From positions 62,001 through 126,000 of the forward strand of contig CP158635.1 of assembly GCA_050273025.1 (NCBI GenBank): a stretch of 64,000 nucleotides of DNA, written 5' to 3'. The notes beneath the pieces were generated by a model. The model had not been told where the DNA came from. It did not search any database and saw only the letters and a list, made by a program, of their open reading frames with translations. Of the stretch, positions 1 to 64,000 are shown one piece after another. Both the position numbers and the translations under genes were made by a program. The DNA is from Cenococcum geophilum. Lineage: Eukaryota. Within the stretch, counting starts at the first letter, position 1; the number at the start of each line of letters is the position of its first letter.

Positions 1-151
1 AACCTAAGGATTGTATAAGACTTTAAGTAACGCTACCCTTCTTCTCCTTTCCTTTCTCTAGCTTTGGATCCTTATTTATAAACAATCTAATTATATAGGC
101 TTACGCGACCCTCTTACCGTGCTTGTGCCTTAATTAACTAAGTCGCTAATA
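1..151 (+). repeat. 3' part of an LTR (Gypsy family B), cut by the window start
   Basis: Reverse complement aligns with the LTR at 15087-15237; ends ...gtcgctaata, a RIP form of ...aaca. Confidence 0.8.
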
Positions 152-363
152 CTATTTACTAATAGCAAAGATACTATTCTATTTTTATTAACCAAACCCT
201 ATAAATATACGATTTGAAAATACAATATACTACTATAAATTTATTAGTATATTTCTATTAAGAAAGTGGCTTATAGATTAGTAATATATATAATACCTAT
301 AAGTTAAAACAAAGTGACCGGAATAGGAAGATATACTATATAAAAGAGGGGTAAGATAACGTA

Positions 364-500
364 GTTAACGGGGTTTTGACTACTCCCCTAGTTATAACCA
401 TTTAGAACTTTTATTAGTTATTTTCCACTAAATTAATATTTTAGCTTACTTTAATTTTCTAAATAGTTATAACTAGGGGAGCGGTTAAAACCCTATTAGC
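364..500. repeat. Inverted repeat with ~44-bp arms (MITE-like or transposon end)
   Basis: gttaacggggttttgactactcccctagttataaccatttagaa (364-407) is near-complementary to ttctaaatagttataactaggggagcggttaaaaccctattagc (457-500). Confidence 0.7.
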
Positions 501-629
501 TATATTAGCCTATATATTTTCTAGAATATTTTAAGTCCTTTATATCTTTATAAACCTACTAAACTAGTCTAGGTATTTAGGTATTTTTAAACAATTTTTA
601 AGTTTTGCGAAGCTATTGCGATTACTTAA

Positions 630-3487
630 AAATTATAAGATAACTATATTAGTATAATAAGAGAACTTATATTTTAAAGCTATTAAGAGTAAAGAACTAT
701 TTTATTAAAGGCCTCTTATTTTTAACTTTTATTTACTAATAAAATACGCTAATACCTAGACTTAGTTTAGTAGGCCTATTAGTTTTTATATAAGTTAGCA
801 AGAGATAAAGATCTAAGAAAGTATATAATACTTTAAAAGCTATAATAAGCGTAGTTGTTATTAAATTAAAGCAACTATTAATGGTACCGCTTATTACTTA
901 TCCGTATAGGTCCCTTAAATACTTTAAGTATATAAATCGAATAATAGGGGCCTTTTAACTCGTTAGTGTTAACGCTTTTATTAACCCTCCTCTCTTTATA
1001 CCGCCGTTAATTAAAATATATAAATATCCTATAATTATCTAGGGCAGAAATATAGCGTACCGAAGTCTGCTAAACGGCCTTAACGGGAATAGGTATATAT
1101 AATATATCGCCATCTCCTATATCTAGGACTACGCCGATAAGGTCGATAATAAAATAAATATTATACCTATGCTAGACAAGTTCTATGTTAATATTAATCC
1201 TAATAAAAATAGGAATGATAAGAAGCCGCTAAGCTAGAAGGGCCTTATATAGGTGGCTTATATAGTGAAACTCTGGGGAGTAGACTACTTCTAGCTAGAC
1301 TTTTTATGCCTTGACTAGAAGGAGAAGACGCAGCTGGGCAATAGGAAGGATAAGGAGAAAAAGCTTCTAATCTGTATAATGAGCGACATCTACAAGCTCG
1401 CATGGAATGTCGTGGTCATGATGCACGGCATGGGCCTTGTCTACGATCTCGACACGCCCTCGGCTTAGATGGATCGCGCCTAGACCTTATAGGAGACCGT
1501 CGTTAACTGGAAGTGGACCTTTATCTACGTCCGGTGCCCAAATACCTAGAGGAGGACGGTGACGGACCCGTCGGACCTAATAAAGAGGTACGTGTTTTAA
1601 AAGGTGACGAGGGTGGATCCGGGCCAGCCCGGCACTAGCCTGTTCCTAGTTAGTATAGCTGATCTCCTAGACCTAGTCGATATAAGGCTGAAGCCGCCGG
1701 GTATAAAGTCGTCCAGGGTAGCGGTTCTTAACGGTATAGTTGGTGCGATAAAGACGCCCTACCGGCCTAGCGACTCGCCGCGGCGGGCGCTGCGGGCGGC
1801 TATCGCGGCCAACCTATATATTAAGTACACAGGAGTATGGCGGAGTATGTTTATGCGCGTATCGTCGCAGCTGGTAGACGTAGTGTATAGTATTATGGGT
1901 ATCTTCGGGCTGTAGATTGACCCGTACCGTAAGAGCCGCGAGCTGAAGTTCGTGTTTAACGACCTGGCCCGTAAGACTGCCGCGGTATCCGGCATCGGCC
2001 CCGGGTGGCTGGCCATCGGTGGCGTCGCTAGGAGCGACATCCCGCGTAACTCGGCATTGGGAATTGTGTTCCGCTTCCCGTATAACGAGGACGCAGGCGA
2101 GAAAGGCGACAACAAGCCGCCTAAGATGAGATTTACGAACAGCCGCCATAAAGAGTGGGTGGGCTACTACGTAGACGACTTGCAGTACTTCCTCTACCGT
2201 TTCGACATCAAGTTCCTGACCCAGTTGCACCCGCATATTATTAATGCTACTATGCTGTCCGTCACGAACCTGAATACTAAGCTCCCCTAGACTCTGCCGG
2301 CCCCGGGCGGCATCACGACACGCACTATGAATTGTTATCGGGCGCAATGCTATATTGGCTCTATGTACGGGAAGGTCGTATATAACTGCAACCTGGATAA
2401 CCCTAAGCGGCGCGGTATTAAGGCGGTGCTGGTCGGCGAGGTAGGCGATATGCGCAACTACGGTGTGAGTATTAAGGTCCGTAGGACTAGGGTTAACAGG
2501 ACTAACTTTAAAGGCTGGAAGTTCCTGCTGTTTTTGCAGTACTTAAACAAGGCCTGAAAGGTGGTGGGCGATGGCGTCTTTTATGCGAATAGCGGCTGGA
2601 GCGTGCTAAGGGGCTTAAACCGCGTTATCTTTATAATGGGCTAGGGGGCCCAGCAGGACATTGATAAGTGGCCGACGAGAAGTACCAGCTGGTTGGACCA
2701 ACGCACCATGATAATGCAGCTGAACTATGGCATTGACTCCTTAGAGGACTGGAGAGTGTCTAGGGAGCGTAAGAGAGTTATTACCTGGTTCGGGCTTAAG
2801 GTAAGACATTAATTCGCAGTGATATATGTACGTACTAGTAATGACCGGCAACTGATCTCTCCCTCCTAGGGCTACAAAACTGCCACTCGAAGTTGGAAGA
2901 AATGCTAGATGCGTCTCGATATCTCCAACATGCTAGGCGACGATAACGAAGACGAACTTAACGCCCAGCTCGCGATACAGCGCTCTATAGTAGCAGTGTT
3001 AACGCTTGCGCCCTGGGGCCAGTTCCCCAGGACATTACAGATATACACACCGTACCCCCTAATCGACGAGGGCGAAATGCTAGTGGTACTGAGCTATAAT
3101 AGATGGACTAAATCCGAGTACGCGGACCTAGCTAAGGCTGGCGTCGACAGCATCTTGATTCCGCAGACCAGGCCTAACCGCATTAGCGTCGTCCACTATT
3201 TCGCACAAATTGAGTTCGGTGAGTAGGTTATATACCTTATGATAAGGCCGCACAAGAGGACTAAGAAGCCGTTCTGGTAGATATACGTGGTGCCGTACTC
3301 GTGGGGGCCTGGCGTAGGCCGCAAGTTCGAGAACGCCGGGTATATCGCTAATAACCACACCTTTACCGCGCCCGGGCCGGGCCAGCCGGCGCCGTTTAGG
3401 GCTGGAATGAATCCGATCGCGCCGGGGGAGGACGCGTTTTGGGCGATGCATAGGTGGCGTACTAGTGATAATTGGATGGCCAGCTAA
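630..3487 (+). pseudogene. HET (heterokaryon incompatibility) domain protein, RIP-inactivated; start approximate
   Basis: RIP-corrected translation gives YIAISHIW, DYFWLDFLCLDQ, KKLQICMMSDIYKLAWNVVVM, WMDRAWTLQE, VWRSMFMR..DVVYSIMG; GT-AG intron at 2801-2869; many in-frame TAG/TAA at W/Q codons; ORF-track pieces 1604-3487 are fragments of it. Confidence 0.85.
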
Positions 3488-4140
3488 AGGGAACTGCAGG
3501 CCAGGGGGATTCCGGTCACGGGGCGCAATGTTTACGCGTTGGCGAAGGAGAAGATTGCACAGGGGCGGCCGGCTTGGTAATTGTTGACGGGGTGGATGGA
3601 ATTCATTGTCTGGTGGAAAGGTGGGAAGTGGTATGCGTGGAAAGCGAGGAGACACTGGCTTTTTAGTTCGTTAGTCGCGATATAAAAAGCAACCACTATT
3701 TTATGGATAGGGAGACAGATTCTACAATTGTTTATGACTGGGATTTCTTCCCGTAATATCGTATCTATAAAGGAATTATCCAAACTTTTCTAATAGGAAT
3801 ATTTGCGGACCGGGATTTTTAGTATTTAGGTGAGTTCGAATATACGTTCGCGGACGAGTAAAATGTGGCTCAATATGATCTATAGGCAGGATGAGATAAG
3901 CACTCAATTCCTTGGAATCGAAAAAGATGGCAGATTGTGTTGCGAGAATTCGATGTCGATTTCCTAGTGGTGGTTGTTAAGGAGGGGCGTTGATGTACGT
4001 TGGAAGACGCGACGCGAAGAAATACGTTTGAATTCCCGCCATCTCACGTAATATCCTCGGCAACGCTACTCCGCCCCTTTCCTCCTATATTTAAGCGACT
4101 TAGAGCCTATACTACTTATCCACGCGTAAAAGATCCCATT

Positions 4141-6713
4141 ATGTCTTCAGCTTTATACACTTTTAGTTCCCACGCACCGTCGCACGCCTCAAAAGCTAAT
4201 TAATAAGCTCTATACCGTATATAGTTTGGTATTCTAGGCGTCAAGTCAGCTCTAAGCAATAAGCTGCGAGCGCGCTAAGCGCGCTAAGAAAGTTCGGATA
4301 AGGGAAGATCGTATATTTACAATTTTTGATTAGAACTCGTTTAATATTAAATCCTTGTATATACTGCCTACCTAAACCTTATAGAGCCATGCTTTCGCGG
4401 CGTTAATTAGTAGTAGCGTCGTTGCAGCTGCCCTGGAGCTTGTTTATGCAGTAGTTCTAAACCCCTAAGTATAAGTATAAGCCGTCACCCAAATCGTATA
4501 TAGAGCCTTTACTAGCGCAGAGCTTTATACAGGAGTTTTAAATTAACTAGTATACGTATAATCCTCAATCTAACTAGCCTATAGAGCTTCTACCTAAGTA
4601 GGCTACTGTTATATAAGGCAAGGAGCAAGTACAGGAGGATAAGACTAAGGAGGACGGGTTTTGTGCCACGATTATACCGCGTAGGCAAGCTGCTAGTGGT
4701 GAGGACGATTTGGGTAATGAGGATTAAATTGATAATACAACGCTGCCTTAGCTGTTAGTAGATGAAGTAGAGCAGCTAGGCCTTCCGTCGGTGCCTACTA
4801 ATTGGCAACTACTACTACATGTTTCTATAGAGCCTCTATACGTCGTCAACCTCCTATATAAGCTCTATATTGCTGCTTAGCGCGCTAGTAAAAATATTAA
4901 CCTCGTTTCTACTATTAGCAGCGCCTCCCCTACTGCTAATACTAATTCCTTTACTAAGCGCGATAAGCTATACGATCGTTAAGCTCACTGCTTAGTCACT
5001 AATCGTTAAGATCTAGAATCGAGTGAGGGGTATAGGAGTGGGTAGGACCTTCCTAGGCAAGTCTTCCTGCTCTTTTTTAGCTAACTAATCTTCTATCTAC
5101 TCGCTACTAATACGAATCTCTATGCTGCTAAAAAGGACGCTAACGGAATTAACTAATTGGGACGCTATGTAGGTAGACAAAAGCTTATCTAGAGGGATAT
5201 ATCGGCCGGCGAATTAATGATTTGGATAGGCTTAATTATCTATATAGGCGTCTTTCGGTAGAAGCAGCCGCGTAATATCTGGTAACAAGACGACGAATAG
5301 CCTATACACGCAATTAGTTCCTTTATGCCGCGCAGTTAATAGAAGCAGATTAAGCGCTACTTCTATATATTAGCTCTAGAGCTTAGTAATACTAGAGAGC
5401 ATATATACGCCAAAATCGAGCCTTTAACGTTGGCGCTGGGCGAAGCTTTTTGACGCTATGTAGTGCCTAGCTCTATAGTATCTATTAATAAGATAATGGT
5501 AAGGTTTACTAGTAGATCTAGCTATAAGATTAAGATACCGGGTAAGCCAATTCCTAAAGGATATAAGATTATAAGCCTTTGTTAATATAGCTACTATTTT
5601 AGCTTTATATTTAGTAGCGGAATAGACGGTTTTTATTACCTACCGCGCTAAATAGAGCTTACCGATATTATCCTTAATCCTACATCTAAAGCCGTCTTCT
5701 ACCTCTACCGCCAGCTGCCCCTATAAGCTTATTAATTCTGCCTATTTTATAACAACTTCTTTAGTAATATTCGACTATTTAGTGCACTTTAACGGATTAG
5801 AATTGCTGCCTGCGGAACTACTTATTTGAATTTAATTAATTATCCGGCGGTATATAAAACGGTAAATAAAAGGAAAGCAAGACTGCTATTTAACCTTATA
5901 TCTGGCGTAGTAGTAAAAGACATACTCTTAATTGTCTGGTAGGATAAGAATCTAGTTCGTTTCTTAACGACTGTATATACCTACAGCTTAGATAACGTTA
6001 GTAAGGTTAAGCGGCGTCATCTATAGCTATATAACTCCTTCTTTAAGGATCTAGTTGCTCGTATATAGGGGGAGGAAGCTAGGAAAAAGCTAACGCTGCT
6101 GCGTTTATTAATTGACTATAACAACTAGATGGGCGGAGTTGATATATATAACTAGCTTTAAAGCTACTATACTACTCAGATTACCTTAGTACGTAATTAG
6201 ATGCCTCTATTCTTTTAAGCGCTTAACGCGGCCGTAATTAACGCCTACCTTATAAGCAAGACACTATTTAAGATGTTAAAAAAACGGTTCCTAATTAACC
6301 ACTGTTAGTTCCGCATTCGGCTGGCCTGGAATCTTATTATTAAGGGTAGTAAATTAATGGGAGCTATAGATAAGGAAGTATAAGACCTTATATAATTAAC
6401 GGTACGCCCAATATCTAGTTAATATTAAGCTAGTGTAGGTCCTAGCTATAAGAACAGCGGCACTAGAAGAAGCGACTATGTTATATTAAGCACGCCTCTA
6501 CCTTATATACGTCTTCTAGGCAAGCCTTACCAACGCTAAACAGCCTACTTAAAGACGCAGGGCTTTAAAACAATGCCTTATTGCTAGTTCTACAGGTAGA
6601 AGAAGGTATAGAGGGTCACGATTAAAGCACGTCAAACGGTCACTGAGTGCTTGACGTGCTTAAAGCCTCTATATAAGGACTGCTTTAGGGACTTCTATAA
6701 GTAGCCAAATTAA
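4141..6713 (+). mobile_element. piggyBac transposase remnant, RIP-degenerate; termini not identified
   Basis: RIP-corrected motifs ATNTNLYA, QIKRYFHIS, SIDEMMVRFTGRS..KIPGKPIPEGYKI, FDNFFS, DYN..MGGVD..DQLRSYY, RNWMPLFF, and a C-terminal Cys-rich domain (ECLTCFKPLCKDCF). Confidence 0.85.
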
Positions 6714-9436
6714 TAACTACTTTTTAAGCACCTTCCTAATATTCTATAGTAGTAGAGGTGGTGGATAAGATCCTATTATATAGCCTTTTAGTCTATTATA
6801 TATATAAGTTACTACTATATATATTAAAGTACCCTATCTACCGCTAGATAAATACTTAGGTATTAAGTATCCCCTATAATGTTTGAGTTTTAGCGGTGGG
6901 GCTAGCTAAAGTTAAACGAGTAAGGGTACGGGCGATACCTAGTAATTAGCGCGCAGCCTCTATTAACTGCTAAGGACGCTAGGTGTTAATAAAGACACTA
7001 TAGGATTATTCCTTGTCCTTTTCTTTCTAGTGGTTTCTTTAGAATATTAAATAAATAATAGCTTTAAAACCAAGAAATAAAGTAAACAACTAGTTCTCCC
7101 TGTAAATATATATTTAAGCGACCCCTATATTAAGCGAGGATAAGAAATCCTATTTTATTTTATCTAAAGTTCTAATTGTCCTTGCTTTCTTTAACCTTTA
7201 GAATAATAGCGTCTAGGAAGTTATAAGGAAGATATGATGATTATCCTCTCTTTTATAAACATTTGAATAATAATTCAATTGCAATTGTATAGTACAAAAG
7301 ATCAGGCGCTACCTCGCTTAGAGATTATAGTATTTTTTCTCATCTTAAGATATACCCCGCTTACTCAAATTCCAGAACAAGGATCCCTACCTCTCTAAAT
7401 TGATCGAACTTACATTCCACCCGCGATCCGAGCAAGTTTTTAGATGTGTATCTTAAGATATGCACCTATTTCTAACTCATGTGCAGGTATATAAGCGACA
7501 CCAAATACTAAGCCTACCCAATCCCATCAACCTGCGGTAAATACTCCACTACTATAAAGTAGAAGGAAAGATAACATCTAATCAATTCTATCTGTCTTAC
7601 TTCATGCTTATAGATCCCTGGATAATATACATTAGCGAAAACAAGTTCCAAATCGGTATTCTGCTACGAAGACGACAGTAAATTAAAGCCCGAGAGATTT
7701 GGGCATGGACTAAACGCTAATTTCTAATAACGTGTTCGCAATGAGCGGTTCACAACTGGCGTTTAAGGGAATTACGGTAGTTGTGCATTTAGAAGCTATG
7801 CTATATGCATATTTCTAGCGACGGGTAAGGAATTATGCTTAAGACCAGCTTTTGCTAAACTAACGCTGGCGCAAAGGCTCTAGGTTTAAGAACTCGGAAG
7901 GGTAATTACTAGGGGTATTATGTTGAGAGACGGAAGGATATTGTAAAAGCACCTATATAATACATCACCGTAAATATTAGCGCGTTAAATATAAGGATGT
8001 TAAGTACGATTGCGTTTTATATTTGCGTAAATTTAAGGCCCCACTACCCCCTGCCGAATGGTATCGTAGCTTTAGGATAGAGGATCGTAAGGGAGAAGAG
8101 ATAGATAATTGTTGATTTGTGATTACGGTTTATAAACACGTTTTTAGGAAGAGTTACTTGTTAGAGTAGCTCGAGGGAAAAAAGGTCTTGTCCCTCTTAC
8201 CGATAAAACTTACTCTAACGCAAATAGAGTGGGAACCTCTAATCTCCGGCGGCTAGTAAGCATATAGAGGGTTTGTCAAGGGAGAGAAAGACCCGGATAT
8301 AACCTTTTAAAGTTTAATAGGTTTGATCTATTACCACGTTATAACTAGAAGAGGAGTAGAGAAGTAGAAAAGGGGTATTAGAGAGAGGCTATGGCTTTCT
8401 TTATAAGTATATGGTTCGATAAAAGAACTCCCTAAAGCTAGAAATAAGGTAGGTAAGATATAAATTTAGAAGAAGAGTAAACTTTATATTAGAAGATAAT
8501 CTTCGTTCTACTTAATAGTTTCTCTATCTTAATAGGCAGAATAGCGTTATAGTAATAGGAAGCGATTAGGAATAAGATTTATTAACTCGTAATTTATATT
8601 GCGAAAAGAAAATATAAACGTAGGTATTGTACTAATAAACCAGTTTATATTAGCAGGCGGGGCTCTCTTTTATAGTTGAAATTCCACCTCGGCGTTAAAA
8701 GGTCTGAACTCTTGTCCGCTTTTATATAGTGCTTTTAGTAATTTAAGGCGAAGATGTAATTCTAATGGTATTACCTAGCTTATCCTCTGCGGTATATATC
8801 CTAGCTAGGCGTATCTCCTCTTTGAGAGTTTTAGTAGGTGGCCTCTTCTTTAGATTTTATCCAATCATCATCTTATTCTTCATTGCCGACCACTGAAAAA
8901 ATCTGTTATTTACTAGATGATGACGGTTAAGTTAGCATGTATATTCCTCCCTTAAATGGCACCGAGCATCCATCCTTCCCTTATATTGGGATTGCTATAA
9001 GCAATTCTTCCTTATACGGCACTAAGCTCTGCATTGATTATTTTCTATTGCCGTCCATAGTCCTAAGCCGCTGCGGCTTTTACCTGGGTCGCCTACGGCA
9101 TAGCTTAGGATAGGTGGCCGATAGGCATAGTAGCAGGACCATTTCCCAGGGATAGAAACTCCCTGCAACTTACCTAGAGTAGATAATGTTAGCTTTAGTG
9201 CTAATTATCCTAATACGTGCTCGCGGACTTTAATACAAAGACAGCCTATACCGCTAAAGGTAGATCTTGACATCTAAACTCTCTTACACCTCACTTTGTA
9301 AAAAGTATCTTATTAATCACTTTCGGTCCTAGTTAAAATCCGAGTTAGAATTGGTTCCCTATAGAGGGCCTATATATGAGTTAGAATCTATTTCCCGCCC
9401 TCTATCGTCTAGAAGGATCGCAGCGTCGCCATGTCT

Positions 9437-12400
9437 CTATATTGGAAGAAACTCCCATACTAGAGCCTCAAATTCGTGATTCGGGTGCGTGATATGTGCA
9501 TTTAGTTTGCATATAAAGCAGTAATCGAAGTCATTATATGTAACGCAGTGGAAGCGGCTTCTATATATATCCTAGAAGTTTAATAGCCGTTAGAGCAGCT
9601 TAAAGAATTTTGTTGAGATGTAACGTACAAGCCAGCAGCCATCGCATTGGCACTTATGGTACTTTTGGCCTGGTCCCACCGCAGCCGTTATAGTAAGTCT
9701 AAGACCGCCGAGGTTCGCGGCTAGCTTGGTATCGGCTCCTAATGCGGACAGAAGGGTATTGTTTTGGTGAAACACGGCTATGGCATACGGTGTCCATTGG
9801 CCCGGCGGCGTTATGGTGGCGACGGTTGTCTCGCTTATTCCGCTGTCGAGCAGTAGGCGGACTATAGCAACATCGCCATTCCGGCTTGCCTAGTGCAGAG
9901 GTGACTAGCCACCGGATCCCGTTGGCCCGGCAGCGTAGAAAGGGAGAGCTCTCCGCACTATGTTAATGGAGGAGCTGCGAGCAGCGTAATGCAGGAGTCC
10001 GTCTTGTTGTCGGTCGGTAGTATGGGGAGTTAGGCCTTTCGAAACGAGGAGCTCTAGAACGTCGAGACGGCCAGTTTGAGCTGCTAGGAGAACTGCGTTC
10101 CGGCCCTACGGGTCAACTACAGTGATATTAAACTGGTAAGCGCCGACAAGTAGCTGCAGTGCCGGATAGCAGCCTTCCTCCGTCAATACTAAGGGCAACT
10201 CGCCAAAAACAAGTTGCCGAGCATCAGAGTCGGCAATGGTGTCGAGGAGTAGTGTTATGACATCGTAGTGGTCTTCGAATGCGGCGATCGTGGCAGCATA
10301 GTTCCCTTTGTTGTCAACCATTGTAGGATCAGCACCGTTTTCTAGGAGTAGCTTGACGAGCCTAATATGGCCACCAGACGCAGCCAGGTGTAGCGGTGTA
10401 CAGCCTAAACCATCGACGGCGAGGAAGTCAGCGCCCGCCTGGAGGAGTGCGTGGGCTACTTGGATATATCCCTTTACCGAAGCTAGGTGCAACGCTGTTT
10501 GTCCATCCATGTCTTTGTTAGTGGGCTGTACCCTCTCGAGAGGCGCCCAGAATTCGAGGCAAAGTGCAGTGTGTCTGGAAACCATTTGGTGAGGTCCTCA
10601 CCGACTTGCAGTTCCGGGCGGCCTGCGGGAATTCTGTCCGAGGTCGCTCCGTTATTAAGAAGTAGCTAAGGTATGGAATACATGTAAATGGCTTCGGCTA
10701 CTATTGAAGCTGCCATTAAAGCAGATCCATAATAGCCTCCTTTCGCATTTACGTCGGCTCCTCGATTGATTAGCAGCTGGGCGATGTATACCCCCACGTC
10801 CAAAACATTAGAAGCTCGCTTATGCAGGAATCCTGCGACTGCTGCTTGCAATGCATTGTAGAAGTGGCCTCCCTTGGCGTTAACCTTAGCGCCGTTATTG
10901 AGGAGGATCTCGCACCTTAACGACTGTCTGCAGTACGCAGCCTCCTGCAGCGCCGTAGCGAATGACCCACCGCTCTGGAGGTTGACATCTGCCCTGAGTG
11001 CTAGCAGAGCGCGAAACATTTTTGTACTGCCGTAGCGGCAGGCCATCTGCAGGGCGCTGCGGCAGAGCCACCTATTGCCGTGGGTGATGACCTTTCCGGC
11101 AGTGCTGTTGACGTCTACACTGTGTTTTACCAGCAACTCGGCCAGTTCCGGTGGAGGATGGTCGAGTGTATGGAATATGGCCATTAGAGGCGTGCCGTAA
11201 ATTCCACCAGCGGCGTTAGGGTTCGCGCTATAGTCCAGTAGGAGTTGGACAAGCGCCTTATTGTAGCGTCGCCTCACTGCAGTTTGTAAGGCGCTGCCCT
11301 CGGGCCCAATATTCGCATTAACGTCTGCGCCTCCCTCCACGATAAGCATGCGAGCCACGGTGTTTAGTTTGAGGAGGCAGGTCGCCTGTAATGGGGTCCT
11401 ATACCATCGCCCTGTAGCTTCAAGTTTAGTAGAATGAATCTGCGCTGGCATGTTGGCGTCAGCGCCACTGGCCAGTAGTAACTCGACTATTCGTAAGTTT
11501 TGATGGCAGCAAGCGGTGAGCAAAGGCGTACTATTAGTTGCCCTGAGCTGAGCGTTTATATTGGCTCCTAGTTTGATCAGCCGCGATGTCCTCTGTGCGT
11601 CACCATGAGCTGCCGCTTCGCTAAGGGCAGCGTCCAGATCTTTCACATTATCGTTGTCGTTCAGCGGCGGCTGATACTTTGTTGCGTTTGAACAGGTGCA
11701 TTCTACTGGGTTCTTATTTGTACTTCCTGCGCCGACGCGGAGATGTCTTCTCTTCGTCTTGGCAGAGACGTTGGAAGCAAATAGCGGTTCAGTTAACCAG
11801 CCGACCCCAGTCTTCTGCCACGTGCCCGTCTTCTTTTCTAAAAAGAAGATAAAAGGCTCCGAAGACTGGTCGGTGCCACCTAAGGTCCCGGCTTGCGAGT
11901 GGTCTCCGACGATGACTACCAAGCTGCCTACGTGGCCTTTGAAATGGCAAGTTGTGTTGACTGAATATGCAGATAGGCAAGATAGACTCAATTGGACCTC
12001 ATGGAAAGAAAGGCTCTCGAGGTCTAATTCTTCAGGGTTATGCCCTGAGATTTCATTGATGTCTAGAATTAGGGCGCATATAAGATGCCCATCTGTCACC
12101 GATGAATCCTTAATATCGATGTCGAAGGTCGAGCAGAAGAAATCCCCGTTGTAAACAATCTTTGATGCGGGGACCACGGTTCCCCTAAATGAGATTGTAG
12201 GTTCCTGGTGTGAATGGAAGTCAGGGTAGAGGGGTATCAGCCTAGAATTGGGACGAATCGGGATATAGTAGCCTATCGTGAGCCATGCAGGGGCAGAACG
12301 GGTTTTGTCGACTAGTTCGAAAATGAGCTCTTCCACGGATCTTTTATAGTCCACATTAATCCGTGTGTTTAGGAGATGCATCATACTGTAGACTATATCC

Positions 12401-13785
12401 TACGCTCTTGTGGAGGTCCGCAGCCACATGCTTCTCCAGACAGAACTATATCCGACCTCCGCGTCAATGCTGAGGAAGGCTGGCCTGACGGCGTGTTGAT
12501 CCCGGGAGCCCAGGTCCCTGGCAGCACCTTGTAAATAGCCGCCACCCACAACATTGGCTGGCGTTGATGGGCTGAGTTCTAAGTCTTCGCCTGAAGATGA
12601 ATCTGAGAGATTAGGAGGGAAGCTGGAGGACGTCGCATTTCTTCCAGTAGAAGAATGGTCAGGAATCTAGGCCGAATCCCAGCCAGGCTGAGAAGAGTAG
12701 CGGTCCTTATTACTTTCGTCCGATTCCCATCCGGAATTGGAGGACAGCTCGTTAGGATCACTGATCGACGACGATCGAGAGCTATTCTGGTAATTATTCT
12801 CACGGGGCGGCAAGGTGCCGATGACTAAAGCAAGAGCTAAGATTGAGGCAGCGTTGCTGCCTAGACAGAGGACGCGCGACCTTACCTCGTGCTGGCGGGT
12901 TCCAGTGCCATCTTCTGCCATTAGTGTTCCCTCTCCCAGCTCCTCGAGGGGACCGTGCCCGACGACAGTTTCCAGAGGAGCTACGGCGATGGCACCGATA
13001 CCTTGAGGGCGTCGGCGGCACCGCAGCTTGGAAAAAAAGGAAAACGAGCCCGGAAGAGACCAGTTAACCAGGACGTAGCTAGGGTAGCCCAGTGTGGCCT
13101 CTTGGAAGGTCCAAGCGCGGCTAATCTACGTTGACGGCTGGTCGAAGTTCTGAGCGGCAATAATGCCACCCGGCATGACGATGACCATGGACGCGTGGAG
13201 GTAGATCTTGGCCATGTTGAAGATCTGCAGCTTCTTGTCCTTGGGTGACACCTGGTTGAGGCACAGGAGGTCTAGCTAGAGGTACTCGCACCGGTGCGCG
13301 CGGGTAGCGAGGGCGGCCTGTACTAGGCCTAGCCAGCTGATGGTATGCAGTTCCGGCTAGTTGATAGTATGCGGCTCCGGCTTCTTGCTGCGGATGCGTA
13401 GTGGCCTGTTGGCCTCCTGCGCCAGGCGGGCGGCGTCTGCGCTTGGCGCCCAGACGTGCGAGATGGCGGCGTACTTGGGCCACTGCCGCCCTAGGGCCCC
13501 TTTGAGCCGCGTGGGATCGTCGCGGGGCCACGCCGTCCAGCCGGTCCATTTAGTGAGGTCGATAGTACTAGAGCCGTGGTAGTTGGAGGCTAGGAGCCTC
13601 TTGACTGATACGAGGCGGAGAGCCCCATTGATGCTGCTCCTGTTATCTAGATAAGACACTGTAATATCCTGGCCCTCGGAGTATATGAAGATGACTTTAC
13701 TCTTAAGCTTAGGGAGCGCGGCGTCCTCTCGCGCTTGTTGGACTTGGGGAGGGGTGCTGCGCCGTCTAAATCTCGGCCTGGTCAT
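9437..13785 (-). pseudogene. HET domain + ankyrin repeats + ZZ-type zinc finger protein, RIP stops and one frameshift
   Basis: ORFs starting at 13785, 12921 and 12384 share one frame, separated by TAGs. HET motifs YAAISHVW, YL(W)LDLLCLNQ, KKLQIFNMAKIY, SRAWTFQE, VWRSMWLR..DIVYSMM. Many ankyrin repeats (TPLLTAC, GSALQTA, TALHLAS, TPLHLAA). Frameshift near 10540. C-terminal CDGC-intron-DIYGSRFHCVTCNDFDYCF.C...HPNHEF. Confidence 0.85.
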
Positions 13786-14039
13786 AGCGAAGCCAGAGAG
13801 TGGGATGATGGGATCTTAATAACCGATTTAACGTTTTGTATAAAGAAGGACTTATAAAAAGGAAGATGGAAAAATAATTGAGGTGTTGCGAGAATTCTTA
13901 TCTGGATCTGGCAATTGGCTGCGCGATTAATGTGACAGAGTCGCATTATTACGTATTACGTAATACAGGCGGTGTGGGCTGGCAGAACTAGATGTGTTCT
14001 AGTAGAGTAGTCAACCAGTTAATTAATCCATCCACTGGC

Positions 14040-14900
14040 ATTTCGCACTCCCCTAGTATATTGACCAATACCCTAGCGGAGTTAACAATACCAGTTAATT
14101 AATTAATTAACTGGCCTAGTCTTGGAGTTTTACTAGTATATTTATTAATACTCGGATATAAGACTTATTATAAATACCTAAATCTAATATTGATTAATAC
14201 CTTAGGGGAGTAGCTAATACTAGATCTAATATAAGGTTATTTCTACCTAACTAGGGACTTATTAATATTAGACTAAAGCCTTATTTTAAGATATTAAATA
14301 AACTACTAGGATAGTCCTTAATATTAAAAATAAATATATTAGCTAGTCCCTTAGGATATTAATTAATCTATTAGGGGACTAGTTAATATATAGCTAGTTT
14401 AGTGTCTTAATTGCAAGTAGTAATAAAGCTATAACCACCTAATTATCTTAATAGCTTTCTTTTCTTTATTCTCCTATATTATATAGCTTTTAACTTGTTA
14501 TTCTAATTTAAATTAATATTTTAAGATTAAATAATTTTAATAACTTTAAATGGCTCTAGTATATATATTAAGACCAATTAAAATACTACGCCAAAGCCCC
14601 TTACCGGTAAATTTATTCCTAGATAAACTAAAGAAAAAGTTCTTTAATTATATTACTAAACCTAGCTATATATATAAGGCTTATTTTAAGCCTAATAAAT
14701 AGATAGAAACCTAGCCTTATTATAATAACCCAAAAATTAAAGTAAAAATACTAGGCCTTTATAACCTTAAATACTTTACCCTTAAGAACTATAAGTTAAT
14801 TAGAAATAGGCTTTACTATTACCTTAATAGTACTTATACTAACCCTTAATACGCTATGCCCTAGAATGAAGTCTATAATATTATTATTAAGGAATATCTT
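14040..14900 (+). mobile_element. Remnant of a putative integrase-type (Ginger-like) DNA transposon: hairpin-rich end plus 5' ORF fragment
   Basis: Degenerate ORF from ~14550 (LIGNRLY...RYAMPQNEVYDIIIKEHL) resembles the segment before an integrase zinc-binding motif; cut at 14900 by an LTR; palindromes at 14091-14114 and 14334-14391. Confidence 0.35.
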
Positions 14901-15086
14901 TATAACGGGTCAAGACCTAGTTTATATACTTAACTAAAGGCCTTTACCTAGTTATATAAGTAAGGACTAGTCCTCCGTTATATAACTTGCCCCCTTTAGT
15001 TAATAGGGCAACTACGCGTCTTGCAGGAAGCTCGGACAGCTAAAGGAACACGATTTTCTTCTTCCTTTCTTTTCTTCTCTCCTTAG
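14901..15086. repeat. LTR fragment (family D), interrupted by Gypsy B
   Basis: Begins tataacggg (RIP form of TGTAACGGG) exactly where the preceding ORF breaks; pyrimidine-rich tract. Confidence 0.45.
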
Positions 15087-15332
15087 TGTTAGCGACTTAG
15101 TCAATTAAGGCACGAGTACGGCAAGAGGGTCGCGCAAGCCTGTATAATTAGATTGTCTATAAACGAGGATTTAAAGCTAAAGAAAGGAAAGGAGAAGAAT
15201 AAAAGCACCGCTTAAAGTTATATATAATCTTCTGGTTACGTAATAGCAATCTGACAGCAATTTGCCAGTACTGTAATATTACCCCCCCTTTAAAAAAGCC
15301 TGCCCTTAGGCTTTATATGTCCGTATTACACC
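15087..15332 (-). mobile_element. Gypsy B: 3' LTR (15087-15278), polypurine tract and 3' end of the internal region
   Basis: TG-starting LTR matching 1-151; ttaccccccc (reverse-strand PPT) directly adjacent; internal sequence resumes at 52683 after Gypsy A. Confidence 0.8.
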
Positions 15333-18300
15333 TATAACGGCGCTATTGCACATTACCTGCCAAATTCCGCTATATTTTGCTAACCTGCGATTGGCCCGCC
15401 TAAAGCTAGCGCCTTAGCGGCTTACCCTATATATTTATTTACATCGGTCCTAGCGACCCCTTTTCCTTCTCTTTAGCTTAATATCTTCGTAATATAGCAT
15501 TCGTTTAAGCTTCGGTTCTAAGGCATTTATTTAAGCTGTGACATTATACTAAGCTCACCCTATATTGCCTAGGAAGGCCTTAATAATATCCCACCCTAAA
15601 GAAACTTCGTTTGCAACAACGCATTAACGCGCTATACTTAGATACTAAAACAACTCTATATTACCTGGGAAAGCCTAGATAATATCTTACCTTATAAACT
15701 AGATAGGACTAGACTTATACCTTTAGAATTAAAACCAAAGTATATAATACTAACAAACCTTAAAAAGCTAATAATGGCACCTAAAGTAAGCTTATTTAAG
15801 GGGGCTACCTCTACCCGAGAGGAACCTAAGATTTAATTAGGATTAGAAATTAAAGATAATAATAATATTATAGACGTACGCGAGTAGATTCGCGCCCTTG
15901 TAGCTAGCTAGGAAGCCGATTATCTTAAAGTAAAAAATATATAAGAGACCCTATAAGAGATCCTAAAAAGCCTCGCGGCCTTATAAAATAGCCTAGCTTC
16001 CCCTTTTTAAAGCCCTAGCTAACCTATTTACTCTACTAAATATAATATAATAGGGAGTACAGATATAATAATGAAGTAATTAAAGTCCGTTAAGCTTCTT
16101 AACCCCCTACTACTATTTAACGGGATAGACCTTACTTTTAAGAATTAGAGGATTTAAGTATAAGGAAAGCTCCGCGTTAACTATAACTATTTCCTTTCTA
16201 AAAAAGCTAAAATGCTTTACCTCTTTAGTTAAACCACCAGGGACACATAACGGCACCTTTAAGCCAAGTTTAAGGATAACTCCCCTATCTAATTTATATT
16301 TATTAATAAGATAATATAGTACCTAGTAGCTATTTATATTAACCCGAATAAAGTATAAGATGCTCGTTATAACTATAATCGCCTAATAATAAAACCGAAT
16401 TAACCCTTTATTAAATTTTAGACTTAATTCCTATACCTTACAGGAGAAGGCTAGGTTCCCCTTAAAAACTACTAATTAAACCTATATAATAAGCTAACAA
16501 TCTAGCTATAAGAAAAGATCGCTATAACCTTAAATAACCTACTAACCTATAAAAGACTCGCAGCTTATTACCTATTATTAGACTTAAAACTAAAGCGGAT
16601 TAACGCCTCCCCTAATTAGTAGAAGCGACTCTATAATAATTAAAACTCACTAGCTATACCTATAAAAGCTAGAGTAAAAAGATAAGTTACGACTGCTCTT
16701 ATACTAAAGGCGGTTATAACTACGCACTAGCGAGCCTCGCCTAACTAGTTACGTACTACGCCATTAACTAGTATTTACCGCAATACTCTAATTAACACTA
16801 CCTTAGCTATATGCTATAACTATAATAAGTAAGGTTACTTTACTTTATCCTACCCGGAGCTAAAGGATATAGGCGATATTAAGGAGATAGAAAAAAGAGA
16901 AATGTCTAATAAGTTAGGAAAAGAAGAACCCTAGAGAAAGACTCCCCCTAAGGGTACCCTATTAATCTTAAAGAGATTAATCTTAGTTAGTTAATAGGTG
17001 GAAAGCATTTTACGGTTTTATATATAGTATCTTAAAATAGATATAGAGTTAATATAACCGCCCTTATTAACACTAAAGTAAATAGCTTTGCCTTTATAAA
17101 TACTACCTATACAAATAATGTTACTAAATTTCTAAATATAAAAGCTATTTAACTAGAGAAGCCTATTTAGGTAAAAGGCTATAACGACTAAGCCGGTTAG
17201 CCTATTACCTATATCTTAAAGTTACATATCGCTTTTAACGGATAACGCTAATATAGTATCCCCTTTTGCATCCTAGACCTAGGGTCCTATAATATAATCC
17301 TTAAATAAAAATAGATATCCTATTTTAATATTTGGTTAAATATATAATAAAGATAGTTTATCTAGCTAGAGGATAGACTAAGGTTGCCCTCCTTTATTAG
17401 GGAGATTTAAACTAACTATAAGATACTAGCCGTAAGGGCTAACCCTATCTACTAGTAGGATGTCTGGGCCTGTAACCTAGCCTTTACCTAAAAAGACACC
17501 CGCCGCGAAGCTAAAAAGAACTCTATACTAATAAAGATACTCTCCTAAAGCGCTATATTTAAAGAGGACTCTATATATAGAAGCGGGATAGATAGTAATA
17601 TAGATAATATCTAAATCGTATAGATCTAACCGGTATAGAAAAGAACGTATTAATAGGATATAAGGGATAACCTTTAAAAGATATAATAGGAGCTAAAAGG
17701 AGTAATAATAACGCCAGTACCTTAGAAGTCCCTAAAGTTATATACGCCCCTATTATTAGGCAACCCCCCTACTATAGATATTGCTATAATTAGCGCTATA
17801 GTATTCTACTTTAATATATACCGGAAGGATAATAAGGTCTTTATAATGAGCCTATATAAGATTAACTAAATTATTAATAATAGAGAGGAAAGGCCAGCTA
17901 AGGAAACCAATAAGGAACCAGTTAAACGCCTCCTTTTTATTATTTATATAGACTATAAGGATGCATTCTTAAAGGCGGCCTTAGATAAGTTACCCCCCTA
18001 CTAGATATATAATTATAAGATTTAATTAGAAGCCAATAACTCGCTAGGCTATAGCCCCCTCTACTATTAATTAATGGATAAGCTAAAAGTAATAAAGTAG
18101 AACTTAATTAACAACCTAGATAAAGGGTTTATCGAGCTAAGTTAAGCCCCTTTTACTTCTCCTATTCTGTTTATAAAAAAGCCTAATAGAGGCCTTTGTT
18201 TTTATATTAACTATTAAAAGCTAAACGCTATTACTTAAAAGGACTAGTATCCTATTCCTTTAATTAATAAAACCCTTATATATCTAAGCTAGGTAAAGAT

Positions 18301-19045
18301 CTTTACTAAACTTAATATCCGTTAAGCTTTCTACTAAATTAGAATAAACCCTATATTTAAAGATTTAATAACATTCCGTACCTATTATAGTTCCTATAAA
18401 TATAAAGTTCTTCCTTTTAGACTAATAAACGGACTGGTTACGTACTAAAGGTATATAAATAATGTTCTTTTTAATTACCTTAATAAATTCTGCATAGCAT
18501 ACCTAGACGATATTCTTATATACTTAAACAACGAACTTAAGTATTAAGTTTATATTAAGAAGGTCCTAGAGAGATTACAGAACGTGGGCTTATAAGTAGA
18601 TATTAAGAAATGCGAGTTTAGGGTGAAATGTATAAAATACCTTAGGTTTATTATAACTACGAAAGGAATTAAGGTCGACCCTAAGAAGGTAGAGGTAATC
18701 CGTAACTAAAAGCCCCCTTATATAGTAAAAGGAATCTAATCCTTTCTTAGTTTTTATAACTTCTACTATTAGTTTATCTATAACTATAGAATTATAGTAA
18801 AACCTCTTATATGACTAACTAGGAAGGATATGCTTTTTATCTTTAATAATAGCTATATAAAAGCCTTTAAAGAGATAAAGGATTAGCTTATCTCTTTCCT
18901 AATTCTTTATTACTATAACCTAGACCTTAAATTAATGCTAAAAACGGATGCCTCTAATAGGGTTATAGCGGGAATCCTATTACAGTTATATCTAGACGGT
19001 AAATAGTACTCTATAGCTTTCTTCTTAAAGATAATAGACCCGGCT
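15333..19045 (+). mobile_element. Gypsy A (chromovirus), 5' half: LTR 15333-15543, gag from ~15774, protease, RT, start of RNase H
   Basis: 211-bp LTR; gag zinc knuckle CYNCDKQGHF..SCP; RT YLDD at 18500-18511; RNase H ETDAS...FFSKTMDPA cut at 19045; TSD acacc/atacc with the 3' LTR ending 52677. Confidence 0.92.
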
Positions 19046-19439
19046 TATCAGGATTTTTTTTAAGTATGTTGTTGCAGTTTATGGCAATTTGCTGCGAAAC
19101 GTGCAAAACGTATAATTTAAGTAGTTATATATGGTCCTTACTAAGTTGCGCAAACCACACATTCCGTAATAAGTTTTTAGCATTTATAAGCAAACTGCGG
19201 CAAAATGCCTAAACGCCAAACTAATACCAGTATCTCCTACTCTGTAAATAAAAAGCGTACTATTAGTACAATATATATAAACTACTCCAATTATATGTTC
19301 TATTTACTATTTTAATAATATATAAACTATACGGACTATATAGTATTTACATCGCGTAATAACCAAGTTACTATATATATAATTTTTTATAGATTGCTAT
19401 AGATTGCCACAGATTGCTATAGATTGCCTTCAAAAATAT

Positions 19440-21860
19440 ATTTATATTATAACTACTATATAAAATAGCTACTTCTCTAAACCTATAATAGACCACAAAG
19501 CATTTGCCTTGCCTAGCCCCTTTTCTACCCTTGTTCTAAAGATATCTAGATCCTTATTATTAAATAGTATAGACTTAACCCCTTTTCTAATAGTATACTA
19601 AAGACTTACATTAGGTTTAGCCCTAAGCGTCTTTCTAAATAGCTTAACTGCAACTATTAACTGTTTGTAATTCTATTAATATAGTATATTAATAGTACGT
19701 TTCCGATTCCGTAATTTTATACCTTTAAAGATAAGCTTATAGATATTATTTCCGAAATTATTACCAGCGCCACTATCCTTATCTATATCTTCTCCACTAT
19801 TTATACTGGCATTATTACCTGTGTCCGCTCTATTATATTTGTTACTACCCTTTCTTATACTATTCTTATTATCCCTATTGCCACCTAGAGCTATATCCGT
19901 TCCATTATCCGCATCGCCATCTTTATCTATATTAACTCCACTATCTCTATTACAACACTTATTTATATTAATCCCGCTATCTATACCGCTATTAGGGTCG
20001 CTAATATCGTTAGGCCTACTACCTTAGTAATTAGTACTGTGGTCAGTTTAATTAGGCGACATATTATAGGGTATATTAGGCTTAGTAACAGTACTAGAAG
20101 GGCGGAAGGTGTCTAGGTTTAAGGAAAGGGACGCGTTATATACCTAGATATAAGTATTAATCCAGAACTATTATTATAAGTAGTTATATACCAGTAAAAG
20201 TATATTAAAGCGCTACTTATTAAATCCTGCGTTATAGTTAGAGTCTAGGTTAGAAAGATTATTAAGACTATATTTAAATAGATTTGGAATTACTTATATA
20301 GTAGAGTTGTTACCATATATAGTTACTTAAAGTCTCTTTAAGATGCCCTGTTATAAAAGCCCTAAAATCCGGTTCTAGCGCTCTATTAACTAATCTGCCT
20401 ATATAGCCTTTATCCGTTCCTATATAGCTAATATTAGAGTTAGTTACGGTATAGCCTAGATAGTTAGAACGAGGGTAAAGAAAGAATAAATTACTGTTCA
20501 GTTTGGCACCTACTTTAAGCTTTTATTAGATAAAACTACTACTTTTCCGTTTATTAATAACGTGGCGGATTATTATATAAATTAGTGTAACAGCCCCAGG
20601 GCTAATTAGGCGTAGAAAGTGCTATATATCTATACTAAACCCAAATCGCCACTTTCCCTTAAAGAATAACTTAGAAAGACTAGCTATAATAACCAGTACT
20701 ATAAAGCGGGATTTCTCGCCCTATAAATAGTTAGGAGGGTACCAAGGTAATATAGCTATGCGTACTATCTTAAAGTATTAAAAGTCATTAATATGGAGTA
20801 GCTCTTCTACTTTATTAATTATTTCCTACTTAGAGAGATTTCTAAATAAGTACTTAGCCTTTATATAATCTTATATATGCCTTAACAGGTAAAACCAGAA
20901 CTCGCTAATGCTATTATATATCTATTTTATGTTAGTATATATAGAAGTAATAAGAGGTAGCTTACTATATAATATATTAATGGTAACGGCTCTTATATAG
21001 CCTCGCTAGAACCGTCGCCTTTAAAAACCCCATTATACTCTACTGCTTTATCCTATATAAAATCTATCGTCTTTTCCAGAGTTATTATATTCCCTTCTAG
21101 CTATAGTATAAGAGAAAGACCTTTAGGAGCCTTACCTAATATTACAAATATTAGAAAGAAGCGCACGGCAGCTTTTACTATTAGTTTATCCGTAGGTTTT
21201 AATTTAGGTTTACTGCTATATATTACTCCTTACTATCTTCTAACTGCATCTATACTATATTAAGACTTCCGCGGTTTTTTACCGCGTATAGGCGCTATAT
21301 AAAACGACTTAGCTATAGAGTTATCTTCAGCACTAGAGATAAGCTCTTAGGTAAAGGGATAGTAGCATTAAAGCCGCTTATTAGGGCGATTTAGGACTTA
21401 TAACTACTATTAAAGTATTAGCGGGTATAAAGGGATAGAGTCTATATATATAGATTAAGAGATTCTTTATCTGAACTCTGCTGGAGTTGTTAACAATGCG
21501 CTCTTCCCTAGGGTATTAGGCCTCCATCTTCTTTAGAATTGCTATTTATATTTAACTAATATTTTAGGATACCATCTCTAGATACTCTATCGCCATATAT
21601 AGCCGTCTACTAAAGTTAGCTGCATACTACCGTATATATACTATTTATAGTACTTTAGCCTAACTACCGTTTGTGTATACATTTCTAGATTCTTCTTACA
21701 CTAGTAGTACTATTTCTTTTACCTTTACTTTAGTCGTAGGTATATATTAATATTTTAAGCAGTTATATAGAGGGTAGTCTATACCTTATTCCCCTTAAAA
21801 ACTATAGTTATATTCTTTTAAAATAGTAGAGGTTAGTAAACCTTTGGTATAACTAATATA
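19440..21860 (-). pseudogene. RIP-degenerate ORF of the Plavaka element, unknown function, with a D/G-rich low-complexity segment
   Basis: Long codon-like reverse-strand stretches (EIPLYKHWLL.LVFL...GAVTLI..IIRHVI); DG-rich tract ~19750-20030; boundaries approximate. Confidence 0.4.
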
Positions 21861-22699
21861 GGAGAAGTTAAAGAAGTTAATAAAGATATAAAGATAAAGT
21901 ATAATATTTTTAAATTATATATTTGCCGGTATAGATACAGTTAATAAAATAAAGGAGTAAAGGGGCAGATTTTAATATTCTGCTAGAGAGCTTAGGCCTA
22001 TTACCAGCCTATTTAGGGTAAATTATAACAGATTGCCGTATTATCTTGCCGTTAGATGCGTAATATTAAGAATTCCTACTAATAAGCAAGCACTAGAGCT
22101 AATCTTTACGGGTAAGAGCGTTATAACTGCCTATAAAAACGTAAGAATTTAACCAATTTATATAGATATGGCTAACCTTTTCTGGCGATTTAGTAGGTTA
22201 ATACTACTTAAGCAGTAAGTGCTTAATAATTCTCTTCCCTCGTTAAGACGTACTTTAGAGCTTCTATTTATACCTAGTTAGCCTATAAATATACCCAAGA
22301 CGTAGAGTTAGTTTAATCGCGCTATTTCCGCCTTTTACTACCTAAAATCTCCCTTAGAGTATATTAGTTTAGGCAATAAGCTAATAAAGTCGTTTTATGT
22401 TTAAAACTTAAGGAGAGCTTTTATAGAGGAGCAATATAAGGCTATTCTATATATTAAGAAGCGATAATCGTAAAGATTGGCTATTAATTTAGCCCTAAGC
22501 GTTAATAGAGTTAATATACTCGATTGCGAACAGATAGAAAAAGCTCAGACAATAAAGGTAGAGATTATTACGAAAATTAAGCCTATTAAAGAAAAAAGTG
22601 CAGTAAATTAGAAGAGAAAGGCAAAAGAGGGGGGGGTTATTATACTACTCTGCTAATATAAAATCCGCTAAAATACGTATAGCTAGGCAGCCTCTTACT

Positions 22700-25600
22700 C
22701 TAACGAGCCTATCTACTACTTAATTTACCTATATATCGGATATACCGCCTCCGCCTTTAAGCCAACTAACGGCTTTTTTAACTTCTTTCTATCTTGCCTT
22801 ATTTTATAGCTAATTTGCCTAGATTTCTAGAGGTTAAATATACCGGATTCCCTATTAATTACGTTAGCCGTTTTTATTTTTATTTTTGTTCTAAGGCCTC
22901 CTATAAGTTAATTAAAAGCTTAGTTTTAGATTTTTATTTCTTTACAAACTTATCTACGCGTATGCTATTAATCTAAAGAAAATCGTTATTATAGAATTGA
23001 TTGTATATATCCCAATCTGTATACAAGTTTATTTAGAATGTTCTTCTTTTATCTAGCGAAGTTGGTATTAGTTATATAGGTCTCTTAATATAGGAAATGT
23101 TATATATTTAGTGGCCATCTAAGTTTTATCTATTTTACACTATATTTATAGGAAATCGTTCCACTTTAATTATCCCATTAAAAGGATTTACCTTGCCTCT
23201 ATTATATGGACGGAATAGCTTAAAAAGTGCTCTATAGTATACTTAGTATCTACTATTTTCATCTATATAATTTAAGTCCTATACTAATACCAGCAATTCT
23301 AAACGGGTAGCCCGCGTTCCCTTTATTCTATCTAGTGCATTCTTATATTTTTATATAAGAACTTAGTCCCTTTATAAGGCAGTAATCTGCATCTAGACTA
23401 GGTTATAGCGTGCCCGTACTTTATATAGTCGATTAAGATTACGGGAGTCTTTACCGCGTCGAATATAGCATATTATAAAGTAATAAATACTAATAGGTAA
23501 ATCTTATACCTAGGCTGCATCCCTTTTAAGGCGCTTAACGTCTAAATTTATTGCTTATATACTATTAACTCGCTTATAACATTCCCGTATAAACAAGGCT
23601 AGTTTTATAATAAATTTATTAATACCTAGCCTAGTCTAAATTTCGCAGGCTCTGCGCTATAAATTTAGGTTTATTCCGCATATAGAAAGCATTTAGTTAG
23701 TTAACTGGCAGTAATTCTATCTATACGGCTTATCTGTTAGGTTAACTATGCCTAATAATAATATAATGTATAAATCTTCTATAGTATTAGCTGCTAGTAT
23801 TAGCTTTATATTTTCCTATAGCTTTATCTCTTATATTACTATAGTATTTATTAATTCCGTATTAAGATAAATTATTTACTCTTTATACCCTTTACGCTTA
23901 TTTAATCTTTAATAGAAATTCTTTTAAGAAATATATGCCCTTTCGCTATACTCTGTTATAATTCCTATTAGGGCGCCAAATATATAAATTATCTCCGGAT
24001 AGTGGGAAATTGTATAGAGTTTAGGTATATTAAAATTAGGTAGGTTTTTGTCATCAGGTCGGTACGGTAAAAACGCCTCTTTAGTTTTATCTATTTAATA
24101 TAATGCAGCTTTAAGATATTTAATCGTATCTTTATTATATAATTTATATTCGGCTAATAATGTAAAGTTAACTATAGCATAAATAAATAGCATTGCCCCC
24201 TTATACCTATATAGTAACGGTACCACAACTAGTACAATCTAATAAAGAAGGGACTTATACATCTTTCTAGTCTATTAGCTTAACTCTATAAAGTTATTCC
24301 ACCTAATTATACCCTTAAAGGGTTTAACCTTGGCGAATTATGCGGTTAGAAGATGTTTTACCCTATCCTTAGCAGATAATAGGGTTTTTATACCACTTTA
24401 ATTAGTTATTAAAACCCTCCCTTTTCCTTTCTTAATATTAAGCAGTAGTGCCTAAAGCTAGCTTATTAAATACTTTATAACGCCTTTATATAGTTAATAT
24501 AATAAATTAGGGGCTATTATAGCGTATATATCCGCTATATAATAGGACTAAGTAAAATTTTAAATTAGCCTAATATACTTAGGGTCGCTGCGATCTAGCT
24601 ATAAGTTTTACTATTATTTAAGTTGCTTAATAGTTAATTTATACGTCCGTCGCGGCTATTTGCCGGATATAGTGCTTAGTAGGTTACTTTATTTATAAGG
24701 CGGTATATAATATATTATATAGTATTGCCCTAATTTTACTCCTATTAATATAATCTACTTTTTATAGTCTGCTATAAACCTAGTAAGTATAGGGTAATAT
24801 TGCCGGATAAACCTATCTACGTATCGCATTAGTATACCCCGCCTAGTAGCGCGTTTAAGGGCTAGTTTTTATATTAACTTAAATACTTACATACTACTAA
24901 GGTAAATACTTACGTTTAAACATAATACTTATTATTTAATAGTATGCATCTAGTTTGTTTATCCGGTTACTTAGTAAGTCTATAGGTATATAACCTAGCA
25001 GAAGCATTACTGGCCTGCTAGCTATACGTTAAGTCTTTAATAGGATATTAAGTATTATAATATAAACCGGATACGCCTTTTTATCTCCGGATAGTATAGT
25101 TAGCTTAGTTTAGTCGCTACTAGGTATTACCATAATAGCCGTCGTACTATTAGGTAATTAATCTTAGATCTTCTATTAACGGTTAGCTGTATATGCCTCG
25201 TTATATACTTTATTACCTTTTATATTATCTTTAAATAGGAAATAACTGATTAGGAAGGCCACTACGCTAAGTATATTACGGTAGTATATCTTTAGGTTTT
25301 TGCCATATATATTAAGTTCTATAATTCGCCAGCTCTTATTGCTTATACCTTTAGAAATAGAATATAGTTTTATCTTAACTTCTTTTGTATTTTAGTATAA
25401 TATATATCCATCCCTTATATTTTTAATATAGGGGTCTTATAGCCACGCGTTTATTTCTTTTACTAATGTACTATTACGTACCTACTAGGCAACTTATGCC
25501 TATTCTACAAAGCTTATAAAAGGATAGAATATATTATTATCTTTATTTATTCCATTTACTAGCTGGCTAGGCCTTAGTAGGTAGTTATAATCTGCAGTAG

Positions 25601-27884
25601 ACTGCTAATTAGAGTTCCCCTCCGGGTAGCTAAGCAGGGTTCCTATATAGCGGCCAGTCACTTTATAATAAGTTTAGGTATAAAAGATATTTAAGGTAGA
25701 GAGGCTTATTACCGTATAACTGCGCGTTTTAGTACTAATTGGTTATTCTACTAGTGCTATATAGCTTAGCTCCTTTGCTAATATTAAGCCGGTATTTCCT
25801 ATAATAGTTAGTAAAATATTTTTAATAGCGGTGTTAGTTGCTATAAGGTCGTGTACCCATTATTCTATAGTAAATTTGTCGTCTTTATATATATCTGCTT
25901 AAGCCTAAATTATAGGGTAACGTGTTCTGCGGGCAAGCTGCCCATACGGGCATCCTGCCCACCTGCCCCACTACCGAGGGCAAATAATGCGAATTACTCA
26001 ACCACAAATAATTGTATTTAGTGTAGCTATCTACTAGCTAGTTGCCTGCCGTCTAGGACACGTACGTGCCGTATGTTCTGTTGATTTGCACATGCTGCAC
26101 TTGCATAGGGCTCGTTACAGTCGCTCTGCCTCTGCCGCTGCTGCCCCTCCTGCTATACCTTGCTAAGCAGCTTGTGCATAAGAGGCCCCTTCTGCTCCTA
26201 ATAGAACACCTCCTCTAGCTATATACGTGCGCTTCTTTGCCCTCTTCCTTTTCTGGCGGTGGTTTTCCATATGTAGCCTCTCATTTTCAACTGCAAGTAG
26301 TATAGCGCTTAACATCGCCATTTCACACCCCTTAACAAGCTGGCTAAGCGCTTACTCTGTTGGACTTGGTGGGCTATACGTACGCCGCTTAAGACAGCGC
26401 CTTATTAGGGCTGTTTGCTGTTATAATTCAGCAATATTGTGAGGTGTTTCAGCGGTCCAGGATACATTCGATGGTGGACGAGGTGGTGGTGTCTGATATT
26501 CAGTATGTAGCTGCGATAGCACGCGATCGGGGCTGTATGGAACAAGACCAGTAGCTGCAAATCCTGCCTGTATATTGTTTTGATGCAGCACTATTTGTCT
26601 AGCCTGCCTATACAGCGGTAAGAATTCGTGTTTATCTATATAATTAACACCGCGACCCATAAGCTGTTCGACAAGGTGTCCATAGGCCTGCTTTAGCGGC
26701 GAGAAACAGCCTATATCAAGAGGCTGCAGTATATGCGACGAATGCGCTGGCATATAGATAGTAATAATCTTACGATCTAAGCAGAATTGATTGAATTCGG
26801 CGTTAATATGGCTGCCGTGGCCGTCCAGTATAAGCAGCCGATGCGTGCCAACAGTGCGATCCTTTGTATACTTATGGAATAGATTTAGCCAGGTAAGGCC
26901 AATCTCATTTGTTGTCTAGCCATTCTTACTAACACCAATCAACCAGTCGTGTGGAATAATATCGTTCTCGTACTAAGCAGCTTAATGCATTACTGCTTCA
27001 AAGATAACCAGCGGTGGAATAGCGCCCCCCAATGCATTAATACACTCGATAATTGTAACCCATTCTCGATTACCTGGCTATACTATTCTAGGCCGGCCAG
27101 CCCTATTAGTTCCAGTAACAACCTTTACAGTTGTAATAACGCCCATTTAAAAGCCAGTCTTATTAAAATTCCAGGCATCTTTATTAAGAATCCTATATTA
27201 TATCTTTATATCTTAAACGCGTTTAAACTAGCCCCAGATAAGCACAGGATCCTCGCATTTAGCACGCTGATAATCGTATTTGCGATTCCATTTAGATTAT
27301 AGGTCGTCGTGGCGCTTAATAAAGTCGTATACCCATCGCTCACCAACTGGTGGTGAGCTAGGGTGCTGGGTAGCTAGCAGGCTAGCCATCTGCCGTACGG
27401 TCGCGATTCGTGGTGACATACCGCGTTGATCCATTGATAGAATCCACTGCTTAAGGCTCTCTTCTTGTGCTAGTGTAAGACGGCGATTTGGTGCAATAGA
27501 ATCGCGTTTTAGTTTAATGCCCTTAACGCGTAGCCGGGCGGTACTCCGGGGCACATCGTACGTAGTAGTAGCGGCTCTAAAGCTTCGAAATTGGCCTTGC
27601 TTGTGGGCTTGAATAGCTAGATCAATTCTGCCCTCTTTGAAAAGGGCTTCTTGCTATTGTGGTGTAGGCATTAAGGTGGTAGTTAAGCAGCGCGTCGCGT
27701 GTATGATGGGGTGGGCAGGATGCCCGCATGGGCAGCTTGCCCGCAGAACACGTTAGACATTATCCTATTAGTTAAGATAGTCTATACTTATAGCTTTATA
27801 ATATAGCTTATATCGCGCTAATCTACCTAAGGTAGATATTGTATGCTTACATTTAGGGCACTAGCGATTTATTAAGCCTATTAT
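22700..27884 (-). pseudogene. Plavaka transposase with N-terminal C2H2-like zinc finger, interrupted by a pogo element
   Basis: RIP-corrected motifs CPKCKHTISTSGGLARH (~27860), SSDQTKLT.LSGDKKAYPVY, GILMRC.DG.IR.C.PILA.F.ADY.EQ, SQWTGK, IRAIVDF, NFNIPKLH.ISHYPE.IR.FGAP...TTEHSERAH, TDWDIYNQFYD; one intron near 24860-24910. Confidence 0.85.
25920..27753 (-). mobile_element. Fot1/pogo (Tc1-mariner) DNA transposon, 1834 bp
   Basis: ~44-bp TIRs (acgtgttctgcgggcaagctgccc...), TA TSD at 25918-19 and 27754-55. Transposase ~27671-26031 with HTH (LTLAQEESLKQWI), LLILDGHGSH, MPAHSSHILQPLDIGCF and a C-terminal CSMCKSTEHTARTC knuckle; RIP stops. Confidence 0.95.
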
Positions 27885-28099
27885 AATAATAACAAATGCG
27901 GCTCCTTATATTGTTATTAAGATTAGATAGGTATACCTAAAAAGGGCAGTAAATTGTATAACTAATCTAATGGCCGTAATCTGCTGCTAGCTATCCTAAT
28001 AACTAACCATAACGCCTTACTTCTTTTAAATTGTAAGTTAAATATACTAAGTAGCATATTATCCTAAGCGCTAATAGTATATAAAGCAGTATTATATCC

Positions 28100-29270
28100 T
28101 ACAGTACCTATTATAATTAATTTATAACCACCAAAACATTTATAAACCTTTAATCCCGCGTCCCTCGCTAACACTATATCTACCTAGCATAGTAATAATA
28201 TAATTAGATAGTATATATACTATAGAGGAGGCATAGTATAAGTCTATTAGTAAAACTCCTAGGAAGGATAAGCGGATTATATCCGGGTTTAGTATTAGCA
28301 GCGCTCGTTTATATAAGATTAAAGGGGTAGTTAAGGACATTATAAATAAGAGCAATATAATATCTATACGCTTCTAAGACTAAATAAATTACGCCATTTA
28401 AAGTAAGATTATAGCCAAAATCGTTAATTAAATCCTAGAGTCTAGTAACGCTCTAGTTAAATAGACTAAGGAAGTGGCCTAATATCTTCTTACTCGTACT
28501 TAGTTAAATATGCGTAAGAAAGCTAGCTGGGCTAGTGCTAAATCAGGACTTCGGTATAGAGCTACAAATTCTACTATAGGGTACCCTTATATAGAGCCTT
28601 AAAACGTATATTAATCTCTTTTACCTAAATATGTTAATAAATATAACGTTTAGGGTTTTATAATCTATATATATCGAGATCTAGAGAATATACCACGGTT
28701 TATAATTTATACAGACTTAAGTGCTAGTCTACTTTAAACTAACTTAGTAAAAGGGTGGATAAGTCTTTTAAATTTTCCTAAATTTCTTAATATTGCCTAG
28801 GACGCTAGAGTTAATCTAAAGACGGAGGAGTTATAGGTAGATATACTAATAATTATACTAGTTTAGAATGTGGGACTTTTAAAGTATATAATATAATAAA
28901 CGCTTAAAGCCTCTAAGGATATAATTGTTTTTGTAGTTGCGAATATACGCGGTATATAGTAGTAGTCCTTATAGCCTTAAATCTAATACTCTTTAGAGTC
29001 TTAATTATTCACTAGGAGTCCTACTTAAAAGGGTATATTAAAGCGGTCTTAATTAAGCTAAAACATTGATTTTAGGCAGGTAAAATATCCTAGGCGTATT
29101 AACCCTCGTTCTTAGATTACATATTCTAATATACTTCTAACTCCGCCTATTATACTAGTTATTTATAAAGAATATTTTTTATAACTAGAGGAAGCATATT
29201 TAGCGGCAATTTACTATAGCAAATTGCCCTTTAACGCGTGCGCGTTATATTTCATTAGTAAGAGTATTTA
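28100..29270 (+). pseudogene. RIP-degenerate ORF of the Plavaka element, unknown function, divergent from the transposase
   Basis: Readable frame RKDKRIISGF.ISSARL.EIKGVV...WTKEVA.HLLTRT..NMRKKASW after RIP correction; no family recognised. Confidence 0.35.
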
Positions 29271-29573
29271 CCTTAGGCTTATCCACTTTACTTTATACTC
29301 TTTACCTCTACTACCTTAACCAACTCTTGCACGGCGCCTCTACACAACATTAATTAGTTAATTAATTAGTTTAACCGCTAATTGCTGCTTTAAGCTACGA
29401 CTTGCTTCCTAAAACTACGGCAATCTGCCTAGCAGATTAACTCTTATAATTGGTTTATCTTACTTACCTACTTTAGACCTGCACCTTTACTAAACACTAA
29501 CTAGATTCTTCTACTTTTATATAACAACGCTCTACTCCTTCTTTATTCTATCTTAGTATCTTTATATATTATA

Positions 29574-32500
29574 ATAAAGGACTCGGATATTATAAAGGGA
29601 TAGAATATTAATACTTATCGCCTTAAGGAAATTAAGAGATACAATCCTAGATAACACATAAGAGGCCAGGCTTAAAAAATCCACGTTTTATACTCCAAAG
29701 ATAAAGTGCCACGCGATTAGTTTATTTAAAAGATTTCTAGCGACTTACCTAAGAAGGAACGTGCTTTAAACAGCTAGTTTAGATAGGCTATTATTCCTTT
29801 TATGTTATCCTAGAGAACTAATACTACTAAACGGCAAAATAATATAAAGTTAGAACCTAGAAGTTAGAGTTAAACCTAATTTAAACCTATAATAACGCTA
29901 GTATATACATTTGCTTCCAAGCCAATCTCTAAATTACACGGTTTTACATCACTAAATAAGCCGTTCTTACTTAAAAATATAACCTTTTAGTTTTAAAGAA
30001 TAAACCTAATTACCTAAAAGCACTGTAGAGCTTTATATAGTCTATAAATTTTAAAAGGCAATATAGAAACTCTAAGAGTTAAAGAAATTAGTCTCTGGCT
30101 ATTTTAAGAGGTTATAGCATTAGTAGGTTTTATTTTAGACAAGGATAAAATTACCTAGCTTAACGTGGTTACTAATAAAGAGGTTTATATTACCTAGTAA
30201 AGGCTATTATAAGCCGTATTTTAGTAGTATATACTATATAACGGGGGCAGAGTGGAATGTATACTTAAGAGTACGGATTATAAGTTCCTTTAATAATATT
30301 TAGCTATCTATATACTAATAATTGCAGCTAAGCATTTAATTATAAAAGTACCGTACTAATTACTAAATAAGTAGGGTATAAACCCTCCTAGAATTACCGA
30401 TACTCTAACCCACCAGTATTCGCGCACTAAGGCCGCACTTAAGAAACGGTAGAAGATTACGCCTAAGCCGATCTACAAGCACTTAGATATTAAGTTTATT
30501 AATAAAGACAGCGAGAATAAGAGCGATGCTTTACCTATCTTATTAATACGCAGCGGCATTCTAAGTCTACTAAGTCTAAAGAAACGTAATTATAAAAGGG
30601 AGTAACCTACTAGAGGTATTTATGGGTAAACTATAGTAAACCGCGGTAAGCCGCTAGGAATAGCTGTAATAATCCAATTATCTAGCCTATAGATAATCCT
30701 AATAATAATAGAGCACGGTAAGGGTAATTATAATACTCCCTAGAGCAAAACTACTTTATATTCCTAATTAGCTCAGACTCTATATAATAATTTAAACTCT
30801 ATATCCGTAAAAGCTTTCCTTAGTAAAACTATAGAAACTAATGCGATCTAAGATACCTTAGGTAAAAATGCGCTTAAGAATAATATAATCTAAGCTAAGG
30901 AGATATAGGTTATAATGCCTATTGCGTAAAGGTATAAGTATATAGTTATATAAAGTACATCTTAAATTAGACTAATATTAGCTCTTTTTAGATTTTAAGA
31001 GGCCGCTATAACTAAAGCAGGAGGTAAGGTTTAAGTAGTAAATATATAAACGTTCGGCTAAGCTATATAGAGTTCCTAAAAAGGCCGTCTTAATAAAGAA
31101 CCTGGTCCTTATTCCTAGTAATAGGGTTTAAATCTAAAGTTTAAATCATTCCTATACTAGCTGTATAGCGTATCTAAGATATTCCACTAAGAGCGCACGC
31201 AACTAAATAGTGGTGTTTTTGCTAATGGTATAGGAATCAAAAAAATCGTAACCGCGTACTTAACTATTATTCTTAGTTACCACTATACTATAAACCTAGA
31301 CAAAGTAGCCACTAATTAAGCGGCTAGGAATACGAATTAGTATCTATAGAAGGATAACTAAACTAAAGACGCTAAGTGTCCTAGCTAGGACAAGATACCT
31401 TTTCTATACTTATATATAAATTAAAACGCTATATCTATAATATAAAGACAGTATAGTGCAAATTTAGTTATTATAATTCCAAGTATAATTACTAGTTAGA
31501 GAGATAATTATATCTTATTATTTAAGGACTTTACGCTTATAATAAAAGAGTAGACGCTACTACGGTTTATAATGTGCCATAAGACAGAAGATATATCTAA
31601 AGGAATAGCGCGACTAAACCCTTAGGAATAGCTTTAAATGGGGACTTTAGGGGACTAGTTAGATCACGATATAATAAATAATAGTCAGACTTTTATGGGT
31701 AAAAAAAAACGCCCTACTTATAGTTCTTTAACGGCCCCCTATAGAAGTATACAGACCATTATAACTACGCTCTTTAGCAGAATCTTATAGGATAAGTTTT
31801 ATAATAAAAAAAATTAAGAAACTTATATTAACTAATTCCTTTATTCTTAAAAAAAAAGTGGTACCGCTATACCTAAGATTCTTTACCTAGGCTATTTCTA
31901 GCATAGTAATAGAGAATAGTGTTATAGATATATGCTGGTTTATTATAAGCGCCCTTAAAGATATAGATTGGGCAACCGCTTAAGCTAACCTAGTATTTTT
32001 AGAAAATATACGTTTGCGGAAGTTAATAAAATAGCTAAACTATAGACCCAATTTTAAAGCAGGGAAGGAGTAACCCTAAAAGTGCCTTGCAGTTTACGAT
32101 ATATAAAGAATTAGTTAAGGTTAGTGGCCTAATTCCCGTAAATTTTCTTATTCGCCGTAATAGGGATACTATTAACTTTAATAACTAAAAACTAAAAGCT
32201 GTCCCAGGCGAGCTCTAAATTTAATATATAAAGTATAATTATAAAACTAAAGAACTTAAATTCCTATATAGTATAGAAGGTGCAATAGTGTTAGAAATAG
32301 AAGAGGTATTTTAGCAGAAAATAGTCAAATGGAGAGAAGATGGTTCTCCTACTGGGAAAAAACTAGCACAAATGGCCAGCAGCTCCTTAAGCAGCTACTT
32401 TACGTGCTATAATGCAGTAATAACGCCCGGGTTACTTTTATAGAAGGATAGATTTAATAAGGATCTTCCGGATAATAAAAAAAATAAACGTCTAGTCTAA

Positions 32501-33030
32501 TACTATACCAACGCAGTTAAAAATCCTATTAAAAGTATCTTAGATTAGAATAAGGAGGAAATTCTTTATAACGACGCGAAGTTTAAGACACTTTTAGCTA
32601 TCTATAAAGAAATTATAGCAGCACTATATATTAAAGACTATTGTAGCTAAATTTTTATTTATTAGGGCGGTATATATACTAGTAAGTAGTAAAACACTCT
32701 ATCTTTTTACCTCTTAATAATAGCACGCTTAACTAGAACTCTAAGTTAACACTTATTTTAGGCTTTAATTACTAAATATAGTAAGGATGCCGTTGTATGC
32801 CTCCCTAGAGGAACACTACTAAAGTAAAAAGACTATATAATCTATAACTTATAGAAGTAGCTAAACGGACTATAAATTCTCTTATAATTTCTAAAGGCTA
32901 TTACAGAGGGTGTTACTATTAACGGCTTCCTGTATTAAAAGTGGAATTTTAAATAAGCTTAAGTTTAAGAAGAATGTAGATATAAATAGGCTTAGAAATT
33001 TAAAGAAGCAGCTAATGCAAATGTTATAGA
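29574..33030 (+). pseudogene. SNF2-family helicase/ATPase, copy 1, with long N-terminal extension; internally deleted
   Basis: FPYQL, GGVFADGMG.GK (31209-31247), motif Ia LVI.IPS.I..W, RILWDEFH.EKN (31791), WAISG..MENG, FLIRR, HELICc start (KAITEGVT); introns near 30931-30992 and ~32680-32760; motifs V-VI missing. Confidence 0.8.
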
Positions 33031-33161
33031 TTATAGTAGTGATATATTTTTAATCCTTTTAGCGCGGAATTAGGTAATACGCTAGGTAGTTTACTGTAAA
33101 TTCTTTTTTAGTGGAAGAAGTATAACAGACTATTATTTTTAGAATTAGGTAATAGAATGGG

Positions 33162-36100
33162 TGTTATAGCTTAAATAAATGCCTCTAAACCAAAGCTTGA
33201 ACGAATACTGTATTACAAAGATACTAAGCTAAAGAAAAGGAAAAGGGGTTGCTAGGACCGATGTAAACAAATATATAAAGTAAGCCGCTAAGGCGCTAGC
33301 TTTAGGCGGGCTAATTATAAGTCGGCAGAATATGGTAGAATTTAGCAGGTAACGTGCGATAGCGCCGTTATATTACCCCCCTCTTTAAAGAAAGCCTGCC
33401 CTTAGGCTTAGTTAGAAATAGGGTAGTACTAGGCTTATAAACATAGGATTATAAAATATAAGATAAGGAGATAAAGGGGATACGAGTATGTCTAGACTAA
33501 GTATAAAGGGCGATTATAGGCTAAGTGGAAGCACTAGGCTAGAAAGAGTAGCCGCTAAAAGTCTTAGCACGGATTTAACTAATTAGACAACTTTAACCGG
33601 TGGTCAAAGTTCCTAGATATTTAATATTTTACGGTACTGGCAGAAAACGGCAGAATATAGCAGAATTTGGCAGATAGCTGTATTAGGGCTTTAAGGCGTT
33701 TTTATCCCTATATTCTTCTAGTAACTTATTATCTTTATTATACTAGCATTCTATCTATTCGTCTAGGTACTTTAGGGGTTTAGGCGTATTAGAGTATTAG
33801 TTATAGAATTCTTTAAGCTTTTAGGGGCAGCCTATAAAGTTCTACATAGGGTACTAGGTTAGGTTAGGATTATAGCCCTTCTATTAGATACGGTATTTTA
33901 GCGTTCCCTATACTATCTTATAGGCCAGTATTTTATTAACCTTTTATTCGCTGTCACCGTTTACTTAAACTAGTAGGGGAGGCTTATTCTTTTATCTAGG
34001 TAATAGGTTGTTTATAGCTTTCTATAACTTATCCGGTAAGAAGATAGGGTAAACCTTAATTAAATCTAGGAGCTTTATCTTGTATAAGTTGCCTATCTTC
34101 TTAAGAACCTTATACGGTCCTGCTATTTAGTAGTCTAGCTTACGGCTAGGTCGTTCGGTCTTCTAATTCCTTATTATAACCTAGACTATATCGCTAGGGG
34201 TAAAATCGGGCTCTTGACGGTATTTGTTCGCCTGCTGTTCTATTAACCTTTAAGCTTTTTTTAGGTTCTTATAGGCTACTATCTAGGCCTCCTCTAATTA
34301 TTTAGCGTACTATTAGGCCTTAGTATAGGATAGCTTCTCTTATATAGTCTAGGGTTCTTCTAGCCTTTTTTAGTTAAAGCTTATATGGGGTAAGTATTTT
34401 ATTTCTAGCTAAATTAGGGCAAACCCTATGGAGTTATGGGGTAAGGTTGCTTGCACGTAGTTTATTAAGGGTAGTAGTTTAGACTAGTTGTCCTAGAAAT
34501 AGTTAATAAAGGGCCTAAGCCTCTAGTCTAGGTACTAATTTATAATCTCTGTCTAACCGTCTATCTAGGGGTAATAAGCTGTAGAAAGCTTTAGCTTAAT
34601 GCCTAAGATTTAGGTAAACTTATTCTAGAAGGCCGATATAAACTATAGTCTATAATTAGATATAATAGTATCTAGTAGTCCGTAGATTTGGTAGATATAA
34701 TAAACATATAGCCAGGCTACCTCTTTAGCATCAATGTTCTTATAACAGGGAATTAAGAACGGGCGTTTACTAAAGCGGTCGACTATAACTATAACCATAT
34801 TGTATCCGTTACGGTCCCTAAGTAGTTTATAAAAGTTTATAAAGATATACTACTAAGGGCGCTCTAGTATTAGGAGTGGCTTAAGTAGTCCTAGGGTCTT
34901 ATCCTATGGGATTATAGCTCTCTAGCAGTCTTCGCAGTTCTATATATATTAATCGATATCTATAACCATTCTTGGCTAGTAGTAGCGGCAGTTAATGATT
35001 TTACGGGTCTTATTCTTGCTAGGGTGTGCCGTAGAGACTTAGTAATAAGCTTTGCGAATTAGTTCGGTCCGTAAATTATCGACGTTAGGGATTATAAGCC
35101 GCTCCTAGTATAAAAGCAATCCTTCCTCTATCTTAAAATCGGGGTCTCCTTTCACGGCTTATTCGCGGAGGGCCCTTAGGGTATTAGTTATGCGGTTTGC
35201 AGTTAGGAGGCAGTTAATTAGCCCTATTAGCTTATCTAAGGACTCCTCTATTAGTGTTAGCTTGTTTTGCTAGGAGTCTAGCTCCTTAAGGATCCGCGGG
35301 TCAAGCTGTTTTGGATAGAGGAGGGCGCGCATCTAATATTAGGTCTTTAGCTTATCCTAGGGTCCTATATCTTGTTCTCTTTGGGTTAGGGCATTAGCCT
35401 TAGAGTTTTACTTACTAGAATAATATATAATCGTAAAGAAGAATTAAGAGAGTATTTCGGCCTACTAGGCCTATTATTTAGTAAGCTGCTTTATAGTTAT
35501 AAAGTACTCTAGGGCTTTATAATCTATATATATCTTAATCCGGGAATTTGTACCTTTAAGCTCTGCGCGCTATTAGGAAAGTAATTAAATAATAGCTAGA
35601 ATTTCTTTATCGTGTACTTTGTAGTTATACTTAGCTAGGTTTATTATCTTTAAGAAGAAAGCTATAGGGTACTATTCGCTATCTGGATATAACTATAATA
35701 GAATTCCCGCTACGACCCTATTAGAGGCGTCCGTTTCTAGCATTAATTTAAGGTCTAGGTTATAGTAATAAAGGATTAGGGAAGAGATAAGCCGATCCTT
35801 TATCTCTTTAAAGGCTTTTATACAGCTATTATTAAAGATAAAAGGCGTGTCCTTCCTAGTTAGTTATATGAGAGGTTTTACTGTAATTCTGTAGTTATAG
35901 ATAAACCAGTAGTAGAAGTTGCAGAAGCTAAGGAAGGACTAGATTTCTTTTACCATATAAGGGGGCTTCTAGTTACGGATTGCCTCTACCTTCTTAGGGT
36001 TAACCTTAATTCCTTTTATAGTCACGATAAACCTAAGGTATTTTATACGTTTTACCCCAAACTCGCATTTCTTAATATTAACTTGTAAGCCTATGTTCCG

Positions 36101-39100
36101 TAGTCTCTCTAGGACCTTTTTAATATAAACTTAATACTTAAGTTCGTTGTCTAAGTATATAAGAATGTCGTCTAGGTATGCCGTGCAGAATTCGTTAAAG
36201 TAATTAAAAAGAACGTCATTTATATACCTTTGGTACGTAGCCGGTCCGTTTATTAGTCTAAAAGGAAGAACTTTATATTTATAGGAACTATAATAGGTAC
36301 GGAATGTTGTTAAATCTTCGGATATAGGGTCTATCCTAATTTGGTAGAAAGCTTAGCGGATATTAAGTTTGGTAAAGATCTTTACCTAGCTTAGATATAT
36401 AAGGGTCTCGTTAATTAAAGGAATAAGATACCGGTTCTTTTAAGTAATAGCATTTAGCTTTTAATAGTTAATATAAAAACGAAGGCCTTTATTAGGCTTT
36501 TTACGAATAGGATAGGGGAAGTAAAAGGGGCTTAACTTAGCTTAATAAACCCTTTATCTAGGTTATTAATCAAGTACTACTTTATTACTTTTAGCTTATC
36601 CGTTAATTAATAGTAGAGGGGGCTATAGCCTAGCAAGTTATTGGCTTCTAATTAAATCTTATAATTGTATATTTAGTAGGGGGGTAACTTATCTAAGGCC
36701 GCCTTTAAGAATGCATCCTTGTAGTTTATATAAATAGTAGGAAGAAGGCGTTTAACTAGTTCCTTATCGGTTTCCTTAGCTAGCCTTTCCTCTCTATTAT
36801 TAATAATTCGGTTAATCTTATATAGGCTTATTATAAAGACCTTATTGTCCTTCCGGTATATATTAAAGTGGAACGCTATAGCGCTAATTACGGCGATATT
36901 TATAGTAGGGGGGTTACCTAATAATAGGGGCGTATGTAACTTTAGGGACTTCTAGGGTACTAGCGTTATCATTACCCCTTTTAGCTCCTGTTATATTTTT
37001 TAGAGGTTATCCCTTATATCCTATTAATACGTTCTTTTCCATACCGGTTAGATCTGTGCGATTTAGACGTCGTCTATATTACTATCTATCCCGCTTCCGT
37101 ATATAGAGTCCTCTTTAAACGTAGCGCTTTAGGAGAGTATCTTTATCGGTATAGAGTTCTTTCTAGCTTTATAGCGGGCGTCTTCTTAGGTAAAGGCTAG
37201 GTCACGGGCCTAGACATCCTACTAGTAGGTAGGGTCAGCCCTTACGGCTAGTGTCTTGCGGTTAGTTTAAATCTCCTTAATAAAGGAGGGCAACCTTGGT
37301 CTATTCTCCGGCTAAATAAACCATTTTTATTACATATTTAACCAGATATTAAAATAGGACATCTATTTTCGTCTAAGGATTATATTATAAGACCCTAGGT
37401 CTAGGATGCAAAAGGGGATACTATATTGGTGTTATCCGTTAAGAGCGATATGCAACTTTAAGATATAGGTAATAGGCCGACCGGCTTAGCCGTTATAGCC
37501 TTTTACCTAAACAGGCTTTTCTAGTTAGATAGCTTCTACATTTAGAAACTTAGCAATATTATTCATATAGGCAGTATTTATAAAGGCGAAGCTATTTACT
37601 TTAGTGTTAATAAGGGCGGTTATATTAACTCTATATCCATTTTAAGATACTATATATAGAAACGTAAAATACTTTCCACCTATTAATTAACTAAGATTAA
37701 TCTCTTTAAGATCGATAGGGTACCCTAGGGGGGAGTCTTTCCCTAGGGTTTTTCTTTTCCTAACTTATCTAACGTTTCTCCTTCCTCTATCTCCTTAATA
37801 TTACCTATATCTTTTAGCTCCGGGCAGGACAAGGTAAAGTGACCCTACTTATTATAGTTAAAGCACGTAGCCGAGGCAAGGTTAATTAGAGTATTATAGT
37901 AAATACTAGTTAATGGTGTAGTATGTAACTGGTTAGGCAAGGCTTACTAGTATATAGTTATAACCGCCTTTAATAAAAGAGTAGTTATAACTTATCTTCC
38001 TACTCTAGCTCCTATAAGTATAGCTTGCGAGTTCCAATCGTTACGGAGTTACTTCTACTAATTAGGGCGGGCGTCAATCCGCTTTAGTTTTAAGTCTAAT
38101 AATAGGCAACAAGCTATAAGTCTTTTATAGGTTGGTAGGTTATCTAAGGTTATAGCGATCTTTTTTTATAGCTAGATTATTAGCTTATTATATAGGTCTA
38201 ATTAGTAGTTCTTAAGGGGGACCTAGCCTTCTCCTATAAGGTATAAGAATTAAGTCTAGAATTCGGTAAAGGGTTAGTTTAGTTTCATTATTAGGCAATT
38301 ATAGTTATAACAGGCATCCCGTACTTTGTTTGGGTTAACGTAGATAGCCGCTAGGTGCTATATTATCTTATTAATAAATATAAATTAGACAGGGGAGTCG
38401 TCCTTAAACTTGGCTTAAAGGTGCCATTAGGCGTCCCCAGTAGTTCAACTAAAGAGGTAGAGCATTTTAGCTTCTTTAGAAAGGAAATAGTTATAGTTAA
38501 CGCGGAGCTTTCCTTATACTTAAATCCTCTAATTCTTAAAGGTAGGGTCTATCCCGTTAGATAGTAGTAGGGGGTTAAGGAGCTTAACGGACTTTAATTA
38601 CTTTATTATTGTATCTATACTCCCTAGTATATTATATTTAGTAGAGTAAATAAGTCGGCTAGGGCTTTAAGAAGGGAAAGCCGGGCTATTTTATAGGGCC
38701 GTAAGGCTTTCTAGGATCTCTTATAAGGTCTTTTATATATTTCTTACTTTAAGATAATCGGCTTCCTAGCTAGCTATAAGGGCATAAATCTACTCGCGTA
38801 CGTCTATAACGTTATTATTATCTTTAATTTCTAATCCTAATTAGATCTTAGGTTCCTCTTAGGTAAAGGCAGCTCTCTTAAATAAGCTTACTTTAAGTGC
38901 TATTGTTAGCTTCCTAAGGTTTATCGGTATTATATACTTTAGTTTCGATTTCGGGGGTATAGGTCTAGTCCTATTTAGCTTATAAGGTAGGATATTATCT
39001 AGGCCTTCCTAGGCAATATAGAGTTGTTTTAGTGTCTAAGTATAGCGCGTTAATGCGTCGTTGTAGACGAAGTTTCTTTGGGGTAGGATATTATTAAGGC

Positions 39101-39344
39101 CTTCCCAGATAAGGTAGGGAGAGCTTAGTATAATATCACGGCTTAAATAAATGCCTCTGAACCGAAGCTTAAACGAATGCTATATTACGAAGATACTAAG
39201 CTAAAGAGAAGGAAAAGGGGTCGCTAAGACCAATATAAACAAATATATAGGGTAAGCCGCTAAGGCGCTAGCTTTGGGCGGGCTAATTATAGGTCAGTAG
39301 AATATGGCAGAATTTGGCAGGTAATGTGCAATAGCGCCGTTACA
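33162..39344 (-). mobile_element. Full-length Gypsy A family copy (chromovirus), 6183 bp
   Basis: 211-bp LTRs at 33162-33372 and 39134-39344, same family as 15333-15543; TSD atggg/atagg; gag, RT YLDD (~36170), RNase H, integrase, chromodomain; PPT next to the 3' LTR. Confidence 0.93.
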
Positions 39345-39349
39345 ATAGG

Positions 39350-40510
39350 CAGTATTCTGCAGTTTTACAGTTAGTAAAAGGCAAATACTAGATTTTTTTA
39401 TTATAGAATTAAGTAATATACTCGGCGATGTGCCGCAGTTTTACGGCTAATGGAAGGTATATACTAAGTTATTTTTTATAAAACTAGGCAATATATCGGT
39501 AATATACTGCAATTCTTTTATTAATAAGAGAAGTGTACTATTTTGCTATTTAAGGAACCGGGTAATACGCGGGTAATATATTATAGTGCTCCGTTAATAA
39601 AAGAAGCTGCTAGCTTGCGATATGGGAACCAGGTAATATGCGAGCTAATATTTAGAATACTCTACTTATAAGAGTAGCCTATAGCTTACGATATAGAAAA
39701 TAGGTAATATATAATCGGATATATTACAGTGCTCTATTAATAAGAGATATCTGCTAGCTTATAATATAGGAACTAAGTAACGTATAATTAGATATATCGT
39801 AGTGCTCTATTAATAAGTGGCGCCTATTAGTTTACTATTTAAGGATCTAAGTAATACGCTAGGCTATATATTGTGGTGCTCTATTAATATAGTAAGTCTG
39901 CTAGCTTATAATATAGGAACTAGGCAATATACGAGCTAATATATTAAAATAATCTACTAATAGGCGACGACTACTAGCTTGCAATTTAAAGAATTAGGTA
40001 ATATACCTAGCAATATACGGCAACTTCGTACTTAGTAATAGAAGTTTACTAGCTTACCGCTTAAGGAACTAGGTAGTGTGCTAGGCAATATATAGCAATT
40101 TCGCGCTTAGTAATAGAAGTTTGCTAGCTTATTACTTAAAGAACTAGGTAATATACTAGGCAATATATAGCAATTTCGCGCTTAGTAATAGAAGTTTACT
40201 AGCTTACCGCTTAAGGAACTAGGCGGTATGCCAGGCAATATATAGCAATTTCGCGCTTAGTAATAGAAGTTTATTAGCTTACCACTTAAGGAACTAGGCG
40301 ATATGCTAGGCAATATATAGCAATTTCGCGCTTAGTAATAAAAGTTTACTAGCTTACCGCTTAAGGAACTAGGCAATATATAGGCAATATATAGTAATTT
40401 CGCGCTTAGTAATAGAAGTTTATTAGCTTACTGCTTAAGGAACTAGGCGATATACTAGGCAATATAAGGCAATTTCGCGCTTAGTAATTAAAGTCTACTA
40501 GTTTACTTTT
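39350..40510. repeat. 75-bp tandem repeat array downstream of SNF2 copy 1 (starts ~33060, split by the Gypsy insertion)
   Basis: Units start at 40021, 40096, 40171, 40246, 40321, 40395 and 40470 (caatttcgcgcttagtaatagaagtttactagcttaccgcttaaggaactagg...); more diverged units upstream. Confidence 0.9.
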
Positions 40511-40949
40511 TAAGGTAGTAATTATATTGGATTAGAGCTTCTGGCTAAAGTTATAATTAATATAAACTTTAGATCTAACTATTTAATTAGTAAAGCGGAG
40601 TAAATATAAAGTTAATATAGCTCTTAAAGCTTTAAATCTATACCTAATTTAAAATATAGCTAAGGAAAAATAAATTACTAGTAACTCTATGCTTAATATA
40701 AGGCTAATTAGTAACTCCTAAAGCTCTACTACTAACTCGGTGTCTATTAAGGGGTGCATTAGCTATAAAATCTAGAACACCCGCTTATTCTACTGCTGTT
40801 CTCTTTATACTAATATACGGCTTATTCTAGATATATACCCTAATCGCGATACTATAGTCGCGTTTATATACCTTATAATATTATTATCTTAACCTTCTTA
40901 ATTACGATAAGCCTGTTTCCGGGGGGTTTTTATAGAAGGTAGGTAAAGA

Positions 40950-42620
40950 TATAGGAAACACCGATTGTAGAAAGGATGTTAGTTAAGGAGGAGGCTCTAT
41001 TACTATACTAAAGTAGGAAGTCGTAATAGAGGCTTAGTAGTATAGAGGGGCTCTTTTAAATTACTTACTAACGTTAATTACGCATTAATATACAAAGTTA
41101 AATCTAGAGCCTTATTCTGGAGCCTTACTAAATAATTAACTAGATTATAAATTTAAATAAGCTATAGTAGTAGCCGCTACTAATTACAAAACGGGTAATA
41201 CTAAAAGGCGTATAGATTAAACAGTTATAATATAGAGGCGATTTACAACCGAATAGTGAGGAGCTTTAAGCTCTATATCCCTTTGTCTAGTAAAAGAAAC
41301 TTTTTATATTAGGCGCTTTAGACGCTCCTACCTAGGTTAGTATACTGCGGGCACCCTAGCTAGCGTGATTTTATTAGCAAGCCTTACTAAAACGCGTTAA
41401 CTTATAATGCCGATAAAATGCTACGGAAGGCCACTACCTATATATATATATATTTGAGGAAGTTAGGCAAAAAGTCGTAATATATAATATTATAACTATA
41501 GGTTTCTACCCTTCCTTTATTAACCAGCTGCCGATTATATAGGATAATCCTCCATTAAAGTCTTCCCCTGAATTACTACCACCTATCCGCTTTATACGCG
41601 TTCTTAATATTAATAAAGATAAGCTTCCCTTTTAGATCTTACTACTAAATATTATCTATCTATTTATTACCTATTCTCTGCATTAGAACCAATTTCCCCT
41701 TAACTTAACTATATACCAGCCCTTAACCTATTTTTAAAGTAAATGTCGTAATAGTATATATACCAATAAGGAGTTATAGATATCTTACACTAATTGGTTA
41801 TTACAGATAAATAAAAACCCTAGGTATACAGCTACCCTAGCTAAGCGCACTAAGCGTCCCTATATTAAAAAGGCGTTATTAAAGAATAGAGATAGGACTA
41901 CTAAGCTAGCTCTAAAGCCGCGAAAGAAAAAAGCGGCGGATAGTTGCTAAAAAGAGATTAGAGGGTTTCTAATTAAGTAGGAGAATAATAGTAAGGTAGC
42001 TAAAGCTATAAAAATAGCTTAGCTACCTGTTAAGATGCCTCTACTAACCCATTCTGTCCTACTAGCCGCTGGAAATGCCGCTAGACGTGGTCTAGAGAGA
42101 ACTAAGTTAAATAAAAACAGCGCCGCGGAGATGGCTGTTATAGAAACTAGAAAACTATAAAAGAGAGACCTCTTTAATATTATAAGTTAGATGATCAGTT
42201 ATATAAAGGAGGGGTAAAGTATTTTACAGACTACGTCACCCGCTAATTATTAGAATATTAAGAGTTTAAAGACAAAAATTAAGGAACTTTAAAAAGCTAA
42301 GAAGGCTTAAAATATATCAATCGTTAATCTAATCTGGGACGCTTAAGTAATAAAGTAGGACCATCTCTAAGGTTATAAAACTATATTTATAACTAACCAA
42401 AGCGCATAATAATGTAAATTAGAGAAAGGTAATGTTTTAAAAGCTTTTGGTAAAGGACTAGCTTAAGGTTATAAGGGAGGACGTACTATATACGCCAAAT
42501 AAGGTGTATTAAGTGCTATAAGTAGTTAAACGGTTTAACTAGCGGCTGTTTAATATAGAGGATTAATTAAGGGCGGTAGAGGAGGGCTTAAAGGAGGCTA
42601 TAGTAAAGGCTTAATTAGCT
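40950..42620 (+). pseudogene. RIP-degenerate ORF between the two SNF2 modules, unknown function
   Basis: Codon-like stretches (IEAIYNRMVRSFKLHIPLS...ALQTLLP; K/E-rich segment later); no family recognised. Confidence 0.3.
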
Positions 42621-45600
42621 TTACCTAGTCTCCTATTATAAAATAATCAAAATAATACGTAAATTCTATACTTAGCTAAGTTATTACCTTTTTATATAAG
42701 TAGCCTAGGTAGGGTTTACAAAGTTTAATAAACTAATAATTTAGTTTAGTTCTTAAATCTTAAAGATTATAACTATATAAGACTTATACTACCTAAGGCA
42801 ATCTACTACAAAATACCGCTAAACTTAGTATTCTGCGTATTCACTAGAACTTCTTAATTTACCTTGCTATTAATAAGCATTAAATGACAGCAATTTGCCT
42901 ACTAGTATTACTTAACTTTAATATCCACTTCCCCTAACTCTTTACCTCTACTACCTTAACTAACTCTCGCACGGCACCTCTACGCGATATTAATTAGTTT
43001 AACCGCTAATTGCTGCTTTAAGCTGTAACTTACGCCCTAAAACTGCGGCAATCTGCCCGGTTAATTAATTCTTATAATTAGTTTGTCTTACCTACCTACT
43101 TTAGACTTACACCTTTACTAAACACTAATTAGATTCTTCCGCCCTTATATAGCAACGCTCTACTTCTCCTTTATTCTATCTCGGTATCTTTATATATTAC
43201 TATAAAGAACTTAAATATTATAAATAGATGGAAAATTAATGCTCGTCGCCTTAAGGAAATTAAGAAGATAATCTTAGATAGTATAATAGAGGCTAGGCTT
43301 AATAAAGTCGTGTTTTATACTGCTAAAGATAAAATACTACGCGATAACTTTATTTAAAAGGTTCTTAGCAACTTACCTAAGAGGGAAGGTGTTTTAAAGA
43401 GCTGGTCTAAAGATACTATTATTACTTTAATGGTATCTTAGAGAACTAATGCTATAAAACGGTAAAATAAGTTAGAACTTAGAAGTTAGACTTAAACTAA
43501 ATTCAAACCTATAATAACGCTAGCGCCTACATTTACTCCTAAGTAAATCTCGGAATTACTAGGCCCTACATTATTAGGTAAGCCGCTTTTACTTAAAAAT
43601 ATAACCTTCTAATTGTAAAGAATAAACTTAACCACCTAAAACACCATAGAGCTTTATACGATTTATAATATTATAGAAGCTAACACAGAAACCCTAATAA
43701 TTAAAGAAATTAGTTTCTCGCTATTTTAAGAGATTATAGCATTAGTAGGGTTTAACTTAGACAAAGATTAAATTATATAGGTCGATATTAAATCCCATAA
43801 GGAGGCTTATATTACCTAGTAAGGGGCATTATAAGTCGTATTTTAGCGATGCATACTATACTATAGAAGTAAAGTAAAATTTATACTTAAGAGTACCGAT
43901 TATAAGTTCTTTTAATAACATCTAGCTATTTATATACTAATAATTACAGCTAAGCATTTAATTATAGAAATATTATACTAAATACCGCGTAAGTAAAGCA
44001 TAAACCCTCCTAGTATTACCAATACCCTAATTCGCTAGTCTTTACGCGGTAAGCCTATATATAAGAAACGGCGGAAGACTACGTCTAAGCAGACCCGCAA
44101 GTACTTAGAGTACTTAGATAATAAGTTCATTAATAAAGACACTAAAAGTAAGAGCGATGCTTTATTAACCTTATTAACGTACAGCAGCATTCTAAGTTTC
44201 TTAGGTTAGAAGAAACGTAGTTATAAAAGGAAGTAACCTGCTAGAGTATCTAAAGGCAAATTACGGCAAGCTACTAAGGACGGCCGTAGTAGTCTAGCTA
44301 TTTAGCCTATAAGGGGTCCTAACAGTATAGAGGAGAACGAAGACAATTATAATGCTCTCTAAAGCGCAACCGCTTTAGATCCTAAACTAGCTTAACTATA
44401 GGTTATAACTATAGATGATCTAACTAGTAATATTATACAAATTTCTACAGAAGATAATAACCTAGAAGAAGAGGCTTTTAAAGATATAATAAACGAAGCT
44501 AATAGGGAGATAGAGGCAGCTAATTGTATTAAGTAAAGGTATAGGCATATAAGCATATAGAGTACATCTTAAATTAGACTAACGTTAGCTTTTTTTAGAT
44601 TTTAAGAAGCCGCTACAGCAAAAGTAGGCGGTAAGGTTAAGAAAATAGAGCAGTAGATATATAAACGCTTAGCTAAGGTATATGGGGTTTCTAAGGGGGC
44701 CCTTTTAGGGAATAATATAGTCCCCGTTCCCTATAGATAGGGTTTTAATTTAAAGTTTAGAGCGTTCCTATACTAGCTATATAGTGTATCTAAGATATTC
44801 TACTAGAAATGTATAAAGCTAAATAATAGGGTTTTTATAGACGGTATAGGGACCGGTAAAATAGTAACCGTATACTTAACTATTGTCCTTAACTACTACT
44901 ATGCTATAAACCTAGATAAAGTAGCTACTATTTAAGCGGCTTAAAATGCTATTTAATATCTACCAAAGGGCTATTAAGCTAGCAGCGCTAAGTGTCCTAG
45001 CTAGGATTAAGTGCCTCTACTATACTTATATATAAATTATAACGCTATATCTACAATATATAAATAGTATAGTGCTAGCCTAGTTATTACAGTTCTATAT
45101 ATTATTACTACCTAAAGAGATAATTATATCTTATTATTTAAAGATTTACCACTCGTAATGTAAGCGTAGGCACCGCTAAGAGTTGTAATATACTATTTAA
45201 TAGTGGATGTTTCTCCGGGTATAGAGCAGCTAACTTTAAATAAGTGGCTAAAAATAGGAACGTTAGGAAACTAGACCGCCTATAATACTTTAAATACTTA
45301 TTAGGCTCTTATAGATAAAGCAAAAACCCCTTACCTATAGTTCTCTAATAGTGTCCTACTACTTAGAAAGGGCAATTCTTTAGTTAGTACCCCGGCCGCC
45401 TTAGTAATAAGATTTATTATAATTATAATATTTAAATGCCTAAAACAGCGTATTATTAACAACTTTATAATTACTAAAAGTGTTTACCGCTTCTTATTTA
45501 GCGGTAAGCAAGAAGATAAAGGTTAGCAGTTAGTTAAGACTACGTTTTTTAGTAGGGTTTTATAGGATAAGTTTTATAACAAGAAGAATAAAAAGACTAT

Positions 45601-46231
45601 AGTTAACCAATTTCTTTATTTCTATAAAAGTACTATACTAAAACGCCTTAAATTCTTTATCTAGGCTATATTAGGGACTCTAATAGAGAATAGTGTTATA
45701 GATATATGTTTGTTTATTATAAGTGGCCTTTTAGATCTAGATTAGGCAAGCGCCTAAGACAATAACATTTTTAAAAAATACACGTCCGTCAAAGTTAAAA
45801 AAAATAGTAAAGCTATAGAGTTATTTTTTAAAATAAGGAAAGAGTAACCCTAAAGGGGTCTTATAGTCTACGGTATATAAAGAATTAGTTTAAGTTGGCG
45901 GAGAAATACTTATAAACTTTAAAATTCGCTATACCTTAAATACTATTAGCTTTAATAGAAAAAAATTAAAAGTTATTTTAGGCGCGCTCTAAACTTACTA
46001 CCTAAACTATAAGTATAGAACTGTAGAAATTGAATTACTATAGGGCATAGAGAGTGCAATGACGTTAGAAATAGAAGAGGTATTTTAGTAGAAAATGGTT
46101 AAATAAAAAGAAGATGGTTCTCTTAAGGGGAACTAATCAGTATAAATAGCCGGTACCTCCTTAAGCACCTACTTTACGTGCCGTATTATAGTAATAATGC
46201 CTAAGTTACTTTTATGGAAGGATAGATATAA

Positions 46232-48384
46232 TGTAACCGACTACCGACACTGTGCTGAGACACAAGATTACCGCTTGGAAGGATCCAAGACTGCGTCAAC
46301 GCCACCCTATATATTGATTGCAGATCAATATTGCTTGCAGATCACTGTTCCCATTTCAGTTGCCTATCACCTTTTTATGTCTTATTTCCTCCACCTTCTT
46401 CGTGTATATATAGAGGCTTTAGAGCTGCATTTACAATTAAGTCGTTTACTCTTTCCTACACACTGCAAAGCTTATAGTTATAAGCCCGGATCGCACTGCC
46501 TGCTAAGCAATTACCTAAATCGCACTACCTGTTGCACTATCTTAATCTACTACCTTATTTAAGAAGTCACTACTTCTACCACCTTTACAAGTGTATTGAG
46601 CTTCTTCCAGGTACCTCTCTTGTACTTATAATTACCCTTAAATATTAAACGAACGGATAATTAACGCTAACGGACAATTAACGCTGACGGACGAACAAAC
46701 TAATGAATTAAATTAAAGCTTCGGAACGTTAAAATAAGGTTCTACTAAGACGCCAATTAGACCCTGCCTAACCTATTAAAATCCTAAAAATAACAACCAC
46801 AAATGAATTAAAAGTTAATCTCATCCTTAACGAGCCATCTAATTGGATCCTATAGTTCTTTATTATTTAAGATATAGCCAAAACGAATAAGATATGGCGA
46901 TATATTGACCCGTCCAAGAAGAAAGATAAGCTTCCAACGCTAGAACTACTGAAACGGCCTACACCAACGGACGTACGACCTATGGCTATATTAATAACCC
47001 AGCTAGAACAAGACCAATTCGCTATCTATAACTAGCTCTATTCCGAATACAAAGACGATCTCCGTATACACGAGAAGCGAGAATAGGCTATCAATAATAT
47101 CAGCAACTATATCGTTCGCTCGATGTTAGTAGCCTACCTTCCCCTTATTAACGGCCTAGATTCGGTCTACGAACGGCTTAAAGCACTTAAGAAAGCGCTT
47201 ACCCCTACCACCTTAGGTTAAAAGCACGACGTCCTTAATTAATACACGGCTTTAAAAGCCTATAATATAACACAGAGTATTAATAAATGGTTAAGCAGCT
47301 GGCGGAACATCTATAAACTTGCTAAGCAATTAGACCTACCAGACGTGCAAAGCTTTAGGCCTTACTACGACTTCGTTCAAGCAATTAAGCCTATCTCTTC
47401 TAGCTTCGTAGGAGCTCTAGAAGTAGACCTTATTCGCAAGGAACGCAAGGGTAAAGTAGCCCTATCTATTATTGATCTTATTAAGGAATTTAAGGAGCAC
47501 TATTATATGCAGCAACAAGCGTCTCCTACCACTACTGCTAACTACTCTGCATTTGCAACATTTTAAAATAATTCCCCTGTCTTACTAATAAAGATATGCC
47601 TCTGTAGTAAAGAACACCTATTTTAGAAATGCCAATATCTAATTAAGAGCCTAAGACCCTATGGGTGGGTACCTAATAAGAAAATATAACAACGAATTAA
47701 TAAAAAGCTTATAAAATATAAGAGACTTGCTGTTGCTATTAAGAGAGCATAAAAGGAGGCTTCCTAGAGGATGCCTACTACCACTATTAATGATTAGATT
47801 ATTGAGATCTGATTTCCTCTTTAAATACAGTCTCCTAAGAGGCTAGAGAGGACACCTCTTTAAATATAGTCTCCTAAGAGGCTAGAGAGGACATATCGTT
47901 AAACATAGTCTTCTAAGAGGCTGGAGAAGATACCTTTTAAATATAGTCTCCTAAGAGGCTATGGAGGATATCTCTTTAAACACAGCTCTATATCCAGAGA
48001 TATAAAGCTAGGAATAACCATCTTACCCTATTCCTTTGCTACTCCTAATTTGTATCCAAATTTCCTATTTTTTGATATAGTCTCCACCTTCATTTTTATT
48101 TTCTATAGCTTTAACTACACCGTTAAATCTGGGGGGGTGTATAACCGACTACCGACACTGTGCTAAGACATAAGATTACCGCTTGGAAGGATCTAAGACT
48201 GCGTCAACGCCACCCTATATATTGATTGCAGATCAATATTGCTTGCAGATCACTATTCCCATTTTAGTTGCCTATCACCTTTTTATATCTTATTTCCTCC
48301 ACCTTCTTCGTGTATATATAGAGGCTTTAGAGCTACATTTACAATTAAGTCGTTTACTCTTTCCTACATACTGCAAAGCTTACA
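46232..48384 (+). mobile_element. Gag-only non-autonomous Copia-type LTR element, 2153 bp
   Basis: 245-bp LTRs at 46232-46476 and 48140-48384; TSD TATAA; gttat(g)agccc primer-site motif; PPT ggggggg; gag ~46790-47810 (ILNEPSNW..WF..I...A....IWRYIDP; CLC.KEH...C); no pol. Confidence 0.88.
47817..47985. repeat. ~39-bp tandem repeat, about 4 copies, inside the gag-only element
   Basis: ctctttaaatacagtctcctaagaggctagagaggacac repeated. Confidence 0.85.
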
Positions 48385-49139
48385 TATAATAAGGATCTGC
48401 TAAATAACGACAAAATTAATATATAAGCGAAATTTCACGCAAAATTAATTAAATCTCCTATTAGAAGCATCTTAGATAAAAATAAGAAGGAAATTCTTTA
48501 CGGTAACACAAAATTTAAGGCGCTTTTAGTTATCTATAAAGAAGTTATATAATTAAAAAACGTCGGGGGGTATTATAGTAAGGTTATTATTGGCACTGAT
48601 TTTCTAACTATTAGGGCAGTATATATAGCAGTAAGTAATAAAACACTCTATTTTTTTACCTTTTAATAGTAGCTTGCTTAACTGGAACTCTAAGCTAATA
48701 CTTATTTTAGGCCTTGGTTACTAAATATAGCGAGGACGCTGTTATATATCTCCCTGGAGGAATATTGCTAAAGTAAAAAAACTATATTATCTATAACTTA
48801 TAGAAGCAGCTAAGTGGACTATAGATTCTTTTATTACCTCTAAAGGCTATTATAGAGGGTATTACCCTTAATAAGGTATACTTTATTATGCTTATAGAGC
48901 TTAATCTATTCTTTAGTAAATAGGAATAGTTTATATACCACATTTACTAAATTAGCTAAAAAAAACCCTCTTATAATAGCATATATTTTGTATAACACGG
49001 CTTCCTGTATTAAGGTTAAAATTCTAAATAAGTATAAGTTTAAAAAGACCGCCGCGGATAAGATATTAGATGTAGATATAAATAAGCCAGGGAGTTTAAA
49101 GGAGTAGCTAGTAGAAGTGCTCTAGCGAGGTATTTTTAA

Positions 49140-49930
49140 TATTTTAGCACAGAATTAGGTAATATGCTAGGCAATTTGCCGCAAAGTTTTATCTTATAAA
49201 AGAAGTATACTAGGCTATTATTTTAAGAATTGGGAAATATAGTAGGCAATATACCGCAGTCTTATAGCTAATGGAATGCATATGCTAGGGGTTTTTTTTA
49301 GTGGAATAAGTAATGTTTCTTAGTAATATACTACAGTCTTACAGTTAATAGAAGGCATATTAGGTTATTTTTTATAAAATAGGGCGATATATCGGTAATA
49401 TGCCGAAATTCTTCTATTAATAAGATAAGTTTACTATCTTACTATTTAAGGAGCTAGGTAACGAGCGACCGGATATATTATAGTGCTCTATTAATAGGCG
49501 ATAACTACTAGCTTACTATTTAAGGACCTAAGTAATACGCTAGGCGATATGTTATAATGCTTTATTAATATAATAAGTCTACTAGCTTGCGACGTAGGAA
49601 CTAGGCAAATACGAGCTAATATATTAGAATATTTTACTAATAATAGGCGTCGCTTACCAGCTTGCAATTTAAAGAATTGGGCAATATACCTAGCAATATA
49701 CTGTAACTTCATGCTTAGTAATAGAAGTCTACTAGCTTACCGCTTAAAGAACTGGGCATATACTAGGTAATATACAGCAATTTCGCGCTTAATAATAGAA
49801 GTTTACTGGCTTGCCGCTTAAGGAACTAGGCGATATGCTAGGCAATATACGGCAATTCTATACCTAATAATTGGAGTATACTAGGTAATATATAGCAATT
49901 TCGTATTTAATAAGAGAGCTCTACTAGCTT
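49140..49930. repeat. 75-bp tandem repeat array downstream of SNF2 copy 2; subterminal to the Plavaka right end
   Basis: Same unit as 39350-40510 with fewer copies. Confidence 0.85.
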
Positions 49931-49987
49931 ACCCCTACGGTTATACTTCCTATACATTAGTTATAGTAGCTAGTTATAGCGGCTAGG

Positions 49988-50203
49988 CATTAGGATTTTT
50001 TTTAGGCACGTTGTTACAGCTAAAAGTTAGGGTCTGCTTAACTTAGCAATTTATAGCGATTTACTACAAATACGCAGGCTACCCATATATGTTTATAGCA
50101 AATCGCTATAAATCACCGCAAATCGCCAAAATCGCGACTTAAGCGAGTTAAGCAGACCCCAATTTTTAACTGCAATAACGTGCCTAAAATTTTTTTCCTA
50201 ATA
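49988..50203. repeat. Palindromic right terminus of the Plavaka element (TIR in both orientations)
   Basis: cattaggatttttttt aggcacgttgttacagctaaaagttagggtctgcttaac pairs with gttaagcagaccccaatttttaactgcaataacgtgcctaaaatttttttcctaata. Confidence 0.88.
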
Positions 50204-50205
50204 CT

Positions 50206-52677
50206 AAGTGTAACTATAAAGTATATAATAAAGAAATACTAGTTATTATTTAATTACTCTCTTAATAGCGTGTAGAGCTTAAAGGTATAAACTCCTGGAT
50301 TAAGATATATATAGATTATAAAGCCCTAGAGTACTTTATAACTATAAAGTAGCTTACTAAATAATAAGCCTAGTGGGTTAAAATACTCTTCTAACTCTTC
50401 TTTATAATTATATATCGTTCTAGTAAGTAAAACTTTAAGGCTAATACTCTAACTCAAAGAGAATAAGATATAGAACCTTAGGATAAGCTAAAGACCTAAT
50501 ATTAGACGCGCGCCCTCCTTTATTTAGAATAGCTTAACCTATAGATTTTTAAGGAGCTAAACTCCTAGTAAAACGAGCTAGCACTAATAGAGGAGTTTTT
50601 AAATAAGCTAATAGGGCTAATTAACCGCCTCCTAACTATAAACCGCACGGCTAACTCCCTAAGGGCTTTCTGCAAATAAGCCATAAAAAAAGACTCCAAT
50701 TTTAAGACGGAGGAAGGATTGCTCCTATACTAGGAGCGGCTTATAGTCCCTAACGTTAACAATTTATAAACTAAACTAATCTGTAAAGCTTATTGCTAAG
50801 TCTTTATAGTATACCCTGGTAAGAATAAGACCTATAAAATTATTAACTACCGCTACTATTAGCTAAAAATAGTTGTGGATATTATTTAATATATATAGAA
50901 CTGCAAAGACTGCTAAAGAGCTATAATCCTATAGGATAAGACCTTAGGACTACTTAAGCCACTCCTAATATTAAAGCGCCTTTAGTAGTATATTTTTATA
51001 GACTTCTATAAACTACTTAGGGACCGTAACGGATATAATATAGTTATAGTTATAGTTAACCGCTTTAGTAAACGCCCGTTTTTAATTCCCTATTATAAAA
51101 ATATTAATACTAAAGAGGTAGTCCGACTATATATCTATTACGTCTACTAAATCTATAGACTACTAGATACTATTATATCTAATTATAGGCTATAGTTTAT
51201 ATTGGCCTTCTAAAATAAGTTTACCTAGATTCTAGGCATTAAGCTAAAGCTTTTTACGGCTTATTACCCCTAAACAGATGCTTAGATAAAGATTATAAAT
51301 TAGTACCTAGACTAAAGGCTTAGGCCCTTTATTAACTATTTTTAGAACAACTAGTTTAAACTACTACCCTTAATAAACTACGCGCAAGCAACCCTACCCT
51401 ATAACTCTATAGGATTTGCCCTAATTTAGCTAGAAATAGGATACTTACCCTATATAAGCTTTAACTAGAAAAGGCTAAAAGAACCTTAGACTATATAAGA
51501 GAAGCTATTTTATACTAAGGCCTAATAGTACGCTAAACAATTAGAGGAAGCTTAGATGGTAGCCTATAAGAACCTAAAAAAAGCTTAGAGGTTAATAGAA
51601 CAGCAGGCAAACAAACACTGTTAAAAGCCCGATTTTGCCCCTAGTAATATAGTTTAGGTTATAATATAGAATTAAAAGACTAAACAACCTAGCTATAAGC
51701 TAGAGTACTAAATAGCAGGACTATATAAGGGTTTTAAGAAGATAGGTAACTTATATAAGATAAAGCTCCTAAATTTAATTAGGGTTTACCCTGTTTTCTT
51801 ACTAAATAAGTTACGAAAAGCTATAAACAACTTATTGCCTAGATAAAAAAACAAGCCTCCCCTACTAGTTTAAGTAAATAGTAATAATAAGTAGAAGGTT
51901 AACAAAATATTAGCCTATAAGATAGTACGGGGAATGCTAAAATACCGTATTTAATAGAAGGGCTATAATCCTAACCCAACCTAGTACCCTACGTAGAACT
52001 TTATAGACTACCCCTAAAAGCTTAAAGAATTTTATAACTAATACCCTAATACGCCTAAACCCCTAAAGTACCTAGATAAATAGATGGAATGCTAATATAA
52101 TAAAGATAATAAGTTATCGGAAGAATATAGGAACAAAAACGCCCTAAAGCCCTAATACAGCTATCTGCTAAATTCTACTATATTCTGCTATTTTCTACCA
52201 GTACTATAAAATTTCAGATATTTAGGAACTTTAACCGCCGGTTAAAGTTGTCTAATTGGTCAGATCTGTGCTAAGACTTTTAATAGCTACTCTTTCTAGC
52301 CTAGTGCTTTTACTTAGCCCATAATTGCCCTTTATACTTAGTCTAGACGTACTTATATCCCCTTTATCTCCTTATCTTATATTTTATAATCCTATATTTA
52401 TAAGCCTAGTACTACCCTATTTCTAACTAAGCCTAAAGGTAGGCTTTCTTTTAAAAAGGGGGGTAATATAACGGCGCTATCGCATATTACCTACTAAATT
52501 CCGCTATATTTTGCCAACCTATAATTAGCCCGCCCAAAGCTAGCGCCTTAGCGGCTTATCCTATATATTTGTTTACATCGGTCCTAGCGACCCCTTTTCC
52601 TTCTCTTTAGCTTAGTATCTTTGTAATATAGTATTTGTTTAAGCTTTAGTTCTAAGGCATTTATTTAAGCCGTAATA
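50206..52677 (+). mobile_element. Gypsy A, 3' half: RNase H, integrase, chromodomain, PPT, 3' LTR 52467-52677
   Basis: Resumes ECNYEVHDKEMLAII; integrase and chromodomain motifs (WKGYDPDPTWYP); the two halves sum to ~6185 bp, matching the intact copy (6183 bp). Confidence 0.92.
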
Positions 52678-52682
52678 ATACC

Positions 52683-55600
52683 TATAGGGCATTTTTATCT
52701 TTATACTCTTCTGGTAATTTATCGTCTTTATTATGCTAGCACTCTATCTACTTATCTAAGTACTTTAGCGGTCTAGGTTTGTTAGGGTAGCGGCTATAGA
52801 ACTTTTATAACTTATAGGGACTACCTATAAAATTCTATATAGGGTACTAGGTAGGGTCCGGATTATATCCTTTCTAACTTACGTAGTACTTTAGTATTCC
52901 TCTTACAAGTCTATAGGCTAGTATTTCTTTAACTTCCTATTTATTATTACTATTAACTTAAATTAGTAGGGGTAGTTTGTTCTTTTATCTAGGTAATAAG
53001 TTATTTATAGCTTTATATAGCTTATCTAGTAAGAAAATAGGGTAGACCTTAATTAAATCCAGGAGCTTTACTTTATATAAATTGCCTATTTTCTTAAGGA
53101 CCTTATACGGTCCTACTATTTAGTAGTCTAGCTTATAGCTAGGCTATTCTATCTTCTAGTTCTTTATTATAACCTAGACTATATCGCCTATAGTAAAGTT
53201 AGGCTCGCGCCTATACTTATTTGCCTACTACTTTATTAATTTCTAGGCCTTTTTTAGATTTATATAGGCTACCTTCTAGGCTTCTTTTAAATGTTTAGTA
53301 TAATGCTAGGCTTCCTTATAAAATAGTTTTTCGCGTATAGTCTATAGCCCTTCTATTATTTCTTAGTCAAAGCTTATATAGGGTAAGTACCCTATTTCTA
53401 GCTAGATAGGTATAAATCCTATAGAGTTATAGGGTAGGGTAGCCTAGGCGTAGTTTATTAGGGGTAGCAGTTTAGCCTAATTGTCCTAAAAGTAGTTAAT
53501 AAAGGGTTAAAGTCTCTAGTCTAAATTCTAATTTATAATCTCCATCTGGCTATTTATCTAGGGGTAATATACTATAGAGAGCTTTAGCCTAATACCTAAG
53601 ATTTAGGTAAACTCATTCTAGAAGGCTAATATAAACTATAGCCTATAATCGGATATAATAGTATCTAGCGGTCCGTAAATTTGGTAGATATAGTAGATAT
53701 ATAATTAGGCCGCCTCTTTAATATCAATATTCTTATAATAAGGGATCGAGAATAGGCGCTTACTAAAGCGGTTAACTATAACTATAGCTATATTATATCT
53801 ATTACGGTCTATAGGTAGCTTATAAAAATCTATAGAGATATACTATTAGGGGCGCTCTAGTATTAGGAGTGGTTTTAATAGTCCTAGGGTTTTATCCCGT
53901 AGAATTATAGACCTATAGTAGTTATTATAGTTTTATATATAGCGATTAATATCTATAACTATTCTAGGCTAGTAGTAATAGTTGCCAATAATCTTATAGG
54001 TCTTATTTTTTCTAGGGTAGGCTATAGAGATCTAAGTATGCGCTTTAGCAATAAGTTAAGTCTATAAGTTCTATTCCTTAGCTACTACTAGCCGTTCCTT
54101 ATACTTTAGTAGTCCGTTTTTAAGAAACTATAGGCTAGTAACGCCCTTTACCTTTTTATAGTACTTTTATAATAAAGGGGCCGTATAATTTACTTATAGT
54201 AGCTTATTAATAAGGTTAAGTTCCATAGTATTAATAGGGTATATCTTAGCCTTTATAGGGTTTATATTTAGTTCTACCTATATTTAGGGGTTAAGGTGCT
54301 CTAGTTATAGTAGTATCTAGGTCTATAATATAATCTTTACGGCTATCTAGTTATCTAGGTCTTGTTTACGCCTTATAAGGGTATCTATACAGTTAGTTAC
54401 GCCTAGCCTATATATAATTAAGAAGTTAAACTAGGATAGAATATCTACCTAGCGTACCTGCTAGGCTATAAGGGCTTTAGTTATTATAAAGTATTCTAAG
54501 GCCTTATAATTTAAAACTACCTAAATAGGTATAGGAGTCCCCTTTAGCTATATACACTAGTGCTAAAGGCTAGAAATAATAGCCAGCATCTCTTTATTAT
54601 AGATATAGTAATTTAGCTTAATATCTATTATAGTCTTTAAATAGTATATAATAGGATGCCATTCTCTATCTAGCTGTTTCTAGGAATAGATAGCAGCTAT
54701 TATACTATTTAAAGCATCTGTTTCTAATATTAAGGGCCGTTTTAAGTAGAAATAGGCTAATAGCGGAGTAGAGACCAGCCGCTTTTTAAGTTCGTTAAAG
54801 GCCTTTTTATATATAGTATTAAAATAAAAAGGTTAGTTCTTTCTAGTAAGATAGTTTAGAGGCTAAGTAACCTTGCTATAGTCTCTAATAAAGTATTAGT
54901 AGAAGTTATAGAAACCTAGGAATAACTATACCCCCTTTATAGTCCTTAGGGGTTCCTATTAGTTAATTATAGCCATTTTTTCTAGGTCTGCCTTAATTCT
55001 ATCTATACTAATAATAAACCCTAAGTATTTAGTGCGCTTAATACTAAATTCTAACTTCCTAATATTAGCCTAGAGATTAGCTTCGCGGAGCCATTATAGG
55101 ACTTTATAGATATATTCCTTATATTCCAGTTTATTCTTAGAGTAAATTATAATATTATCTAGGTATACTATATAGAAGTCGTTAAGGTAGTTAAAGAGCA
55201 CGTTATTTATATACCACTAGTATATTGCTAGTCCGTTAGTCAGTCTAAAAGGTAGTACTTTATATTTATATAATTTATAGCGGGTCTAAAATATAGTAAG
55301 ATCCTTAGATCTAGGGTTTATCTTAATTTAGTAAAAGGCCTAGCGGATATTAAGCTTTATAAAAATCTTAGTCTTACTTATATAGGCTAGTATTTCCTTA
55401 AGTAAGGGCAGCGGATATTAGTCTTTGCGGGTTATATAGTTTAGTTTATAGTAGTTAATATAGAAATAGAGTCCGCTGTTAGGCTTTTTTATAAAGAGAA
55501 TAGGTATAGTAAAGGGGACTTAGCTAGGCTTAATAAAGCCCTTATTAAGGTTATTAATAAGGTACTACTTAGTGGCCTATAGTTCGTTAGTAGATTGCTA

Positions 55601-55981
55601 GTAGAGGGGGCTATAGCTAAAGGTGTTTTCTTTATCTAGCTTAATTTTAATCTTATAGTTATACGGTTAGTAAGGTAGGAGTATATTAAATACTACCTTA
55701 GAGAATACATCCTTAAATTCCTAGTATTAGTAGAGTAGTTTCTATTCTACCAGCTCCTTATCTATAAGCTTACTTTCCCTACTAAGCTAGTTATAGGCTA
55801 GGGCTTCCTTATCTTTAATTATCCGATTAATTTTATATAAGCTAGTTATAAAGGGGATAGTATTAGGCTGTATTAAGTTCTAGTAGAATCCTATAGCGCT
55901 AATACAGTAAATATTAACTAGTGGGAGGTTTATAGGTTTCTTTACAGGCATTCCATAGACTATATTCTATAGTTAAGGGTT
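52683..55981 (-). mobile_element. Gypsy B pol (RT, RNase H, integrase, chromodomain), interrupted at 55981 by Gypsy C
   Basis: Reverse-strand RT (YLDD-type motif ~55155), ETDAS, integrase and chromodomain motifs; joins 15279-15332 across the Gypsy A TSD. Confidence 0.85.
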
Positions 55982-58900
55982 TATAACAGGACTAGCCCAG
56001 TTATAGTAGGAATATCTTAGTAAAACACTTAACAGATAAATTCTAACGCTTTAATCAAATTCTGCCAAATTCTACCAAGTCGATCAAATTCTGCTAAATT
56101 CTGCCAACTCAATCGAATTCCACCAAATTCCACTAATATAATGGAATTTAGTCAAAACCTGTTAAAACCCACGTGCGTTTATACCTATGTATCTACTACT
56201 AAAACTCCTAAATATTTAGTTATAAGCTTTTAATATTCCTTTCTCTTCTTTATATAATATCTTATTCTCTACAAGAGCTATATACCCTTAGGTTTAGATA
56301 GAATTTATATTATTCCTTTAAATTTTCCCTAAAGTCTCTTTATACCCTTATATTATGTTACGTTAATATAACTACTATTAAAATAGTAAACAACCTTAAA
56401 TCCTACGCGTTAACTATAAGCATTATAACCCTAGTTAGGGAATAGTTAACTATAATATAAGAGGCCTTTATAGATACCTTAGCTTAATAGTAGGCTGCAC
56501 TAAAAGCCTAGCATTAATAATCGATAGAAGCACTCTGTAAAGAACTCCGTAATATCTAAGCACCTATATTAAAGACCCTAATACTACCTATAAACAAAAT
56601 CAATATAATAGTATTTAAGCCTAGCCCCTTAAACGCAAATATCAAACTAGTAATAGTAACTTAACCTATATCTATAATAAATTTATTACCCATTATAAAA
56701 TTAGAAAAGCTCCCTAATTCTCTAATATTTAATGGAAATTAAAATAACCTACGTCCCTTTATAACTAAGCTCCATCTTAAACTTTTAATAAACTATAACT
56801 AATACCCTACTAAAGCTAGTAAGGTTAGCTATAGAATATCTTAATTAAGTAAAGACGCTGCACGTACTATAGATCCATTCTTCAATAACAGCACCTTTAT
56901 TAATTTTAAAATCTTTATCTCTCTACTAGAACAAATATATAATAACGCCAGATGCGAATATATAGCTATTACTAAACTTAAGAACCTACGATAACGGAAC
57001 CGAGATTTTACTAGCTTCTTTTCGGAATTTTTAGGCCTTATTAGCGAGCTAGATTGGAATAAAGCCGCTAGAGTTACTACTCTTTAATAAGCTATTTTGG
57101 ATAAGATTAGAGCCTAGTTAGTAGGTAGAGAACTACTAAAAACCTATCCAAATTTACTATAATATGTTAATAAATTAATAAGGACCTTTAATATAATAAA
57201 TAGACTTATTCTTTAAAGCCAACTACACCTTATATTTAAACCCCTACGAAACCAGTATATACCCTAAAGCGCGACCCTTCTCTAAAACATAAAAGCCCTA
57301 TATATAACTCTATAGACCTTAATACTACTTAATTTTATATACCCTTAGGAACTAACAAATGAAGAACTTAAGCTATAAATAGAGAATACTTCGGATATAG
57401 TAAAAAGGGATATATTTAAAGGAATTATCAAACCTACCCTTTTAAAAAGGTCCGCCGTAGCTCCTCCCAATCCTTAAATCATATATATTCTATAAATTAT
57501 ACTTAGATACTATAAAGCACTTTACCTTTAGTTAACTTAGAAAACAAATTATCTTAGGGCTAAGTTACGCCTTAGAATAAAAAGTAGAAGAGTATATATA
57601 AGCTTTACAGAGTATAGAAATGCATAAACGACTTAATTGTAAATATAGCTCTAAAGTCTCTATATATACACAAAGAAGGTGGAGGTAATAAGACATAATA
57701 GGGTAATAGGTAACTAAAATAGGAACAGTAATCTGCAAGCAATATTAATCTGCAATCAATATATAGGATAGCGTTAACGCTGTCTTAGAGCCTTCCAAGA
57801 CGGTAATCTTATATCTCAGCATAGTGTCGGTAGTCGGTTACACACCCCCCTATATTTGACGGTATAGTTAAAGCTATAGAATATAAAATAAAAGCAGAAG
57901 CTACACCAAAATAGGAAATTTAGATATAATTTAAGAGTAGCAAGGGTAGGGTAATTATAAAGATATTGCGGATATTGCAAGTAGACAGAATTTTAGCTAT
58001 AGGAAAATAGTGCTTAGTTAAATGGAAATTGCTTTAATTATATCTAAGATATCGTCTTAAAGTCTTTATAGTGTAGTGGTTTGATCTATTATTTAAGGTA
58101 GTCATTTAATCTGTATTTAAGGTAGTCAATTAATCTGTAATTAAGGTGGAACTTAAGGTAGTCATTTAATCTATAATCGAGGTAGATCTTTAATCTATAA
58201 TTAAGGTAGATCTAGAAAGCTACTTAATTGCATTAACGTGCTCATAGAAGCTGCTTAATCGCATTAACATACTTTTGGAATTTAAATAGAATTTAACTAG
58301 TGCTAAACATAGCAGCATAACTAGTCGGTGCTGTAGAAGGTGAGGTTTTAGAGTTAAAATTAATTATAGATTTTGCGTCCTTCTTTACTTCTAGTTCTTC
58401 TATGTCTTTTCGGACTTATTCGACTATACGTTTAACCTAGGGTATAGACGAGATTATTTTATCTATTTTCTTTTGCATATATAGGTTTAGTCCCTATCCT
58501 TAAGGGCGCTTCTACTTAACAATATAGTAGCAGTCGTCGTATTGATGTATAAGGCCGCATATGCATTTCTTATGCCATTACAAATTAGAATTATGGTTGG
58601 AATCTAAATTGAAATTTAAGTTATTTTAAAGGGTTGCAAATGCGGAGCTGTTGGCAGTAGTAATAGGGGCTACTTACTACATATGGTAGTGCTCCTTAAA
58701 TTCTTCAATTAGATTAATAATAGATGGTGCGTCTTTATTCTTCTATTCTTTATAAATAAGGTTTACTTCTAGTGCTCCTATAAAGCTAGAAGAGATTAGT
58801 TTAATTACTTAAATAAAATCGTAGTGTGGCCTATATCCTTATACGTCTAGTAACTTTAATTGCTCTATAAGCTTATAAATGTTCCGCTAGCTATTTAACT

Positions 58901-61900
58901 ATTTATCAATGCTCTGTTTTATATTATAGGTTTTTAAAGCCGTATACTAAATAAGAACGTTATGTTTTCGACCTAATATAGTAGGGGCTAGTGCAGTCTT
59001 AAGTGCTTATAGCCGTTTGTATACTGTGTCGAGGCCGTTAATAAGTAGAAGGTAGGCTACTAATGTTAAGTAAACGATGTAGTTACTAATACTGCTTAGA
59101 GCCTGTTTTTGCTTCTAGTATATACGCAGATCGTCTTTATATTTAGCGTAGAGTTAATTATAGATAGCGAATTAGTCTTGTTCTAGGTGGGTTATTAATA
59201 TAGCCAGAGGTCGTATATCCGCTGGTTTAGGTCGTTTTAGTAGTTCTAGCGTTAGAAGCTTATCTTTCTTTTTTAATAGGTCGATATACTTCTATACCTT
59301 ATTGGTTTTAGTAGTGTCTTATACGATAAAGAACCATTAGGTCCAATTAGATAGCTAGCTAAGGATAAAGTTGACTTTTAATTCGCTCATGGTCGTCATT
59401 TTTAGGATTTTAACAGGTCAGATAGGGTCTAATTAGCGTCTTGGCAGAACCTTATTTTGACATTCCGAACTTTTAATTTAATTCGTCAGTTCGTTCGTCG
59501 GTTGGTTATACGGTTAGGGGTCGTACGGTCGGGTTCGGTTCGATCAATGTTTAATATATTTGATGTTTAACGTTTTTAATGTTTAATATAATCAATGTTT
59601 GATATAATTGATATTTAATATGATCGATGTTCGACGTCCGTCCGTTTAGTATTTAAAGATAATTATAAGTACAAAAGCGGTACCCAGAAGAGGCTTAAAA
59701 CACTTATAAAGGTAGTAGAAGTAGTGACTTCTTAAATAAGGTAGTAGATTAATGGTGCAACAGGTAGTGCGATCTAGGTAATTAGTTAGCAAGCAGTGCG
59801 ATCCAGGCTTATAACTGTAAGCTTTACATAGTGTGGAAATGCATAAACAACTTAATTGTAAATGTAGCTCTAAAGTCTCTATATATACATGAAGAAGGTG
59901 GAGGTAATAAGACATAATGGGGTAATAGGTAACTAAAATAGGAACAGTAATCTGCAAGTAATATTGATCTGCAATTAATATATAGGATGGCGTTGACGCT
60001 ATTTTAGAGCCTTCCAAGACGGTAATCTTATGTCTTAGTATAGTGTTAGTAGTTAGTTACAGTATAAGTATCTAGGCTCTTCTAGCGCTAATATATAACA
60101 CAACTCTCTTAATATACTTAGTAAAATTTAAATACTTAAAAAATAGAAGGAAGTATAAATCCTTATAGACAGCGGAGCTATTAGTATAGGCTTTATTAAT
60201 ATAAACTACGCAAAAACTTAATACCTAAATTTAAAGAAACTTAATAAGCCCTAAGGCCTATAAGGCTTTAACGGCAAACCCTTAATATATAGTAAACTAA
60301 TACACTACGCTCTTATAAAATTGCGGATAGGCGAACACCTTAAATACATTTCCCTATTTATAATACTGTTAAAGCATTATAAGGTAATACTTAGATATAG
60401 ATAGCTAAAACAACATAACCCTTTAATTAGCTAGATTAAAGAAACACTAAAGTTCCATACAACCTACTACCGAAGTTATTACTTAAAAAACCATTTACCT
60501 TACAAATATATATACAACTATTCGAATTTAGAATAATATAAATTACCTTTGCTATAAACCTTAAACTAATATAATAAAGCCACAACTACCAATTATAGTA
60601 AAGAATGTAAAGATATTATATTAAAACCTCTTAAAATTCGTATAATATAGGCTGCGCCCTTTATCTTATTAGCAAGAAAACAAGACCATAAAATCTTTAC
60701 TATAACGATAAAAGATATTAAGAAAGCGTTAGAACCAAAACAATATATTAACCCTTAACCTCTTATACCTAAAGAGTATTATAATCTAATTAATAAGTTT
60801 AAAAAACAATTTATAAACTAACTACCTCTACACCGAGATAAGTATAATTTTAAGATAGAACTTAAGCCTAGTATAATACCAAAGTTCGGTCCGCTATATG
60901 GTATATTATAAAAAGAACTGCTTATAATGCAATAATACCTTAATAAATATCTAGAAAAAGGATTTATTCGCCCTAGTTAATCTCTATTCGCCTTACTTAT
61001 ACTATTTATTAAAAAGCTAGGAGGAGGCTTAAGATTCTATATTGATTATTAAGCCCTAAATACAATTACAATTTAAAACTAATATCCAATTCCCCTAATT
61101 TAAGAGACGCTTAACTATTTAGCGAAAGTATAGTACTTTACGAAGCTTAATATAGTCGCCGCCTTTAATTTAATTTATATATATAAAGGAGATAAGAAAT
61201 ATATAGCTTTTCGTATATAATAGGGACTATTTAAATACCTAGTAATACCATTTAGCGTAAAGAACGGTCCTGGTATGTTTTAGCAATATATTAATAATAT
61301 ACTTTATAAATTCCTTAATATATTTATTACTGTGTATATTAATAATATCTTAATCTACTTGTCCTCGCTTTCTAAGTATTAGAAATATATTAGAATAGTC
61401 CTTAAACGCCTATAAGATGCGGGCTTATAATGCGATATTAAGAAATGCAAGTTTCACGTATTAGAAGTTATATACTTAGGCTTAATTATATCCCGTAACA
61501 GAATTAAAATAAACCCTAAGAAAATCGCTACGATTGTGAACTAGGGAAGCCTTAGCAATATATAAGATATTTAAGGATTTCTAGGATTTGTAAACTTCTA
61601 TTAACGATTTATTAACTGCTTCTTAGAAATTACCTAGCTATTAGTAAACCTAATAAAAAAGAATATAAAATTTAAATGGACCGCTAGATATAAATAAGCT
61701 TTTAATAACTTAAAATATCGCTTTATAACTACTCCAATCCTTACCTACTTTAACCCTAACATTAAATGTATTATTAAAATAGACTCGTCCAATTATACAC
61801 TAGGGGGAGTATTATCGCAATACAATAAGAACGGCGAGCTACGTCTAGTAGCCTTTCTCTCCTAGAAACTCGCCCCTACTAAATTAAACTATAAGATATA

Positions 61901-64000
61901 TAATAAGGAACTACTTGCGATTATTAGATGCTTTAAACAATAGCGTTCTAAGCTTAAAGGATTGTTATTCCTAATATACGTATTAATGGACTATAAGAAC
62001 CTATAGTACTTTATAACTATAAAGCAATTAACGCAGCACTAAATTCGTTAGGCCGAATACCTCTTATAATTTAACTTTAAGATTATATACTAACTGGGTA
62101 AACTTAATTAGAAGCCTAACGTATTAATATAATAATTATAGGACTTACCTACAAATGCTTTAGATAAACGGATTATAAATTAATTACGGATCTTATTACC
62201 CCCTAAACATTTTTAAAAAACTATATCCTATATTCCTAGATATAGAACTTAATAAAAATAAATTAGAAGTTAATAAATAGGAAATAGAAATTAATAAGCT
62301 AATGGAATATAAATATAAGAATAATATATAGATAATAGATATAATAAAAGCGATTTAAATAGGAAAACGACAGCATAAGGATATTATACTCGCTAAATAC
62401 GAAATTTAAAATAATTGATTGTACTATTAATAAAAGATAGTAGTTCTAAATTCCAAACCTTTACAATTTAAGATACTTAATTTCATATACAACTTCCCTA
62501 TAGTAGGGCATCGTAGCTATATAAAGACTTATAAGATTATTTAATAAGTATATTATTAGCCTATAATATATAACTATGTATAAAAATACATTTAAGTATA
62601 TAGGATGTGTATATATAGAAAAACCTCTTATATAAAGAAGTAAGGAGTACTTTAACTACTACCAATCCCAATGCAAAGATAGCGCGATATCTTAATTAAC
62701 TTTATAGTCGACTTGCCTAATAGTAACGGGTTCACAAATATTATAGTAGTTATTAACCATTTTATAAAAATGAGACATATAATACCTATAGACTTAATTA
62801 ACGCAATATTAGTAGCCAAATATTTCGTTAAGCACGTCTTTAAGCTATACGGACTTTCTAACTTAATAATATCCAACTATAGAAGTTAGTTTATTTTAGG
62901 CTTCTAGCAAGCAAATAAAAAAATAATTAAGTATTTAAATACAACTCTTGACTATATTTTATCTAGAAATAAATAGTTAAACTAAAATTGTAAACGCGAT
63001 TATAGAATAATACCTATAAATATACTGCTCCTACCTATAAGACGACTGGGAAAAATAGCTGCCTTTAGCTAAGTTTACTACAAATAATACAATAAATATA
63101 TTAATAGGCGTAACGCTGTTCTACGCGACCTATAAATAAGACCCTTAACTTAGATTTAAACTATAACCCGAAATTAATATAATAGGACCTATAATTAAAC
63201 GGATCCAGTTAATTAACGCGTATAACTTCACCAATTAAATAAAGCAATTGATGGAACTATTATAAAGTAAATTAATAAACGCTTAAATAGTATAGGAATG
63301 GCATATAAATAAAGAACAAGCTCCTGTATAGGACTTTAAGAAAGGTAATATAGCTTACCTAAATACACGAAATATACGGACTTAACGGCCCTTAAAGAAA
63401 CTTAATTAGAAGTTTATGGGCCTATACTAAATTAAGAAGAAACTAAGCCCATACGCCTATAAGCTTAAATGCTAACTAAGATAAAAATACACTTAGCGTT
63501 TTACGTAAGCTTATTATAACCTTTAAAAGATAATCCTATAACTCGCGAAGTGCTACTACTACCTCCTATAATTGTTAACAACGGTAACGGTTCTTACTTT
63601 ATTAACTTAATTAATAATATATAATAGAAAATACGATCTAAACGATTTAAACTTCTTGTTAAGTGGGAAGGATATAAAATATAAACTTGGGAAACCTATA
63701 ACTGGATTAAGGCTAATACGCCTTCTTTAGTAAAAGAGTTCTATAAGGACTATCCTTTATAGCCTACTCTAGCTAGATAAATACGATATAAAGGCAAATA
63801 ACTACTACCTAATATAAAGACACGAAATACAATAGTAGGAAACTTAAAATTAAAAAAAAACTTAAACTCTATTATAACGCTTATAAGGCAATAAGGTATA
63901 AATTCTTAACTAAATTAAATTGTTTTAGACCTTTAACTAAAGGGGGGGGGTACTATAATAGGACTAGCCCAGTTATAGTAGGAATATCTTAGTAAAACAC
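55982..64000 (+). mobile_element. Gypsy C: 5' LTR from 55982, gag ~56383-57560, pol ~60070-63880, 3' LTR from 63954 (cut by the window end)
   Basis: tataacaggactagcccagttatagtagg repeated at 63954 after PPT agggggggggtac; protease ILIDSGA (~60160), RT, RNase H, integrase, chromodomain-like LVKWEGY..TWEP. Confidence 0.88.
57597..60061 (-). mobile_element. Second gag-only Copia-type element, 2465 bp, inserted in Gypsy C
   Basis: 246-bp LTRs at 57597-57842 and 59816-60061, homologous to 46232-46476; TSD GTATA; gag ATG at 59399, homologous to copy 1; no pol; short tandem repeats at ~58080-58260 and ~59480-59645. Confidence 0.88.

Follow-up and report, generated by a model that had tools for sequence, protein, structure and literature searches.

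A large RIP-damaged transposon, probably of the PlavakaB type, with an exact empty site in Cenococcum geophilum

What is the large block of DNA that interrupts a Gypsy element in Cenococcum geophilum, and which genes did it bring with it? We analyzed a window of 64,000 nucleotides (the whole stretch of DNA under study, from contig CP158635.1; all coordinates refer to it), in which the block occupies 19046-50203 within the Gypsy RNase H region. An earlier note, made from the letters of the sequence, had described a precise insertion that splits an RNase H frame, with an empty site in a sister copy and a doubled CT, and both points were borne out. The two halves of the host Gypsy (15333-19045 and 50204-52680) were collinear with the sister Gypsy at 33162-39344 at 88.6% identity, and position 19045 paired with 35633 and 50204 with 35634. 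In the pol frame of the sister, the insertion point lies near residue 355, within both RT_RNaseH_2 (289-384) and RT_RNaseH (315-419). The host reads ...GACCCGGCT before the insert and CTAAGTG after it, against ...AACCTAGCTAAGTA in the uninterrupted sister; because the sister has a single CT, the two copies in the host, at 19044-19045 on the left and 50204-50205 on the right, represent a 2-bp target-site duplication. In other Gypsy copies, loose contig ends passed straight across the 50204-50205 site. A 3-bp duplication (GCT) was considered and rejected: the base preceding the right CT is the final base of the terminal repeat, and a 3-bp duplication breaks the symmetry of the termini.

The ends of the element are inverted repeats of about 35 nt whose sequence, with RIP changes taken into account, is CATCAGGA. 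The left terminal inverted repeat (TIR; 19046-19079, plus strand), found by pattern match, is TATCAGGA-T8-AAGTATGTTGTTGCAG (CATCAGGA... allowing for RIP). The right terminus (49988-50203) is a 216-bp hairpin in which an inner copy of the left-type TIR (49988-50021) opposes the true right TIR (50168-50203). The sequences of the three terminal copies are TATCAGGA, CATTAGGA and TATTAGGA, and their terminal fives are TATCA (19046), CATTA (49988, also the left end of the metagenome locus L008) and TAATA (the last five bases, at 50203). Since every terminal difference is C-to-T or G-to-A, the un-mutated termini would have been CATCA..TGATG. A RIP-tolerant 22-nt TIR pattern matched with no mismatch at 19058 (+) and 50168 (-) and with one mismatch at 50000 (+), where the mean expectation was 0.9 matches at up to 3 mismatches; the earlier note had likewise proposed that both ends correct to CATCAGGA. 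No additional termini were found within the block by this pattern or by local alignment, in which the right terminus scored 62 and 73 against the interior (shuffled maxima, 64 and 65) and the left terminus 88 and 87 (shuffled maxima, 83 and 86), and a looser pattern gave only noise beyond the four known sites. Short subterminal repeats (TATAGATTGC x4) lie at 19388-19428 on the minus strand, with the RGCAAT motif reversed. Repeats bearing RGCAAT are enriched in the element, are oriented oppositely at its two ends, and are amplified in its arrays.

Relatives were encoded by 28 of 190 pattern-matched metagenome stretches, and 12 of these 28 loci (L001-L012) belonged to the same family, with 65-91% identity by blastn. 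The locus L001 was un-RIPed and collinear with the window element across the insertion sites of both the pogo and the Gypsy element described below; its two-exon Plavaka transposase, of about 1,060 aa, is accompanied by a DUF6532 gene downstream, an orphan ORF in divergent orientation, a decayed module, and 73-75-nt arrays in subterminal position. L008 is a second insertion of the family: it reads CATTAGGA at the identical left boundary and is flanked by different DNA, so that the search for other copies, which had been suggested as a check, was successful for the left end. The present window alone showed the right terminus, to which none of the 28 loci extended; its pairing with the family therefore rests on TIR similarity and the single duplication. 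The un-RIPed relative with an open transposase came from root and soil metagenome data, and the family may therefore still be active somewhere. Small shares of the stretch were also present in sequencing runs X8-X24, which is no evidence of habitat or strain.

The transposase is encoded on the minus strand. The RIP-damaged stretch at 22862-25919 holds the whole of exon 2 and most of exon 1, and the first 56 or so codons (27738-27905, located by tblastn) have been severed by the pogo insertion. The Pfam Plavaka profile (PF18759) matched 24463-25295 at 53.3 and 37.8 bits, both above its cut-off of 26.3, in agreement with the transposase assignment made earlier and with the profile check proposed for it; in L001, the corresponding matches reached 126.5 and 107.1 bits (E 1.8e-36 and 1.4e-30). 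The window copy shared 66% identity with the un-RIPed protein P0001 (E 4e-284), and tblastn also placed the transposase here. The C-x-x-C and H-x-x-x-H motifs of the CMCT clade are kept in P0001-P0004: P0001 contains ...HCTMCH... and ...KLHAISHYPE..., and H274 and H278 were invariant in the P0001-P0004 alignment. The published signature of the PlavakaB lineage, as given in the accessible part of its description, comprises CATCA..TGATG termini and a duplication of 2-3 bp (PMC12730594). The present element combines the PF18759 score with CATCA..TGATG termini after RIP correction and a 2-bp duplication, and its termini and duplication fit that signature, indicating that it is a further member of this known lineage. 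The idea of a possibly undescribed family was therefore too strong, since the PlavakaB signature is in print (PMC12730594) and giant Plavaka elements are known (bioRxiv 10.1101/2025.02.11.637652), as far as the accessible parts of these two sources extend. CACTA/EnSpm proper was rejected on the same features, the termini being of the CATCA type and the duplication 2 bp rather than CACTA with 3 bp. No tyrosine recombinase was matched when 19046-33160 and 40400-46240 were compared with Pfam in six frames, at a sensitivity lowered by heavy RIP. A Starship was rejected on this lack of a captain match in the scanned regions and on the TIRs, DDE transposase and 2-bp duplication found instead; the original view of a DDE cut-and-paste element with defined ends, distinct from Starships, was therefore retained.

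Three younger transposons lie within the block, each with its own duplication and with an empty site in L001 or in module A. A barely RIPed pogo/Fot1-like element (25920-27753, minus strand; DDE_1, E 2e-29, and HTH_Tnp_Tc5) with a TA duplication interrupts the 5' coding region of the transposase; its 46-nt TIRs are 98% alike, and it is absent from L001. The Gypsy at 33162-39344 (minus strand) is the sister copy that provided the empty site, and is flanked by a 5-bp duplication (ATGGG/ATAGG). A small LTR element (46232-48384) has 241-nt LTRs that are 96.7% alike and a TATAA duplication, with relatives at 57.6-60.1 kb of the window. The net length after removal of the three was 20,976 bp, which agrees with the figure of about 21 kb given before.

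ORFs without identity, as noted previously, were seen in the un-RIPed relative L001. A DUF6532-domain accessory gene (19472-21397, minus strand) is RIP-damaged in the window and present as three ORF pieces in the intact relative. The L001 ORFs matched the window gene with 65-72% identity (tblastn), the domain was detected in L001 at E 6e-17, and the gene is common to the distant relatives L013 and L015. An orphan ORF (28068-28956, plus strand), identified by tblastn and by comparison with the relatives, runs divergently from the transposase and encodes 296 aa in L001. Part of it is common to five distant relatives, its homologues were three proteins that all fell within the same family, and a comparison of the un-RIPed form with a protein atlas gave a best score of 0.78, below lead level. 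The DUF6532 gene and the orphan ORF are the conserved passengers of the element.

The remaining DNA consists of repeats and a module that occurs twice. With nested elements subtracted, the left part (19046-40515) amounts to 13.4 kb; it is a copy of the autonomous family and includes module A (29280-33161, plus strand), which was delimited by sequence comparison, is decayed, and gave no statistical match to any family, and array A (39350-40515, plus strand), which is made of 73-nt and 75-nt tandem repeats rich in RGCAAT and is collinear with L001 3-730. The right 7.5 kb consists of segment S (40516-42921), a 2.4-kb unrelated repeat, followed by module B with its arrays and the right terminus. 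Module B, a diverged and much older second copy of the decayed module, is 76% identical to its paralogue module A and differs from it by 6.8% transversions; its first part lies at 42922-46231 and its second part, with the 74-nt repeats of array B, at 48390-49936 (both plus strand). The repeat arrays recorded by the earlier note were located at 39522-40506 and 49407-49884. It had overlooked that two diverged copies of one module lie within the 21 kb. Segment S gave no blastn or tblastx match in the 28 loci or the rest of the window, and occurred as many contig variants in four sequencing runs. Transversion distances were 0.005 between module A and L001, 0.004 between module A and L008, and 0.005 between L001 and L008, whereas module B differed from each by 0.068-0.071; the distance between host and nested Gypsy was 0.004. 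By this measure, modules A and B had diverged long before the present insertion.

What had been taken for two SNF2 helicases are these two old, diverged copies of a single decayed module, which gave no significant helicase match in the Pfam, PDB and profile searches. By eye, both modules show motif-like strings in a single frame (LxPYQ..AV, GGVFADG.GTGK(T/I)V, at 31221 in module A, LVI.IPS.I.SW and ILWDEFHNKKN), which resemble helicase motifs Q, I, Ia and II. These strings speak for the view that the element transposed with two functional SNF2 helicase genes as cargo, a view that we consider very doubtful. RIP-tolerant patterns for helicase motifs III and VI gave no matches. Six-frame Pfam searches detected no families in 19046-33160 besides Plavaka and the DDE_1 and HTH_Tnp_Tc5 of the nested pogo, and none in 40400-46240; in-frame pieces of the module (E<=10) and the un-RIPed L001 module (E<=0.1) likewise matched no Pfam family. 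PDB searches with single sequences and with profiles yielded no helicase. A profile search of 1.84 billion proteins returned seven matches, all of them 41-239-aa fragments of the same repeat, and a word-based homologue search with the 1,253-aa single-frame reading of module A found none among 7,999 scored candidates at E<=0.001. Moreover, none of the 16 more distant relatives (L013-L028) has the module, and in L001 it is reduced to short ORFs in three frames despite the open transposase ORFs of that locus. The aligned module copies carry 1-nt indels private to each copy. In one position, P0026 retains a W where all four aligned module copies carry a stop; together with the visible motif-like strings, this suggests that the module may descend from a real helicase gene.

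Taken as a whole, the block is best explained as a single copy, inactivated by RIP, of a DNA transposon of the PlavakaB type that moves by cut and paste (CMCT clade, with DDE transposases), a reading in which we place moderate confidence. Its transposase would bind the terminal repeats and the RGCAAT-bearing subterminal repeats, and would have excised the whole unit and integrated it with a 2-bp staggered cut, at a time when the helicase-like module was probably already non-coding junk. RIP would then have destroyed all genes, and the Gypsy, the small LTR element and lastly the pogo element would have inserted.

How the 21-kb build arose is a separate matter. The right 7.5 kb may have come from a diverged relative, making the moved unit a chimera with compatible ends of two subfamilies; this is the reading toward which we lean, although it falls just short of probable. 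It is also possible, though we would not favor it, that the succession of transposase body, module A, array A, S, module B and array B is the normal architecture of the family, derived from an ancient internal duplication and present in every autonomous copy. No right terminus follows array A, S-like and B-like sequence occurs in many contig variants (four of four runs, with all 30 bins covered in each), and L001 ends inside its array, as an assembly would if the arrays occur twice, all of which is in keeping with a family-wide build. However, S had no match in the 28 loci, and contigs from run X1 pass directly from array A into the tail of array B (40374 to 49759), which hints weakly at copies lacking S and B. 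Only L001 and L008 reach module A and neither goes beyond the array, and it is because they stop there that no second A-S-B copy was seen. No observation tells the chimera and the family-wide build apart.

We judge it highly improbable that the build is an assembly artefact in which the arrays caused a false join and S and module B are foreign sequence between array A and the right end. The tandem repeats of arrays A and B are homologous, many related copies exist, the contigs mapped from the sequencing runs are 110-190 nt long with none spanning the stretch or bridging the arrays (their summed depths are not copy numbers), and the joints between the two arrays in run X1 had single-locus-like depth, all of which would fit such an artefact. 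Yet the arrays are only 65-80% alike, so diverged that a false join would not come easily, a false insertion requires two misjoins that match, parts of module B and the right terminus have exact-match contigs in run X1, and the outer junctions are consistent with one duplication. Loose contig ends were seen before 42937 in runs X7 and X9. Extremely improbable, in our view, is a pair of complete elements, side by side or one nested within the other. The module and the arrays are each present twice and a left-type TIR copy lies at 49988, but apart from the terminal hairpin the block has a single left end, the 216-bp hairpin is bordered by unlike pairs (GG and CT) rather than by a duplication, and the Gypsy resumes directly after 50203 with a single CT duplication. 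For the PlavakaB-type element itself, a more ambitious account would make the twice-present module the relic of an SF2/SNF2-type ATPase, captured with a binding-repeat array by an ancestor of the Plavaka lineage as an accessory chromatin or anti-silencing device, and the 21-kb copy a chimera between compatible ends of two subfamilies. We consider this unlikely; if true, it would mean that composite DNA longer than 20 kb is within reach of Plavaka transposases in a fungus with active RIP.

The element is a cleanly bounded PlavakaB-type example from outside the mushroom-forming fungi where the lineage was defined, with an exact empty site, a 2-bp duplication and both ends, and it ties a Plavaka transposase to a conserved DUF6532 gene and orientation-specific subterminal repeats. 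Its value as an evolutionary curiosity is modest, giant Plavaka elements with accessory genes being already in print and helicase cargo not demonstrable. CACTA/EnSpm elements proper are similar in their related DDE transposase clade and in subterminal repeats that are opposite at the two ends, but have CACTA termini and a 3-bp duplication, unlike the CATCA-type termini and 2 bp found here. Starships of the Pezizomycotina are also large and fungal, but depend on a tyrosine-recombinase captain, for which 19046-33160 and 40400-46240 gave no match. Sly1-1 of Neurospora crassa, cited by the earlier note as a multi-gene element of this type, is termed CMC-type in its paper, and the word Plavaka does not occur there (PMC4592977). 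According to this source, Sly1-1 is 11.5 kb long, carries a transposase and a divergently transcribed second gene of unknown function, has a duplication of at least 3 nt, and is un-RIPed and potentially active (PMC4592977). Compared by description only, the orphan ORF that runs divergently from the present transposase is a shared feature. Giant Plavaka elements of the red alga Bostrychia, as described in the accessible part of the report, measure 17.4-19.1 kb and have accessory genes beside the transposase, named PAG1-3 (methylase/SET, ParB-like plus oxygenase), and internal tandem arrays (bioRxiv 10.1101/2025.02.11.637652). The present element resembles them in its large size, accessory genes and tandem arrays, and the relic-ATPase account would find its counterpart in their accessory genes and arrays; however, PAG1-3 were not detected in the present element, whose host is of another kingdom. 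The nearest comparison is with PlavakaB of fungi (CMCT clade; Kojima 2025, PMC12730594), whose published families, in the accessible part of that work, were reconstructed from Agaricomycotina, some of them carrying TET/JBP. Unlike those, the present element lies in a strongly RIP-mutated genome, had no detectable TET/JBP, and combines a DUF6532 gene with 73-75-nt arrays in about 21 kb; like them, it has a Pfam Plavaka transposase with C(2)C and H(3)H motifs, CATCA..TGATG termini after RIP correction, and a 2-bp duplication.

Self-comparison of the window showed that the 31,158-bp insert at 19046-50203 (the block) splits a host Gypsy element into 15333-19045 and 50204-52680. A complete sister copy at 33162-39344 aligns collinearly with the host Gypsy in inverted orientation (88.6% identity over 6,183 aligned bases; transitions 11.0%, transversions 0.4%, 2 gaps), and host positions 19045 and 50204 pair with sister positions 35633 and 35634. 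Across the junctions the host reads ...GACCCGGCT, the insert and then CTAAGTG, and the uninterrupted sister reads ...AACCTAGCTAAGTA; therefore, CT was duplicated, and this empty site confirms the precise insertion proposed in an earlier note. A 3-bp GCT duplication, which that note had left possible, is excluded because the base preceding the right CT is the final base of the terminal inverted repeat (TIR). The site falls at about residue 355 of the sister pol frame, within RT_RNaseH_2 (residues 289-384, E 9e-20) and RT_RNaseH (315-419), so a Gypsy RNase H reading frame is indeed split by the block. Contigs that stop at 50204 with loose ends of uninterrupted Gypsy sequence (9 in sequencing run X1 and 3 in X7) are further empty sites.

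With a GC content of about 0.31, the window is AT-rich, and its indices (TpA/ApT, 1.4-1.9; (CpA+TpG)/(ApC+GpT), 0.25-0.7) are typical of repeat-induced point mutation (RIP), except in a patch at 26-28 kb and in two stretches that bear genes (2-4 kb and 10-14 kb). An ankyrin-repeat gene (10109-12399, minus strand; Ank_2 E 4e-33, Ank E 1e-24) occupies a GC-normal island immediately to the left of the repeat block. The 15-kb gene island is flanked by a 154-nt inverted repeat (82%; 1-154 and 15084-15237), which may represent the ends of another element or two copies of one repeat.

The left end of the block reads TATCAGGA-T8-AAGTATGTTGTTGCAG, and the right end, in reverse complement, TATTAGGA-A7T4-AGGCACGTTATTGCAG. 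A terminus search pattern that allowed C-to-T and G-to-A changes (mean expectation of 0.9 matches at ≤3 mismatches) matched perfectly at 19058(+) and 50168(-) and with one mismatch at 50000(+). This third match revealed a terminal hairpin of 216 bp (49988-50203) containing a second, left-type terminus copy that starts CATTAGGA. Since the four terminus copies differ only by RIP-type changes, the un-mutated terminus would be CATCAGGA, in agreement with the RIP-corrected TIRs suggested earlier. Other copies with different flanks exist: in L008, a metagenome locus encoding a transposase relative, the family's left boundary lies at the same base as in the window (CATTAGGA) and is followed by unrelated DNA. 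Neither the pattern search nor local alignment of the terminal regions detected further termini inside the block. The hairpin, with arms of about 58 nt that both carry the CATCAGGA end, resembles a MITE fused to the end of the element, yet lacks a separate duplication; hairpin variants are present in other runs.

The assignment of the transposase to Plavaka was upheld by Pfam, in which 24463-25295 (minus strand, translated with X at stops) scored 53.3 and 37.8 bits against a cut-off of 26.3 bits. The RIPed C-terminal half used as query retrieved P0001, a 656-aa protein (66% identity, E 4e-284) separated from the window transposase by substitutions of RIP type, and three relatives of about 35% identity; C-x-x-C and H-x-x-x-H motifs are kept across P0001-P0004. 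When metagenome contigs were scanned with an alignment of relatives, 190 stretches matched, 28 of which encode relatives (L001-L028), and 12 of the 28 (L001-L012) belong to the same family (65-91% identity by blastn). L001, a complete contig of 12,940 bp, has a GC content of 0.45, shows normal RIP indices and is collinear with window positions 19372-25916, 27756-33161 and 39348-40500. It carries two open transposase ORFs (400 and 667 aa; Plavaka E 1.8e-36 and 1.4e-30), a DUF6532 ORF downstream of them (E 6e-17) and a 296-aa orphan ORF divergent from the transposase. These map to a transposase at 27905-22862 (minus), a DUF6532 gene at 21397-19472 (minus) and an orphan ORF at 28068-28956 (plus), with 59-83% identity to the window counterparts. 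Among the distant relatives L013-L028, the transposase is common to all, part of the orphan ORF is present in five and the DUF6532 region in two, and nothing else of L001 is shared.

The un-RIPed copy with both transposase ORFs open lies at 6036-9270 of L001, and cluster mates were found on 14.8- and 16.8-kb contigs; activity of the family may persist in nature. Seven distant relatives (L014, L018 and L024-L028), with transposases 35-38% identical, occur on RIPed contigs together with Gypsy copies akin to the window Gypsy; therefore, several Plavaka lineages coexist in these metagenome contigs.

Three elements are nested in the block: a pogo/Fot1-like element at 25920-27753 (DDE_1 E 2e-29, HTH_Tnp_Tc5; 46-nt TIRs 98% alike; TA duplication), the sister Gypsy (duplication ATGGG/ATAGG) and a 2,153-bp LTR element at 46232-48384 (241-nt LTRs 96.7% alike; duplication TATAA). 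L001 is uninterrupted across the first two insertion sites, as is module A, described below, across the third. Without these three insertions and the duplications they made, the block measures 20,976 bp, in accord with the net size of about 21 kb given earlier. The pogo/Fot1-like element sits at a TA where L001 has TG, and was thus probably inserted once RIP had made that TA. We infer that the Plavaka unit entered the host Gypsy and was then RIPed, and that the sister Gypsy, itself RIPed, would have followed, then the small LTR element with its lightly mutated LTRs, and lastly the almost un-mutated pogo/Fot1-like element. The latter is almost free of RIP (GC 0.40-0.51) and may come from a recently active family. 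LTR-like relatives of the small LTR element lie in inverted orientation at 57593-60072, and it may represent a non-autonomous LTR family; 12/24-nt units (TTAAGGTAGTCATTTAATCTGTA-like) are repeated in tandem at 58069-58212 within the LTR-related region.

The rest of the block contains decayed sequence in two copies. Module A and its array of 73-75-nt tandem repeats (29280-33154 and 39346-40515) are repeated directly as module B and array B (42922-46232 and 48389-49884). Helicase Q, I, Ia and II-like strings occur in one frame in both modules, and the un-RIPed L001 module has GGVFADGVGTGKIV, LVIVIPSVITS-stop-RD and ILWDEFHNKKN. However, the two SNF2 helicases of the earlier note could not be sustained, as no significant Pfam, PDB or protein-library match was obtained, even with L001. 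Pfam detected no family in six frames of 40400-46240, only Plavaka and pogo domains in six frames of 19046-33160, and no match either to in-frame pieces (E≤10) or, at E≤0.1, to the module of L001. No helicase emerged from PDB sequence searches in which three single fragments and two profiles served as queries, and patterns for motifs III and VI that allowed for RIP changes gave 0 matches. A four-copy module profile searched against 1.84 billion proteins had 7 matches, all 41-239-aa fragments of the same repeat. The L001 module is broken into ORFs of ≤208 aa in three frames, while the transposase is open; 1-nt indels differ between module copies, and the module was not found in L013-L028. The module may be derived from a helicase gene, but SNF2 identity cannot be demonstrated, and the module has not been a working gene in the family's recent history.

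Modules A and B share 76% identity, with 6.8% transversions and 26 gaps over 3,125 bases. Module A, L001 and L008 differ pairwise by 0.4-0.5% transversions, and B differs from each of the three by 6.8-7.1%. The two Gypsy copies, one older and one younger than the insertion, are only 0.4% apart in transversions, indicating that the A/B split is far older than the insertion and is not an in-place duplication. The 2,406-bp segment S between the modules (40516-42921) had no match in any of the 28 loci or elsewhere in the window. Comparison of 40300-50800 with four runs (likeness ≥92%) yielded 4,673-8,933 small contigs per run and covered 30/30 bins in each; therefore, many variants of S-like and B-like sequence exist. 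None of these small contigs spanned the region. We lean slightly toward the block being a chimera of two subfamilies that moved between compatible ends; an A-S-B build common to all family members is nearly as likely. Contigs of X1, X5 and X9 skip 823-824 nt of S (41625-42447) between two AAGCTT hexamers; S copies therefore differ by this stretch, which was either lost by deletion between short repeats or gained as another insertion.

In CACTA-type elements, transposase-binding subterminal repeats have opposite orientation at the two ends. RGCAAT occurs here in forward orientation in array A (15 times) and in the right subterminal kilobase (9 times), and in reverse 4 times at 19393-19423 (overall rate on both strands, 1.5 per kb); with opposite orientation at the two ends, these repeats resemble such subterminal repeats. 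A full-text literature search for DUF6532 matched only PMC8955403, where it appears next to Plavaka in a list of domains that show enrichment in some fungi. Neurospora Sly1-1 is described as a CMC element of 11.5 kb in which a second gene is transcribed divergently (PMC4592977), and giant Plavaka elements of a red alga as 17.4-19.1 kb long, carrying tandem arrays as well as three accessory genes (bioRxiv 10.1101/2025.02.11.637652). Kojima 2025 (PMC12730594) places Plavaka in the CMCT clade together with EnSpm and takes CATCA..TGATG termini together with a duplication of 2-3 bp as the definition of PlavakaB; the window element has each of the defining features given there.

Follow-up and report, generated by a model that had tools for sequence, protein, structure and literature searches.

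We found, with high confidence, that positions 19046 to 50203 of the window (the whole stretch of DNA analysed here, 64,000 nucleotides from Cenococcum geophilum) are one dead giant transposon of the PlavakaB lineage, inactivated by RIP, with two SNF2-family units and a Plavaka transposase inside it. The element's own genes are a minus-strand Plavaka DDE transposase and, in divergent orientation, a plus-strand tandem pair of paralogues for putative SNF2-family ATPases, each with an array of 75-bp repeats behind it. The SNF2 genes are very probably best explained as part of this single RIP-killed element, in which they may have had an accessory role. A sequence-only reading of this DNA had proposed SNF2-family ATPase genes carried as transposon cargo. 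The family assignment was borne out by a de-RIP consensus and block scans, which place motifs I, Ia, II, III, V and VI in collinear order on the plus strand; the cargo claim is strongly supported, since a single pair of PlavakaB-type TIRs, flanked by a target-site duplication (TSD), encloses both units and the transposase, and the gene order recurs in other copies. The features, in window coordinates, are:

19046..50203, no strand given: giant PlavakaB-type DNA transposon, 31,158 bp (~20,977 bp without its three nested insertions)
19044..19045 (left) and 50204-50205 (right): target-site duplication CT, 2 bp, from comparison of the flanks with the uninterrupted LTR retrotransposon
19046..19085, plus strand: left TIR, tip TATCAGG (pre-RIP CATCAGG), aligned to the reverse complement of the right end
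19086..24400, no strand given: left arm, without recognisable gene
24463..25295, minus strand: Plavaka transposase core PF18759, broken over two frames and RIP-degraded
25920..27753, minus strand: nested pogo/Fot-like transposon, unmutated by RIP, TA duplication, GC 0.447
29279..33161, plus strand: SNF2 unit A, part 1 (motif I at 31212, Ia 31455, II 31779, III 31885, V 32876)
33162..39344, no strand given: nested LTR retrotransposon, LTRs ~207 bp, 5-bp duplication ATGGG/ATAGG
39522..40506, plus strand: 75-bp tandem array 3' of SNF2-A, found with TRF
40507..42920, no strand given: spacer from the A array to unit B, without recognisable gene
42921..46231, plus strand: SNF2 unit B, part 1, with a long N-terminal region (motif I at 44828, Ia 45071, II 45554, III 45659)
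46232..48384, no strand given: nested small LTR element, 241-bp LTRs of 97% identity, 5-bp duplication TATAA
48390..49125, plus strand: SNF2 unit B, part 2 (C-lobe), with a motif IV-like stretch in the 48391 frame and a V-VI block (48825-48983) in the 48390 frame
49407..49884, plus strand: 75-bp tandem array 3' of SNF2-B, found by tandem-repeat analysis
50164..50203, minus strand: right TIR, tip ..CCTAATA

The transposon split one inverted copy of an LTR retrotransposon into halves at 15333-19045 and 50204-52680, which abut exactly at 35633/35634 of an intact copy of that retrotransposon; the insert between them measures 31,158 bp. The dinucleotide CT is present once in the uninterrupted copy and on both sides of the insert. 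The TIRs, located by means of seeds in RY space, are ~40 bp long and differ from each other mostly by transitions. Evidence for the left terminus and the TSD comes from this single copy, while the right terminus is identical in three metagenome copies with three different, unrelated flanks (L116, L117 and L118; the tip reads ..CCTAATG in L117 and L118). Near the right end, an internal palindrome pairs 50000-50045 with 50144-50189. The main text describing PlavakaB gives termini of CATCA..TGATG and a TSD of 2-3 bp (Kojima 2025, PMC12730594); the tips found here, TATCA..TAATA, are RIP-mutated forms of that motif, each departure from it being C>T or G>A. The element thus has the PF18759 domain, the termini (read through RIP) and the TSD length (here 2 bp) of PlavakaB. 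The earlier proposal that it had landed in a chromovirus nest stood as far as insertion into an LTR retrotransposon is concerned; the chromovirus identity found no support, Pfam being blank on the plus frames of the surrounding split retrotransposon.

The transposase core was recognised by Pfam in two frames (E 7.7e-15, 55.4 bits, and E 4.6e-10, 39.7 bits; cut-off 26.3), and the gene extends upstream across the pogo insertion, toward ~29000. In pogo-free copies 25914-25917 is joined to 27754, a junction that is unbroken in metagenome copy L122, where the left arm also runs on into the transposase. Six-frame Pfam searches of the left arm gave nothing significant; their sole match under the E 0.1 cut was a sub-threshold Plavaka hit (E 0.024, 14.3 bits, ~24463-24564) corresponding to the transposase tail. 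The pogo/Fot-like element carries DDE_1 (E 6.7e-30) and HTH_Tnp_Tc5 (E 5.1e-11) domains by Pfam and has 46-bp TIRs of 98% identity. The LTR retrotransposon at 33162..39344 is missing from copies L119 and L120, and the small LTR element at 46232..48384 from L116, L117, L118 and L120. The pogo-like element and both LTR elements invaded the giant Plavaka element after its own insertion.

The two nested LTR elements interrupt two RIP-degraded paralogous units, A (29279-33161 and 39350-40506) and B (42921-46231 and 48390-49884). Similarity between them begins abruptly at 29279/42921; a search for TIRs at these boundaries found none, and both are internal points rather than element ends. RIP indices were 1.68 for TpA/ApT and 0.45 for (CpA+TpG)/(ApC+GpT). 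Aligned over 4605 bases, the units are ~76% identical at the nucleotide level, their differences comprising 780 transitions and 327 transversions. RIP cannot produce transversions, so the 327 observed indicate that both paralogues were long retained inside the element. Judged from its motifs, unit B appears to have held the full SNF2 set, in order, until RIP; its motif IV-like stretch and V-VI block lie in different frames, implying a frameshift or an intron between them. Unit A is a diverged paralogue without motif VI: in-frame deletions removed 53 codons from the interval between Ia and II, and another 42 that included motif VI. Some finer details of the sequence-only reading fared less well: the "Cys-rich insert" after the motif I region comprises 54 residues with only 3 Cys, and the two-copy consensus reads NFxIRR where "FLIRR" had been noted. 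Within the A array, TRF reported 7.1 copies at 87% identity (39972-40506), and units further upstream are more degenerate. The spacer has no Pfam match in six frames and is unique inside the window, and it is kept at 87-90% identity in L116, L118, L119, L120 and L123.

Our data indicate that this arrangement is a property of a family. An exhaustive profile search recovered 42 fragment clusters of other copies; 25 of the 41 compared were nearer to B and 16 nearer to A. Had the closest homologues been single-copy host genes unlinked to Plavaka, the cargo claim would have failed; every relative found was instead a copy of the same repeat. Searches of metagenome contigs returned 13 loci, with nucleotide matches of at least 150 bp in 10. 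Loci L125-L127 (57% identity over 27 residues, no nucleotide match) were dropped as probable chance. Across the metagenome copies the order is left arm, transposase, SNF2-A, 75-bp array, spacer, SNF2-B, 75-bp array and right end, and L122 runs from left arm through transposase to SNF2-A with the pogo insertion absent. The junction between the transposase 5' end and SNF2-A was present in 3/3 loci reaching that point (L119, L120, L122), that between spacer and SNF2-B in 5/5 (L116, L118, L119, L120, L123) and that between A array and spacer in 2/2 metagenome loci, these copies being paralogues of one family at 87-90% identity and not independent lineages. In contigs of 3 DNA runs (at least 85% likeness), summed depth was alike over the transposase (1292-1614, X1) and SNF2-A (1358-2244); where variant sites were noted, 13-30 distinct contigs lay over each, with 2154 transitions versus 135 transversions among the differences. 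The element belongs to a multi-copy family whose complete gene arrangement moved together.

What the SNF2 genes did for such an element can be proposed in outline; the sequence-only reading had suggested that the element may have encoded its own remodeler, with which it would reach heterochromatin or escape from it. The transposase would cut and paste the element, and the SNF2 protein may have been an accessory ATP-driven DNA translocase that aided so long an element in chromatin. It might have removed nucleosomes from the element ends or from the target, or counteracted silencing in the way proposed for TET/JBP in other Plavaka. The 75-bp arrays are candidate binding sites of the SNF2 protein or the transposase. 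That the SNF2 genes had any selected accessory function is a conjecture to which we give slightly less than an even chance. Its most serious competitor, which we consider rather unlikely, is that a host SNF2 gene was taken up once, duplicated inside the Plavaka family and then carried passively, contributing nothing to the element's life cycle. Copy A lacks motif VI and 53 more codons, yet A-type fragments are multi-copy (16/41), so that an intact A was not needed for amplification, and the searches yielded no intact relative on which selection could be tested. Such passive carriage fits poorly with a unit B that retained every motif in order until RIP, with the prolonged maintenance of both paralogues that the A/B transversions record (327 in 4605 bases), and with the retention of the full arrangement in every copy seen. 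A bolder form of the accessory role, to which we give little credence, would see a giant fungal Plavaka lineage with its own chromatin-motor module, in which a catalytically complete SNF2 ATPase, a non-catalytic partner without motif VI and cognate 75-bp loading or binding arrays mobilised the ~21-kb element into silent chromatin or out of it, or prevented its silencing. If true, this module would be a motor-protein counterpart to the TET/JBP passengers of other Plavaka.

These proposals presuppose that the units encode SNF2 proteins, an assignment whose support comes from a de-RIP consensus of many copies, block scans that allow for RIP and a language-model look-up. The protein consensus combined the window copies, 41 database fragments and 6 metagenome copies, and the reference HMM, which is bacterial, was built from 30 proteins with full-length matches to PF00176. 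The Q/I/Ia segment scored 19.1-20.3 bits (iE ~1e-8 at Z=1), a level reached by 0/300 shuffles (shuffle maximum 1.1). Scores for the II-III segment (4.9 bits, iE 3e-4) and motif VI (2.7 bits) were small and were likewise reached by 0/300 shuffles; motif IV gave no signal with this bacterial HMM. The matches are collinear along the HMM, which scored RapA at 26.3 bits, Mfd at 0.0 and RecG at -2.7. SNF2 proteins typically carry the signatures DExH-x2-KN, SGTPxEN and RxxRIGQ, and natural fragments of other copies read WDEFY or WNEFH and LGTPMEN.

The block scan, ungapped and RIP-aware, covered six frames of the whole window (~127,900 positions, register of +-2 codons). Motif I of copies A and B ranked 1 and 2 of 127,882 positions, and the V-VI block of copy B (53 positions) ranked 1 of 127,684, 13.6 bits above the next. 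Ranks for the two copies were 33 and 398 for Ia, 174 and 182 for II, and 62 and 2202 for III. Short-block scans taken alone were noisy, with many chance matches in AT-rich DNA. From HMM bits and block ranks together, the N-lobe motifs Q, I (GxGKT) and Ia point to SNF2 membership, as do motifs II (DExH..KN) and III (sGTPxxN), whose signal is weak yet collinear. In the ESM-Atlas, the best named clusters for fragment P0003 were SNF2-rel_dom (PF00176), at ranks 1-3 and 6 with scores of 0.87-0.88, which are below 0.9 and serve as a lead only.

Searches with degraded sequence returned much less. Pfam reported no SNF2 domain (PF00176 SNF2-rel_dom, PF00271 Helicase_C) in raw translations of A and B (X at stops) at either E<=0.1 or E<=1, nor in any of the 42 database fragments at E<=1 (0/42), and raw six-frame searches of A, B, spacer and left arm, with the plus frames of the LTR retrotransposon, recovered pogo and Plavaka domains alone. 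That natural sequence yields no match at the Pfam gathering score is expected of RIP-degraded DNA with 29-34% GC. Nothing was found in PDB sequence searches (phmmer/hmmsearch) with raw B and the fragment profile, or when phmmer compared the consensus with just three E. coli proteins, RapA, RecG and Mfd; hhalign of full-length profiles gave a probability of 2.8%. Gapped RIP-aware Smith-Waterman alignment of single copies did no better than codon shuffles, and a DNA de-RIP consensus of 7 copies, translated over whole frames, still had 56 stops in the coding frame, with HMM scores <0. The exhaustive profile search found no intact relative of the SNF2 units among 1.84 billion representatives, and protein word searches with P0003 (longer) and the B C-lobe (shorter) gave no matches and no intact relative.

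The blank Pfam and PDB results on natural sequences, together with the ease with which short blocks match by chance in AT-rich DNA, are what would be seen if the motifs were a chance product of the de-RIP reading or belonged to another SF2 helicase family. We regard this as very improbable, given top-ranked motif I and V-VI blocks at the predicted collinear sites, a Q/I/Ia score of 19-20 bits far above the shuffle maximum, an HMM that separates RapA from Mfd and RecG, and PF00176 as the best named ESM clusters. The SNF2 units might instead be a separate repeat, or a host gene that was duplicated and happens to lie beside a Plavaka transposase in a transposon nest, but this is hardly credible and already contradicted: the transposase adjoins only copy A in the window, and no TIR marks the abrupt start of A/B similarity, but one TIR pair with a TSD encloses both units, the order from transposase through A, array, spacer, B and array to terminus recurs in other copies, and depth is level over transposase and SNF2.

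Accessory genes are rare in eukaryotic DNA transposons, and those known so far, TET/JBP, SET and VANC, target epigenetic marks. The fungal PlavakaB elements described in the main text of PMC12730594 share with this giant transposon a PF18759 transposase, CATCA..TGATG termini, a 2-3 bp TSD and an accessory gene directed at chromatin or at epigenetic marks. There the accessory gene is TET/JBP; the element described here has two SNF2-family genes with 75-bp arrays, measures ~21 kb and shows no TET/JBP. That main text contains "SNF2" 0 times and "helicase" once, in reference to Helitrons; similar families may be present among its supplementary sequences. According to the available text of a preprint, giant Plavaka of red algae reach 17-19 kb with several accessory genes, PAG1-3 (bioRxiv 10.1101/2025.02.11.637652), resembling the present element in size, in gene number and in tandem arrays adjoining an accessory gene, which are proposed there as binding sites of that gene's product. 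Their passengers differ (N6-methylase/SET, ParB-like/2OG oxygenase), and the lone mention of "SNF2" in that text concerns host gene families unconnected to Plavaka; the present element, unlike the red-algal ones, has a fungal host and was killed by RIP.

CACTA/EnSpm elements belong to a related transposase clade (CMCT, as named in the main text of PMC12730594) and likewise have subterminal repeats, large size and extra genes; CACTA/EnSpm sensu stricto was ruled out, the termini here not being CACTA..TAGTG and the TSD being 2 bp, not 3 bp. VANC of VANDAL (as cited in the available text of bioRxiv 10.1101/2025.02.11.637652) and TET/JBP (main text of PMC12730594) share with the role proposed for the SNF2 genes the concept of a transposon-coded factor acting on its own chromatin, through proteins unrelated to the SNF2 units. 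In the literature available to us we found no description of an SNF2 passenger in Plavaka, and the passages there that name Plavaka together with a helicase draw no such link. An SNF2 motor carried as a two-gene module in a TIR-bounded Plavaka would add ATP-dependent remodelling to the means by which transposons may act against or within chromatin, and giant Plavaka, so far described in red algae, would extend to a RIP-active fungus. The exact ends and the gene order provide a handle for seeking active relatives in other fungi. In one RNA run (12% read, different strain label), 102 reads matched the locus, with next to none on the transposase and SNF2 units and most on the pogo-like element and the LTR retrotransposon.

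Two SNF2-like genes, units A and B, lie in the same orientation within the giant PlavakaB-type transposon, alongside a transposase that is itself interrupted by a smaller element.

29279-33161 and 39350-40506, same orientation as B: unit A, split by a 6.2-kb LTR retrotransposon (self-comparison)
42921-46231 and 48390-49884, same orientation as A: unit B, split by a 2.15-kb LTR element (self-comparison)
~24463-25295, minus strand, divergent from A: Plavaka transposase domain PF18759 (Pfam 55.4 and 39.7 bits, cut-off 26.3)
25920-27753, inside the upstream transposase part: pogo/Fot-like transposon (DDE_1 E 6.7e-30; HTH_Tnp_Tc5; 46-bp TIRs at 98% identity; TA duplication)

We compared a de-RIP protein consensus (per column, the residue able to yield the others via C>T or G>A) with a reference HMM built from 30 bacterial proteins matching full-length PF00176, a bacterial reference for a fungal host. 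The segment spanning helicase motifs Q, I, and Ia scored 19.1-20.3 bits (iE ~1e-8 at Z=1; maxima of 300 shuffles, 1.1 and -1.5), while II-III and VI scored 4.9 and 2.7 bits, each above 300/300 shuffles. The three matches were collinear on the HMM (positions 481-549, 598-645, and 878-892); motif IV gave no HMM signal in the consensus. Among E. coli controls, RapA scored 26.3 bits, Mfd 0.0, and RecG -2.7. A consensus-free, RIP-aware scan marginalised codons over possible pre-RIP ancestors and ran ungapped HMM blocks across six frames of the window (register ±2 codons). It placed the motif I block of A (31212) and B (44828) first and second among 127,882 positions, and the 53-position V-VI block of B (48825) first of 127,684, with the runner-up 13.6 bits lower; blocks Ia, II, III, and V ranked from 10 to 2202 across the whole window. 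These results agree with most of the SNF2 motifs proposed in the sequence-only reading. The insert it placed after Walker A and called Cys-rich, between I and Ia, has only 3 Cys among 54 residues.

Several other comparisons were negative: the gapped, single-copy form of the RIP-aware test gave no significant SNF2 score, hhalign over full lengths returned 2.8% probability, and a DNA consensus of seven copies, translated as whole frames, had negative HMM scores. With stops set to X, raw translations gave no Pfam match to SNF2, and PDB sequence searches matched the units to no structure. When 1.84 billion representatives were searched exhaustively with a profile, no intact relative came up; the 42 matches were all short (32-239 aa), RIP-degraded pieces of other copies, and none of them had an SNF2 match in Pfam at E<=1. 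WDEFY/WNEFH and LGTPMEN occur among these natural fragments, and an ESM-Atlas look-up of one (P0003) gave PF00176 as the best named clusters (0.87-0.88, under the 0.9 line). Judging from sequence, we conclude that A and B are remnants of SNF2-family genes, B apparently once complete and A predicted to be catalytically crippled.

Relative to B, unit A has two in-frame deletions, of 53 codons (motif Ia-II interval) and 42 codons (motif VI gone). The units share 76% identity over 4605 aligned bases, with 780 transitions and 327 transversions. Since RIP mutations are exclusively transitions, A and B were already diverged paralogues before RIP. A ~75-bp repeat array closes both; the similarity edges at 29279/42921 had no TIR partner. 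A frame change within 48640-48743, between a motif IV-like stretch and the next 'YLPGG..' stretch, is present in both units and would fit either a short intron or a frameshift common to them.

Plavaka elements were reportedly first described by Iyer et al. in 2014. The decisive observation on the ends of this one came from comparing the window with itself in purine/pyrimidine space, which RIP leaves unchanged: 15333-19045 and 50204-52680 are halves of one LTR-retrotransposon copy, adjacent at 35633/35634 of an intact copy. The 31,158-bp insert between them starts TATCAGG.. and ends ..CCTAATA, with ~40 bp of inverted repeat behind each tip (differences mostly transitions), and is flanked on both sides by CT, which is single in the uninterrupted retrotransposon. 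With RIP undone, the tips become CATCA..TGATG, identical to the PlavakaB termini given by Kojima 2025 (PMC12730594), where TSDs are 2-3 bp, a size that includes the CT duplication. Net of three nested insertions, each with its own duplication (3/3: TA, ATGGG/ATAGG, and TATAA), the element measures ~20,977 bp. The right subterminal region (50000-50189) is palindromic, with 46-nt arms perfect in purine/pyrimidine space, and resembles the left subterminal 19046-19430 in direct orientation.

Both units and the transposase thus lie inside one TIR pair, and their order recurs in metagenome copies, in agreement with the earlier proposal of SNF2 genes as Plavaka cargo. Scanning metagenome contigs with P0003 yielded 13 loci, 10 of which match the element at nucleotide level over at least 150 bp (67-93% identity). 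One (L122) runs from left arm through a transposase without pogo to SNF2-A; two (L119, L120) run from transposase-5' through SNF2-A without the LTR retrotransposon, array, and spacer to SNF2-B, which is uninterrupted by the small LTR element in L120 (L119 stops within B ahead of that site). Spacer precedes SNF2-B in L116, L118, and L123, the array also being reached in the first two, and L116, L117, and L118 share a terminus, ..CCTAATA or ..CCTAATG, beyond which their flanks are unrelated to one another. Junctions were kept wherever a locus reached them (3/3, 5/5, 2/2, and 3/3). Contigs of three DNA runs, placed on 24300-39500 at >=85% likeness, had similar summed depth over transposase and SNF2-A, with 13-30 distinct contigs over each noted variant site, joints bypassing the pogo element, and 2154 transitions versus 135 transversions. 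Among 41 database fragments compared, 25 were closer to B and 16 to A. Given this evidence from junctions, depth, and fragments, the canonical element has both paralogues and multiplied as a unit into many copies. Every copy seen is dead.

The likeliest role of the SNF2 product is that of a putative accessory DNA translocase, which would serve transposition or anti-silencing of this very long element; the main rival is a captured gene without function. Among the papers covered, 'Plavaka' and 'SNF2' co-occur in a single one, where SNF2 stands in an unrelated sentence, and passages containing both 'Plavaka' and 'helicase', within part of the co-occurring literature, leave the terms unconnected. 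In red-algal Plavaka (bioRxiv 10.1101/2025.02.11.637652) arrays adjoin PAG3; by analogy, those of 75 bp that follow the SNF2 genes here are candidates for binding sites.

Apart from a few GC-rich islands, the window consists of nested AT-rich repeats (~30-35% GC). In A and B, TpA/ApT is 1.68 and (CpA+TpG)/(ApC+GpT) is 0.45, versus ~1.0 and ~1.15 in GC-rich parts; the pattern in the units is classical RIP. Islands at 2001-4000 and 10001-14000 (50-54% GC, normal indices) are presumably ordinary genes at the nest border.

Further rearrangements were seen at two metagenome loci: L121:185-4896 holds two partial SNF2-B units with arrays, head to head, in an inverted duplication meeting near 2563-2579, and in L123 a ~7.1-kb insertion (1388-8483) interrupts another SNF2-B copy at the equivalent of window 43882. 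The small LTR-bounded element (46232-48384; 2.15 kb, 241-bp LTRs at 97% identity, TATAA duplication) contains short open frames, and the window has at least two further stretches akin to it (57593-60072). The pogo/Fot-like element retains ~0.45 GC and normal RIP indices though surrounded by RIP-ruined DNA, and it draws more RNA reads than any other part of the mapped stretch (102 reads, from 12% of one run); it may be young or still active.
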